A stretch of 53,482 nucleotides of DNA from Acidiferrobacterales bacterium (GCA_036446455.1 JAZFSZ010000111.1:1-53482); one strand, 5' to 3'. Numbered from the stretch's first letter, positions 1-53,482 are shown. Translations and numbers: made by a program. Notes: generated by a model not told the origin, from the sequence alone.

Positions 1-128
1 CGTTTAGGATTGTCATAGTTCAGGTGATAAACCACTTTCTGATTGCCGTAGCCGCCGGCCTTAACACTGGTAACGCTGAAGCCAAAGGCAACCATAGCGG
101 CAATTGCGATAGCAATAATTTTTTTCAT
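1..128 (-). CDS. Secreted DsrE-like protein, N-terminal part (truncated by window edge)
   Basis: Not in the ORF track. ATG at 128 with a CAGGAG RBS upstream. Reads MKKIIAIAIAAMVAFGFSVTSVKAGGYGNQKVVYHLNYDNPK: signal peptide followed by the KVVYH first strand typical of periplasmic DsrE-family proteins. Confidence 0.7.
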   Translation of the reverse strand, partial: MKKIIAIAIAAMVAFGFSVTSVKAGGYGNQKVVYHLNYDNPK

Positions 129-175
129 AATACGTAACTCCTGTAAATATTTTTATATTGTTGTAATTGAAAAAT

Positions 176-922
176 CTAGACCTGAATGTAGGCCCAGCCC
201 TCTTGTTGACGCCGCATAATTTGCGCCACTCCAGAGTCGATTACGACAGTGCCCGGTAGCAACCTGGCGGTGATGCCATGCTCACGCTTGAGTCTGTCGA
301 TTGTATTTTGACACGTTACAAAGGTTAGATTGGTGTACCGTTTCTGCATGGCCAGGATGCGATCCGCGAAAAGCGATGTATCGACACGTAACAAGTCGAT
401 ACCGCCGCCGTTGGTGATCAGTTCTATTTCCGCTTTTTCACCGGTACGCTCATAGAAATCCAGTACGCCCTCAAGCTCATCCAGCGCGGTACGTGCCAAT
501 TCCGGATCACGGCTACTGAGATGAAACAGTACTTTGGTAACCGCATTACTGTTAGCTGCGACCCGAGTGGCTGTAGCGTCATCATTGACCGCCATTGGCA
601 CCGTTCCACTGGTCGGAGCGGTATTCAGCTGTGCACCGATGAACACGCCCATGGTCAACAGTACGCTGGCAGCTATACCAGTAATCCAGGGAAGCCGGTT
701 GCCGCGCAGAGCAGAAAGGGTGTTGCTTCTGACCGGTGCCGGGGGCACATTCTGGTAAGCCAGACGTACCAGTTCGCGGCAACTGTGTAATTCGCACAGG
801 CGTTTATTCAGTACAGGATCTTTTGCTATCTGTGCAAAGATCTGCTCCCTATCCAGTGCGTCGAGCTGATTATCGACAAAGGCGTTCAACAATTCGTCTG
901 AGATGTGGTTTCCGTTGTTCAT
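176..922 (-). CDS. Anti-sigma factor with one TM helix and a C-terminal periplasmic DsrE-like domain
   Basis: N-terminal ISDELLNAFVDNQL anti-sigma domain; TM WITGIAASVLLTMGVFIG; C-terminal KVLFHL...IELITNGGGIDLL...FVTCQNT...SGVAQIMRRQQEGWAYI is DsrE-like. Overlaps the sigma gene stop by 4 bp. Confidence 0.8.
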   Translation of the reverse strand: MNNGNHISDELLNAFVDNQLDALDREQIFAQIAKDPVLNKRLCELHSCRELVRLAYQNVPPAPVRSNTLSALRGNRLPWITGIAASVLLTMGVFIGAQLNTAPTSGTVPMAVNDDATATRVAANSNAVTKVLFHLSSRDPELARTALDELEGVLDFYERTGEKAEIELITNGGGIDLLRVDTSLFADRILAMQKRYTNLTFVTCQNTIDRLKREHGITARLLPGTVVIDSGVAQIMRRQQEGWAYIQV

Positions 923-1473
923 TTAATTCTCCGGAGTATGGCGTCCTGCAAGCCCGACTGATTCTCAAATTCCGTGAGCAGGCGTTCTTTAAGCGCGTTG
1001 CGTGCCCGGCACAGGCGGCTCATCACCGTCCCGATCGGTATATCGAGAATCTGCGATACCTCGATATAACTGAATCCCTCCAGATCCACTAGTGTTATTA
1101 CCTGTCGCTGGCCTTGTGAGAGCAGGGCTACTGCCTTGCGCACCTTATCAACGATCTGTAATTCGTTTGTTTCCGACTCGGGTGTGGTGTCTTCCACCAA
1201 AGTGACATTATCTATGTCTTCCGTTTCCCGATTGCGACGGAAATAGTCGTAATAGCAATTCGATAAAATACTGAAGAGCCAGGATTGACCGGCCTTGGGA
1301 TCACGCAGCTGACCGGCTTTGCGATAGGCCTTGATCAGGGTTTCCTGCACCAGATCGTCAGCCAGTGCGGCGTTTTGGCACCAGGCGTAGGCGACGCGGT
1401 ATAAACGTGCGCGCGATTCCTCAAGTTTCCGGCGTGAGTTCCGGCTGCGATAAAAAATGTCGAATATTTCCAT
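919..1473 (-). CDS. ECF RNA polymerase sigma-70 factor
   Basis: Region 2 (LADDLVQETLIKAY, SWLFSIL) and region 4 (GFSYIEVSQILDIPIGTVMSRLCRAR); 184 aa. Confidence 0.93.
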   Translation of the reverse strand: MEIFDIFYRSRNSRRKLEESRARLYRVAYAWCQNAALADDLVQETLIKAYRKAGQLRDPKAGQSWLFSILSNCYYDYFRRNRETEDIDNVTLVEDTTPESETNELQIVDKVRKAVALLSQGQRQVITLVDLEGFSYIEVSQILDIPIGTVMSRLCRARNALKERLLTEFENQSGLQDAILRRIK

Positions 1474-1547
1474 ATATTGCTTTTTGTTTTCCGATCATGG
1501 GCCATGACTTATGGGTTGTAGCCGTTTGATCCGTTATGACCTCTACA

Positions 1548-1575
1548 TAGACGCCGGGTCAGATGGTTTTATTCC
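1548..1575 (-). promoter_or_regulatory. Putative ECF sigma autoregulatory promoter (GGAATA-N16-CGTCTA)
   Basis: Minus strand reads GGAATA AAACCATCTGACCCGG CGTCTA, about 75 nt upstream of the sigma ATG; typical ECF -35/-10 architecture. Confidence 0.65.
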
Positions 1576-1654
1576 CCGAAAAGAGAGGTAATCTTTGCTA
1601 CGGTTGCGCTCGTTATACCAGTTAACACGTTGCCAATTTCATGGTGGCTGGCAG

Positions 1655-2305
1655 TCAGGCAGAGATCAGCCCCTGTTCCGGCTGTTGCGCCCCATCCAGC
1701 AGGACGTTGCCGTTTTTTACACTCAGGCGTCCCTCGGCAAACCAGCCAACCGCCAGGGGATAGATGCGGTGTTCCTGCTCCAGCACGCGCGCGGCGAGAT
1801 CAGACGCAGAGTCGCCATTTTTTACGTCAACGGTGGCCTGAATAATGATGGGTCCGGCATCGATATCGTCGGTAACGAAATGTACGGTTGCGCCGTGCTG
1901 TGCCACACCAGCTTTGAGTGCACGTTCATGAGTATTGAGACCGGGAAAGGCCGGCAGCAAGGCAGGGTGGATATTCATCAGGTGACTGGCGTAGTGGTTA
2001 ACGAAGGGCTCACCAAGGAGTCGCATGAATCCGGCGAGCACCACCAGCTTGGGCTGGAATTCGTCAATCAGCTCAATCAACGCGGAATCAAATGCATCGC
2101 GATATTCGAATAGCCTGTGATCCAGCACACGGGTATCGACACCGGCCTGGTGCGCTGTTTCAAGCCCGGCTGCATCCGGGTCATTACTAATGACCGCGCG
2201 TATGTCCACGGGAATGGCGTGACGGCTCGTTGCATCGATGATGGCTTTCATGTTGCTGCCCCGGCCAGAAATCAGAATAACAATGCACAGGGGATTTGTT
2301 GCCAT
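1655..2305 (-). CDS. purN: Phosphoribosylglycinamide formyltransferase
   Basis: ILISGRGSNM, LAGFMRLL, NIHPALLPAFPGL, GATVHFV and DAGPII motifs; follows purM. Confidence 0.97.
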   Translation of the reverse strand: MATNPLCIVILISGRGSNMKAIIDATSRHAIPVDIRAVISNDPDAAGLETAHQAGVDTRVLDHRLFEYRDAFDSALIELIDEFQPKLVVLAGFMRLLGEPFVNHYASHLMNIHPALLPAFPGLNTHERALKAGVAQHGATVHFVTDDIDAGPIIIQATVDVKNGDSASDLAARVLEQEHRIYPLAVGWFAEGRLSVKNGNVLLDGAQQPEQGLISA

Positions 2306-3348
2306 TAACGAATCTCGACAGTGGCGGCACCGTCATGTTTTTCAATCTGCCCAATCACACTAGTGGTCTCGCCGGCCGCTTGCAGCACGCGAATGGTTTC
2401 ATTTGTGTCATCGGCATTCACCGCCAGAACCATACCGATACCACAATTAAACGTGCGGTACATCTCCGCCTGCTGCACGCTACCCTGCTCCTGCAGCCAG
2501 CGGAAAACCGGAGGAACCTCCCACGCTGCGCTATCAAGAACTGCACAGGTACGGTCTGCTATGATGCGGGGCAGGTTGCCCGGCAGACCGCCGCCGGTTA
2601 TATGGGCGATGGCATGAACATCGATTTTGTCAAGCAGAGACAGGATCGCTTTGACGTAAATCCGGGTGGGGGCCAGCAGCACGCTGCCCAGCGTGCTGTC
2701 CGCAAACGGGGTATCGAGACTGGTACCGGCAACTTCAATAATCTTTCGAATGAGCGAGTAGCCGTTGGAGTGGGGACCGGTAGAGGCCAGCCCGATCAGC
2801 GTGTCGCCGACCGCAACTCTGGATCCATCGATGATTTTCTTCTTTTCCACCACGCCAACGCAGAATCCAGCCAGATCATAATCACCCTGGGCATACATGC
2901 CCGGCATCTCCGCAGTTTCGCCACCGATGAGCGCAGCACCGGCCTGGCGGCAACCCTCGCCAATGCCTTTAATGACGGCATGGGCGGTATCGTGCTCCAG
3001 TTTACCGGTGGCGAAGTAGTCGAGAAAAAACAGCGGTTCCGCGCCCTTAACGATTATGTCGTTGGCGCACATGGCCACCAGGTCGATGCCGATAGTGTTG
3101 TGGATGCCGAGTTCAATGGCAAGTTTGAGCTTGGTGCCAACACCGTCGGTGCCGGAAACCAGCACCGGTTGCTGATATTTCCCCGGCGGGATTTCAAACA
3201 GGGCGCCAAATCCGCCCAGCCCTTCCAATACCCCGGGACGCCGGGTACTTCTGGCAACCGGTTTGATGGCCTCGACCAGCGTTTCGCCGGCCTCGATATC
3301 AACACCCGCTTCGCGGTAACTCAGTGATTTTTTACCCGGTTCTTTCAC
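2305..3348 (-). CDS. purM: Phosphoribosylformylglycinamidine cyclo-ligase (AIR synthetase)
   Basis: [33 protein letters not shown] and TFNCGIG motifs. Start set to the GTG at 3348; the ORF track extends to 3459. Confidence 0.96.
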
Positions 3349-3462
3349 CCGACTGCCCCGTTTTATGAGGGGGCGTATGGTAAGCGCAGCCCCGGAAATG
3401 CGCAATCGCGGGCCCTGCATCGGCCTTCTTGCATCGCGGAATTCACTTATAATACCCAAATC

Positions 3463-4029
3463 ATGGTTTATTCGCAGATTCCCAACATAATCACCGTTGC
3501 CCGGCTGGCAATGATTCCATTGCTGATATTGCTACTGAGAGAACAGGATTATCGGTCGGCGCTGATGATCTTCTTTATTGCCGGCCTGTCTGACGGTCTC
3601 GATGGCTTCATTGCCCGGCGTTATCGACTGGAAAGCCATCTGGGTGGCGTGCTCGATCCGCTGGCCGACAAGCTGTTGATGATCAGCACCTTTGTCACGT
3701 TGACACTGCTGGGCCACATCGAATTCTGGTTACTGCTGCTGGTGGTGTCGCGTGACTTTCTGATTATCGGTGGTTACCTCGTGGTCACCAGCCAGACCGG
3801 GGCGGTAAAAATGGAAGCCAGTATCTACAGCAAGCTCAATACGGTGATGCAAATCGTACTGGTCATGGCGATACTGTTTGAGCAGGCACAGCTGTTCCGT
3901 GTGCCCTTGTTGGTAGATTTCCTGGTCTATTCCGTATTGATTACCACTGTTGCCAGTGGTGCGCAGTACTATTGGGCATGGATCATCAAAAAACGTGTCG
4001 AACCGCTGTCTGAGCAATCCAAAGATTGA
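3463..4029 (+). CDS. CDP-alcohol phosphatidyltransferase family protein
   Basis: IPNIITVAR and [11 protein letters not shown]...[11 protein letters not shown] signature; hydrophobic. Confidence 0.92.
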
Positions 4030-4031
4030 AC

Positions 4032-4754
4032 ATGCCGGATTCGACCCTGGACAGGCACCTAATGGAAAAGCAGCTCGCACTGGATGTACAGCTTCGGGAC
4101 TTTCGCACCTTTGACAATTTTGTTGCTGGCGACAACCAGGAAGTAGTCGAGAAAATCCGTGAGACGGTAACCGGTGCCAGTACTGAGGTGCTTTTTTTAT
4201 GGGGGGCAGTGGGATCCGGCAAGACCCATTTGTTGCGGGCAGCCTGTCGTTCCGCCAGCGACCAACACCGCCAACCGGTGTATATCCCGCTTGCTGACGC
4301 CAACAGTTTGTCGCCTGAAATGCTGGCCGGTAACTCCGCATCCACTTTCGTGTGTATTGACGATGTTGACGCCGTCGCTGGCCGGGGGGACTGGGAGCGA
4401 GCGCTGTTTTCCCTGTTCGAGGAACTGCGCGGGCGGGCGCCCCTGATCGTGACGGCTAAAACAAATCCCCGCAGTTCGGGATTGACGATGCCTGACCTCA
4501 TAACACGGTTTGGGAGCGGACTGGTGTATCAAATTCAGCCATTAAGCGACAAGAATAAAGTCGAGGCAATGCAGTTGCGCGCTACTCAGCGCGGTTTTAA
4601 ACTTGCCGATGAGGTAGGTAAATATGTATTAAATCGTTACCCGCGGGACACGCACGCTCTGTTCAGCTTGCTGGACAAACTCGATAGAGCTTCGCTGGCG
4701 ACGCAACGCAGAATCACCATACCATTTATTCAGAAAATGGAATCGACCGAATGA
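4032..4754 (+). CDS. hda: DnaA regulatory inactivator Hda
   Basis: Clamp-binding motif QLALDV, TFDNF, GSGKTHLL, DLITRF and RRITIPF; conserved position opposite purM. Start uncertain (4026/4032/4062). Confidence 0.93.
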   Translation: MPDSTLDRHLMEKQLALDVQLRDFRTFDNFVAGDNQEVVEKIRETVTGASTEVLFLWGAVGSGKTHLLRAACRSASDQHRQPVYIPLADANSLSPEMLAGNSASTFVCIDDVDAVAGRGDWERALFSLFEELRGRAPLIVTAKTNPRSSGLTMPDLITRFGSGLVYQIQPLSDKNKVEAMQLRATQRGFKLADEVGKYVLNRYPRDTHALFSLLDKLDRASLATQRRITIPFIQKMESTE

Positions 4755-4770
4755 GGTCGGTTAGCGGCTC

Positions 4771-6129
<1,359 letters not shown>

Positions 6130-6194
6130 TCGACCTCCGGAAGTTGGGCACCGACGGGCGGTGCTCTGCTCACGCGATTGTAACGCCCATGTTC

Positions 6195-6239
6195 TTGACA
6201 GCCTATAGGACGAGTGATAGCTTATTTTTGTACTATAAT
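6195..6239 (+). promoter_or_regulatory. Putative sigma70 promoter of the LysM gene
   Basis: TTGACA (6195-6200), 17 nt spacer, TAGCTT; a second TATAAT at 6234-6239. Confidence 0.5.
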
Positions 6240-6320
6240 GTTTGCTTAAGGCAGGCTCAAAATAACAAACACCAACCTAATTATGTTGGCAACCCACTGA
6301 TTTACAGGAGATTAACGGTA

Positions 6321-6761
6321 ATGACATCCGTATCCGCTAGTTGGAAGTTTGCACTAATTCTCGCCGTCGGTCTTGTTGCCGCCGGTTGTCAATCGAAGAC
6401 CCCAAAAGATGACGCTGCCGATGCAGGTGCTGCTGCGGCTGAAACCCAGGGTGCACAGTCAGATACGGGTGCTGTTTCCGAATCTGGCGGCGAAACCTAC
6501 AGCGTTGTTAGTGGTGACCATCTATGGGGTATTGCCGCAAAACCCCGTATTTACGGTAATCCCTATCAGTGGCCACTGATTTACAAGGCAAATGCCGATG
6601 CTATCGCCGATGCTGATCTGATCGAACCGGGCCAGGTACTTGCTATTGTACGCGGCTCGTCATCTGACGATATCGACGCTGCTGTGCGCCACGCCAAGAC
6701 ACGCGGCGCCTGGTCGCTGGGCGTAACCGAGGATTCTGATATAGCCTATCTCGGCCGCTGA
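6321..6761 (+). CDS. LysM peptidoglycan-binding lipoprotein
   Basis: AGGAG RBS; lipobox VAAGC; LysM motif YSVVSGDHLWGIA...WPLIYKAN...ADLIEPGQVL. Confidence 0.9.
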   Translation: MTSVSASWKFALILAVGLVAAGCQSKTPKDDAADAGAAAAETQGAQSDTGAVSESGGETYSVVSGDHLWGIAAKPRIYGNPYQWPLIYKANADAIADADLIEPGQVLAIVRGSSSDDIDAAVRHAKTRGAWSLGVTEDSDIAYLGR

Positions 6762-6782
6762 TTTTTCTGCGTTATTGGAGTT

Positions 6783-6828
6783 AAAAAACCCGCCCTGTGC
6801 CGAATTAAGCCAGGGCGGGTTTTTATTT
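6783..6828. terminator. Bidirectional rho-independent terminator
   Basis: AAAAAACCCGCCCTG-loop-CAGGGCGGGTTTTT between convergent genes. Confidence 0.85.
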
Positions 6829-6845
6829 GGGTACCACTGAATTTA

Positions 6846-8528
6846 CTAATCAGAAATTTCGTCGTATTCAAAGTGCTCGAATACCGGTGTGCTTTCGACC
6901 AGTCTGGTTGCGTTCAATTTAACCAGTCGATACCCGTCATCAAAGAATAATTCACGTCCCGGCCTGAACAGGCCTTTGTGCGTTAACAATCCCTGCTTTT
7001 GTTTGAGCGCGCCCAGTTCAGGCACCATAATGGCGGGCATAAAATCCGTTTCCACCTGACTGCTGCTCACTATTTTCAGTTGCACCGGTCGCGCAATGGG
7101 TGAGATGCGCTTCATGCCGATTTCGAGTGAGCCGCTCTCGGAAGTCTTGACCCAGCGGATAGCGCTGACTTCCCAGAACCCGTTTGCGGGCGAACGCACG
7201 GCAATAGTGTCGCCGACACGTACTTGTTGGTGTTTGACCTGATCCCTGGCAATAGCCAGGCCGCCAGCGCTCTCATCCATGATGTTCCAACTGGCGTAAA
7301 TAAGTTCGGGGTCGATCTCGACGGTCTGGTTTTCAGCCAACGTGGTATCCCTCGCATGATTGACCTCGTTCCGGATATATTTACTGCCCACCGAACGGCG
7401 TTGTTGCGGCATCGGCCCCACAAACTCAGAACTCAGGATAAATTCGCGACCCCCGTTGAGCCAGTGGTTTATCGCGCGGATACCAATAGCGACGTCGACA
7501 AAGTCGCCTTTTTTGTTGGTACGGCTGAAGCCGCGCTTTGGTATTACGCCCCAGGAACTGATTAATCGTTTCAGCATATCCTGGATGTATTCTCCTTCGA
7601 AGAAATCCTGATGCAGGCCATCTGGCGCGGGTTTTTTCCCCCGCTGAATCATCGTTAGTTGAGAATGCATGGAGCGTGCGAGTTCAACGGTATTGAGAAT
7701 ACGGTACTGCTGCTCATTGAATGTGGCTTCGCTGGGGAACATGACTTCGCCAGCGCGGTTACCACGGAAGTCGATCAGAAACTGACAATTCCGGGCCGCG
7801 GTGGGTTTGGCCGGGTCAAGCGTGGCCAGGGCTGCCCAGCGATTGAGATAATGCTGGATCAGGTCCACCAGTTTCACCGGAAGATGATAGGGGTCACTGA
7901 AGTCCACCAGCAAAGCCTGTTTGTAGACATTAGAAACGTTGCTATGCGGTATGGCTGAGTTCAGTGGATCCTCAACAGGATTGTCGATCACACCATACGC
8001 ATCCGCCAGTTCGTACAAATGGTGTATTTCCCGCCAGGTGTTTTCGGGTGGTTCGGCGTAAAACTGATACGACTTTACCAGCGATTCGGCGAGATAGCGT
8101 ATGGCGCGTTGAATAATGAGCGCTAGCGATTTCATTGCCCGCGTGCTGGGCCGGTTCTTGAGCGACTCAATGGCGTTGAGCACCAGTCGCTTGTAGCCGT
8201 AGGCGATCTCAATTTGCAGGTTGCGTGCGCGTTCGGCCGCCATACGGCCTTTGTCCGGCAGTGGCAGTGGCAGTCCGATGTATTCATTTTTCAGTTCGGT
8301 GCAAAGGCGGGCAACCGGCTCGCGATAAATCTCAAGCAGTTTCAGGCGGGTCTTGTTGTCGAGTGGCGTGCGATTCAGCGCCACCAGCGCCGAGAGTACC
8401 TTGTGCCCGGTTGCGGCCGGATTGAGCAAGGGAAGTTCGGCGAGCCAGTGTTCCGCCTTGCCCGGCTTGGTCTCGACGACCGACATGTTTTGATCGTCCA
8501 TTTCCGGGACGATGAGATTCAAGTCCAT
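6846..8528 (-). CDS. FimW-like putative c-di-GMP-binding protein (PilZ-type motifs)
   Basis: Helical N-terminus (WLAELPLLNP, RLKLLE); RxxxR motif (KRGFSR) and DxSxGG motif (DESAGG); C-terminal IRWVK...LEIG. Size and layout resemble Pseudomonas FimW-type proteins. Confidence 0.65.
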   Translation of the reverse strand: MDLNLIVPEMDDQNMSVVETKPGKAEHWLAELPLLNPAATGHKVLSALVALNRTPLDNKTRLKLLEIYREPVARLCTELKNEYIGLPLPLPDKGRMAAERARNLQIEIAYGYKRLVLNAIESLKNRPSTRAMKSLALIIQRAIRYLAESLVKSYQFYAEPPENTWREIHHLYELADAYGVIDNPVEDPLNSAIPHSNVSNVYKQALLVDFSDPYHLPVKLVDLIQHYLNRWAALATLDPAKPTAARNCQFLIDFRGNRAGEVMFPSEATFNEQQYRILNTVELARSMHSQLTMIQRGKKPAPDGLHQDFFEGEYIQDMLKRLISSWGVIPKRGFSRTNKKGDFVDVAIGIRAINHWLNGGREFILSSEFVGPMPQQRRSVGSKYIRNEVNHARDTTLAENQTVEIDPELIYASWNIMDESAGGLAIARDQVKHQQVRVGDTIAVRSPANGFWEVSAIRWVKTSESGSLEIGMKRISPIARPVQLKIVSSSQVETDFMPAIMVPELGALKQKQGLLTHKGLFRPGRELFFDDGYRLVKLNATRLVESTPVFEHFEYDEISD

Positions 8529-8667
8529 TCTTTATCAGTTTTATTGTCACCCCAGAGATAGGTAGATTCTAACTGCCTATTTCTTAAGAGACAATTTTCT
8601 ATTGTGAATCAGGTCTCTTTTCCCTCGTACAGCGGGGCTACAGGCCGTTTTATGTGCTCGCAGTGAC

Positions 8668-10062
8668 TCAGTCCAGCTTGCCGTCACGGGCCGCTTTTTC
8701 CACCATTTGGCTAAATTCCTGTGTGCTCATGAGGCCTTTTTCGGCGACGACGTCGCCTACCGGCCGGCCACTTTTTTCGGAGGTTTTGGCCACTTCTGCC
8801 GCCGCCGCATAGCCAATCGAGGTATTCAGCAGGGTCGCAAGACCGACACTGGCATGGGCAAAATCACGACATTTATCGCGATTGACGGTCAGTCCCTTCA
8901 GGCTTTTGTGCACCACAGCGTTAATGGCATTGGTCAGCCAGTCCATAGCGTCGAACAGGGCTGAGCCCAAGGCCGGCATCATGACATTGAGTTCAAGTTG
9001 CCCCGCCTGCATCATCATCGCCACTGCCGCATCCTGACCCAGCACCTGGTAGGTCGTTTGGTTCAGCATTTCAAACATCACCGGATTGACCTTACCTGGC
9101 ATGATGCTGGACCCGGGTTGTACCGCCGGCAACAGGATTTCACCCAGACCGGTTCGTGGTCCGGATGCCAGCAGGCGCATGTCATTGCTGATGCGGGTGA
9201 TCTCCAACGCCAGCTGGCGAATGGCATTGGACAGTTCCTGCAAGTCGGTCATGGACTGCATTTGACCCGCGAGATTGTCTGTGGCCCGCACGGGTTCGCC
9301 CGTGAGGTTTGCCAGTTCAGCGGTAACATTTTCGATGTAACCCGGCGCGGTATTAAGACCAGTGCCAGCGGCCGAACCACCAAGCCCGCTTTCACAAAGT
9401 TGCTTGCGGGTGTCTTGTAGCCGTTTTGCACAACGCCGCAAAATCCAGCTATAGGCACCAAACTCACGACCAACGGTGGTCGGCACCGCGTCCTGCAAGT
9501 GAGTGCGGGCGCTTTTCACCGTATCCCCTTCGGCGTCGGCGATATGCTGGTACTCATCCGCCATTGAGGTAACTGCCTTCAGTAATCGCGGCAGCTTTGC
9601 CAGCACGGCCAGGCGAATGGCAGTGGGAATGGTATCGTTGGTGCTTTGGCCCATGTTGACATGATCATTGGGATTTATCGGGTCGTAGGCACCCCGTTTT
9701 CCGCCCAGAGCGACATTGGCCAGATTGGCAATCACTTCGTTGGTATTCATGTTATGGCTGGTGCCGGCACCCGCCTGAAAGCGATCGACAACGAATTGAT
9801 CCAGATACTCTCCGCCGATAATCTTGTCGGCGGCGTCACGAATGGCATTTGCTATGTTTGCCTGCAGCCAGCCCGCTTTCTGGTTGGCCGTGGCGGCGGC
9901 GTGTTTGATGCGAACGTGGGCAATGACAAAGTCCCGGTCCGGTCCGCGACCCGAAATCGGAAAATTGTCGATCGCGCGCGCCGTCTGGATGCCGTACCAG
10001 GCAGGTTCGGGAACTTCGAGCTCGCCCAGGCTGTCTTTTTCAATACGGAATTTTTTACCCAT
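8668..10062 (-). CDS. aspA: Aspartate ammonia-lyase (fumarase/aspartase superfamily)
   Basis: RIEKDSLGE, RTHLQDA and LPAVQPGSSIMPGKVNP; the AVQPG variant favours aspartase over FumC, though class II fumarase is not excluded. Confidence 0.8.
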   Translation of the reverse strand: MGKKFRIEKDSLGELEVPEPAWYGIQTARAIDNFPISGRGPDRDFVIAHVRIKHAAATANQKAGWLQANIANAIRDAADKIIGGEYLDQFVVDRFQAGAGTSHNMNTNEVIANLANVALGGKRGAYDPINPNDHVNMGQSTNDTIPTAIRLAVLAKLPRLLKAVTSMADEYQHIADAEGDTVKSARTHLQDAVPTTVGREFGAYSWILRRCAKRLQDTRKQLCESGLGGSAAGTGLNTAPGYIENVTAELANLTGEPVRATDNLAGQMQSMTDLQELSNAIRQLALEITRISNDMRLLASGPRTGLGEILLPAVQPGSSIMPGKVNPVMFEMLNQTTYQVLGQDAAVAMMMQAGQLELNVMMPALGSALFDAMDWLTNAINAVVHKSLKGLTVNRDKCRDFAHASVGLATLLNTSIGYAAAAEVAKTSEKSGRPVGDVVAEKGLMSTQEFSQMVEKAARDGKLD

Positions 10063-10108
10063 TTTATGCTCCAAGGCGGTGTCAATCGATTATAAGTAGG
10101 ATGCTCCG

Positions 10109-10136
10109 GGAATGCATCTCCCTCTTTGTGCGTCTG
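10109..10136 (+). promoter_or_regulatory. Putative ECF promoter (GGAATG-N16-CGTCTG) upstream of the thioredoxin operon
   Basis: Same motif and same 16 nt spacer as at 1548-1575. Confidence 0.55.
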
Positions 10137-10266
10137 ACAGGGAAGCCTGCGTCTACAGAAGCGCTAATAGTCCATCCATGCAGTCGTGCGCCGCAGAAGG
10201 CCTGAATAAATCGGAGCCTCCTTATGTTTAATCATTGGCACTTATGAACAGAGAAAGGAAAATGAT

Positions 10267-10785
10267 GTGAATGAAATATTGAAGTGGTTTATGCCGTTAT
10301 TGCTGGCCTTTCCGATGGCGGTAAGTGCTGCGCCCAATCTGGTGCTGAAAGATTTTAGCGGCAATGAGCACAATGTTTCTGAATATATTGGCAAAGGTAA
10401 ATGGACAGTGGTGGTTATCTGGGCGCACAATTGTCCCACTTGTAACAGAGAAATTCATCATATGACTTTCTTCCATGATGCCCATAAGGATAAGGACGCG
10501 ACAGTACTGGGTGTGTCGGTAGATGGGTGGAGCAAACGCAAAAAGGCACAAATTTTTGTCGATACCCATGCCCTGAATTTCCCCAATCTGATAGCGGAGC
10601 CGCGGCAGGGCGTAATGATCAAGTTCGGCGGGGGTAATTTCTATGGTACACCCACCTTCTATATTTACTCCCCCAAGGGAGAGTTCCTGGCTCGGCAAGA
10701 CGGTCCATTGACACAGAAAGACGTCGAGAAATTTATCAACAGCGCCAGGCAGGCTAATAGCAGGAATAGAGGCACCGAGGGATAA
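10267..10785 (+). CDS. Periplasmic TlpA/ResA-like thioredoxin
   Basis: Signal peptide; WAHNCPTC active site; VLGVSVD and GTPTFYI motifs. Confidence 0.88.
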   Translation: MNEILKWFMPLLLAFPMAVSAAPNLVLKDFSGNEHNVSEYIGKGKWTVVVIWAHNCPTCNREIHHMTFFHDAHKDKDATVLGVSVDGWSKRKKAQIFVDTHALNFPNLIAEPRQGVMIKFGGGNFYGTPTFYIYSPKGEFLARQDGPLTQKDVEKFINSARQANSRNRGTEG

Positions 10786-10811
10786 TCGGTCTTCGTTCCA
10801 CAAGAAAAAAT

Positions 10812-11357
10812 ATGATGAAATATTTCTTCCTTGTGCCTGTTTTCGTTTTATTGGCGTCTGTGACTCAGGCCGCTGATGATACGCGCGACCCGAGTGAGTA
10901 TTTCTTCCACCAAAGTTTTGGCGATTTGCGCGACGAGTTGCAGACCGCAAAAAACGAGGGCAAGAAGGGCATATTCATTATGTTCGACAATGCAGAATGC
11001 CCCTGGTGCGCAAAAATGAAGGAAACTGTCCTCAACCAGGTAGTCGTGCAGGAGTACTACCGAAAGCATTTTGTTATTATGCGGATCGATACCGAGGGCA
11101 GTGAGATGATCACTGATTTCACTGGCAAAGAGCTGCGACATAAGGATTTCGCACTCAAACAAAATCGGGTGCGCGCGACGCCGGTATTCCTGTTTTTCGA
11201 CGTTAATGGAAAGCAGCTGGTAAAATACACCGGTGCAACAAGAGACATCAATGAATTCATGTGGCTCGGCGAATATGTGGTGGGTGATCATTACAAGACG
11301 AAGCGGTTCGCCATCTACAAGCGTGAGCGCCGCCGCGCCGCGAAAAACCATTCCTGA
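10812..11357 (+). CDS. SoxW-like periplasmic thioredoxin-fold protein
   Basis: Signal peptide; FFHQSFGDLRDEL, ECPWCAKMK and VRATPVFLFFD motifs. Confidence 0.82.
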   Translation: MMKYFFLVPVFVLLASVTQAADDTRDPSEYFFHQSFGDLRDELQTAKNEGKKGIFIMFDNAECPWCAKMKETVLNQVVVQEYYRKHFVIMRIDTEGSEMITDFTGKELRHKDFALKQNRVRATPVFLFFDVNGKQLVKYTGATRDINEFMWLGEYVVGDHYKTKRFAIYKRERRRAAKNHS

Positions 11358-12669
11358 TCTCGCCCGTTGCGGGTGGTTGCTGTTTAGTTTATTACTTGCT
11401 CCTGTCCAGGCAGCAGACAAATCCACGACGGAGCTGCCCAATCCCCTTAGTCTTGAAGCTGCGCTGGCTCTCGCCGATGCCAATCACCCGGTCATTGCGC
11501 TGGCGGCGGCTGAGCTGGCGGCGGCCCAGGCCAACGCCAAAGCGACACGCGCCCGGACCGGTATCGAAATAATATCGGAGATCAGGCCGCAATATATCGA
11601 TCCCTCCCTTCCCGGTGCAGGACCCAATACAACGGACAGTCAGGCGCACCTGACAGTTACCAAGCGACTGTTTGATTTCGGTCATAGTCGTGCGCAGCGC
11701 AGGGCAAGTGACAAGCTGGTTGAGGGTCGGCAGTTGGCGTTGATCAGCGTACGACAGCAACACCACATCGAAGTCATGCGCCGCTATTTCGATGTCTTAC
11801 TGGCTGATATGCGCTATCAGGTCGATAACGAGACCATGGCTCATGCTTATGTGAATTTTGATCGCGAGCGTGAACGCCATAAGCAGGGCCGCATATCCGA
11901 TGTGGATCTGGCGGCAAGTGAGACCCATTTCCAGGAGTTACTTGTCCACCAAACCGCATCACAATTGCGTCAGCATTCGACCAGGGCGTTGCTGGCAATG
12001 GCGCTAAATCGCCCTGATAGCTTGCCTGAAGATCTGAAGGCGCCACGGCTTAAGGGGAATGATCGAAAACCGCCTGAACTTGAGAAGTTGTTGATAAGGG
12101 CATTGAATTCCAATCCCGGTGTGCAACGGATGAAAGAGGAAGTCGCCAGCGCGGAACAGGCTCTGAAAGCAGCGAAAGGGCAGGGCCGGCCTACGCTTGA
12201 TGCCGAGTTTGAAGTATCTGCTTACGAAAGGAACATCGGCTCGCGCGACAACGCCCGTGTAAGCTTGAATTTGCGTGTGCCGATATACCAGGGCGGGCGC
12301 AATCAATCAGCAGAAGCGCAAGCCAGTGCATTTCTTCAGCAAAAGCGGGCGCAACTGAATAAGGCAAAATTCGATCTGCGTCAATCGGCGCTGCGTCTGG
12401 TCCAGCAACTGGAGACATTGAACATAAGCCGTCAGGCAGCGCGGATCCGCGCCGATTACCGTGAACTCAATCTTGATCGCAGCCGTGCGCTGTATGAGAT
12501 GGAAGCTCAAGTGAGCCTGGGTGATGCCATGATCAGGATGACAGAGGCGCAATTGCAGGCAGTGAAAGTCGAGTTTGATATGGCGTTGGCTTGGGCTCAG
12601 ATCAGCGCCCTGGAAGGGACTTTGTTAAACCAGAATCCGGGCACAGTTCCGAGGGAGACAACGCCATGA
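11323..12669 (+). CDS. TolC family outer membrane channel
   Basis: LSLEAALALA...HP, RLFDFG, YFDVL and LRVPIYQGG motifs. Start uncertain; GTG at 11323 chosen to keep the signal peptide. Confidence 0.88.
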   Translation: MSAAAPRKTIPDLARCGWLLFSLLLAPVQAADKSTTELPNPLSLEAALALADANHPVIALAAAELAAAQANAKATRARTGIEIISEIRPQYIDPSLPGAGPNTTDSQAHLTVTKRLFDFGHSRAQRRASDKLVEGRQLALISVRQQHHIEVMRRYFDVLLADMRYQVDNETMAHAYVNFDRERERHKQGRISDVDLAASETHFQELLVHQTASQLRQHSTRALLAMALNRPDSLPEDLKAPRLKGNDRKPPELEKLLIRALNSNPGVQRMKEEVASAEQALKAAKGQGRPTLDAEFEVSAYERNIGSRDNARVSLNLRVPIYQGGRNQSAEAQASAFLQQKRAQLNKAKFDLRQSALRLVQQLETLNISRQAARIRADYRELNLDRSRALYEMEAQVSLGDAMIRMTEAQLQAVKVEFDMALAWAQISALEGTLLNQNPGTVPRETTP

Positions 12670-13439
12670 CAAGACAACTCGGGTTATTCAGTGTCGCCAT
12701 TTCCTGTTTATTGATATCGCCGCTGCTATTCGCTGCATCATTTGATGCGAAAGTGGAATGGGCAAAACGTGTTTCCCTCAGCGTCCCGGTTTCCGGTGTA
12801 GTAACGCTGGTAACGGTAGAGATGGGTCAGAAAATCAAAATGGGTCAGATCCTGCTGAAGCTTGACCAGGCTCCGTTTCTCACTGACTTGCAGTCAGCAA
12901 AAGCGGCGCGTAGTCAGGCGAAATCCAACCAACGGGAAGCCGATCGCGATCTCGCACAAACAAAAGAGTTGTACGAACGAGGCCTGATCTCCAATGTCGA
13001 GCTGGAAAATGCGCAACTGAAGGCCAAGCGTGCCGATGCCGCAAGGGTTGTGGCGCACGCCCTGGTTAAACGCGCCACATACAATTTGTCACACAGTCGC
13101 ATCATTGCACCGTTCGATGGCTGGGTGCTTTCAAGGGAAGTGAATGTTGGTCAGAGCATAATCACCACACAGCAAGCCGCGACCTTGCTGGTGGTGGCAG
13201 AATCCAATTCTTATATTGCGCGGGCAGATGTGCCGGGAGACGAGATAAGGAATCTCGAGCCCGGTGCAAGTGTCGATGTCGAAGTTGACGGCATGGACTA
13301 TAAAGGCAAGGTGCGCCAGCTGGGGCTGGAGCCGGTGCGCCCGACTACTGCGGGTGAGGCCTTTTATGAGGTCGGTGTGCACTTTAATAGCGGTGGCCGC
13401 ATGTTGCGTGCCGGTCAGAAAGCGGAAATCAGTTTTTAA
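12666..13439 (+). CDS. Efflux periplasmic adaptor (MFP/HlyD family)
   Basis: Lipoyl halves (VPVSGVV...GQILLKLD and IIAPFDG) flanking a helical hairpin; ends LRAGQKAEI; ATGA overlap with tolC. Confidence 0.88.
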   Translation: MTRQLGLFSVAISCLLISPLLFAASFDAKVEWAKRVSLSVPVSGVVTLVTVEMGQKIKMGQILLKLDQAPFLTDLQSAKAARSQAKSNQREADRDLAQTKELYERGLISNVELENAQLKAKRADAARVVAHALVKRATYNLSHSRIIAPFDGWVLSREVNVGQSIITTQQAATLLVVAESNSYIARADVPGDEIRNLEPGASVDVEVDGMDYKGKVRQLGLEPVRPTTAGEAFYEVGVHFNSGGRMLRAGQKAEISF

Positions 13440-13456
13440 TTGGTGCGCAGAGTCCA

Positions 13457-13729
13457 GTGACCTTGTGCAGACGATATCGGGTGAGCGGCAGGGTGCAGGG
13501 CGTGTTCTACCGTACCTCCACACGAGACCAGGCAACCAGGATGGGTCTGACGGGTTGGGTGCGCAATACGAGTAATGGCGATGTCGAGCTGGTTGCCTGT
13601 GGTGAAACAAACCAGCTATGTCAACTGGAGGAATGGTTAGAAGAGGGACCGCCGTATGCCGATGTGCGAAATGTGCAAAGCGAAACAATTGCACAAGCGG
13701 CATTCAGTGATTTCAGTATACGCAATTGA
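13457..13729 (+). CDS. acyP: Acylphosphatase
   Basis: VSGRVQGVFYR, GLTGWVRN and GPP motifs. Confidence 0.95.
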   Translation: MTLCRRYRVSGRVQGVFYRTSTRDQATRMGLTGWVRNTSNGDVELVACGETNQLCQLEEWLEEGPPYADVRNVQSETIAQAAFSDFSIRN

Positions 13730-13746
13730 AACTGTCCCGCGTACTA

Positions 13747-14346
13747 TCAATTGGGATACCAGCGGCGATCAAAAGCACGATATATCTTACCCGGGTACTT
13801 CCAGCGTCCCAGGCTACCATTATAACGGCCTAGTGCGCGCGTCAGGTTTCCTTTTTCCTGGTCCAGATAATATTTAAGAATGGTGCATCCATATCGCAGG
13901 TTGGTGCGTACGTTGAACAGGCTGTCACCGGGTCGGCCAATTTTTTTAAGCCAGAAGGGCATCACTTGCATGAGCCCGCGCGCACCCACACGCGAGATAG
14001 CAAACGGTTTAAAGTTGCTTTCAACTTCAATCAGCGCCAGTACCAGTTCGGGTTCTATGCCGACACGCTTGGCTTCATAGTGAACGTTTTTTAATAGCTC
14101 GATCCTGAATTTGGGGTCAGGGATACGTTTTCGCAGCCGGTAAGACATATCGGTCAGCCATACTGTGGCCTCGTACTGATCGCTAAAGCTGTCGGCGTCG
14201 TTGGCGGCCTGTTTGAGAAGTGCGGCGAGCTCACTATCGTAGGAAGATTGTCTGGGCTCTGCCTGCAAGCCAGGTGGAGAAAGTAACAGGCACAGCAATA
14301 GAGTTGTGATCCAGCGCGTCAATACAAATTTTCCTCTCAATAACAC
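13747..14346 (-). CDS. Lytic transglycosylase (SLT domain)
   Basis: LALIEVESNF, GARGLMQVMP and ALGRYNG motifs; signal peptide. Confidence 0.92.
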   Translation of the reverse strand: MLLRGKFVLTRWITTLLLCLLLSPPGLQAEPRQSSYDSELAALLKQAANDADSFSDQYEATVWLTDMSYRLRKRIPDPKFRIELLKNVHYEAKRVGIEPELVLALIEVESNFKPFAISRVGARGLMQVMPFWLKKIGRPGDSLFNVRTNLRYGCTILKYYLDQEKGNLTRALGRYNGSLGRWKYPGKIYRAFDRRWYPN

Positions 14347-14351
14347 CGATA

Positions 14352-16076
14352 CTATATATTAATGCGTTGATTCAGCGAAGCAACGATGCCTTCTAATGGT
14401 AGCTCACCCACATCGTCTGCACCACGCTTTTTGTATTCCACAACGCCTTTATCCAGTCCTTTCTCACCCAGTACCAGTCGGTGCGGGATACCGATGAGGT
14501 CCATGTCAGCAAACATGACACCCGGTCTTTCATTGCGATCATCCAGCAGCACATCAAATCCGGCGTCCGTCAATTCAATGTAAAGCGAGTCAATGGCAGC
14601 GGCCAACCGTTCCGATTTCTGGTAACCAATCGGCACCAGTGCAATATGGAACGGTGCGATGCTGTCCGGCCAGATGATACCGTTATCATCATGGTGCTGT
14701 TCGATGGCGGCAGCCACCACACGCGAAACACCGATGCCATAACAACCCATGGACATGACAACGCTTTTACCGTTGGCGTCGAGGACCGTTGCCTGCATAG
14801 TCTTACTGTATTTGGTTCCCAGCTGGAATATGTGGCCTACTTCAATACCACGGCGCAGCGCCAGCGTTCCATTACAATTATTTTTGATGGCCGAATGGGG
14901 ACATGGGTCCCCGTCGATTACGTTACGCAAATCCGCCACTTCCGGTTCCGGCAGGTCCCGCCCCCAGTTGACGTTACGAAAATGTTTTCCATCTTCATTG
15001 GCGCCGCAAATAAAGTCGGCCAAACGCGCAGCACTTTCATCAACAATGACCGGGATATCGAGACCCAAGGGCCCGATGGAGCCGGGTTCACAGCCGACTT
15101 CCATTTTGATTTCCTCCGGAGTGACAAAGACCAGTGGTTTGGCCACTTGCGGCAATTTCCCTGCTTTCACTTCATTCAGTTCATGATCACCACGCAGCAC
15201 CAGCGCGATAGAGCCACCGGCCCCTTTTACCAGCAGGGTTTTGACGGTCTGTTGCGACTCGACTTTTAAAAATGCGCTGATGTCCGCAATACTGCGCTGG
15301 CCCGGTGTGTCGACTTCTTCCATGGCCGCACCGGCTTTAGCACGCTCTCCAGACGGCGGTAATGCCGGTGCCTGCTCGACATTGGCAGCGTAGTCGCACT
15401 TGTTGCATATGGCGATGCTGTCTTCACCGGAATCCGCCAACACATGAAATTCGTGTGATGCGCTGCCACCGATGCTGCCGCTATCGGCCTCAACGGGCCG
15501 GTATTCAAGACCCGCGCGCTCGAAGATGTTCGAGTAGGTTTCATACATCTGGTCGTAGGTTTGCTGTAGTGATTCGCTGTCAACGTGAAATGAATAGGCA
15601 TCTTTCATCAGGAACTCACGGGCGCGCATAACGCCAAAGCGGGGGCGTATCTCGTCACGGAATTTTATCTGGATCTGGTAGAAGTTGGCCGGTAGCTGGC
15701 GATAAGAACGGATTTCGCGGCGCACCAGATCAGTAATGACTTCTTCGTGTGTGGGTCCGAAGCAAAACTCGCGGGCATGGCGGTCGTTAAAACGAAGCAA
15801 TTCCGGTCCATATTGATCCCAGCGTTCGGATTCCTGCCATAGTTCGGCCGGTTGCACCGCCGGCATCAGCAATTCCTGCGCGCCGGCCTTGTCCATTTCC
15901 TGGCGAACGATGGACTCCACCTTGCGTAATACCCGCAACCCCAGGGGCAACCAGTTGTAGATACCGGCGGCAACCTTGCGAATCATGCCGGAGCGAAGCA
16001 TCAGGCGGTGGCTGACGATTTCTGCATCGGCGGGGGTTTCCTTGACGGTGGATAACAAGAAGCGGCTGGTGCGCAT
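14352..16076 (-). CDS. proS: Proline--tRNA ligase
   Basis: [40 protein letters not shown] and MGCYGIG motifs. Confidence 0.98.
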
Positions 16077-16312
16077 GAAAACCTCTTTACTCTGTTTAAT
16101 AGTTTGCACTTTAGTGCAATTCGTCGCGATTATGCCTTATTACATCGAATGCGGTTAGTCCTGTTGCTGTTCTATATTGTCCCTTCTCGCTCCGGGACGG
16201 GTTCGGCTGCACGATATCCAGGGATGTACAATCGTCGCGCCGGAGGCAGGGATGCCGAGAGCGACTCCACGGGGTGTGGAGAACCTAATCAGCAAAGGTC
16301 GGATTCAGATAT

Positions 16313-16354
16313 GTAGGGCACGATAAGGCATGGTAACGCCCTTCGTGCGACTAC
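16313..16354. repeat. GTAG-type REP-like palindrome
   Basis: GTAG-GGCACGA-TAA-GGC...GCC-CT-TCGTGC-GA-CTAC imperfect inverted repeat bounded by GTAG and CTAC. Confidence 0.55.
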
Positions 16355-16542
16355 TGGCAGGACGATGGTTAGGATTATATGGAGATTATGTCTGCTCCAG
16401 CACAATAAATACGAAATAAAAGACTTATAACAACAATTCCGGTAACAAGTTTTATTCTTATTGTAATACTAGCAATTGGAGATGCTAAAGCATATATCGC
16501 AATACTATATTGACGGTTACATGGATAAAGTGATAAAAAATA

Positions 16543-16638
16543 GGCTCAGGTCTTGTGTTTTTCCTTTATGTTAAATGCAATGATATATCTGATGGGCAAA
16601 AGACAAGACATGACCCTTCTTCTATGTGTGACCCTTCT
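16543..16638. repeat. REP-like inverted repeat plus short direct repeat
   Basis: GGCTCAGGTCTTGTGTTTT (16543) versus AAAAGACAAGACATGACCC (16598-16616): 16/19 complementary. TGACCCTTCT occurs at 16611 and again at 16629. Confidence 0.55.
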
Positions 16639-16656
16639 CATGTGATATGAAACTTT

Positions 16657-16869
16657 TTGGCAATGAAAGAAAACAAAGCTAGAGATCTAATGAGTAATCC
16701 TGAATCAATTTCTGATTTCCTCTATTCGGAAGAGTCTCCTGCCGATGAAAGTGAAGATTTTCCAGATAAAAGCTGGCATGGCATCCAATGCATACTTACA
16801 GATGATGTTTGGGAAGGTTCTCTGGGACGGCAGTGGGCCAGAGTCATTTACCGTGCTCCGGTAGCTTAA
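16657..16869 (+). pseudogene. Remnant of a YfbM/DUF1877-like gene
   Basis: PESISDFLY...DKSWHGIQCILTDDVWEG resembles the DKAWHGIHFLLTG motif of DUF1877; only 70 aa and no good start. Confidence 0.5.
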
Positions 16870-16893
16870 TCGACTCTGGTCCTGAGTTTTGAT

Positions 16894-18426
16894 ATGAAAA
16901 GCCTTGGCCCGAAACAAAAACTGATTTTATACGGCCTCACTATCTTTCTGTCATCTGCATTTCTACTTGTTCTTGAAATAACGGCCGGCCGTTTACTGGC
17001 GCCCTATATTGGCGTGTCACTTTATACCTGGACGTCGATCATCGGTGTCATCCTGGCAGGATTATCCCTGGGCAACTGGATAGGTGGGCGTTGGGCAGAT
17101 GCCGGTGGTAATGAAAAAGCCGCTGGCTTTACTCTGGTGTTGGGTGCCATTTTTAGTTTTTTAATTTTGGTGATACTTCAATCGCTTGCACCAGTAATAC
17201 AAAAAAGCGAGCTTAATCTGCTCACAAGCAGTTTTGTCTACGTATTGCTCCTGTTTTTTATGCCTTCCCTGTTACTCGGTGTGATCACTCCCTTGCTGAC
17301 AACCATGGCGTTATCACTGGATAGTCGTACTGGTCATATCGTGGGCCGTATGCATGCGCTGGCAACACTGGGTAGTATCGTCGGGACCTTTGTAACCGGT
17401 TACTGGTTGGTTCAGTATGTTGGTACTAGAAATATTATAGTTGGCACTGCGGTAGCACTGCTCATATTGTCAGTTCCTTTCTTACTGGACATGCAGCGCA
17501 AGTTAGCGGTTTTTCTGTTATCCATCGGCTTTGTGTCGGGAGGAATGATCTTCCTGTCCGGTGCCAACATCAGTCCATGTGATCGCGAAAGTAACTATTA
17601 TTGCATACGCATCGTGGACAAGTCAGCTTCGGTACCATATGGCCAAGCCAGGGCAATGATTTTGGATCACTTGATGCATGGTATTAACCACAAAACCGAA
17701 GACTGGTTGTTGGTCACTTCCTACACACATCTTATGGATGAATTGATTCTGCGTCATTTTGGTCAGAAGGTTCACAATGGTTTGCGTTACTTCTTTGCTG
17801 GCGGCGGTTCCTATTCCCAACCTCGTGCAACGAGGGCACTCTATAAAGATGCACACATTACAGTGGCAGAGATTGATGCAGCGGTCACTGAAATGGCAGA
17901 ACAGCAAATGTACTACAAGCGGCGAGGGGCCATTATTAAGCACAGGGATGCGCGACTAGTATTATTCGATGCCGTGCCGGACAGTTTTGATGTGGTCGTC
18001 GGCGATGTATTCCACGATATTTCGATTCCATATCATTTGTTAACGCTGGAATATGTGCAATTGCTAAAATCCCGTTTATCCGTCAATGGGCTTTATATAC
18101 TCAATATTATTGATGCCTGGCCTGACGCACAGTTGGCAAAAAGTGTATTAAAGACACTAGGGTCGGAATTTCGACACGTGGATATCTGGGCAGACCGGAT
18201 TCCAATTGGACCAGTGCGAATGACATATGTTATTTCAGCAACTGACAAGGCAGTAATGCCCGATAAAATTAGTTCAAAGCGGGGTTTTCAGCGTACCTGG
18301 TATCGTATAACGAACCGGATTATTCCAAATGAGAAAGCATTGGCAAATGTACCTTTGTTGACAGACGATTATGTCCCGGTAGAGCGACTGATCGCGCCAT
18401 TGTTATTTTCCAAAATGGGACGTTAA
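16894..18426 (+). CDS. Fused MFS-like membrane domain / spermidine synthase-like methyltransferase
   Basis: LEITAGRLLAPYIGVSLYTWTSIIGVILAGLSLG TM region; GGGSYS, AEID, DAR and LLTDDYVPVE motifs. Confidence 0.88.
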   Translation: MKSLGPKQKLILYGLTIFLSSAFLLVLEITAGRLLAPYIGVSLYTWTSIIGVILAGLSLGNWIGGRWADAGGNEKAAGFTLVLGAIFSFLILVILQSLAPVIQKSELNLLTSSFVYVLLLFFMPSLLLGVITPLLTTMALSLDSRTGHIVGRMHALATLGSIVGTFVTGYWLVQYVGTRNIIVGTAVALLILSVPFLLDMQRKLAVFLLSIGFVSGGMIFLSGANISPCDRESNYYCIRIVDKSASVPYGQARAMILDHLMHGINHKTEDWLLVTSYTHLMDELILRHFGQKVHNGLRYFFAGGGSYSQPRATRALYKDAHITVAEIDAAVTEMAEQQMYYKRRGAIIKHRDARLVLFDAVPDSFDVVVGDVFHDISIPYHLLTLEYVQLLKSRLSVNGLYILNIIDAWPDAQLAKSVLKTLGSEFRHVDIWADRIPIGPVRMTYVISATDKAVMPDKISSKRGFQRTWYRITNRIIPNEKALANVPLLTDDYVPVERLIAPLLFSKMGR

Positions 18427-18580
18427 CGAAAATCGTCATTTTATGTAGGAAAAATATTTCCTGTGAAACCAGGTAAAGAATATTAGTTATAGTTGGAAAA
18501 ATAATACGTGCCAGAGAACAATTATTTCTAATATTGGAGAAAGAACGATAAATGGTCAGCGCCCTTTGCAGGAACTCATT

Positions 18581-18800
18581 CTATTTTTCTTTTTTATAAT
18601 CCCGGCGCCAGCACTGGAAATTGGGGTAGCGTTTGTAACCGCCGCTTGATATGAAATTGAGTACATTATTTGAACGATAGAAGCAAACAACGGAATTTAC
18701 CTGGATAAATTCCATTCCTTTGTCGTCAAAAAAAACAATGGTTGGTGTATAGAGTAGTCCCAACTGTTTGGCCCATTTGTTTGCATGCTTCGCCGACCAT
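18581..18800 (-). pseudogene. C-terminal remnant of a SoxW-like thioredoxin
   Basis: WAKQLGLLYTPTIVFFDDKG...VLNFISSGGYKRYPNFQCWR matches the SoxW-type C-terminus. No CxxC or signal peptide upstream; the N-terminal part of the ORF looks non-coding. Confidence 0.6.
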
Positions 18801-19060
18801 CGGGTGTTACCACAGACGTGTTGGACCACATTTCCAGACCCACCCCGGAGAGCTTGATTTGGATCATTGCCAGGGCTGGCTCGGGTTTTGACCCTTATTG
18901 GCACCTGGGCGCCGGGGTAGGGCACCATAAAGAATTGACTATTAGAGGGGAACTGCCCACATGAAAAAAGGAAATTATTTTAAATACAGCAGCTTATCTC
19001 CATTTTTGTGACTCCATAGGCGGCACTCCTGTTAGTGCAAATGGATGGCCGGAATCTTGC

Positions 19061-21109
19061 ATGGAATTTAGGTTAATTCGGGAGAATGGGGTCCGCGCTG
19101 GGCCTGAAATCGAAGCAATAACGCAACCAGGCCAGGTAATTAATGTGATCCAGCATCGAACCAAAATTGCGAAGTCATTCCTTACTTGCAGCCTGTATTC
19201 GCCCTCTATAGTGTTCGCCAGCCCCACTGCCGATAGCGGTATATCCCTTTTCGTCTACATTCTCTCCGTCGGTCTGTTTGCGTTGGCGGCCTATGTCTAC
19301 CGACTGATTTCTCACCTTAGGAGATCACGTCTGGATATTGGCCGCTTGAACAATGAATGGCGACGCAAGCTTGCTTCGTTGCAGGACCCTGCGGGGGATG
19401 CGGCGCGTGAATTATTCAATGTGCGTGAACGTACCCAGATCATCCTGGAGTGCAGTGGCGATGCGGTGGTCATCACCGACGCTCAGGGCAATGTGGAGGA
19501 AATAAATTCCTTTGCGGCGCGTATGCTTGACGCATCAATTGCCGAGGGTGAGTTGCGCCCCAGCCATGAAGTCTTGAGGCTACTGAATCAAAGCACACGT
19601 GATCCCATTGACGATCCCGTTGCCAGGGCATTGGCCGGTAAATTCAACGTGATTCAGGAGGAACACCGATTACTGATTAGCACGGATGGCAACGAGTACA
19701 CTGTTAATCTACTGGCGGTTCCTGTGCTTGATAGTGACGGGACCCCTACGGGTTGTATTGTAACTTTGCACGATGTTACCGAGATGTTTGGTATGGCCCG
19801 AAGGTTATCTCACCAGGCAACTCACGATCCATTGACCGGCCTGGTGAATCGCCATGAATTCGAAATACGCCTGCAACAGGCAATTGAAAGCGCCAGTATC
19901 GATCGAACACAACACGCCCTTCTTTACATGGATATCGATCGGTTCAAGGTTGCCAACGAGACCTGTGGATATCGAGGCGGGGATGAGCTGTTAAGGCAGG
20001 TCGTATCCCGCCTGAAACAGGTGGTGCGCCACGGAGATACCCTGGCCCGTCTGGGTGGCGATGAATTCGGGTTGCTGTTAAATGCCTGCCCGGTGCAGAA
20101 GGCACAACAAATTGCCGAGACCATACGTGAATCGATCAAGAAAGATCGCTTTCACTGGGACGCCAATCAATTTGATCTCGGCATCACAATCGGTCTCATG
20201 CCGGTGGTGGCCAAGAGTGGTTCCCGCGCCGATTTACTCAGTGCGGCCGAAGCAGCTTGTTCGGTTGCCAAGGACGCCGGGCGCAATCGTGTGCAATTGT
20301 ACGAAGCTCACGACATCGCCATGGCGCGACATCGTGGTGATATGCAGTGGGTACATCGTATAACCGAGGCACTGGACGAGAATCGCTTTGTGCTTTACTG
20401 CCAGGAAATTCTATCACTCAACCCATCCAATAACGACACGCGCTATGAAATTCTGCTGCGCCTGCGAGACAAGAAGGGCAATATTATCTTGCCAAACGAG
20501 TTTATTCCCGCCGCCGAGCGCTATCAGTTGATGCCGGCGATCGATCGCTGGGTGATCGACCATATTCTGACAGATTTCCATGTACTGCAGGGGCAAGACG
20601 GGGCCATGGCCTTTTGTGCAATAAACCTGTCCGGACAGTCTTTGTGTGATGAGGGTTTTCTGGATTACGTTGTGCAGCGCATCAGAAACAGTGAAATACC
20701 CCCTCCCAACATCTGTTTCGAAATTACCGAAACCGCTGTTATTGCCAATCTCAATATTGCCATCCATTTTATCGCTGTGTTGCGCGACATGGGCGTTCGT
20801 TTCGCGCTGGATGATTTCGGCAGCGGCCTCAGTTCGTTTGCCTACCTCAAAAACCTGTCAGTCGATTACCTGAAGATTGACGGCGCTTTTGTGCGCGATA
20901 TGACCCATGATAAAATCGACTACGCCATCGTGTCATCGATTAATCAGATCGGTCAGCTCATGGGGATTCAGACTATTGCCGAGTTCGTGGAAAATGATGC
21001 CATTCTCGAAAAGCTGCAGGAAATGAATGTGGATTATGCCCAGGGTTACGGCATCGGGCGGCCACGACCAATAAACAAAGAGGCAGAAGCGTACCAGGAA
21101 ACCGGTTAG
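19061..21109 (+). CDS. Membrane-anchored PAS-GGDEF-EAL diguanylate cyclase/phosphodiesterase
   Basis: TM segment, PAS domain, HDPLTGLVNR, RHGD I-site, GGDEF, EILLR and DDFGSGLSS. Start uncertain (GTG 19145 possible). Confidence 0.93.
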   Translation: MEFRLIRENGVRAGPEIEAITQPGQVINVIQHRTKIAKSFLTCSLYSPSIVFASPTADSGISLFVYILSVGLFALAAYVYRLISHLRRSRLDIGRLNNEWRRKLASLQDPAGDAARELFNVRERTQIILECSGDAVVITDAQGNVEEINSFAARMLDASIAEGELRPSHEVLRLLNQSTRDPIDDPVARALAGKFNVIQEEHRLLISTDGNEYTVNLLAVPVLDSDGTPTGCIVTLHDVTEMFGMARRLSHQATHDPLTGLVNRHEFEIRLQQAIESASIDRTQHALLYMDIDRFKVANETCGYRGGDELLRQVVSRLKQVVRHGDTLARLGGDEFGLLLNACPVQKAQQIAETIRESIKKDRFHWDANQFDLGITIGLMPVVAKSGSRADLLSAAEAACSVAKDAGRNRVQLYEAHDIAMARHRGDMQWVHRITEALDENRFVLYCQEILSLNPSNNDTRYEILLRLRDKKGNIILPNEFIPAAERYQLMPAIDRWVIDHILTDFHVLQGQDGAMAFCAINLSGQSLCDEGFLDYVVQRIRNSEIPPPNICFEITETAVIANLNIAIHFIAVLRDMGVRFALDDFGSGLSSFAYLKNLSVDYLKIDGAFVRDMTHDKIDYAIVSSINQIGQLMGIQTIAEFVENDAILEKLQEMNVDYAQGYGIGRPRPINKEAEAYQETG

Positions 21110-21232
21110 CCAGAACTGCTCAGTCTGTTCCTGGTGCGAATCACTCTATTCTTCCCCTAAGCGGTTGACTCGTGGGACGATTTACCTCCTAATGCGCTCC
21201 TTGTTTTCAACCAGTCTCCCGAAACCAGGGCT

Positions 21233-22321
21233 ATGAGTTACCAGACCGACGATCTGCGTATACGCGAAATTACCGAGGTAGTGTCACCGGAACAGGTGCA
21301 TGACAAAATCCCGGTGAGCAAAAACGCACGCCGCACGATCTTTGAAACCCGACAAGTCATCCACCGGATTTTGCATGGACAGGATGATCGCCTGCTGGTT
21401 GTGGTCGGGCCCTGTTCTATTCACGATCCTGAAGCGGCCACTGAATATGCGACGCGTCTGAAGATGCTGCGGGACGAGCTCTCCAGCGATTTGCTTATCG
21501 TCATGCGCGTCTATTTTGAGAAACCGCGTACGACAGTAGGGTGGAAGGGACTGATCAACGACCCCGATCTGGACGACAGTTGCCATATAAATAAAGGATT
21601 ACATCTGGCTCGGCAGTTACTCGCCGATATCAATGATTTGGGTGTGCCCGCCGGAACGGAGTTTCTGGATCTAGTGACGCCGCAATATGTTGCAGATCTG
21701 GTGAGTTGGGGCGCCATCGGGGCTCGCACGACGGAAAGCCAGGTGCATCGCGAACTGGCGTCCGGACTATCGTGTCCGGTGGGGTTCAAAAATGGTACGG
21801 ACGGGACTTTGCGCATCGCCATCGACGCAATCCGCGCGGCCAGTGTACCGCACCGGTTTCTATCGCTTAACAAAAACGGCCATTCGGCTATTTTTTCTAC
21901 CGATGGCAACGAAGACTGCCACATTATTCTGCGTGGCGGGAAGAAACCCAACTACGATTCAGAAAGTGTCACATGTGCAATCGAAGAGGAGAAGCGTGGC
22001 GGCATTACACCGCGCTTGATGATTGATTGCAGTCATGCCAACAGCGAGAAAGATTACAAGCGTCAGATTATTGTGGGGCAGACGGTGGCCGCGCAAATTG
22101 CCGAGGGCAATACGGCGATCATCGGTACCATGATCGAATCCCACCTGCAGGCAGGTTACCAGAATGTGGTGAAAGGTAAGTCGTTGGAATACGGTAAAAG
22201 TATTACCGATGCCTGTATCAGCTGGGAACAGAGTCAACCCTTGTTGCGAGATCTGGCGAAAGCCGTACAGCAGCGCCGCGAGACTGCAGTAACAACTCAC
22301 GGTATTGAGACCACTACCTGA
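21233..22321 (+). CDS. aroG: 3-deoxy-7-phosphoheptulonate (DAHP) synthase, class I
   Basis: DDLRI, GPCSIHD, KPRTTVGWKG, GARTTESQ and DCSHANS motifs. Confidence 0.95.
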   Translation: MSYQTDDLRIREITEVVSPEQVHDKIPVSKNARRTIFETRQVIHRILHGQDDRLLVVVGPCSIHDPEAATEYATRLKMLRDELSSDLLIVMRVYFEKPRTTVGWKGLINDPDLDDSCHINKGLHLARQLLADINDLGVPAGTEFLDLVTPQYVADLVSWGAIGARTTESQVHRELASGLSCPVGFKNGTDGTLRIAIDAIRAASVPHRFLSLNKNGHSAIFSTDGNEDCHIILRGGKKPNYDSESVTCAIEEEKRGGITPRLMIDCSHANSEKDYKRQIIVGQTVAAQIAEGNTAIIGTMIESHLQAGYQNVVKGKSLEYGKSITDACISWEQSQPLLRDLAKAVQQRRETAVTTHGIETTT

Positions 22322-23293
22322 TTAATCTTTGCGGAACAGCATTTCCAGTTTGAAGTAAATTGACGGTGTATAAGCGAAGTTGTTGGCCTCGCTATAGAGT
22401 GCCTGCGGTATAATTTCAAGGAATATCCACTTGTGCTGTAACCGCCTGCGATAGCGAAGGTTAAAGCTAAAGTCTGTCGCGTGTAACGTGGCATAGTTGC
22501 CACGGACAATATACTGGTATTGCATTGCCTGCGCGCTATCCAATCGCTGAATAAAAGAGGCGTCGAATGACCAGTCGGACACCTCAGGTGCTTTTCGGAT
22601 ACTCAGGCTCAGGCGATTTCGGAACAGCAGTTTTCCAGTCAGCAGATGCTCAAGATCTGCTTGTGTGACAGCATGGGCACGTCCAGACTGATATAATGTT
22701 AATGTCTCCGCTGCCTGAAAACGCCAGCTGTTCAATTTAAAGTTACGGCGCAATCGGCCTCGCGTGAATACATCTATTGGAGCCCCGAACTGAATTCCGG
22801 CATCGGCATGGGCATACCACTTTTCACTGTGTTTGATGATATATCGCAGACCACCTGAATAGGTAGGATCGGTGATCGCACTTACCGGATCTGCACTGAA
22901 AAGACCTTGTTCCAGATCCTCATTGGCATCGCTCTCTATAACGATATTGAATCTGCTCTCCGTTCGAGGCAGGGCGATTCTTACCTGGACTGCAGAACTG
23001 AATTCAGTAGAAGCCTTTTCCTGCACCCGTGCCTGCAAGTTGATTTTTACCCAGCTACCAATGGTGTCTTCATATTCACGGTTGTCGCCAAAAAAGGCGT
23101 CTAATTTCCTGGTCAGGTAGTTCAGTGAGTATGTAACAGATAACCGGGTACGCTCCAGCGGGTCAGGTTCAGATTTGTTTTCGTCTTGTGCCAGTACGGC
23201 ATTCAAATCAAGACAAATTATTAGCATAGCAAGGAGATGGACTCTACGCGAGACCCTGGTATTTTCACTCACTGGTTTGCCATTAATGCGCAT
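22322..23293 (-). CDS. Hypothetical secreted protein, probable outer-membrane beta-barrel
   Basis: Signal-like HLLAMLIICLDLNAVLA; LDAFFGD; many amphipathic beta strands with aromatic residues. Start uncertain. Confidence 0.65.
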   Translation of the reverse strand: MRINGKPVSENTRVSRRVHLLAMLIICLDLNAVLAQDENKSEPDPLERTRLSVTYSLNYLTRKLDAFFGDNREYEDTIGSWVKINLQARVQEKASTEFSSAVQVRIALPRTESRFNIVIESDANEDLEQGLFSADPVSAITDPTYSGGLRYIIKHSEKWYAHADAGIQFGAPIDVFTRGRLRRNFKLNSWRFQAAETLTLYQSGRAHAVTQADLEHLLTGKLLFRNRLSLSIRKAPEVSDWSFDASFIQRLDSAQAMQYQYIVRGNYATLHATDFSFNLRYRRRLQHKWIFLEIIPQALYSEANNFAYTPSIYFKLEMLFRKD

Positions 23294-23566
23294 GCAGATT
23301 GCATCTCTGTCAGTGAACTTCCAGCAGGAAAGGCAGCAAATAATCCTGTAAAGGATTTTCGCCGATGCGACTACCATGAGATTTGCATATCACGATTGCA
23401 TAATGTAACAGCTGCCATTCGCGTGCAATTCGTATACACACTCAAGTCTGGTTTTTGTGTCGCGCTGACAGCAGGTAGCGTTAGCAGGCTGGTGGCGAAA
23501 ATCAACGACACATGACCAGAAGTTGCTGCTGCAATTATTCTGGACTGATTCCTTCACCCGGCCTGT

Positions 23567-24202
23567 TCAATAGAGTATCATTTTTTGTGCGGCCAGAAAG
23601 ATCATTAGTAAAGCAACCGCTTGCACAACATGATAGATGGCGTTGTGATTGAAATACCGTGGATGCAATTTTATCTTCGAACGCTGAATAATCGCGGCTG
23701 CGAGTGTCAGTATCGTGCCAGCCAGTCCGTATAGCATTTCCTGTTTGCCTGAAATGGAATAAGAAATTACAAATGCTGCGAGCATAAAAAAAACGGCGGG
23801 AAGGTAAAATATCACGGCCCAGGAAAAAGGCGGGACGCGTATTAACAGCAATAACGCGTATACCAGGAACGCGCCAATGGCCGCTGCAGTTATGACTCCA
23901 CTGACTTCCGTACCGAACAACAGCTGGGCACCAATAGCCCATATTGCGATAGTGCTGGCACCGATAGTGAGCAGTGATCCACGCCAGAAAAAGCTGCCCG
24001 CACCCAGGTGTCGGTCAGGATAGTGTCCATGCACCAGAGCGCCAAAAAACGATGCCATGCTATTGCAGGCAAAAAGGAACACAAAGGCAGTCTGGTACGG
24101 CAGGCCCCAACGACCCGTCGTGGTCAGAATGGCGACGAAAACCGCACATTCAATCGCCAGTGCGAAATCAGTCAAGGTGACGTCAGGCTCGAGCAGTTTC
24201 AC
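23567..24202 (-). CDS. Seven-TM hypothetical membrane protein (DUF6962-like)
   Basis: EPDVTLTD...GALVHG...FNHNAIYH conserved-looking His/Asp motifs; GTG start with an AGGTAGG RBS. Confidence 0.7.
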   Translation of the reverse strand: MKLLEPDVTLTDFALAIECAVFVAILTTTGRWGLPYQTAFVFLFACNSMASFFGALVHGHYPDRHLGAGSFFWRGSLLTIGASTIAIWAIGAQLLFGTEVSGVITAAAIGAFLVYALLLLIRVPPFSWAVIFYLPAVFFMLAAFVISYSISGKQEMLYGLAGTILTLAAAIIQRSKIKLHPRYFNHNAIYHVVQAVALLMIFLAAQKMILY

Positions 24203-24322
24203 TTTTTACCTACCTTTATGCCACGCTACCGTGCAGTTACCAGGCTTGCAAGTCCCGATTATCGACGTCGGTGGTGATTGCCTCCATACTATAAGCGGCA
24301 CAAAGGAAAATGGTGGAGTCAT

Positions 24323-24889
24323 TTGAAATCAGAGGCTACATCGTCGCTAAAGATACCTGTCGCCATCAGTGCTTGTTTGTTAGGCGAGCCGGTTCGTTAT
24401 GATGGCGGTGACAAATTCAACCCGCAGCTTATCGCCAGGCTGAGGCAACACTTTGTACTGGTGGCGATTTGCCCGGAAGTAGCAATCGGAATGGGTGTGC
24501 CGCGCCCCCCGATTCAACTGGTTCAGGACGCTGCCGGAGTCCGAGCTTGCGGCGTGCAAAATCCTTCACACGACATTACGGATTTACTGGCAAACTACGG
24601 TCATGATGTCGCTATTACGCAACCTGAGCTCGGTGGATACGTGCTTAAAGCACGATCACCAAGTTGTGGACTGGGGTCGACACCTTTATTTGATATCAAT
24701 GGCCATCTAATTGGAAAAACGAATGGAGTTTACACGGGTGCAATTTTAGTTGCGCTGAAAACACTGCCCATGGCTGACGAAGAGCAGCTTCGTGTGGACG
24801 CCAGTTTCCAAGAATTTGTGAAAAACGTTACTGACTATTATGTACGGCGAAGGGGAAACAGACTACGAGGGAGGAATAGTGAGAATTAA
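24323..24889 (+). CDS. DUF523 family protein (2-thiouracil desulfurase TudS-like)
   Basis: ISACLLGEPVRYDG, CPEVAIGMGVPR and KARSPSCG Fe-S Cys motifs; TTG start after GGAG. Confidence 0.85.
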   Translation: MKSEATSSLKIPVAISACLLGEPVRYDGGDKFNPQLIARLRQHFVLVAICPEVAIGMGVPRPPIQLVQDAAGVRACGVQNPSHDITDLLANYGHDVAITQPELGGYVLKARSPSCGLGSTPLFDINGHLIGKTNGVYTGAILVALKTLPMADEEQLRVDASFQEFVKNVTDYYVRRRGNRLRGRNSEN

Positions 24890-25451
24890 CCATGGAAAAT
24901 CCGGAAAGGGCCGTGTGATTGCAGGCCCAGCGATATTTTCTGCTCTGCTGGCTATATCAGCAATGGCAGACCCGGTGCTGTCAAAGGAAAGCGGTGGCAG
25001 CATGAACAACCAGAGACTTGGTAATATTGTAAAACGTCTTGACGCAAGGGCGACCGGCCAACCAGGGCATTGGCAATTATCGATCGATGGGGTCAAGCTG
25101 TCGGTGATTACGGATGAACAGGCCAATCGCATGCGCATCCTTTCTCCGATTACATCTGCGCAGGCTTTAAGCAGCAAACGCCTCTTTCGATTAATGCAGG
25201 CAAATTTTGATTCGGCGCTGGATGCTCGATACTCCATCGCAAAGAGCGTGTTGTGGTCCACCTTTATACATCCCTTGAACTCATTGAGTGGCAGAGAATT
25301 TATATCCGGTGTCGGACAAGTGGTAAATCTCAGCCAGACCTATGGCGGGAGCTATACGTCCGGGGCACTGGTATTTCGTGGTGGCGACAGTGAGACGTTG
25401 CAAAAGAGGAAGCTGATTGATCGCCTGATGGAAAAAGGCCTGGTGTTATAA
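24879..25451 (+). CDS. Secreted YbjN/T3SS-chaperone-fold-like hypothetical protein
   Basis: GAGGA RBS and GTG start; signal peptide; NRMRILSPI...LMQANFDSALDARYSI...LWSTFIHPL. Confidence 0.6.
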   Translation: MRINHGKSGKGRVIAGPAIFSALLAISAMADPVLSKESGGSMNNQRLGNIVKRLDARATGQPGHWQLSIDGVKLSVITDEQANRMRILSPITSAQALSSKRLFRLMQANFDSALDARYSIAKSVLWSTFIHPLNSLSGREFISGVGQVVNLSQTYGGSYTSGALVFRGGDSETLQKRKLIDRLMEKGLVL

Positions 25452-25861
25452 ATGCTCAATCCACCAGACTGCATCGAGATAAGGAACGGCACCACCTGAT
25501 ACCGGTAATAATGAATCCGGTGAACGCGATATGAGGAATGAAATCGCCGGGAAACAGGAATACGCTGGCGGAGCCCAAGATGGCGCCAAAGTGGGCGGCC
25601 ACGAACAGAATGCGTATACGCCAGATCTGTGTCTGCTCTGCCTGCGGTTGCAGCTTGTTAGTCTTGTGAACCGCTTCTCCTCCTCCTGACGGTTTGACTA
25701 TACCGGGTTTACGCAGAAAAACAGAAAACACCTGGCGCATGCGACTGGCCCCGTCCACGCTGTTTAGGTATAAATGTGAAACTTGTCCGGGCATGCCGGG
25801 TCACATTAGCTTTATCTGCTTTATTTATAATGGAAATTTGTATCAGGAGAGGATTCCATCC

Positions 25862-26878
25862 ATGGCAGTTTTAAATCGAATCGCCGTCCCGGCGGCAGTA
25901 TTGGTTTCCGCATTAATCTATTTCAGTTCACCCGCACAAGCGGAACGTATTCAGCGAGGTCTTTCGGTCATGGTGCTGGGCTCCGGCGGTCCAGCGGCAT
26001 ATCGTACCGCCCGTGCAAGTGCCGGCTACTTGATTTTTGTCGATCGAAAGCCACGCATCCTGCTCGATGCCGGTGGTGGCACCTACCAGCGTCTTGCCGC
26101 CAGTGGCGCCAATATCAAGGACCTGGATCTGGTCCTCCTGAGCCACCTGCATATAGATCATACGGCCGACCTCTCCCCCATGATTAAAACCATTTATTTT
26201 CACAATCGTTCCGCCGGTACATTTCGCAAGAAACCGATTCATATCATCGGCCCCGGTGCAAATTACAGAGGATTTCCCCCAGTATTGAAGGGGGCAACGG
26301 CATCGCAATTCCCCTCTACCAGTCAGTATGTGACAGGCCATTACGATCTCAATACTGGTGTGCACCGCTATCTCCATGTTTTTACGCGTGCCATTTCCGG
26401 TGGTGAATTCAATTACACCACACAGGATGTGCAACCCGATGTGCTGCAGCCGATCAAGACGGTGTACGACAAGGATGGCCTGGTGGTAAAGGCGATCGGT
26501 GTCACGCACGGGCCGGTACCGGCGCTGGCCTATCGCATTGAATACAAGGGTAAGGCATTGGTGTATTCAGGCGACACCAGTTCCAAAACCGGCAATATGA
26601 TAGCTATCGCCAAGGATGCCGATCTGCTGATCTATGATGCCGCAATTATGGATGATTTGCCGAACGGTCCCGGGCACAAGGTTTTCTTTGCCTTGCACAC
26701 CACACCAACACGCATAGGACAGGTGGCGGCCCGGGCCGGCGCCAAGGTGCTGCTGTTATCGCACATCACACCCGTAACCGGTCTGCGCTTGAGCAAGGTC
26801 AAGAAACGGGTCGAGGATCAGGGTTTTCGTGGGCGTATTGAGGTTGCCCGGGATCTGGCATTATATAATCTGCACTAA
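25862..26878 (+). CDS. Periplasmic MBL-fold hydrolase (RNase Z / AtsA arylsulfatase-like subgroup)
   Basis: Signal peptide; VLGSGGP, LLDAGGG, SHLHIDH, YSGDT, HTTP and LSHI motifs. Confidence 0.87.
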   Translation: MAVLNRIAVPAAVLVSALIYFSSPAQAERIQRGLSVMVLGSGGPAAYRTARASAGYLIFVDRKPRILLDAGGGTYQRLAASGANIKDLDLVLLSHLHIDHTADLSPMIKTIYFHNRSAGTFRKKPIHIIGPGANYRGFPPVLKGATASQFPSTSQYVTGHYDLNTGVHRYLHVFTRAISGGEFNYTTQDVQPDVLQPIKTVYDKDGLVVKAIGVTHGPVPALAYRIEYKGKALVYSGDTSSKTGNMIAIAKDADLLIYDAAIMDDLPNGPGHKVFFALHTTPTRIGQVAARAGAKVLLLSHITPVTGLRLSKVKKRVEDQGFRGRIEVARDLALYNLH

Positions 26879-26898
26879 CCGCGTATTTGTAATCGTGT

Positions 26899-26928
26899 GA
26901 GTGGAGTGATTAGCCGATCACTCCGCTT
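26899..26928 (+). terminator. Hairpin downstream of the MBL gene (possible terminator)
   Basis: GAGTGGAGTGAT-TAGCCG-ATCACTCCGCTT; weak U-tract. Confidence 0.45.
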
Positions 26929-27185
26929 GACCACTGTCAAAGCTTTACTGCAATCATTCTCTATAGTGCCGTTATGCCCGCGATTTCGCATTGGTGGGCA
27001 CGGCATGTGGGTAGAGGGACCGGCCACTGTTGCGCTCGAAATCAAATGCTATACCTAATATATTAGATATACTCGTCGTACTGAATCTGGATTATCGGAC
27101 GTGCCAGAGTCAACAGAACAATAACGGCTGAATCCCTCGATTTGTTTGCAGAATCGCGGATTGATGTGGAGCGTGTTGTACACGG

Positions 27186-30047
27186 ATGGATAATAGGACA
27201 CAAAAGGACGGGTCACTGGAAAAACGCTGGGCCTCTTCCCACCTGGCAGGAGGCAATGCGGCCTATGTAGAGCAACTCTACGAATCCTATTTACAGGATC
27301 CTGGTTCCGTTGCTGTCGAATGGCGAACCTATTTTGAGACTCTGCCAAGGGTCAATAGTGTCGGGCTGCAGGATGTTCCACATTCTGTTGTTCGTGAGAA
27401 ATTCCGGCAGTCGGCGTTGCGTAAACCGGTTATCCGGGGACTGGCGGTCTCAACCGACCCGTACCGGGTGATAAAGCAGCGCAAGGTACTGCAGCTAATC
27501 AATGCTTTCCGGTTTCGTGGCCATCAAATCGCCAGGTTTGATCCGCTCGAAGTTCGCGAAATACCGGATATTCCGGAGCTGACCTTCTCTTACCACGGCC
27601 TGACGGAGGCCGATCTGGATAGCGTATTTGATACCGGCTCTCTCGCCGGACCGGATAACGCCACACTGCGGGACATTCTGCAGATACTGCAGGCCACCTA
27701 CTGCAATTCGATCGGTATCGAGTACATGCACATTACGGACACGGAAGAAAAGCGATGGTTGCAGCAGCGGCTCGAGATTTCGCATGCCTATCCACAACTG
27801 ACAGAGAAGCTACAGCGACGCCTGCTGGAACGAACAATTGCGGCAGAAGGGCTGGAGCATTATCTCCACGCCCGGTATGTGGGACAAAAGCGTTTTTCAC
27901 TGGAAGGGGCGGAGAGCCTGATTCCATTGCTGGATACACTGATACAACGTTGCGGTCATCATGGGCTCAAGGAAGTGATCGTCGGCATGGCCCATCGCGG
28001 GCGTCTCAATGTGTTGACCAATATTATGGGCAAGAAGCCGGCAGACCTGTTTCTGGAGTTTGAGGGCAAAAACGGGCACAAAAGCAGCGGCACCGGCGAC
28101 GTGAAGTACCACATGGGTTTTTCCTCCAATATTCAGACTCCCGGCGGGCCTTTACATTTAGCGCTGGCATTCAACCCGTCTCATCTGGAAATCATCAGCC
28201 CGGTAATAGAAGGTACGGTGCATGCGCGCCAAATGCGCCGTGGCGATAAAGACGGCATCCAGGTGTTGTCCCTGCTGATTCACGGTGATGCCGCGTTTGC
28301 CGGACAGGGTGTGGTAATGGAAACCATCAATATGTCGCAGTCCCGCGGCTTCTCTACCAAGGGGACCGTGCATATCGTTATCAATAACCAGATTGGGTTT
28401 ACTACCAGCGCTCAACAGGATGCGCGTTCGACTCTCTATTGCACCGATGTCGCCAAAATGGTGGGTGCGCCCATTTTCCATATCAATGGTGACGACCCGG
28501 AGGCCGTGTACTTTGCCACCCTGATTGCTGTTGACTACCGCATGACCTTCCGCAAAGACGTAGTCATCGACCTGGTGTGTTACCGGCGCCACGGGCATAG
28601 TGAGGCTGACGAACCCATGGTGACACAACCAATGATGTATCAACGCATCAAGGAAAAGCTATCAACACCGGTTCTTTATGCGCAGACCCTGGCGCAGCGT
28701 GGTGTCGTCAGCAAAGAGGAGTCGGCACGAATGCGAGATGCCTACTGGAAGCGGCTTGAGGCCGGCGGTACCGTGGCGCTGGATATCCTGAAAGGAGGAG
28801 GTGCCCCTTATTACGAATATGCCAGTCAATGGCACAACTATGTGAACGGCGATTGCCGGTCAACTGTCGATACCACGGTTTCATTGGAGACTCTCCGGGA
28901 CCTTTGGCGGCGACTGGGTACCTTGCCGGAAGGGCTCGTATTACATCCAGCAGTTCAGAAGATAGTCGACAACCGCCGCAAGATGGCCGCCGGCGCGTTA
29001 CCGGTGGACTGGGGTTTTGCCGAGATTTCTGCTTACGCTTCCCTCGTTGAACAGGGTTATAACGTGCGTTTGTCAGGGCAAGACAGTGGCCGCGGTACCT
29101 TCTTCCATCGTCACGCCATTCTCTATAACCAGAAGGATGGCACTACTTACATCCCGTTACGAAGACTGTCCGACTCCCAGGGTACATTCGTAGTGACCAA
29201 TTCGTTACTTTCGGAAGAAGCCGTGCTGGCATTCGAGTATGGTTATGCCACAACCGATCCTGAGACGCTCACAATATGGGAAGCGCAATTCGGCGACTTT
29301 GCCAATAACGCACAAGTTGTCATCGATCAGTTTATTTCTGCCGGCGAACAAAAGTGGGATCGCTTGACTGGCCTGGTAATGTTTCTGCCGCACGGCTTTG
29401 AGGGCCAGGGGCCGGAACATTCATCAGCCCGGCTCGAGCGGTTTTTACAGCTATGCGCGCAGGAAAACATGCAGGTGTGCGTGCCCACCACTGCATCGCA
29501 AATATTTCATTTGTTGCGCCGCCAGATGATTCGCCGGTGTCGCAAACCACTGATTGTGATGACGCCCAAGAGTGGTTTACGACATCCGCTGGCAACCTCA
29601 AGCCTTGAGGATCTGACACAAGGACGATTCGAAACCTTGTTGCCGGAAGCAGGCGACATCAACCCGGATCAGGTGGAGCGCATCATCATGTGTAGCGGCA
29701 AGGTCTATTACGATCTGGTGCATCGTCGCCGCAAGGAAAAACTCGGAAATGTAGCGATTGTGCGAATAGAACAGTTGTTTCCGTTTCCCCACGAGAAAAT
29801 GACCGAGGAATTAACAAAATATAAAAACGCGAAGACATTTGTCTGGTGTCAGGAAGAGCCCAAGAATCAGGGTGCCTGGTACACGAGTCAACATCACTTG
29901 CGCGCCGCAATCGGTGATCGCGGCCAGCTGGAATACGCTGGCCGATCCACAATGGCCGCACCGGCTGTGGGTTATCCGGCGTTTCATATGCAACAATTGC
30001 ATTCGCTGGTCGAGGATGGATTGGGAATAAATAGGTCAAGGAATTAG
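27186..30047 (+). CDS. sucA: 2-oxoglutarate dehydrogenase E1
   Basis: KRFSLEG, GMAHRGRLN, GDVKYH, HGDAAFAGQG and WEAQFGDF motifs. Confidence 0.98.
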   Translation: MDNRTQKDGSLEKRWASSHLAGGNAAYVEQLYESYLQDPGSVAVEWRTYFETLPRVNSVGLQDVPHSVVREKFRQSALRKPVIRGLAVSTDPYRVIKQRKVLQLINAFRFRGHQIARFDPLEVREIPDIPELTFSYHGLTEADLDSVFDTGSLAGPDNATLRDILQILQATYCNSIGIEYMHITDTEEKRWLQQRLEISHAYPQLTEKLQRRLLERTIAAEGLEHYLHARYVGQKRFSLEGAESLIPLLDTLIQRCGHHGLKEVIVGMAHRGRLNVLTNIMGKKPADLFLEFEGKNGHKSSGTGDVKYHMGFSSNIQTPGGPLHLALAFNPSHLEIISPVIEGTVHARQMRRGDKDGIQVLSLLIHGDAAFAGQGVVMETINMSQSRGFSTKGTVHIVINNQIGFTTSAQQDARSTLYCTDVAKMVGAPIFHINGDDPEAVYFATLIAVDYRMTFRKDVVIDLVCYRRHGHSEADEPMVTQPMMYQRIKEKLSTPVLYAQTLAQRGVVSKEESARMRDAYWKRLEAGGTVALDILKGGGAPYYEYASQWHNYVNGDCRSTVDTTVSLETLRDLWRRLGTLPEGLVLHPAVQKIVDNRRKMAAGALPVDWGFAEISAYASLVEQGYNVRLSGQDSGRGTFFHRHAILYNQKDGTTYIPLRRLSDSQGTFVVTNSLLSEEAVLAFEYGYATTDPETLTIWEAQFGDFANNAQVVIDQFISAGEQKWDRLTGLVMFLPHGFEGQGPEHSSARLERFLQLCAQENMQVCVPTTASQIFHLLRRQMIRRCRKPLIVMTPKSGLRHPLATSSLEDLTQGRFETLLPEAGDINPDQVERIIMCSGKVYYDLVHRRRKEKLGNVAIVRIEQLFPFPHEKMTEELTKYKNAKTFVWCQEEPKNQGAWYTSQHHLRAAIGDRGQLEYAGRSTMAAPAVGYPAFHMQQLHSLVEDGLGINRSRN

Positions 30048-30049
30048 CC

Positions 30050-31255
30050 ATGGCAATCGAAATCAGGGTTGCGGATTTTCCGGAGTCGGTGATCGACGGC
30101 ACGATTGTGACCTGGCATAAAAAACCGGGGGATGGCGTCACGCGCGGTGAGAACCTGGTGGATATCGAAACTGACAAGGTCGTGTTTGAGACCCCGGCAC
30201 TGGAAAATGGTGTATTGACCGAGATTGTTTGCGGGGAGGGAAAAGTGGTGGTTTCCGGTCAGGTCATTGGCAACATGGAGGCCGGTGCCGCACCCGCGGA
30301 GGCACTGAAAAAGGAAGTTGTGACGGCCATGACTGTCTCGACGGTTGCGCAAGACGACGTCATTTTGACACCCTCGGCAAAGAAACTCATTTCGGAAAAT
30401 GGCCTGGATCGCCAGCAAATTTCGGGTACGGGCAAGGGTGGCCGTGTGCTGAAAGAAGACGTATTGCATTATCTGCAAGAGGCGACGCCAACACCTGCAC
30501 CCACGGCACCTGCCGATAAGACACCACCGCCTGTCCCGCCAATGGAAACTGGCGAACGCCCACAAAAAAGGGTGCCCATGACACGACTGCGCGCTCGTAT
30601 CGCCGAACGCCTGATTGAGGCACAACAGACTGCTGCCATTCTCAGCACCTTTAACGAGATTAATATGCAGCTGGTAATGGAGTTACGTTCGAGATATCGC
30701 GATCAGTTTGAAAAGCAATACGGCGTACGCCTGGGTTTCATGTCGTTTTTTGTCAAGGCGGTGGTCGAGGCATTAAAACGTTTCCCGGTAGTGAATGCAT
30801 CTATCGAAGGTAAAGATATTGTCTATCATGGCTTTTTTGATATTGGTGTTGCCGTCGGTTCGCCGCGCGGTCTGGTTGTGCCGGTACTTCGTGATGCCGA
30901 TACCCTGTCAATGGCCAGTATCGAAGCTAGCATCAAGACCTTTGGCGAAAAGGCGCAAAACGGTTCACTGTCCATGGAAGAGATCACCGGCGGTACCTTC
31001 ACCATCACCAACGGTGGTGTATTTGGGTCACTGCTTTCCACGCCGATTCTTAATCCACCGCAGAGCGGAATTCTGGGGATGCATAAAATTGAACAGCGCC
31101 CGGTAGTGGAAGACGGCGAGATTGTTGCTCGTCCCATGATGTATGTCGCCCTGTCATATGACCATCGCATCGTCGATGGACGCGACGCCGTGCAGTTCCT
31201 GATGACCGTCAAAGAGGTCCTGGAGGACCCGGCAAGCCTGATACTGGGTGTCTGA
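30050..31255 (+). CDS. sucB: Dihydrolipoamide succinyltransferase E2
   Basis: Lipoyl ETDKV; GTGKGGRVLKED; LSYDHRIVDG. Confidence 0.98.
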   Translation: MAIEIRVADFPESVIDGTIVTWHKKPGDGVTRGENLVDIETDKVVFETPALENGVLTEIVCGEGKVVVSGQVIGNMEAGAAPAEALKKEVVTAMTVSTVAQDDVILTPSAKKLISENGLDRQQISGTGKGGRVLKEDVLHYLQEATPTPAPTAPADKTPPPVPPMETGERPQKRVPMTRLRARIAERLIEAQQTAAILSTFNEINMQLVMELRSRYRDQFEKQYGVRLGFMSFFVKAVVEALKRFPVVNASIEGKDIVYHGFFDIGVAVGSPRGLVVPVLRDADTLSMASIEASIKTFGEKAQNGSLSMEEITGGTFTITNGGVFGSLLSTPILNPPQSGILGMHKIEQRPVVEDGEIVARPMMYVALSYDHRIVDGRDAVQFLMTVKEVLEDPASLILGV

Positions 31256-31264
31256 AGGTGGACA

Positions 31265-32713
31265 ATGACAGATAAGCATCAGGTTATAATTATAGGTGCC
31301 GGACCGGCAGGTTACGTTGCCGCCATTCGTTGCGCGCAACTGGGACTGGATACGGTCTGTATTGATCGCTGGGTGGATGAAAAGGGCAGGGCCACACCGG
31401 GAGGCACATGCCTCAATGTAGGTTGTATTCCTTCCAAAGCACTACTTGAGTCATCGGAATATTTTGAAAGATCCAGAAATGATCTGGCGAATCACGGTGT
31501 CAAAGCAGTTTCCGTTGAACTGGATCTGGCTACAATGATGGCGCGTAAACAAAAAATTGTCTCCGGTCTCAACGAAGGTGTCGCCGGATTGTTTAAATCC
31601 AACGGCGTTAAATTTATCAGTGGCAATGCCAGGCTCGCCCCCAATCGCGAAGTGGAAGTAAACGAGACGGGTGAGAAAAAGCCATACGTACTTTCCGCCG
31701 AAAATATCATTATCGCCACAGGCTCCGTCTCCAGCGAAATCAGTGCCGCGCCACTGGATGGTGATCGGATAGTAGATTCCAGTGGCGCCCTGGCATTCAA
31801 GGAAGTACCCAAACGTTTAGGGGTAGTCGGCGCCGGAGCCATTGGACTGGAACTGGGCAGTGTCTGGCGGCGTCTCGGTTCGGAGGTTGTATTGATGGAG
31901 GCACAGGAACAATTTCTGGTGATTGCAGATGAACAGATTGCACGTGATGCGATGAAGGAATTTACCTCTCAGGGGATGGATATTCGACTTGGCGCTCGTA
32001 TCACTGGCTGCAAGACAAGTGGCAAAAAAGTTACCGTAGAGTATGAAGATAGTGACGGCACGCACCAGGAGATATTTGACAAACTTGTCATGGCGGTTGG
32101 ACGCACACCCAACACCAGCGGATTGAATACATCAGACTCCGGGTTATTGCTGGATGAGTGGGGTGTCATCCATGTCGATAACCAGTGTTGTACCAACCTG
32201 CCGTGTGTTTACGCCATTGGTGACGTAGTACGTGGTCCCATGCTGGCGCACAAGGGCTCCAAGGAAGGTATAATGGTGGCCGAGCTGATCGCCGGTCAGC
32301 ATGCCGAATTAGACTACGATACCATTCCCTCGGTTATTTACACCCAACCGGAAATTGCCTGGGTGGGTCAAACCGAACAGATGCTAAAATCAGCGGGACG
32401 CGATTATCGTGTTGGGCGTTTTCCTTTTGCAGCCAGTGGCCGGGCCCAGGCACTGGGTGAAACTGGTGGCATGGTAAAGGTTCTGGTCGATACAGCTACC
32501 GACAGGGTGTTGGGCGTGCATATTATCGGTCCACAGGCGTCGGAATTGATTGCCCAGGCCAAGCTGGCGATGGATTTTCAGGCAAGCAGTGAAGACATCG
32601 GCTTAACCATGTTTGCCCACCCAACTCTGTCCGAGGCCTTTCATGAGGCGGCACTTGCCGTGAACGGCAATGCCATTCATATTGGTGCCAAAAAAAAACG
32701 CAAAAAGAAATAG
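31265..32713 (+). CDS. lpdA: Dihydrolipoamide dehydrogenase E3
   Basis: [20 protein letters not shown] and HPTLSE motifs. Confidence 0.97.
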
Positions 32714-32735
32714 TTCCAGAGGAAATCCCGACAAA

Positions 32736-33905
32736 ATGAATTTGCATGAATATCAGGCCATAGACCTGTTTGCCGCCTATGGCATGCCGGTACCCGCGCA
32801 TCAGATCGTGACGGAAAAAGAGGGGGTGACCAGTGCGTTAGCGGCACTGGGGGGTAACCGTTGGGTGGTGAAGGCGCAGGTGCATGCCGGTGGTCGCGGC
32901 AAAGCCGGTGGTGTGAAGTTGGTGGACAATGCCGATGCCACTGTGCAGGCGGTAGCTGCCATGTTGGACACAAACCTCGTCACTTTGCAGACCGATGAAC
33001 GTGGTCTGCCTGTCAATAAGGTCATGATAGAAGAGCTGTGCGAAATCGAACGCGAGCTCTATCTTGGTGCTGTCATTGATCGCTCCACATGCCGCGTTGT
33101 TATCATGGCGTCTACCGAAGGCGGTATGGACATAGAGAAAGTTGCCCACGAAACTCCGGAGAAGATTCTGAATATCAGTATTGATCCCATGGTAGGTATT
33201 CAACCCTATCAAGGCCGCAAGCTGGCATTTGACCTGGGGCTCGAGAATGATCAGATCAAACAATTCAGCAGGCTGGTGAACGGGTTGGCGCGTCTGTTTC
33301 AGGACAAAGACCTGAGCCTCGTCGAAATCAATCCATTAGTTGTCACAAAATCGGGGGGCCTCCTGTGCCTCGATGGCAAGATCAATATAGATGACAACGG
33401 CTTGTATCGTCATCAGGAGTTAATGGTGTTGCGCGACAAGAGCCAGGAAGATGCGCGTGAAGTCGAGGCCAAGGAGTGGGGTCTGAGTTATATCGCCCTT
33501 GATGGCGACATCGGTTGTATGGTCAATGGTGCAGGTTTGGCCATGGCCACCATGGATCTGATCAAATTGCACGGCGGCAGCCCGGCCAATTTTCTCGACG
33601 TGGGGGGCACCGCTGACAAGGAGCGTGTGGCCGAGGCATTTAAACTCATCCTGTCAGACGCCAACGTCGACGGGGTGCTGGTGAATATCTTTGGCGGCAT
33701 TGTGCGCTGCGACATGATTGCCGAGGGTATCGTCGGCGCCGTGGAAGAAGTCGGCATTAGTGTGCCGGTCGTGGTGCGGTTGATTGGCAATAACGCCGCC
33801 CGGGGTCGCGGCATTCTGAACGACAGTGGTCTGAAGTTGCATGCGGAAGAAGATTTGACCACAGCTGCCCGGTCCATTATTGATCAAGTCAAGGCAGCAG
33901 CATGA
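32736..33905 (+). CDS. sucC: Succinyl-CoA synthetase beta subunit
   Basis: [21 protein letters not shown] and [11 protein letters not shown] motifs. Confidence 0.98.
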
Positions 33906-34774
33906 GTGTACTGGTGAACAAAGATACGCGCGTAATCTGTCAAGGCTTTACCGGCAAGCAGGGCACATTCCATTCCGAACAGGCCATTGCCTATGGCACC
34001 AACATGGTTGGCGGTGTTACACCCGGAAAAGGTGGAAGCACACACCTTGAATTGCCCGTGTTCAATACAGTAGAGGATGCCATAAATGAGACTGGTGCCG
34101 AAGCGACTGTCATTTATGTTCCGGCACCATTCTGCAAGGACGCCATACTCGAGGCCGTCGATGCCGGGATACAATTAATCGTTTGTATCACCGAAGGTAT
34201 TCCCACGCTTGATATGTTACAGGCGGTGGAAATCGTCAAGGCCAATGGTGCCCGTCTCATTGGCCCGAATTGTCCTGGCATTATTACACCCGGTGAGTGC
34301 AAAATTGGCATCATGCCCGGTGAGATTCATCAACCCGGCAGTGTCGGTATCGTTTCCCGCTCCGGCACACTTACGTATGAAGCCGTAAAACAAACAACTG
34401 ATTTGGGTCTTGGACAAACAACCTGCATTGGTATCGGTGGCGATCCCATACCGGGTACCAACTTTATCGATTGTCTTGAGTTGTTCCAGAACGATGCCAA
34501 AACCGAATCTATATTAATGGTTGGCGAAATTGGCGGTACGGCCGAAGAAGAGGCGGCGGAATATATTAAATCCAATGTCACCAAACCGGTGGCGGCCTAT
34601 ATCGCCGGCGTCACTGCACCAAAAGGCAAACGTATGGGCCATGCCGGTGCCATCATCGCCGGGGGCAAAGGCACGGCCGATGACAAATTCGCCGCACTGG
34701 AAGCCGCCGGTGTAGTCACCGCGCGTTCACCCGCCGGTCTGGGTGAGGCCATGAAAAAGGCGATCGAGGCATGA
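33902..34774 (+). CDS. sucD: Succinyl-CoA synthetase alpha subunit
   Basis: [17 protein letters not shown] and RMGHAGA motifs. Confidence 0.98.
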
Positions 34775-35415
34775 GTTGCTGTTGCCCCGAGGCACGCAGT
34801 GCCGGTAAGTTCTTTTCCTTGTTCGCGCGCAATTACCGCAAGCGCTATGCGAAAAAAGGTTTTGAGACGTCGCAAAAGCTACTTGTCGAAGGCCTGCGTC
34901 AGGCCGGGTTTCAGAACGCCAGCCTGCTGGAAATCGGCAGTGGTGTGGGCTATCTGCACCAGACCTTGATTGAAGATGGTGCCGCCAGTGCGGTCGGCAT
35001 TGACCTGTCTCACCGGATGATCACTGAAGCCGAAGCAGGCGCTGCAGAGAAGGGCCTTTCCGATCGCATTCGCTATATTCTGGATGATTTCGTTAGCATG
35101 GAAGAGGTGCTGGAACCGGTTGATATTACGATACTGGATAAAGTTATCTGCTGTTATCCCGATGCAGATGGACTTGTGCATAAATCCCTCGAGCGTACAC
35201 GTCGTGTTTACGCATTGATCTACCCCAGGGATCGCTGGTTTATGAGGGCTGGATCAAGATTTATGGCCGGGGTATTTTTCCTGCTGAGAGTTCAGTTTCG
35301 CAGCTATATTCATGATCCAAAGATGATTGAGGCATGGATTACAAATGCAGGTTTTGGCAAGAAATACGAGAATCAGACGATTGCCTGGTTAACGCAGGTT
35401 TATGTCCGCGCGTAA
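34771..35415 (+). CDS. Class I SAM-dependent methyltransferase
   Basis: [14 protein letters not shown] and DKVICCYPD motifs; ATGA overlap with sucD. Confidence 0.85.
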
Positions 35416-35667
35416 TCTGATGTGCCCGATTACCGGCACTGTGCCAGCGCCAGCGCAGATAAAGTTGCCATTTTCTCCCAGAAAGACCAGTGGAAGCGTT
35501 GATATTCTCCAACGGCACAGAATAGCCGATAACGCGTCGGCACAGTCATATGCCGGCCTGAAATTGAGCCATATACTACTGATCTGAATACCCGTCAGCC
35601 TGCAAGAGAAGCGGTAGCGGGTTTGAGTCTATCTTCTATTCGGGTGAACGCCCGACGGGGTACATTC

Positions 35668-36210
35668 ATGGTAAAGCTATTCGGTCGAGTTCTGATGGTG
35701 CTGTTCGCTCTAAACACATTTACTTACGCACAAAATAGTCCGTCTGGACGGCCTTCAGAAGAAAAGGAATTCAGAAGCCTTGATGAGCAAGTACAGGGCC
35801 TCAAGGAAGAGGTTATCAAAATTAACCGCGAGCTGTTGCTGCTGCAGGAAAAATTGCTGTTTCCGTCAAGTAGCCAGATTTCGGTATTTATTTCCCTGAA
35901 GAGCAGTACGAAATTCAGTCTTGATGCTATCGAGTTGAAGCTTGATAACCGGCCGATTCAGAAATATATCTATACGTTCCGTGAACTGGAAGCCCTGCAC
36001 AAGCGTGGTGTACATCGACTCTATACCGGTAACCTTGCCGTGGGCAAGCATCAACTGGTTGTCACGATCAGTGGCCGCACTTCAGGTAACAATACTTATA
36101 CACGTCACGCATCCTTCGTGCTGGAGAAGGCAATTGGGCCCAAGCTGGTCGAACTACGAGTTATAAGCAGTAACGGGGGACAGCCAACTATCAAGATCAG
36201 GGAATGGTAG
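35668..36210 (+). CDS. Secreted coiled-coil plus beta-sandwich hypothetical protein (first gene of the Agl/Glt-like cluster)
   Basis: Signal peptide; coiled coil SLDEQVQGLKEEVIKINRELLLL; beta-rich C-terminus (LYTGNLAVGKHQLVV). Confidence 0.75.
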   Translation: MVKLFGRVLMVLFALNTFTYAQNSPSGRPSEEKEFRSLDEQVQGLKEEVIKINRELLLLQEKLLFPSSSQISVFISLKSSTKFSLDAIELKLDNRPIQKYIYTFRELEALHKRGVHRLYTGNLAVGKHQLVVTISGRTSGNNTYTRHASFVLEKAIGPKLVELRVISSNGGQPTIKIREW

Positions 36211-36251
36211 GAACAACGAAGCGTACTTCATCCCGATAGGCATCTATCCTC

Positions 36252-38225
36252 ATGTGCAGCAGCCATCAATTAAATCGTCACAATCAATTACGCATATTGT
36301 GCGGTGCGATTGCTCTATTACTGAGCATTGTTGTTGCGAGCTTTTATCCCGTAACCGTTGGTGCGGCAGACAAAAAGATCAAAGGAAATGTTCGAGACCT
36401 GTTCTTTGGTGAAGCGTTGTTTTATGCGGAACAGAATAATCATTTTGCTGCGGTCACGCGTCTTGATGCAGAACTGGCACAACATTATTCCCTGGATGAT
36501 CCGAAGAGTGACTCGCTGAGTTATCACAAAGAAGAGTCAGAATTATTAGTTGCAGATATTGAGTTGTCCTATCGCATGCATCGTAAGGTGGGCCGTGCCA
36601 TGCAACGGTTGCTCGATCATAGTGTGCACCGGTCAATACGAGATCGTGCAGCGTATCGTCTCGCACGAGTCGCCTATACCAAGTCTTCCTACGGCGCGGC
36701 GCTTGAGAATCTGCAGCAGATAAGCTCTGCGGCGCCACGAAAACTGCAACTGCAGGCAGCTTTGCTTCGTGGCCAGTGTTTGATTGCACTGGGACGGCAT
36801 AAAGAGGCGGTCGCAGCGCTACAGCCTGTGTACAACGAACCAGCCCTGGCAGGTTTTGCGCCGTATAATTACGGCATTGCCCTGATTGGTTCCGGTGAAA
36901 TCGTTTCCGGATTCCGGTTACTGGACAAGGTCGGGGTACAGACGTCGCAAGATCGGGTTCAGGGCGCACTACGGGACAAAGCCAATCTGATCCTGGGCTT
37001 TACCCTGTTAAACGCCAGGAAAGCAGCAAAAGCGCGCACCTACTTTGAGCGCGTTCAGTTACAGGGGCCATTTTCCAACAAGGCATTGTTATGGGTAGGT
37101 TGGAGTGATGCTGCGCAAAATGATTACGAGCAGGCCCTTGTTCCCTGGATGATGTTGCGGAAACGGGACATCAGCGATAGTGCGGTACAGGAAGCAATGT
37201 TGGCGGCGCCCTACGGTTTTGGCCAACTCAAGGCGTACGGTCGGTCTGCCGTACTCTATGGCGAAGCGGTCAACAAATTTAATCATGCAATTGATCGAAT
37301 TGATGATTCTGTTCGAAGTATTCGAGAAGGTAAATTACTGCAAGCCATGTTGCGAGACGAGGCCAGAACAAACGAACAATGGTTGTTCGCGCTGCGCAAG
37401 CTGCCGGGTGCCCCGGAGACACGATACATGCGCGAGCTGATGGCAGGGCATGCATTCAATGAATCGTACCGCAATTTCCGCGATCTTCACGATCTTGGCG
37501 ATAATATTGATCACTGGCGTGCTGAAATACCTGCCTATCGTGACCTTTTGCGTGTGCGACGAAACTATTATGCCCCACTGCTTCCAGATATTGAGCACAC
37601 CTGGCAGCGGTTTGATCGGCGGCTCGGGAAGATAGCAACTCGACACACCGAGATTGCATCAAAAATCAAGATACTGTTACGCAAGCGCGACCCTATGGCG
37701 CTGGCGACAGCAAAAGAAAAGCGTATGTTGCGTCAACTGAAACGGATTCAATCGCAGATTCTTCGCGTTGGAGATCAAAAGGGAGTCAGAATGCTGAGGG
37801 AGAAACACCAGCGCCTGACGGGTTTGCTCCACTGGCAAATTAATACCAAATACGAAAATCGCTTGTCTCTGGCACACCAGCACCTGCGGCAACTGGGCCA
37901 GGCGATTGGAAATACCAGAAAAACACTGACCATGTTGGCGCGCACCAAATCGGAGGCAGCGCTAAGTTATCAGGGCTACAATCGCGCGCTGACTGATCTT
38001 GAAGCTCGCCTGGACTACCTGAAAATAAAAATCACGGGTTTGAAATCACATCAGGGCCAATATATGGAACGGCGCGCCATTAGTGAGCTGCATCGTCGAA
38101 AGCAGCGCTTGCAGCGCTATCGCACCAAGGCGCGCTTTGCGTTGGCGGAAAGTTATGACTATGCGTTACGCAGTCAAAAGAATAAAGAGCTAGAGAAGAC
38201 TGAATCAAGTGAAAGGCGAAAGTAA
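36252..38225 (+). CDS. Periplasmic TPR and coiled-coil protein (GltC-like by position)
   Basis: Signal peptide; TPR helices (AAYRLARVAY, YNYGIAL, ALLWVGW); long C-terminal coiled coils. Confidence 0.8.
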   Translation: MCSSHQLNRHNQLRILCGAIALLLSIVVASFYPVTVGAADKKIKGNVRDLFFGEALFYAEQNNHFAAVTRLDAELAQHYSLDDPKSDSLSYHKEESELLVADIELSYRMHRKVGRAMQRLLDHSVHRSIRDRAAYRLARVAYTKSSYGAALENLQQISSAAPRKLQLQAALLRGQCLIALGRHKEAVAALQPVYNEPALAGFAPYNYGIALIGSGEIVSGFRLLDKVGVQTSQDRVQGALRDKANLILGFTLLNARKAAKARTYFERVQLQGPFSNKALLWVGWSDAAQNDYEQALVPWMMLRKRDISDSAVQEAMLAAPYGFGQLKAYGRSAVLYGEAVNKFNHAIDRIDDSVRSIREGKLLQAMLRDEARTNEQWLFALRKLPGAPETRYMRELMAGHAFNESYRNFRDLHDLGDNIDHWRAEIPAYRDLLRVRRNYYAPLLPDIEHTWQRFDRRLGKIATRHTEIASKIKILLRKRDPMALATAKEKRMLRQLKRIQSQILRVGDQKGVRMLREKHQRLTGLLHWQINTKYENRLSLAHQHLRQLGQAIGNTRKTLTMLARTKSEAALSYQGYNRALTDLEARLDYLKIKITGLKSHQGQYMERRAISELHRRKQRLQRYRTKARFALAESYDYALRSQKNKELEKTESSERRK

Positions 38226-38226
38226 A

Positions 38227-41214
38227 ATGAGTCGAATCAAATCGGTGACAGGTTTGTTTGTCGCACTGGTGCTGTTGCACGGTTGTACCAGTGGCAGTAG
38301 CTCATGGCAGTCAGGAGGCAGCATCGGCAGCCTTAAGGGCAAGAAAATCGTTGTCGAAGAGGAGCGCATTGAAGGCGGGCTGGAAAAGGCGATTGCTGGA
38401 TACAAACAGTTTCTCGAGCAAACACCGGAAGCAGAAATGACACCCCAAGCGCTTAGACGTCTGGCCGATCTCAAGATTCAATTGGTTGAAAACGTCTATT
38501 TTGATACCGCTCAACTACCTGTTAGTGCCGTACCAGGGCAGACTAAAGTCACTTCACTGATTGACAAGAAGCCGCCGGATGTGAAATCGAAGAAAAAGGC
38601 GGAATCGATACAATCCATCGAAAAACGAAGCGCTGCAACACCTGCGGATTCATTGGCATCAAATCAGCTCGGCCTGCTCCCGTCGGGTAACAGAATGGAG
38701 CAACAGGTGTTACAAGACGATGCCAACTCCAGGGAAGCCATCTCCATTTACCGGAAATTACTTAATAAATACCCTGACTACGACAAAAACGATCAGGTGT
38801 TGTATCAATTGGCGCGGGCTTATGGTATCCGCGGCCAGCAGGACCAGGCCATGAAAACACTGGACCGCATCATCAGAAAATACCCCTATACGTCGTTAAT
38901 CGACGAAGTACAGTTTCGTCGCGGTGAAGTGCTGTTTGTACACAGGAAATACCGGGCGTCGGAGCATGCGTATCGCGTCGTCCTCAACACCGGTCGCCGA
39001 TCCAGATTCTACGATCAGTCCCTGTACAAACATGGCTGGTCACTTTTCAAGCAAAGCCGTTACGAGGAAGGTCTTGGTTCTTTTATAAAGCTTATCGATA
39101 GAAAGGCCGCTGGTGGACGTGCGGCGGTAGAAAACTTCGGTACCATTGAACGCCAGCGGTTTGACGATACCTTGCGTGTAATAAGTTTCAGTTTTTCCTA
39201 TCTTGGTGGTTCCGAAGCGATTGACGGGTACTTTCAAAAGCGCGGTCGGCGCCCCTACGAGGAGATGCTATTCGCGGACCTGGGGGAGCACTATCTGCTC
39301 AAGCGGCGCTACACCGATGCAGCAAAAACCTATGCCGCATTCGTTGAACGCAACCCACTGCACGAACAGGCTCCCGTGTTCCAGATACGCGTGATTGACG
39401 TATATAAAAAAGGAGGGTTCCCAAGGCTCGTCATCGATGCCAAACGTGAGCATGCGCGCATTTACGCACTCGACAGCAATTACTGGAAAAACCACGATAT
39501 CAATCGTTCCCCCAAGGCGCTTGCCTTTATCAAACAAAACCTGATCGAACTGGCCAGTCATTTTCATGCCCTGTCACAAAAACGACGTGGACCAAACCAT
39601 CACAAGGAAGCAATTGTCTGGTATCGGAAGTATCTCGAATCTTTCCCCGAAGACAGCCAGGCACCGAAAATGAACTTCCTGATGGCTGAGCTCTTGTTCG
39701 ACAATCGAACTTTTTCTGTCGCAGCAGTGGAGTATGAGAAAACGGCTTACCAGTATCCTCAACACGAAAAATCGGGCGAGGCTGGATATGCGGCTGTGTT
39801 GGCGCACCGGGCGCATGCGCGGCAAGCTGGAAAAGAGGAAAAAGCCGCTATTGCGCAACGCGCCATTCTCAGTTCGATTCGCTTCGTGGATACGTATCCA
39901 AAGCACAAACAGGCAGCAGGTGTACTGAATCAAGCGGCAGTAGACAAGTTTAAACGTAATGAATTCGCGGAATCCCGGAAACTGTCGCAGCGCGTGATTG
40001 ATCAGTATCCGGGAGCCAGCCCAAAGATATTGCGATCTGCATGGACCGTGGTTGCACATTCCGCATTCGATATGGCAGATTTTCCAGATTCCGAGAAGGC
40101 CTACCAGGAAGCGCTTAAGCATTTATCAAAACAATCCAACGATCGCCATGCATTGACCGAGCGCCTGGCAGCGGCGATCTATAAACAGGGTGAGGCCCAT
40201 CAAAAGTCCGGGCAGTTGCGCGTGGCAGTGAAGAATTATTTGCGTGTGGGGCAGTTGGCGCCAGCCTCAAAAATACGCATGGCGGCCGATTACGATGCCG
40301 GTGCCGTTCTGATCACGCTGAAAGACTGGAATCAGGCCGCACGCATATTTGAAGCCTACCGCAATCGGTATCGCAGGAATCCACACCAGGCCGATGTGAC
40401 AGAAAAGCTTGCAGTTGCCTATGAGAAAAACCACCAATGGCAGTTGGCGGCTATCGAGTTTGATCGAATTCGTGTGTCAACCGCAGAGCCCAAATTGCGC
40501 CGTGAGGCGACTTACCGGGCAGCGGAGCTGTACGAGCGTGCTAACAATAATCGTGCTGCTATTGTGTCCTACCTGCAATTTATCAAGAGTTACCCCCGAC
40601 CCATCAGTCAATCGATAGAAGCCAGGGACCGTCTGGCGAATTTGTACAAGAAGACCAACAATCGCCGTCAATATGAGGCTGTGTTACGCCAAATAGTACA
40701 AGTGGATAAGCGGGCGGGTGGCAAGCGCACGGATCGCGTTCGTTATCTGGCAGCAATGGCGACACTTGAGTTGTCGGAACCTCTGGTGCGTCAGTACAAA
40801 AAAATACGTCTGACGCTTCCACTTAAAAGAAGCATGGCCAGAAAAAAACGGTCCATGGAAAAATCATTGAAAGTATTTTCTGCCATGCTGGATTACGGTG
40901 TGGCAGATGTTACGGTCGCGGCAACTTATCGAATTGCGGATATCTACTACAATCTCACGCAGTCAATCCTGGAATCCGATCGGCCACGAAACCTGAGTAA
41001 GCTGGAACTGGAACAATACGATATCCTGCTAGAGGAGCAAGCCTACCCGTTTGAAGAAAAGTCAATTTCGCTGCACAAAAAAAATATCGAGTTGCTCAGG
41101 CGTGGCATCTATAACGAATGGATCGACAGGAGTATTAACCAGCTCGGGGAACTGCTACCCATTCAATACGCCAAGACGGAGGTCGGTGAAGCTTATGTTG
41201 TATCAAGCCGATAA
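38227..41214 (+). CDS. Large TPR lipoprotein (GltD-like)
   Basis: Lipobox LHGC at Cys20; many TPRs (DQVLYQLARAY, EVQFRRGE, SLYKHGWSLFK); C-terminal YDILLEEQAYPFEEK. Confidence 0.82.
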   Translation: MSRIKSVTGLFVALVLLHGCTSGSSSWQSGGSIGSLKGKKIVVEEERIEGGLEKAIAGYKQFLEQTPEAEMTPQALRRLADLKIQLVENVYFDTAQLPVSAVPGQTKVTSLIDKKPPDVKSKKKAESIQSIEKRSAATPADSLASNQLGLLPSGNRMEQQVLQDDANSREAISIYRKLLNKYPDYDKNDQVLYQLARAYGIRGQQDQAMKTLDRIIRKYPYTSLIDEVQFRRGEVLFVHRKYRASEHAYRVVLNTGRRSRFYDQSLYKHGWSLFKQSRYEEGLGSFIKLIDRKAAGGRAAVENFGTIERQRFDDTLRVISFSFSYLGGSEAIDGYFQKRGRRPYEEMLFADLGEHYLLKRRYTDAAKTYAAFVERNPLHEQAPVFQIRVIDVYKKGGFPRLVIDAKREHARIYALDSNYWKNHDINRSPKALAFIKQNLIELASHFHALSQKRRGPNHHKEAIVWYRKYLESFPEDSQAPKMNFLMAELLFDNRTFSVAAVEYEKTAYQYPQHEKSGEAGYAAVLAHRAHARQAGKEEKAAIAQRAILSSIRFVDTYPKHKQAAGVLNQAAVDKFKRNEFAESRKLSQRVIDQYPGASPKILRSAWTVVAHSAFDMADFPDSEKAYQEALKHLSKQSNDRHALTERLAAAIYKQGEAHQKSGQLRVAVKNYLRVGQLAPASKIRMAADYDAGAVLITLKDWNQAARIFEAYRNRYRRNPHQADVTEKLAVAYEKNHQWQLAAIEFDRIRVSTAEPKLRREATYRAAELYERANNNRAAIVSYLQFIKSYPRPISQSIEARDRLANLYKKTNNRRQYEAVLRQIVQVDKRAGGKRTDRVRYLAAMATLELSEPLVRQYKKIRLTLPLKRSMARKKRSMEKSLKVFSAMLDYGVADVTVAATYRIADIYYNLTQSILESDRPRNLSKLELEQYDILLEEQAYPFEEKSISLHKKNIELLRRGIYNEWIDRSINQLGELLPIQYAKTEVGEAYVVSSR

Positions 41215-41229
41215 CTGGTGGGAGGTGGA

Positions 41230-41856
41230 ATGATAAATGGCCCCATAACCAAATGGCATTTCCGTTACAATTTCATTGCTAAATCGATGGCGGGTTTGAT
41301 GTTGATGGTGTTGTTGGCTGCTTGTGCCAGCACAGCAACACCGGTTCCCGGAAAGGTGACACCCCGGGTCGAATTCAATCAAGTAGCTTATAAGGCCGCG
41401 CTTGAGCTAATGAAGCAGAAAAAGTATTCCGATGCGGTTGTTTCGCTGGAAACGATTATTCGCGACAGCGAGAGGCGGGCCGGGCCCTATATTAATCTGG
41501 GTATCGCTTATAAGGAAATGGGAAGGTTTGATGTTTCCAAAAAAGCTTTCCTGACTGCAACGCAGATTGATCCGAAAAGCGCCATTTCCTTTAATGAACT
41601 GGGGCTGGTCTACAGAAAGCTGGGTGAATTCGCCAGCGCGAAGAAAGCTTATATGGAAAGTATTAATAATAAATCCGGATACAGTCTTCCCTACCGCAAT
41701 CTGGGAATATTGTGTGATATCTATTTGCAAGATCTGCAATGTGCAATCCGGAACTATAAAAAATATCGGAGTCTTACCGGTAAGGAGGATAAAAAGGTAG
41801 GGTTGTGGATCGTAGATCTGAAAAGGCGCATGGACAAAAAGTCCAGGGGGAAATAG
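41230..41856 (+). CDS. TPR lipoprotein (GltE-like by position)
   Basis: GGAGG RBS; lipobox LAAC; TPRs PYINLGIAY, SFNELGLVY and PYRNLGILCDIY. Confidence 0.82.
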   Translation: MINGPITKWHFRYNFIAKSMAGLMLMVLLAACASTATPVPGKVTPRVEFNQVAYKAALELMKQKKYSDAVVSLETIIRDSERRAGPYINLGIAYKEMGRFDVSKKAFLTATQIDPKSAISFNELGLVYRKLGEFASAKKAYMESINNKSGYSLPYRNLGILCDIYLQDLQCAIRNYKKYRSLTGKEDKKVGLWIVDLKRRMDKKSRGK

Positions 41857-41858
41857 AC

Positions 41859-42131
41859 GTGAGATTTTATACGGTATCAACAGTTTTCGCGGCTTTGTTA
41901 CTGGCGTTACCGGCAGGGGCGGCGGGTTCTAAAGAGAAAGTAGTGGAAGTTGGCGGCATGTCGATTATCGGTAACCGCGAGTTGCCAAAGGCCCTGTATA
42001 TCGTTCCGTGGAAGGATTCAGATGTTGATTCCGAAATAGACCTTTCGCAAGATTTGTTAAACGAAAAAATGAAAGTGGTCGATCAGGAAGAGTTCGTGCG
42101 GCAATTGAATTATTATGATTTAAGTAAATAG
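41859..42131 (+). CDS. Small secreted protein (GltF/CglF-like by size and position)
   Basis: GTG start; signal peptide ending PAGA; GMSIIGNRELPKALYIVPWK motif. Confidence 0.7.
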   Translation: MRFYTVSTVFAALLLALPAGAAGSKEKVVEVGGMSIIGNRELPKALYIVPWKDSDVDSEIDLSQDLLNEKMKVVDQEEFVRQLNYYDLSK

Positions 42132-42200
42132 TTTGCTGGTAGACAGCCGGTTTGTAGACGTAAGTCATTAAGTTAGCAGAGTATACAAGAGGAGCACACC

Positions 42201-42842
42201 ATGGAGTTCATCTATTCCCTTATACGATTTTTCCAGACGGGGGGTGCATTTATGTATCCCATTCTGGCGGTTTTGGCATTCGGTATTGCCATCGCTATTG
42301 AACGCTACATCGCCATTTCGAAGGCGCGCCGCGAAAGCATATTGGTCTGGGAGCAGGTTCAGCCCATGCTGGAGCACGGGCGATTCGAGGAGGCCCTGGC
42401 CTATACCGAGGAATCGGATACACCCGTGAGTAAAATTCTGAATCTGGGGCTCGCGCGCCAGGGAAGTGTACGGCGACGGGATGATATCGAAATCGCCATG
42501 GAAGAGGGCATGATGGAGGTAATACCGATTCTCGAGAAGCGTACACACTATCTGGCGTTGTTTGCCAACATTTCCACTTTGTTGGGTCTGCTGGGCACGA
42601 TTATGGGCTTGATCGCGGCCTTCACTGCAGTTGCCGGAGCCAACCCGGCAGAAAAGGCCGATTTATTATCCGCCAGTATTTCCGTTGCCATGAATACCAC
42701 TGCATTCGGGCTCATGGCTGGTATCCCCTTGTTGCTGTTTCATGCGGTGATATCCACCAAGACTTCAGAGGTTGTGGACAACCTGGAGATGGCGTCTGTG
42801 AAAACGCTTAATCTGATTGGTGAAGTCGGAAAGAAAGGATAG
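42201..42842 (+). CDS. MotA/TolQ/ExbB proton channel subunit (AglR-like)
   Basis: GGAFMYPIL, IERY, STLLGLLGTIMGLI and ISVAMNTTAFGL motifs; GAGGAG RBS. Confidence 0.93.
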   Translation: MEFIYSLIRFFQTGGAFMYPILAVLAFGIAIAIERYIAISKARRESILVWEQVQPMLEHGRFEEALAYTEESDTPVSKILNLGLARQGSVRRRDDIEIAMEEGMMEVIPILEKRTHYLALFANISTLLGLLGTIMGLIAAFTAVAGANPAEKADLLSASISVAMNTTAFGLMAGIPLLLFHAVISTKTSEVVDNLEMASVKTLNLIGEVGKKG

Positions 42843-42845
42843 AAG

Positions 42846-43349
42846 ATGGCACGACGCAAACATTATGGCCGTGACAAGGAACCGCCGGAACTGAATATCA
42901 CCTCGTTCATGAATCTGATGGTGGTACTGGTGCCGTTCCTGCTGATATCTGCTGTATTTTCCCAGGTCACTATTCTGCAGCTGAACTTGCCTTCGGTTGC
43001 CGCCTTGAGTGAGGCCGACAAGAAAAAAATCAGGATTGAAGTGGTCGTCCGGGAAAATAGAATTGAGATTGGTGACGGACGCAGGCTGATAAAGCGAATT
43101 CGTAATACGAACAAGGGCTATAACGTCAAGGAAATGTCCAAAGTATTGATGGCGATCAAAAAGAGATACCCAGGGAAGAGAGACGCCATCATCTTGCTGG
43201 AACCCGATATCCAATATGCGGTGCTGGTGAAATTGATGGACGCGATAGGAACGGCCGAGGTTATTCAGGGACTGGACGTACAGAGAATAGAGTTGTTCCC
43301 ACAGATTTCTATTGGTGATGCGCCATCCAGTAAAAGGCGCAAAAGGTAG
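42846..43349 (+). CDS. ExbD/TolR family subunit 1 (AglQ-like; Asn in place of the TM Asp)
   Basis: ELNITSFMNLMVVLVPFLL TM segment; C-terminal IQYAVLVKLMDA. Confidence 0.88.
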   Translation: MARRKHYGRDKEPPELNITSFMNLMVVLVPFLLISAVFSQVTILQLNLPSVAALSEADKKKIRIEVVVRENRIEIGDGRRLIKRIRNTNKGYNVKEMSKVLMAIKKRYPGKRDAIILLEPDIQYAVLVKLMDAIGTAEVIQGLDVQRIELFPQISIGDAPSSKRRKR

Positions 43350-43355
43350 CGGGCG

Positions 43356-43874
43356 ATGAAAGAAACACGTCGCATGAAAAGAATGGGCCGCGCCCAGCAA
43401 CGCGCCAAACGTACGCCGGGTTTCAACCTGGTGGCGCTCATGGATATTTTTACCATCCTGGTATTTTTTCTGTTGACCAACTCAGCCCAGACACAGGACT
43501 TACCCAGTCCCGATCAGGTTATATTGCCCGAATCGATTTCCGAGATAAAGCCGGAAGAAACGGTTGTGGTGTTGGTAACTGAAACCCAGGTGCTAGTGCA
43601 GGGAAAACTGGTTGCCCTGCGCGCAGAGATCGTTGAGAGGAATTTATCCTTTGTACCGGCGGTGCGCGATGAATTGGGGCGCATTATGCAGAGCACGACA
43701 GGCATTCGTACAAGACAAAATTCTGCCAGAAAGGAGGTCACGATCATGGGCGATCGTGCGATTCCTTTTAAATTGCTTAAAAAGATCATGACCTCCTGCA
43801 CTCTTGCTGGTTATCAAACTATTAACCTGGCTGTCGTCCAGAAAGCATCTCAGTTCAAGAAAGAATCCCCCTGA
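43356..43874 (+). CDS. ExbD/TolR family subunit 2 (AglS-like)
   Basis: FNLVALMDIFTILVFFLL TM segment with Asp30; VTIMGDRAIPFKLLKKIM...AGY. Confidence 0.9.
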   Translation: MKETRRMKRMGRAQQRAKRTPGFNLVALMDIFTILVFFLLTNSAQTQDLPSPDQVILPESISEIKPEETVVVLVTETQVLVQGKLVALRAEIVERNLSFVPAVRDELGRIMQSTTGIRTRQNSARKEVTIMGDRAIPFKLLKKIMTSCTLAGYQTINLAVVQKASQFKKESP

Positions 43875-45232
43875 TGGTGACATCTGGAGTCGAAAAAATA
43901 GAGAACGTGCTGCTAGAAGCCAGGGAGAAACTGCAGCAGGCGGATCGTCGGGTGCGTGAGCTCGACACAACATTGCGAGATTATGATGATCAGCAATCCC
44001 GCGTTGAGGTTCTGTCCAGGTTGCAGGAGGCATTGCATGAACTCCGGGGTGTTGGTGGCAGCGATCCTTTTTCAGGTAATGCGCTAAAAAAGAATTCATA
44101 CGAAGAAGCGCTGGTTCGTATCCAGCGGGAATCGGATGAATATCGTAAAGCAGTCGGTAAACTCAAAGATGAACTGAAAAAAGCACGCGCACAGGTCATC
44201 CAGGCAGTACAGGATTACGATCAACTACGTGCGAAATTCGAAGCACAAGAAAAGAAAACGCGCCGCCAGGCTCTGGAGGCCTACCGGCGCGAAGTCAGAG
44301 AAAAAGGATTCCAGGCACGGAAAGGCGACGTTTTTTATCGTTCCATGTCGTTGCCCTGGGGAGGAAGCACCGAAGAGGATCGTCGACTGCGACGGGTATC
44401 AACACTGGTTCTTTTGTTCAGCTTGTTGCTGGGTATCGGTATTGGAACGCTGGTGTTACCCGAGGTAGAAACCAAAGAAGTTGAATTACCAGCACGGATG
44501 GCGATGCTGCTGCAGGAAAGGCAAAAAAAGTTGCAGCCAGTAGAAGTCCCGCAGGAGCAAAAGATAGACAAGAAGGATCTCGCAGCGCGCAAGAAGGCCC
44601 CGGAGCCCAAAACCCGGAAGCAACAGCGCGCGCGTGACAGAGCGAAACAAAGCGGACTATTGGCGCTCAGCGATACTTTCGAAAGCCTCAAGCAAAACGC
44701 GTTTGAAGACAAGCTGGGTAAGCAGGCCAATATCGCTACGGCCGGCAGGCAGGCATCGAATCTACAGCGTTCAATTGTTACTGCGCGCGCTGAGACCGGT
44801 AGCGGTGGCATCGTAACATCGAGTTTGAGTCGCGGCACTGGTGGCAGTACGCTTTCCGGGCGCAGTACCAGTCGCGTAAGCAGTGGTCTGGCCGATTCCC
44901 TCGCCGCGAGTGCGGATCGTCGTATCGTCGGCTCGGGCAAGGCATCACGTACTGATGAGGAAATTCAAATCGTTTTTGATCGCAACAAGAGCGCACTCTA
45001 TCGTCTTTACAATCGCGCGCTGCGCAAGGATCCAACGCTACAAGGCAAGATTGTTCTGAAACTAACCATTGCGCCGTCAGGTCAGGTAACAATGTGCAAG
45101 GTGATCTCCAGCAGCCTTAAGGCGCCGGTCCTGGAACGCAAGATTGCGCAACGCGTGAAGTTATTCAATTTTGGCAGGAAAAAAGTCAACGCAGTCACCA
45201 TTACCTATCCTATTGATTTCCTGCCTGCCTAG
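43874..45232 (+). CDS. TonB-like energy transducer with AgmX/PglI C-terminal domain (GltG-like)
   Basis: Cytoplasmic coiled coil, single TM, charged and Gly/Ser-rich linker; C-terminal EEIQIVFDRNKSALYRLYNRALRKDPTLQGKIVLKLTIAPSGQV...ITYPIDF. Confidence 0.85.
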   Translation: MVTSGVEKIENVLLEAREKLQQADRRVRELDTTLRDYDDQQSRVEVLSRLQEALHELRGVGGSDPFSGNALKKNSYEEALVRIQRESDEYRKAVGKLKDELKKARAQVIQAVQDYDQLRAKFEAQEKKTRRQALEAYRREVREKGFQARKGDVFYRSMSLPWGGSTEEDRRLRRVSTLVLLFSLLLGIGIGTLVLPEVETKEVELPARMAMLLQERQKKLQPVEVPQEQKIDKKDLAARKKAPEPKTRKQQRARDRAKQSGLLALSDTFESLKQNAFEDKLGKQANIATAGRQASNLQRSIVTARAETGSGGIVTSSLSRGTGGSTLSGRSTSRVSSGLADSLAASADRRIVGSGKASRTDEEIQIVFDRNKSALYRLYNRALRKDPTLQGKIVLKLTIAPSGQVTMCKVISSSLKAPVLERKIAQRVKLFNFGRKKVNAVTITYPIDFLPA

Positions 45233-45558
45233 ATTGGTCTGCAACACAGAAGTTAGTCCTGACCGACTGCCAGTCACTGACATTGTTCCTGACAGCACTG
45301 CGGAACCGACGGTAGAAAATACCAGACAAAAGGTGTGTAAAGGTACGGACTCCTTCTGTTCGCCGGACGATTCAGGCGTCGCGTCGGATAATGTGCATAT
45401 GCTGCTGACGCAGAACCTATAATCCTAATATATTGATCCAGGGGTTAATGCGTACTTGCTATTGGTAAAGCGGGGTCGGGAAAGCGCTGAATTAGTAAAA
45501 AAATGGCGTTCTCAAGTAGCTCATTAGAGCCAATTATAGAAAAAGAAGGCAGACTTCC

Positions 45559-48500
45559 ATGTGCCTTCTTTCCGGTGCATGGATCATTTTCGGTATGAGT
45601 GCATGGAGCCAGATTGTGCCGCGAATCCGGGGTTATCTCAGAGTAATTCTAACGCTAGGCTTTATGCTTGGCTTCGGTTTATTACTGCCTGCCGCGACGG
45701 CGTTGGCATCACATCCGAATTGCACTGACGATCCCTCCACTTTCAATATTATTTCACACGATTTTGCCGCCAGTTATTGTGAGCTGTGTGGTATCGGCGA
45801 GATTCACATCATTGTTACCAATGACACCGCCCAGCCATTCACAAACGTTACCATTACCGAAGACCTTGGTGCATCCGGTCTCGAATATATTGCGGGCACC
45901 ACGACCTTCAACGGCTCCGCAACGGGTGATCCATCGATAACAGGTTCTGTTTTGACCTGGACACCTGCCGAAATGCCTGAGCTGGCCTCACTCGATAAGG
46001 CACAGAATCACAATACTCCAAGAACCTACGAAATTGTATTTCAGGTAAGAAGCATTACCGGGACCGAAGAAGGTCTCGTGTCAGCCAGCAGGTTAATCGA
46101 AGCCACCGTGTCATTTGATTACGAACGATGCAATTCAACCCTGTACCCGAGAACAACGGATAGCACCGGGCAAGAACTACTGCCGCTGCGCGAACCCGTG
46201 CCGAGCGTTACCAAGGCCGGACGTAATGTGGATGCGGCGCAAGGCGGTTATTCCGATCCGGTTTATGGCAACACCAATGACGACATTATCTGGCAGATAG
46301 AAATCGGCAACGGTGGCCTGGCGGCCATGCAGGATCTTAAATTCAATGATCTGATGACCGCCGGCAATATGTCGGTGAATTATGCCTGCCCAACAGAAGG
46401 TACAGCATTGGCCGTGGCCAACAACAACGGTGCGCTTCCGGGCGGCAGCCCCTGTGTTGTGGCCAGCAATTCAATCACAGATTTTGCAGTGGATGATCCC
46501 TTTGGTAATCCGGGCAATGACGAACCGGGCGCTTTCGTGGATGTGCCCGCGGGTGGCGTGGCGCGTGTTTACCTCGTCGGCAAGATAACAAGCTCCTGTA
46601 ATAATCAGACCAACACCGCCTCCGGCATTGAATGGGGTTGCGAAGTAAATAGCCCCGATGGGGGTATCACAAATACGTCGACGGGTGCGTCACCCGGTAC
46701 CGCGTCTGCAACGTTGGAAACGCTGGTGACTAATAGCGGACTGCAGATTCAGCGCCAGATCACCGGTACCAATACCGCGCAACCGGTGGGCACCAAAGGC
46801 ACCATTACCATTACCATTACTAACAACACCGGCGGTACCGTAAAAAACATTCAGCTTAATGATGTATTGCCCACCGGCCCGACATATTACGTCGTCGATT
46901 CAACTTTCACGCCGACGATTGCGGTGACCCCTCTATTCGGTGCTTACGCGGGTATGACAGACACCATCACCTGGACCAACCAGAATATCGACCCGCTACT
47001 GAATACGTCACCCACTTTTATACTGACCAGCAGTACCACCCACGCAAACTACGCAGACCAGTTTAATATGTTACGCAATGGCGATGAGTTGGTGGTGACT
47101 TTCCGAATTGTCATGGTCAATTCAGATTTCTATGACAAACAGGCCGATCTGGATATTCGCGAAGAAGCCGCCGGTGTCGACGATCCGATTAACATGCCGA
47201 CGTTAACCAATCAACTTTATGTCACGTTCGAGCAGTTTTGTAGTCCGGGCACCATTCAACAGGCGTCCAGTTACCCCTTCAACGACAATTTCACGCCTTC
47301 GCCGGAAGACATTGATATCGATATCTCGGGCGCCGCGCTAATATTTATTCTGACTAACGATCCTGCGCAGCCGCTACCCCTGCGTGTACAGCTAACCAAT
47401 AGCGGTGGTCATGATGCAGATGATCATTTTACCTATGTCAGCTTTGGCGAAACCATGACTATCGTGACGGCGCCGGGCAGTTGTACCGTGACCAGCAATC
47501 CACCACCACGCCCGGTGTGGAATCTCCCGGCTCCGGTACCAGCGACGGCGACGATTTATGAATGTACCAGTGGTGTGATCGCGCCGGGTGCGACACGCAA
47601 TCTTGATTTCGAAGTGATTAAGAATCTTGCTTCAACGGCAGATGATCTGACCTTCCGCGCCGATGTGGTGGCTGAGGTCAGGCTGAGTGACGGCACGCCA
47701 CTGACATACCCGGTGCCGTCCGACCCAATTGGCAGCACAGTTAACAATTATTCGCTCGATGGAATTCGCGCACGCGTGCTTGGTTTTAACTTACAGAAAT
47801 CACAAGTCGGTGTCTGTACCGAAAACAATCCACCGCCTTCTTCTCCAGACACCAATGTACAAATTGGCGAGCAGTGCACTTTTCATATCGACACCGGTGG
47901 CTGGTTCGGATTCCAGACACCGGGCTTTACTTATATCGCTGTGCAGAACATCCAGGTGGTTGATGAGCTGCCGGACGGCCAGGGCTACATTTCTTCGACG
48001 GACCCGACGCTGACAAGCGATTCCACGGTGCTGGGTATCAGCCTCAATCCACCCGGGCTGGTAGCACCCGATGAGGGATGGATCGACTGGACGTTTAACC
48101 AGATTGTGCCGGCGGAACGCATTACGGTGAAGGATCAATGGTTCCGCGTCGACGTAACCACGCGAATACTGAATGATCCGATCGACAGCGTGGCCGCGCC
48201 CAATCAACACACCGCCACCAGCCGTAATGTACTTAATTCGTATTTCGAGGCCATATTCCGCAATGCGATGGGTGTGGAAGAAGTATTCAATCTTGGCCCC
48301 GGTACTGTGGGTTATCCCCAGGCATCGGTGCGGCGCGTTGATCTAATAGTTACCGAGCCCAGCATTTCCGTGGTCAAAGAGGTCTGTAACGAAACGCTTT
48401 ATGGCGTCGGCGCGGCCTGTAGCAACTTTGTGACGGTGGCCAGTGATGGTGACACCAATGACTCTTACGTTTACCGCATTCGCTTAACAAACCAGTCGAG

Positions 48501-51500
48501 CAGCGGCGGAGTGACACGGGCGCCAGCCTATAACATTATCTCAACTGACGTGCTTGACAGCAGTGACCTGATGTTAATCGCACCGTTCGGTAGTGATGGC
48601 CTGGACAATGATGGTGATGGTCTGGTAGATGGCGCCGATGCCGATGAAGGTTCTATTAGTGACAACATTATTGGTAATGCCACGCCAGCCGAAATCACCT
48701 TCTCCCATGCGCATAGTGCACCATTGTTAAGGGTAGATCCCGGCTCAACAGTCACCTTCTATTACCGCGTTGATCCGGATGATGCCATTGCCCCGCTGCA
48801 GTTGCTGACCAATACAGTGACCATGATCTACGACAGCCTGGATGGCGACTTTGGCAACCAGACAGCACCGCTGCGACCGAACAGTGACATTGCCGGCGCG
48901 CGTGTGTATACCACAACGGCCGTACAGGCAACGGTGCAGATTCTACCGTTGATAACTCAACCCAAAGCAATCTTGGCTCTGTCGAACACGGCGGTGGGCG
49001 GTCCGCCGCAACCAGTAACTATCGGCGAGGAAGTGCAGTACCAGTTAACGACGGAGATACCGGTATCAAGATTACGCAACTTTGTGATTCGCGATGAACT
49101 ACCCGCGGGGGTTCGCTGTATTGAGGCACCCGCAATCAATCTTGGTACTGGTGTTTACGCCAGTGCCGGATTTGTTCCCGGTGGTACCATTACGCCAACC
49201 TGTACCAGTACCGGCAGCAATGATTATGTGGAATGGAGCTTCGGTGACCAGGAGCTGACGACAGCCACCGGTACACGATTTACCTTTCCAGTCAGCTTTA
49301 TCGCCCGGGTGGAAAACACAGTCGTCACCAATGACACTGATGACATCAGCAATGGTACACCGGCCACCAATGCCACGGTGAGTTATGTCGACGAAGCCAA
49401 TAACACGGTTACCCTGAATTTTGCCAGCAACAATGCCGTTGTCAGTGAACCACAAATCGCCTTGACCAAGTCGTTCTCGGCCGCCAGTACCGACGCCGGC
49501 GATGTGCTGACGGTCACCGTGACTGCCACCAATACCGGTACCGCGACCGCCTATAACCTGCGTGTAATGGATAACCTTGTTGGCACCAAGTTAACCTTTC
49601 TTAACAGCGTTAGCGGTACTGACCCACCGGACACGATTGACACCATTACCCTTGGCGCCAACAGTCCAATCTTCAGCTGGAACGCAACCAATCCCGATTA
49701 CGCTATCGCACCGGGCGCCAGTATCAGTTTTACCTTTACCGTCAGCGTCGATATTGATGTTGAACCGCAAGAAGTCCTGAGCAATACCTTACAAGCCAGC
49801 TGGCAAAGCCTGCCGGATCAAAATACGGCGCTAAATAGCAGCGGATCCATTGGCGCCGATGGCAGCACACTGGGCATGCGTAACGGCGCCATTCCCAATG
49901 CCGGTGATGCTATTAACGACTACGAGACAACAGTCACAGCCACCATAACCGTGCTTCCCGCCAGCATCGGCAAGACCCACTTAAACGATACCTACATTGC
50001 CGGCGCGGATGTTCGAATCGGCGATATCGTTGAATATGAATTGCGCCTGACCCTGCCCGAAGGCACGACCACAAGCATTGTCCTGTCAGATGTGTTACCG
50101 CAGGGCCTGCAATACGAAAGCACGGTGAGTGTGAATGGTGATACCACCGCACCCTATACCTCGAGCCCACCCTTTACTTACTCGAATTTTGCCGGTGCCG
50201 TAGTGGTTGGCGATGCGACCACGGGGTCCACCACGGTTACGTGGGATCTTGGTCAGGTCATCAACGCTGGCGACAACAATGCTGGCAATAACGACATCGT
50301 GATCATCTATCGGGCCAGGGTGCTCAATCTTGTACATCCGCAGGTCAATAATATTGCGCTCACTAATACCGTCAGCCTGGATTACATTGCCGGGGGAGCT
50401 CCGGCGCCGACACAAACGGCCGGCGAAACGATCAATGTTGTACAGCCGAACCTGACGGTTAGCAAGTCTGCCGCGCCTGCCGGTGGGGATACGGTGATTG
50501 ATGCCAACGAGATCGTCACTTACACGGTCGATATCCAGAATACGGGCACTGCACCGGCTTACGACGTGGTGCTGCAAGATGTGATACCCGTGGGATTAAG
50601 AAACGGCGTAGCAACCATTACCGTCACCAGCATGACGCTGGTAAACGGGCCGACCGTGCTGCCAAATCTTGCGCCAACGTATGATGCCGGCACTGGTGTT
50701 GCTGTCTGGAACTTCGATACGGGCACTGCCAATCAGTACACGATTCCGGTTGGTGACACCCTGCGTCTGGTGTATCAGGTGCAGGCCGATGCCGATCTGG
50801 GTGCTGCCTTTGTCATGACCAATCAGGCGCAAGTGCAAAACTATTACTCGTTCGATGATGAAGCGGTTCCCTCGTTAGGCGGCATAAACGGCGTGCGTGA
50901 AATTTACGGGGTCAGCAACACTGCCTCGATCACCCTGACCTCCGTAGCGCCCAACCCCTTAAGCAAGCAAAACCCGGCGGTACTGAATGTCACTATTGGC
51001 GAAACCTTCGCTTACCGCATAACCGTGCCCAACACTCCGCAGCCTGTGGCGTTGCACGATGTCGTCATTGTGGATGATCTTTCGGCCTCGGCTGCCGATC
51101 TGCTGTTTGTCGGTGTCAGTCGCGTATCCGGGTCGCAGTTCTGGACACCAGTGAACACCGGCACCGCCAGCAGCCTGGTGATTGCAGACACCGCTAACGG
51201 AATCGATATCCCGGCAGGCGAACAGATTCAAATTGATATCACTGTCACGGTGGCGGATACAGCGACCAATGTGGCGGGTCTGCAATTCAATAATACGGCG
51301 AGCTACCTCTTTAACCAGGTGAACGACAATGTCGCCACCCAGTTAGCCGGGGGAGCGGATACCACTGCCAATATGACCATTGTTGAGCCGGATACACTAA
51401 CACTAGAGAAGTCGGGTCCGGCGCAGGCGCAGTTTGGTATCCCCGCCACCTTTACCCTGAACGTGCAAAACACAGGTACCAGCACCGCCTGGGATCTGAC

Positions 51501-53482
51501 CATTACCGATCAATTACCGAACACCGCACCCGGCGGCATGTGTGATACACCGCCGTCGATTTTTACTGCAGGTATTTATTTGTCCAATGGAACAACTCTC
51601 GTTACCTCGCTAGTGGAGGGAACAGATTACGTTACCAGTTTTGATCCGGCACCAACATGTACGCTGACGTTTACCATGCAATCGGCCGCGGCAGCGATCG
51701 ACGCTGGTAATCGTTTGATCGTGACTTATCAGGCCGTCGCCGATAACGACAATATACAAAGCACGCCGATGACCAACATTGCCGGGGCCACTCTCTGGTA
51801 CAGTCTTGATACCGCCGGGTCCGGCGCGACAGGAGAAACGCGCACCTATACGCGCACGCTTACAGACGGTACACCCGGCGTGCTCGACCATGAGGATGCG
51901 CTGACGGTAAACAGTGAGGTCCCGGTCCTCGAGTTTCGCAAAACCGTAATCAATGTAAATACGGGACAAAATCCTGGTGCCAATGCCTCGCCCGGCGACA
52001 CCCTGCGCTACCAGATCACCGTGCGCAATATAAGCAGCATAACCTTGAACAATTTCACATTCACCGACGAGGTCGACCGGCTTTCCGGCGGCAGTGCCGT
52101 ATTTTCCCCGGGAACCCTGAACATAATTGCAATCCCGGCCGGTGCGGATAGCAGTAACAGTGATGTCAATGGCGGCACTCTGGGTACCGGCCTGCTGGAT
52201 GTGCGCAACCTGAATCTGGATGCCGCGGGTGGCAGCAATGACAGTCTGGTCATTGAATTCGAAATAACACTGGTGCCAGTGATAGCCAATGGCACGGTAG
52301 TATTGAATCAGTCGCAAATATTTATTACCGATTACACCACCCTGGACAGTGACGATCCCAATGTAAACGGCGCCGATGACCCTGTTGTTCTCGGCGATGA
52401 AGATCCCACAACAACCCTGATCGGATCGGCGCCGGTCATGCAGGTACAAAAGGTGTCGCAGGATTTGACGGGTGATCCCGCCGTGCTGGAGCCTGGCGAT
52501 ACCCTGCGTTACACCATCACGATCAAGAATATTGGTACTGAAAACGCCGTGAATACGACACTGCGCGATCAGATACCTGCGAACACAACTTATGTCGCCA
52601 ACGGCACCACCTTGAACGGGGTTGCGGTGGCCGACCCCGCGCCCGGTGTCAGCGTTTTACAAGACGGCATGCTCATTAATGCTCCGGAGAATATAACGCC
52701 GGGCTTTATGCGTGCCGATACCGACCCGACGGCCGATAATGTGGCTATCGTGATCTTTGATGTCACCATCAACAGCAATGTGATCAATGGCACTATCATC
52801 TCCAACCAGGGATTCGTGAATGGCAGCGGAACCAGTGGTGGTGCCTTCCCCGAACAGCCGTCAGACGATCCTGCAACTCCGGTGGCCAATGATCCAACGT
52901 TAGATATTGTCGGCAACCTGCCGTTGGTGGATTCACAGAAGACGGTGCAGATATTTATTGATAATGGAACGCCCGGCATTCTCGATCCTGGTGACACCCT
53001 GCGCTACACCATCACGGTCACTAACTTTGGTGCACAGCCGGCGACCGGTGTTGTGCTCACGGATGCTGTGCCGGCCAATACCACCTATGTTGCTGACTCG
53101 GTTGTTCTCAACGGACTGCCGGTGGGTCAACCCGATGGTGGTGTATCACCGCTGATCGTTGGCGTGGATGTCAGTTCTTCCGACCTGACACCGCCATTAC
53201 CGACTGCCGGTAACGGCACGTTGTCGGTGGGCGGTACCGCAACCCTTATCTTCGACGTGCAAGTCAACGGTGGCACGCCTTCGGGTACCGTTATTAGCAA
53301 TCAGGGTACGGTCACCAGTATTGAGCAGGCCCCTGAGCCTACCGATGCCGATGGCAATGACAGTAATGGTGACCAACCAACACAGATTGTCGTTGGCAGT
53401 GCCCAGCAGCTGACGATCACAAAATCAGTGTCTGTTGTCGGTGGTGGCGTTGCCGTTGCAGGCGGTGAGCTGGAATACGTGG
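45559..53482 (+). CDS. Giant secreted DUF11 / isopeptide-domain repeat surface protein (>2640 aa, truncated by window end)
   Basis: Not in the ORF track because no stop falls in the window. In-frame stop at 45517, then ATG 45559 (or 45595). Signal peptide ...GFGLLLPAATALA. About 16 repeats such as LTKS...GDVLTVTVTATNTG...AYNLRVMD and PGDTLRYTITVTNFG...VLTDAVP. The same frame still reads as repeat sequence at 53482. Confidence 0.9.
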   Translation, partial: MCLLSGAWIIFGMSAWSQIVPRIRGYLRVILTLGFMLGFGLLLPAATALASHPNCTDDPSTFNIISHDFAASYCELCGIGEIHIIVTNDTAQPFTNVTITEDLGASGLEYIAGTTTFNGSATGDPSITGSVLTWTPAEMPELASLDKAQNHNTPRTYEIVFQVRSITGTEEGLVSASRLIEATVSFDYERCNSTLYPRTTDSTGQELLPLREPVPSVTKAGRNVDAAQGGYSDPVYGNTNDDIIWQIEIGNGGLAAMQDLKFNDLMTAGNMSVNYACPTEGTALAVANNNGALPGGSPCVVASNSITDFAVDDPFGNPGNDEPGAFVDVPAGGVARVYLVGKITSSCNNQTNTASGIEWGCEVNSPDGGITNTSTGASPGTASATLETLVTNSGLQIQRQITGTNTAQPVGTKGTITITITNNTGGTVKNIQLNDVLPTGPTYYVVDSTFTPTIAVTPLFGAYAGMTDTITWTNQNIDPLLNTSPTFILTSSTTHANYADQFNMLRNGDELVVTFRIVMVNSDFYDKQADLDIREEAAGVDDPINMPTLTNQLYVTFEQFCSPGTIQQASSYPFNDNFTPSPEDIDIDISGAALIFILTNDPAQPLPLRVQLTNSGGHDADDHFTYVSFGETMTIVTAPGSCTVTSNPPPRPVWNLPAPVPATATIYECTSGVIAPGATRNLDFEVIKNLASTADDLTFRADVVAEVRLSDGTPLTYPVPSDPIGSTVNNYSLDGIRARVLGFNLQKSQVGVCTENNPPPSSPDTNVQIGEQCTFHIDTGGWFGFQTPGFTYIAVQNIQVVDELPDGQGYISSTDPTLTSDSTVLGISLNPPGLVAPDEGWIDWTFNQIVPAERITVKDQWFRVDVTTRILNDPIDSVAAPNQHTATSRNVLNSYFEAIFRNAMGVEEVFNLGPGTVGYPQASVRRVDLIVTEPSISVVKEVCNETLYGVGAACSNFVTVASDGDTNDSYVYRIRLTNQSSSGGVTRAPAYNIISTDVLDSSDLMLIAPFGSDGLDNDGDGLVDGADADEGSISDNIIGNATPAEITFSHAHSAPLLRVDPGSTVTFYYRVDPDDAIAPLQLLTNTVTMIYDSLDGDFGNQTAPLRPNSDIAGARVYTTTAVQATVQILPLITQPKAILALSNTAVGGPPQPVTIGEEVQYQLTTEIPVSRLRNFVIRDELPAGVRCIEAPAINLGTGVYASAGFVPGGTITPTCTSTGSNDYVEWSFGDQELTTATGTRFTFPVSFIARVENTVVTNDTDDISNGTPATNATVSYVDEANNTVTLNFASNNAVVSEPQIALTKSFSAASTDAGDVLTVTVTATNTGTATAYNLRVMDNLVGTKLTFLNSVSGTDPPDTIDTITLGANSPIFSWNATNPDYAIAPGASISFTFTVSVDIDVEPQEVLSNTLQASWQSLPDQNTALNSSGSIGADGSTLGMRNGAIPNAGDAINDYETTVTATITVLPASIGKTHLNDTYIAGADVRIGDIVEYELRLTLPEGTTTSIVLSDVLPQGLQYESTVSVNGDTTAPYTSSPPFTYSNFAGAVVVGDATTGSTTVTWDLGQVINAGDNNAGNNDIVIIYRARVLNLVHPQVNNIALTNTVSLDYIAGGAPAPTQTAGETINVVQPNLTVSKSAAPAGGDTVIDANEIVTYTVDIQNTGTAPAYDVVLQDVIPVGLRNGVATITVTSMTLVNGPTVLPNLAPTYDAGTGVAVWNFDTGTANQYTIPVGDTLRLVYQVQADADLGAAFVMTNQAQVQNYYSFDDEAVPSLGGINGVREIYGVSNTASITLTSVAPNPLSKQNPAVLNVTIGETFAYRITVPNTPQPVALHDVVIVDDLSASAADLLFVGVSRVSGSQFWTPVNTGTASSLVIADTANGIDIPAGEQIQIDITVTVADTATNVAGLQFNNTASYLFNQVNDNVATQLAGGADTTANMTIVEPDTLTLEKSGPAQAQFGIPATFTLNVQNTGTSTAWDLTITDQLPNTAPGGMCDTPPSIFTAGIYLSNGTTLVTSLVEGTDYVTSFDPAPTCTLTFTMQSAAAAIDAGNRLIVTYQAVADNDNIQSTPMTNIAGATLWYSLDTAGSGATGETRTYTRTLTDGTPGVLDHEDALTVNSEVPVLEFRKTVINVNTGQNPGANASPGDTLRYQITVRNISSITLNNFTFTDEVDRLSGGSAVFSPGTLNIIAIPAGADSSNSDVNGGTLGTGLLDVRNLNLDAAGGSNDSLVIEFEITLVPVIANGTVVLNQSQIFITDYTTLDSDDPNVNGADDPVVLGDEDPTTTLIGSAPVMQVQKVSQDLTGDPAVLEPGDTLRYTITIKNIGTENAVNTTLRDQIPANTTYVANGTTLNGVAVADPAPGVSVLQDGMLINAPENITPGFMRADTDPTADNVAIVIFDVTINSNVINGTIISNQGFVNGSGTSGGAFPEQPSDDPATPVANDPTLDIVGNLPLVDSQKTVQIFIDNGTPGILDPGDTLRYTITVTNFGAQPATGVVLTDAVPANTTYVADSVVLNGLPVGQPDGGVSPLIVGVDVSSSDLTPPLPTAGNGTLSVGGTATLIFDVQVNGGTPSGTVISNQGTVTSIEQAPEPTDADGNDSNGDQPTQIVVGSAQQLTITKSVSVVGGGVAVAGGELEYV

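What the first reader, a model, noticed from the sequence alone, without database searches (positions are those of the whole stretch)
35668..53482. Agl/Glt-like PMF-powered envelope machine coupled to a giant repeat surface protein: candidate undescribed transport or adhesion system
Seen in sequence: nine tightly packed co-directional genes (secreted protein, three TPR proteins of which two are lipoproteins, a small secreted protein, ExbB, two ExbD, an AgmX/PglI TonB-like protein). About 330 bp later, with no obvious terminator, begins a >2640 aa secreted repeat protein. Established: this gene set mirrors Myxococcus AglRQS plus GltC/D/E/F/G, and a similar minimal core of unknown function is known in some non-gliding Proteobacteria. 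It is not Tol-Pal (no tolB or pal) and not a standard Ton system (no TonB-dependent receptor nearby). Inference: the motor and TPR scaffold export, anchor or move the giant protein on the cell surface.
Basis: partly seen in the sequence, partly recalled or inferred. Interest (0 to 1): 0.88.

Follow-up and report, generated by a model that had tools for sequence, protein, structure and literature searches.

The report
Glt-like proton motor beside giant adhesin
A proton-driven envelope machine related to the core of the Myxococcus gliding motor sits, here and in many other bacteria, right next to a giant fibre-like surface protein, which gives a testable idea of what this long-unexplained machine does.

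Summary
Nine co-directional genes (35623-45232) encode a secreted protein, three TPR proteins (two are lipoproteins), a small secreted protein, ExbB, two ExbD and a TonB-like protein whose C-terminal domain passes the AgmX/PglI model. After a 326-bp gap, a DUF11 (CLIPPER)/isopeptide-domain protein of more than 2641 aa runs off the contig end.

The nine genes fit the Agl/Glt "core complex" of unknown function (Luciano 2011). A true Tol-Pal lies on another contig.

New here: the link to the giant is conserved. Among the 80 best loci from named genomes, 62 had at least 2 kb downstream. 48 of 49 with a long TonB-like gene (at least 400 aa, with a cytoplasmic coiled coil) have the giant next to it; 0 of 13 with the short form do. 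One clade has the giant inverted but still adjacent.

In contiguous relatives the giant (3100-4650 aa) is always followed by a ~1715-aa protein with OmpA-like domains and a large beta-barrel. Three of 120 giants are fused in frame to it. This gene lies beyond the window's end.

Coupling of motor to fibre is inferred, not shown. I found no paper describing the link.

The parts
35623..36210 (+). p1: small secreted protein with no family assignment. The likely start is the ATG at 35668. It is conserved as the first gene of the cluster.
   Evidence: ORF and sequence. No Pfam or NCBIfam hit. Orthologues lead the cluster in most of the 25 relatives' loci.
36252..38225 (+). p2: secreted TPR protein with a C-terminal coiled-coil region. 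It holds the position of GltC.
   Evidence: TPR_16 at 32.8 bits and TPR_21 at 26.2 bits. The signal peptide is read directly. Conserved at 30-76% identity. Homology to GltC was not tested.
38209..41214 (+). p3: 1001-aa TPR lipoprotein. It holds the position of GltD/AgmU.
   Evidence: TPR_6 at 75 bits and YbgF-type TPR, TIGR02795, at 122.7 bits. Lipobox-like LLHGC here and LTAC in orthologues. Found in 23 of 41 related genomes.
41218..41856 (+). p4: small TPR lipoprotein. It holds the position of GltE.
   Evidence: TPR_8, TPR_2 and TPR_1. Weak match to NF033758 gliding_GltE, 34.8 bits against a cut-off of 225. Lipobox LLAAC.
41805..42131 (+). p5: small secreted protein with no family assignment.
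   Evidence: ORF. No family hit. Conserved between p4 and p6 in relatives.
42201..42842 (+). p6: ExbB/TolQ/AglR-type proton channel subunit.
   Evidence: PF01618 at 85.7 bits. One of four MotA/ExbB genes in the genome.
42846..43349 (+). p7: ExbD/TolR/AglQ-S-type subunit.
   Evidence: PF02472 at 52.8 bits.
43356..43874 (+). p8: second ExbD/TolR-type subunit.
   Evidence: PF02472 at 44.6 bits.
43874..45232 (+). p9: long-type GltG-like transducer. It has a cytoplasmic coiled coil (about residues 1-170), one membrane helix, a charged and Ser/Gly-rich periplasmic linker, and a TonB-like AgmX/PglI C-terminal domain.
   Evidence: NF033768 at 70.1 bits (cut-off 40); NF033760 GltG at 44.5 bits (cut-off 650); TonB_C at 28.3 bits. 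Alignment of 10 long-type orthologues. The long form tracks the giant.
45233..45558 (+). 326-bp spacer between p9 and the giant.
   Evidence: Sequence. No terminator-like site inside it and one weak promoter-like site at 45405-45434.
45559..53482 (+). N-terminal 2641 aa of a Sec-exported giant DUF11 (CLIPPER)/isopeptide-domain fibre protein, cut by the contig end. Complete relatives are 3100-4650 aa and end in a conserved Ig, CnaB-like and small alpha/beta tail module.
   Evidence: for the window's copy. Relatives and the conserved C-terminus. C-terminal model.

Best explanation
The window holds the first ten genes of an eleven-gene, envelope-spanning module. The tenth gene is cut by the contig end.

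Shown: genes p1-p9 are the gammaproteobacterial version of the Agl/Glt 'core complex'.
- An ExbB/ExbD/ExbD proton channel sits in the inner membrane.
- A TolA/TonB-like transducer (p9) carries an AgmX/PglI C-terminal domain.
- A set of periplasmic and lipoprotein TPR scaffolds accompanies them.

Shown by comparison: the subtype whose transducer has a cytoplasmic coiled coil is nearly always physically linked to two more genes.
- One is a Sec-exported 3100-4650-aa fibre of isopeptide-type Ig domains (DUF11/CLIPPER).
- The other, directly after it, is a ~1715-aa outer-membrane protein with several OmpA-like peptidoglycan-binding domains and a very large C-terminal beta-barrel.
- In some organisms the fibre and the barrel protein are one polypeptide.

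Inferred: the fibre's conserved C-terminal module stays at the periplasmic face, next to the barrel protein's OmpA-like domains, and the rest of the fibre passes through the barrel to the cell surface.

Inferred mechanism, the one I commit to: proton flow through ExbB/ExbD is converted by p9 and the TPR scaffold into mechanical work on this outer-membrane module. That work drives the outward threading of the fibre through the barrel and keeps it anchored. In other words, this is a proton-motive-force-powered display system for a giant adhesin.
For: Gene identities.

Fit to the published core complex: aglRQS, gltC, D, E, G and one extra gene, clustered in Gammaproteobacteria, function unknown (passages of PMC3169522).

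Synteny in relatives:
- 8 of 9 long-type loci are followed by a giant homologue; 0 of 12 short-type loci are.
- In the ninth long-type locus (L043) the giant may lie on the other side. A related locus (G101) has the core on the minus strand and the giant on the plus strand, 370 bp from p1, so it is rearranged but still adjacent.

Order level, 103 genomes:
- 19 genomes have a long p9, and 16 have the giant's C-terminal module.
- In 16 of those 16, the barrel gene follows within about 600 bp.
- 13 genomes have both a long p9 and the giant's C-terminal module.

Named genomes: of 80 loci, 62 had at least 2 kb downstream. Long type with giant 48, long type without 1, short type without 13, short type with 0.

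Even sample of 400 Gammaproteobacteria: 9 have a long p9. In 7 of them the barrel gene lies 11-18 kb downstream on the same strand.

Fusions: P0203 (4544 aa), P0176 (4615 aa) and P0195 (a partial sequence) join the giant and the barrel protein in frame, with no second signal peptide. That is 3 of the 120 listed giants.

Barrel protein:
- OmpA domains, PF00691, 95 bits.
- The model of its C-terminal 917 aa is almost all long beta-strands (pLDDT 71.5). The nearest solved folds are large outer-membrane barrels: MtrB, LptD, SlpA, TonB-dependent transporters and SprA.

Giant C-terminus:
- The model (pLDDT 84.8) shows an Ig domain, a CnaB-like domain and a beta-alpha-beta-alpha-beta tail. Its folds resemble pilins and the solved CLIPPER domain 9ifr.
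- The protein-language-model look-up places the tail with OmpA clusters, scores 0.89-0.90.

Published parallel: a Gram-negative CLIPPER adhesin is described as having an OmpA-like anchoring domain (passages of PMC12617251).

Context: no other secretion genes are conserved after the barrel gene in three contiguous relatives.
Against: - No experiment or expression data bears on this. No RNA run holds the sequence.
- The long/short split is a single bipartition of the ExbB-ExbD-ExbD tree. The many linked loci may therefore trace to one ancestral event, and counts across kin overstate independence.
- One long-type locus (L125) has an RHS/teneurin-like gene instead of a giant.
- G367's 510-aa p9 is not followed by a giant.
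- Short-type cores work without any giant, so the core does not need one.
- More distant homologues of the barrel protein (29-47% identity) are not next to any p9.
- The OmpA-like reading of the giant's tail is weak. The profile comparison aligns the expected register but is not significant (probability 0.35%, E 0.17).
- The barrel model has only middling confidence (pTM 0.55), and no specific barrel family matched.
- In the window's own genome the barrel gene was not found. The genome is 88.7% complete and the contig ends inside the giant.
- Homology of p2 and p3 to GltC and GltD is untested.
Confidence: 0.5

Rival explanations
1. The physical unit is the same, but the motor's job is not export. 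After the fibre is displayed, by the barrel alone or by Bam, the motor pulls on, rotates or laterally transports the anchored fibre. It would work as a tensioning, retraction or gliding-like adhesin conveyor, as Agl-Glt does with CglB and GldLM does with SprB.
For: - The nearest characterised relatives of the core, Agl-Glt and Agl-Nfs, move surface material rather than secrete it (abstract starts in the listing; passages).
- Only the giant-linked subtype has a cytoplasmic domain on p9. In GltG and GltJ the cytoplasmic domains dock to positioning factors.
- Isopeptide-locked domains suit a load-bearing fibre.
Against: [quoted passage not shown]
- No MglA, AglZ or GltI-type partners were examined here.
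- The peptidoglycan-binding OmpA-like domains of the barrel protein argue for a fixed anchor, not a travelling one.
Confidence: 0.22
2. The giant-plus-barrel pair is a self-sufficient adhesin cassette, an autotransporter-like passenger and barrel. It sits beside the core complex only because the two were inherited or transferred together, and there is no functional coupling.
For: - The linkage may stem from a single ancestral event.
- Single-ORF paralogues with OmpA-like domains and a related barrel exist away from any core.
- Distant barrel homologues are not next to p9.
- Short-type cores have no giant.
Against: - Adjacency has been kept across lineages in which p3 is only 37-45% identical.
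- It survives an inversion.
- It holds in 48 of 49 long-type loci.
- In the tree, sequences from the window's own order fall into separate groups alongside other lineages, which I read as the block moving as a unit.
- The p9 form covaries with the presence of the giant.
Confidence: 0.15
3. It is a TonB-type import system. The large barrel is an energised uptake channel and the giant is a surface capture filament for a substrate or mineral.
For: - p9 carries a TonB_C-like domain.
- The barrel model's structural neighbours include TonB-dependent transporters and MtrB.
- Named carriers include polysaccharide degraders (Microbulbifer) and Gallionellales, Thiohalomonas, Sulfurifustis and Sideroxyarcus. 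That the latter four are sulfur or iron oxidisers is recalled, not from a call.
Against: - No plug domain or TonB-dependent receptor family was detected in the barrel protein.
- The matches to transporters are generic barrel matches (TM 0.15-0.28; Z 12-14 with rmsd 10-18 A).
- The in-frame fusions of giant and barrel protein fit a passenger-and-anchor arrangement better than a receptor-and-channel one.
Confidence: 0.07
4. The core is a Tol-Pal-like envelope-tethering system. The barrel protein's OmpA-like domains are its Pal-like outer-membrane and peptidoglycan partner, and the giant is incidental.
For: - p3 scores above the cut-off of the YbgF/CpoB-type TPR model (122.7 bits against 90.1).
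- The barrel protein has several peptidoglycan-binding domains.
- The cluster follows the suc operon, as tol-pal roughly does in E. coli. That comparison is recalled, not tested.
Against: - A complete Tol-Pal with TolB is present elsewhere in the genome.
- The barrel gene is never seen without the giant's C-terminal module directly upstream, in 16 of 16 cases.
Confidence: 0.05

Closest known systems
Agl/Glt 'core complex' of non-gliding Proteobacteria (Luciano et al. 2011, PMC3169522)
   Same: The content is the same: one TolQ/ExbB-like gene, two TolR/ExbD-like genes, a GltG-like TonB/TolA-type membrane protein, three TPR proteins in the places of GltC, D and E, and an extra gene without a myxobacterial homologue. 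All lie in one cluster in Gammaproteobacteria, and the function is unknown.
   Different: In the passages I read, the paper names no outer-membrane or surface partner. Here one subtype is linked to a giant fibre and a barrel protein.
Myxococcus xanthus Agl-Glt gliding machinery (and Agl-Nfs)
   Same: - The inner-membrane proton motor.
- TonB-like transducers with the AgmX/PglI domain.
- A TPR scaffold.
- An outer-membrane barrel module that presents an adhesin (CglB).
- A proposed pull by GltG/GltJ on the barrel module.
   Different: - The OM-module and cytoplasmic Glt partners (GltA, B, H, I, J, K) were not looked for here, and the CglB model gives no hit in the genome (E 0.1).
- The adhesin here is a 3000-4600-aa Ig-domain fibre, not a VWA lipoprotein.
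- The outer-membrane protein is one very large barrel with OmpA-like domains.
- p9 has a coiled coil in place of the FHA or GYF domains.
CLIPPER (DUF11) fibrillar adhesins of Gram-negative bacteria with an OmpA-like anchor (PMC12617251; PDB 9ifr)
   Same: The stalk is built of DUF11, DUF7507 and DUF7619 isopeptide-type domains. An OmpA-like anchoring part is present. The solved CLIPPER domain superposes on the model (TM 0.79 on the target, rmsd 2.8 A).
   Different: The published example is a single 2129-aa protein. The paper's main text contains neither 'secretion system' nor 'outer membrane' (0 occurrences each), so it appears to discuss no motor or export route. Here the anchor is usually a separate gene, and the pair is tied to a proton motor.
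SiiAB-SiiE of Salmonella SPI4 and GldLM-SprB of Flavobacterium
   Same: Both are precedents for a MotAB/ExbBD-like proton channel serving a giant surface adhesin (search listings and abstract starts only).
   Different: Those adhesins leave the cell by type I or type IX secretion. No such genes are conserved in this locus, and the proteins are unrelated in sequence apart from the channel family.
Type V secretion (autotransporters, two-partner systems)
   Same: An N-terminal passenger and a C-terminal barrel occur either fused or as two adjacent genes, and export to the periplasm is Sec-dependent.
   Different: - The barrel is far larger, with about 34 long strands in the model.
- Peptidoglycan-binding domains lie between passenger and barrel.
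- No POTRA or autotransporter family was detected.
- Type V needs no dedicated motor.

Membership tests
Agl/Glt core complex (Luciano 2011) | One TolQ/ExbB-like gene and two TolR/ExbD-like genes (aglR, aglQ, aglS) in the cluster | tested here: met
   PF01618 at 85.7 bits; PF02472 at 52.8 and 44.6 bits; the genes are adjacent.
Agl/Glt core complex (Luciano 2011) | A GltG-like single-pass membrane protein with a TonB-like C-terminal domain | tested here: met
   NF033768 AgmX/PglI C-terminal domain at 70.1 bits, cut-off 40. The full-length GltG model gives only 44.5 bits against 650, so p9 is not an equivalog of GltG itself.
Agl/Glt core complex (Luciano 2011) | Homologues of GltD, GltE and GltC (TPR proteins) | tested here: inconclusive
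   Three TPR proteins of fitting size and position are present. p4 gives 34.8 bits to the GltE model, cut-off 225. No GltC or GltD model was found in NCBIfam among those tried, and no Myxococcus sequences were available.
Agl/Glt core complex (Luciano 2011) | All genes in one cluster, plus an extra gene lacking myxobacterial homologues | tested here: met
   Nine contiguous genes. p1 and p5 have no family assignment. Which of the two is the paper's 'extra gene' cannot be told without the closed supplements.
Tol-Pal system | TolB and Pal encoded with TolQRA | tested here: not met
   No TolB or Pal in the cluster. TolB (539 bits, over its cut-off) and a TolQ-type gene lie on contig C94.
Canonical Ton system | TonB-ExbB-ExbD serving a TonB-dependent receptor with a plug domain | tested here: inconclusive
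   No receptor family was found in the cluster's genes, in the seven genes upstream that were scanned, or in the relatives' barrel protein. The barrel model matches transporter barrels only generically. Window bases 1-16 kb were not scanned for domains.
CLIPPER/DUF11 fibrillar adhesin | Signal peptide and tandem DUF11-type CnaA-like domains forming a long stalk | tested here: met
   DUF11 at 152 bits in 6 stretches; TIGR01451 at 211.8 bits; TIGR04226 at 134.4 bits. N-terminal signal peptide. The solved CLIPPER domain matches the relative's model.
CLIPPER/DUF11 fibrillar adhesin | Intramolecular isopeptide bonds actually formed | not testable with these tools
   Only family membership was scored. 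The bond-forming residues were not checked.
Type V secretion (autotransporter / two-partner) | A 12- or 16-strand barrel of the autotransporter or Omp85 family; POTRA domains in two-partner systems | tested here: inconclusive
   No such Pfam or NCBIfam family is listed for the barrel protein. The model has about 34 long strands. FhaC and BamA appear only as partial generic matches.

The most novel reading that the evidence does not exclude
The long-type Glt-like core, the giant CLIPPER fibre and the OmpA-barrel protein together form a so far undescribed, widespread machine. In it a proton motor in the inner membrane drives a giant adhesin out through, or along, the outer membrane. On this reading it would be a new outer-membrane secretion or conveyor system. 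It would also be the ancestral job from which Myxococcus gliding and spore-coat transport were derived.
Probability: 0.3. Interest if true: 0.9.

Novelty: new variant of a known kind. Interest (0 to 1): 0.78.

Why it matters
The Agl/Glt 'core complex' outside the gliding bacteria has had no known function since 2011. A relative of its transducer is present in 75 of 400 evenly sampled Gammaproteobacteria.

A conserved outer-membrane partner and a giant surface cargo for one subtype turn this open question into direct experiments, because the same arrangement exists in cultured Microbulbifer species with complete genomes.

[quoted passage not shown] The giant's C-terminal module occurs in at least 2382 protein clusters, and the barrel protein's family has at least 3344. 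Public records name these proteins only 'OmpA family protein', 'MotB' or 'DUF11 domain-containing protein'.

Tried and rejected
- Complex prediction (collected). The p9 C-terminal 140 aa, the barrel protein's residues 25-740 and the giant's 130-aa tail, all from G015, gave no verdict (score 0.00, mark 0.32). This is no evidence either way.
- Expression. No RNA holder is listed for window 43900-47900. The ten rows are all DNA metagenome runs.
- OmpA-like nature of the giant's tail by profile comparison. The expected register was aligned but not significantly (probability 0.35%, E 0.17).
- PDB sequence search. For p9 it gave only a spurious coiled-coil hit. For the barrel protein it gave only OmpA/MotB-type domain hits in the N-terminal part and nothing for the barrel.
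- Fold searches for the barrel. They gave only generic large-barrel matches. No family can be named, and none is excluded.
- A common downstream partner for short-type clusters. None was shared by more than 3 of the 13 loci compared.
- The barrel gene in the window's own genome. It was not found with two queries. The genome is 88.7% complete and the contig ends in the giant, so this does not show absence. A family member (G002) has the gene, split over contig ends.
- A Myxococcus genome among the control genomes, for direct Glt comparisons. None is included. NF033759 and NF033757 turned out to be TraA and CglB.
- Maximum-likelihood tree on p3. It did not finish in 300 s. I replaced it with a FastTree tree on ExbB+ExbD+ExbD.
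- Literature. Searches found no paper that links the gammaproteobacterial core complex to a DUF11/CLIPPER giant or to the OmpA-barrel protein. Only the held library was searched, and supplements were closed. Figure S1 and Tables S2-S3 of PMC3169522, which draw the loci, could show neighbouring genes that I could not see.

Full report
WHAT IS IN THE WINDOW

The window is a whole contig (C111) of a 2.2-Mb metagenome-assembled genome that is 88.7% complete. Its nearest named relatives are records titled 'Acidiferrobacterales bacterium'.

Upstream of the finding lie sucA, sucB, lpd, sucC, sucD and a methyltransferase.

From 35623 to 45232 there are nine co-directional genes with gaps of 66 bp or less, or small overlaps:
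- p1: secreted, no family assignment.
- p2: secreted TPR protein.
- p3: 1001-aa TPR lipoprotein.
- p4: small TPR lipoprotein.
- p5: small, secreted, no family assignment.
- p6: ExbB-type.
- p7 and p8: ExbD-type.
- p9: a single-pass membrane protein. Its C-terminal domain passes the curated cut-off of the AgmX/PglI model (70.1 bits against 40) and also matches TonB_C.

After 326 bp an ORF opens that stays open for 2641 codons, to the last base of the contig. It has a signal peptide, six DUF11 stretches, DUF7619, DUF7507 and two isopeptide-type pilin domains. Its first 566 residues also look DUF11-like to a protein language model. There are no DNA-level tandem repeats.

WHAT THE NINE GENES ARE

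Luciano et al. 2011 (passages read) defined a 'core complex': aglR, aglQ, aglS, gltC, gltD, gltE, gltG and one extra gene. It is clustered in Gammaproteobacteria, one Betaproteobacterium, Geobacter and Fibrobacter, and its function is unknown.

The present cluster fits this description gene for gene. Direct evidence of homology exists only for the motor genes and the p9 C-terminal domain. p4 matches the GltE model weakly. I could not compare p2 and p3 with GltC and GltD.

It is not Tol-Pal. TolB (539 bits) and a TolQ-type gene are on contig C94, and the genome has four MotA/ExbB genes in all.

THE LINK TO THE GIANT IS CONSERVED AND SUBTYPE-SPECIFIC

In 25 loci from related genomes:
- Nine have a p9 that aligns from its N-terminus (long type). 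Eight of these are followed by a homologue of the giant.
- Twelve have a p9 that aligns only from residue ~151-160 (short type, lacking the cytoplasmic coiled coil). None of them has a giant.
- Three hold only p1-p3 (two of them also p5), and one is truncated.

In all 103 genomes of the order:
- 48 have a p9 relative; 19 of them are long type.
- The giant's conserved C-terminal module is in 16 genomes. 13 of those have a long p9.
- The six long-type genomes without it are G000, G001 and G003, where the giant runs into a contig end, plus G036, G039 and G098.
- The three genomes with the module but no long p9 are 75-83% complete.

Among the 80 best p9 loci from named species genomes, I dropped 18 with less than 2 kb downstream. 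The remaining 62 split as follows:
- long type with giant: 48
- long type without giant: 1
- short type without giant: 13
- short type with giant: 0

The one exception (L125) has an RHS/teneurin-like gene instead.

In an even sample of 400 Gammaproteobacteria, 75 have a p9 relative and nine are long type. In seven of these the partner barrel gene lies 11-18 kb downstream on the same strand. One (G205) is split over contigs. The ninth is the window itself. Only four candidates per genome were scored there, so these are floors.

G361 has the giant and barrel at a contig end with no long p9 scored. G367 has a 510-aa p9 with no giant after it.

In G101 the core is on the minus strand and the giant starts on the plus strand, about 370 bp from p1. 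Adjacency survived an inversion.

HOW INDEPENDENT IS THIS?

A FastTree tree of ExbB+ExbD+ExbD shows the 19 short-type rows as one clade with 99% local support. The long/short label needs only one change.

The linkage may therefore go back to a single event, and the counts above are not independent trials. What they show is retention over deep divergence. p3 is 37-45% identical between groups. The carriers span Microbulbiferaceae, Thiotrichaceae, Woeseiaceae, Ectothiorhodospiraceae, Gallionellales and Acidiferrobacterales.

Sequences from the window's own order fall into separate groups of the tree alongside other lineages. I read this as the whole block moving as a unit.

Three rows of the named set are the same records as three relatives' loci (L071/L032, L072/L033, L073/L034).

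In contiguous relatives (G013, G015, G009, G065) the giant is 3100-4650 aa. It ends in a module of ~330 aa that is 56-64% identical across families, with a tail ending ...CC..LTIETEIFWRRG.

A gene of ~1715 aa follows, 15-205 bp later (582 bp in one genome). This held in 16 of 16 cases in the order. It encodes a signal peptide, three OmpA-family stretches (PF00691, 95 bits) and a C-terminal ~900 aa that is 59-79% identical among the listed homologues.

The model of that C-terminal part (pLDDT 71.5, pTM 0.55) is nearly all long antiparallel strands, about 34 from residue 283 on. Its nearest solved folds are large outer-membrane barrels (MtrB, LptD, SlpA, TonB-dependent transporters, SprA), with only generic similarity.

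Three of the 120 best giants (P0203, P0176 and the partial P0195) continue in frame from the tail into this protein, with no second signal peptide. So the two proteins act together, and the giant's C-terminus and the OmpA-like domains are on the same side of the outer membrane.

The model of the giant's C-terminus (pLDDT 84.8) shows an Ig domain, a CnaB-like domain and a small beta-alpha-beta-alpha-beta tail. The Ig parts match Gram-positive pilins and the solved CLIPPER (DUF11) domain of a Gram-negative adhesin.

The tail is placed with OmpA clusters by the language-model look-up (0.89-0.90). The profile comparison is not significant. I treat 'OmpA-like tail' as a lead.

A 2025 paper (abstract and passages read) renames DUF11 as CLIPPER. 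It shows an isopeptide bond in one such domain. It describes its 2129-aa Acinetobacter adhesin as having an OmpA-like anchoring domain. The terms 'secretion system' and 'outer membrane' do not occur in its main text.

The barrel gene was not found in the window's own genome. Given the contig break inside the giant and the incomplete genome, this says little.

HOW IT MOST LIKELY WORKS

Shown:
- the parts list
- the conserved linkage
- the fusion of fibre and barrel protein

Established for the families, from the literature read (passages; search listing):
- ExbB/ExbD-type channels turn proton flow into mechanical work.
- They deliver that work through TonB/TolA-like proteins.
- In the published structural model of Agl-Glt, the GltG C-terminal domain sits on GltD, and GltC holds N-terminal strands of the outer-membrane barrels.
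- A pull on the barrel module has been proposed to expose the adhesin CglB.

Inferred:
- The fibre is exported by Sec.
- Its conserved C-terminal module stays at the periplasmic face beside the barrel protein's peptidoglycan-bound domains.
- The stalk passes through the barrel.
- The motor, through p9 and the TPR scaffold, supplies the energy for that passage and for holding the fibre.

No other secretion genes are conserved after the barrel gene in three contiguous relatives, which is why I favour export.

The main rival is that the motor moves or tensions an already displayed fibre. The cytoplasmic coiled coil found only in the giant-linked p9 would suit positioning. The many peptidoglycan-binding domains argue for a fixed site.

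The remaining rivals are plain co-inheritance without coupling, a TonB-type import role, and a Tol-like tethering role. They are weighed in their own sections.

My single attempt to predict a contact between p9 and the outer-membrane parts gave no verdict.

COMPARISON AND NOVELTY

The core is a member of a known, uncharacterised kind (Luciano's core complex). The giant is a member of the CLIPPER/DUF11 fibrillar adhesins.

As far as my six literature searches reach, three things are new:
- These two are joined in a conserved module.
- The module includes a very large OmpA-barrel protein of unnamed family.
- Only the long-transducer subtype carries it.

I could not see the supplements of the 2011 paper, which draw the gammaproteobacterial loci.

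VERDICT

Function remains inferred. Interest is high, because the arrangement occurs in cultured Microbulbifer species and gives the unexplained core complex a concrete, testable cargo.

Noticed in passing
L151 (G031:C114), L152 (G036:C163), L153 (G015:C10), L154 (G001:C15), L155 (G009:C52), L156 (G020:C42): Single ORFs of 1914-2435 aa combine Ig-type N-terminal parts, OmpA-like stretches (seen by tblastn in L153, L155 and L156) and a barrel 23-29% identical by tblastn to the partner protein's barrel. They lie away from any core complex. In three loci they lie next to a ~440-450-aa ORF and a ~590-607-aa ORF. They resemble the published Acinetobacter CLIPPER adhesin with an OmpA-like anchor.
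   Followed up: partly
L050 (G031:C171), L052 (G040:C173), L055 (G015:C9): These loci have homologues of p1, p2 and p3 (p5 too in L050 and L052) but no ExbB, ExbD or p9 genes within 14 kb downstream. They are a scaffold-only version of the cluster.
   Followed up: no
window 27186-35415: sucA, sucB, lpd, sucC, sucD and a methyltransferase lie directly upstream of the cluster. The methyltransferase is also upstream in G003 (L033). In E. coli the tol-pal genes lie not far downstream of the suc operon (recalled). This is possibly coincidence.
   Followed up: no
window 19061-21109: A PAS-GGDEF-EAL protein (c-di-GMP turnover) lies 14.5 kb upstream. In G009 a GGDEF/EAL-type response regulator and a sensor kinase follow the barrel gene. 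This may hint at regulation by c-di-GMP.
   Followed up: no
L058:1001-1966 (G015:C13) and L125:13580-18469: RHS-family genes sit at the edge of the module. One is an RHS core fragment with a Peptidase_M91-like end, after the barrel gene in G015. The other is a 1630-aa teneurin/RHS-like protein, in the place of the giant in L125.
   Followed up: partly
G000:C140:7787-8170: A 233-aa ORF elsewhere in the genome matches positions 12-136 of the GltG model at 42 bits. This is the N-terminal cytoplasmic part, which p9 lacks.
   Followed up: no
A1 alignment; P0122-P0129: The giants come with at least two unrelated N-terminal head types. The window type is seen in 38 of 120 listed giants. A second type, with the motif 'VQVNC..APYNG', is seen in G015. 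The C-terminal module stays conserved in both. This pattern is expected if the head binds varied targets.
   Followed up: partly
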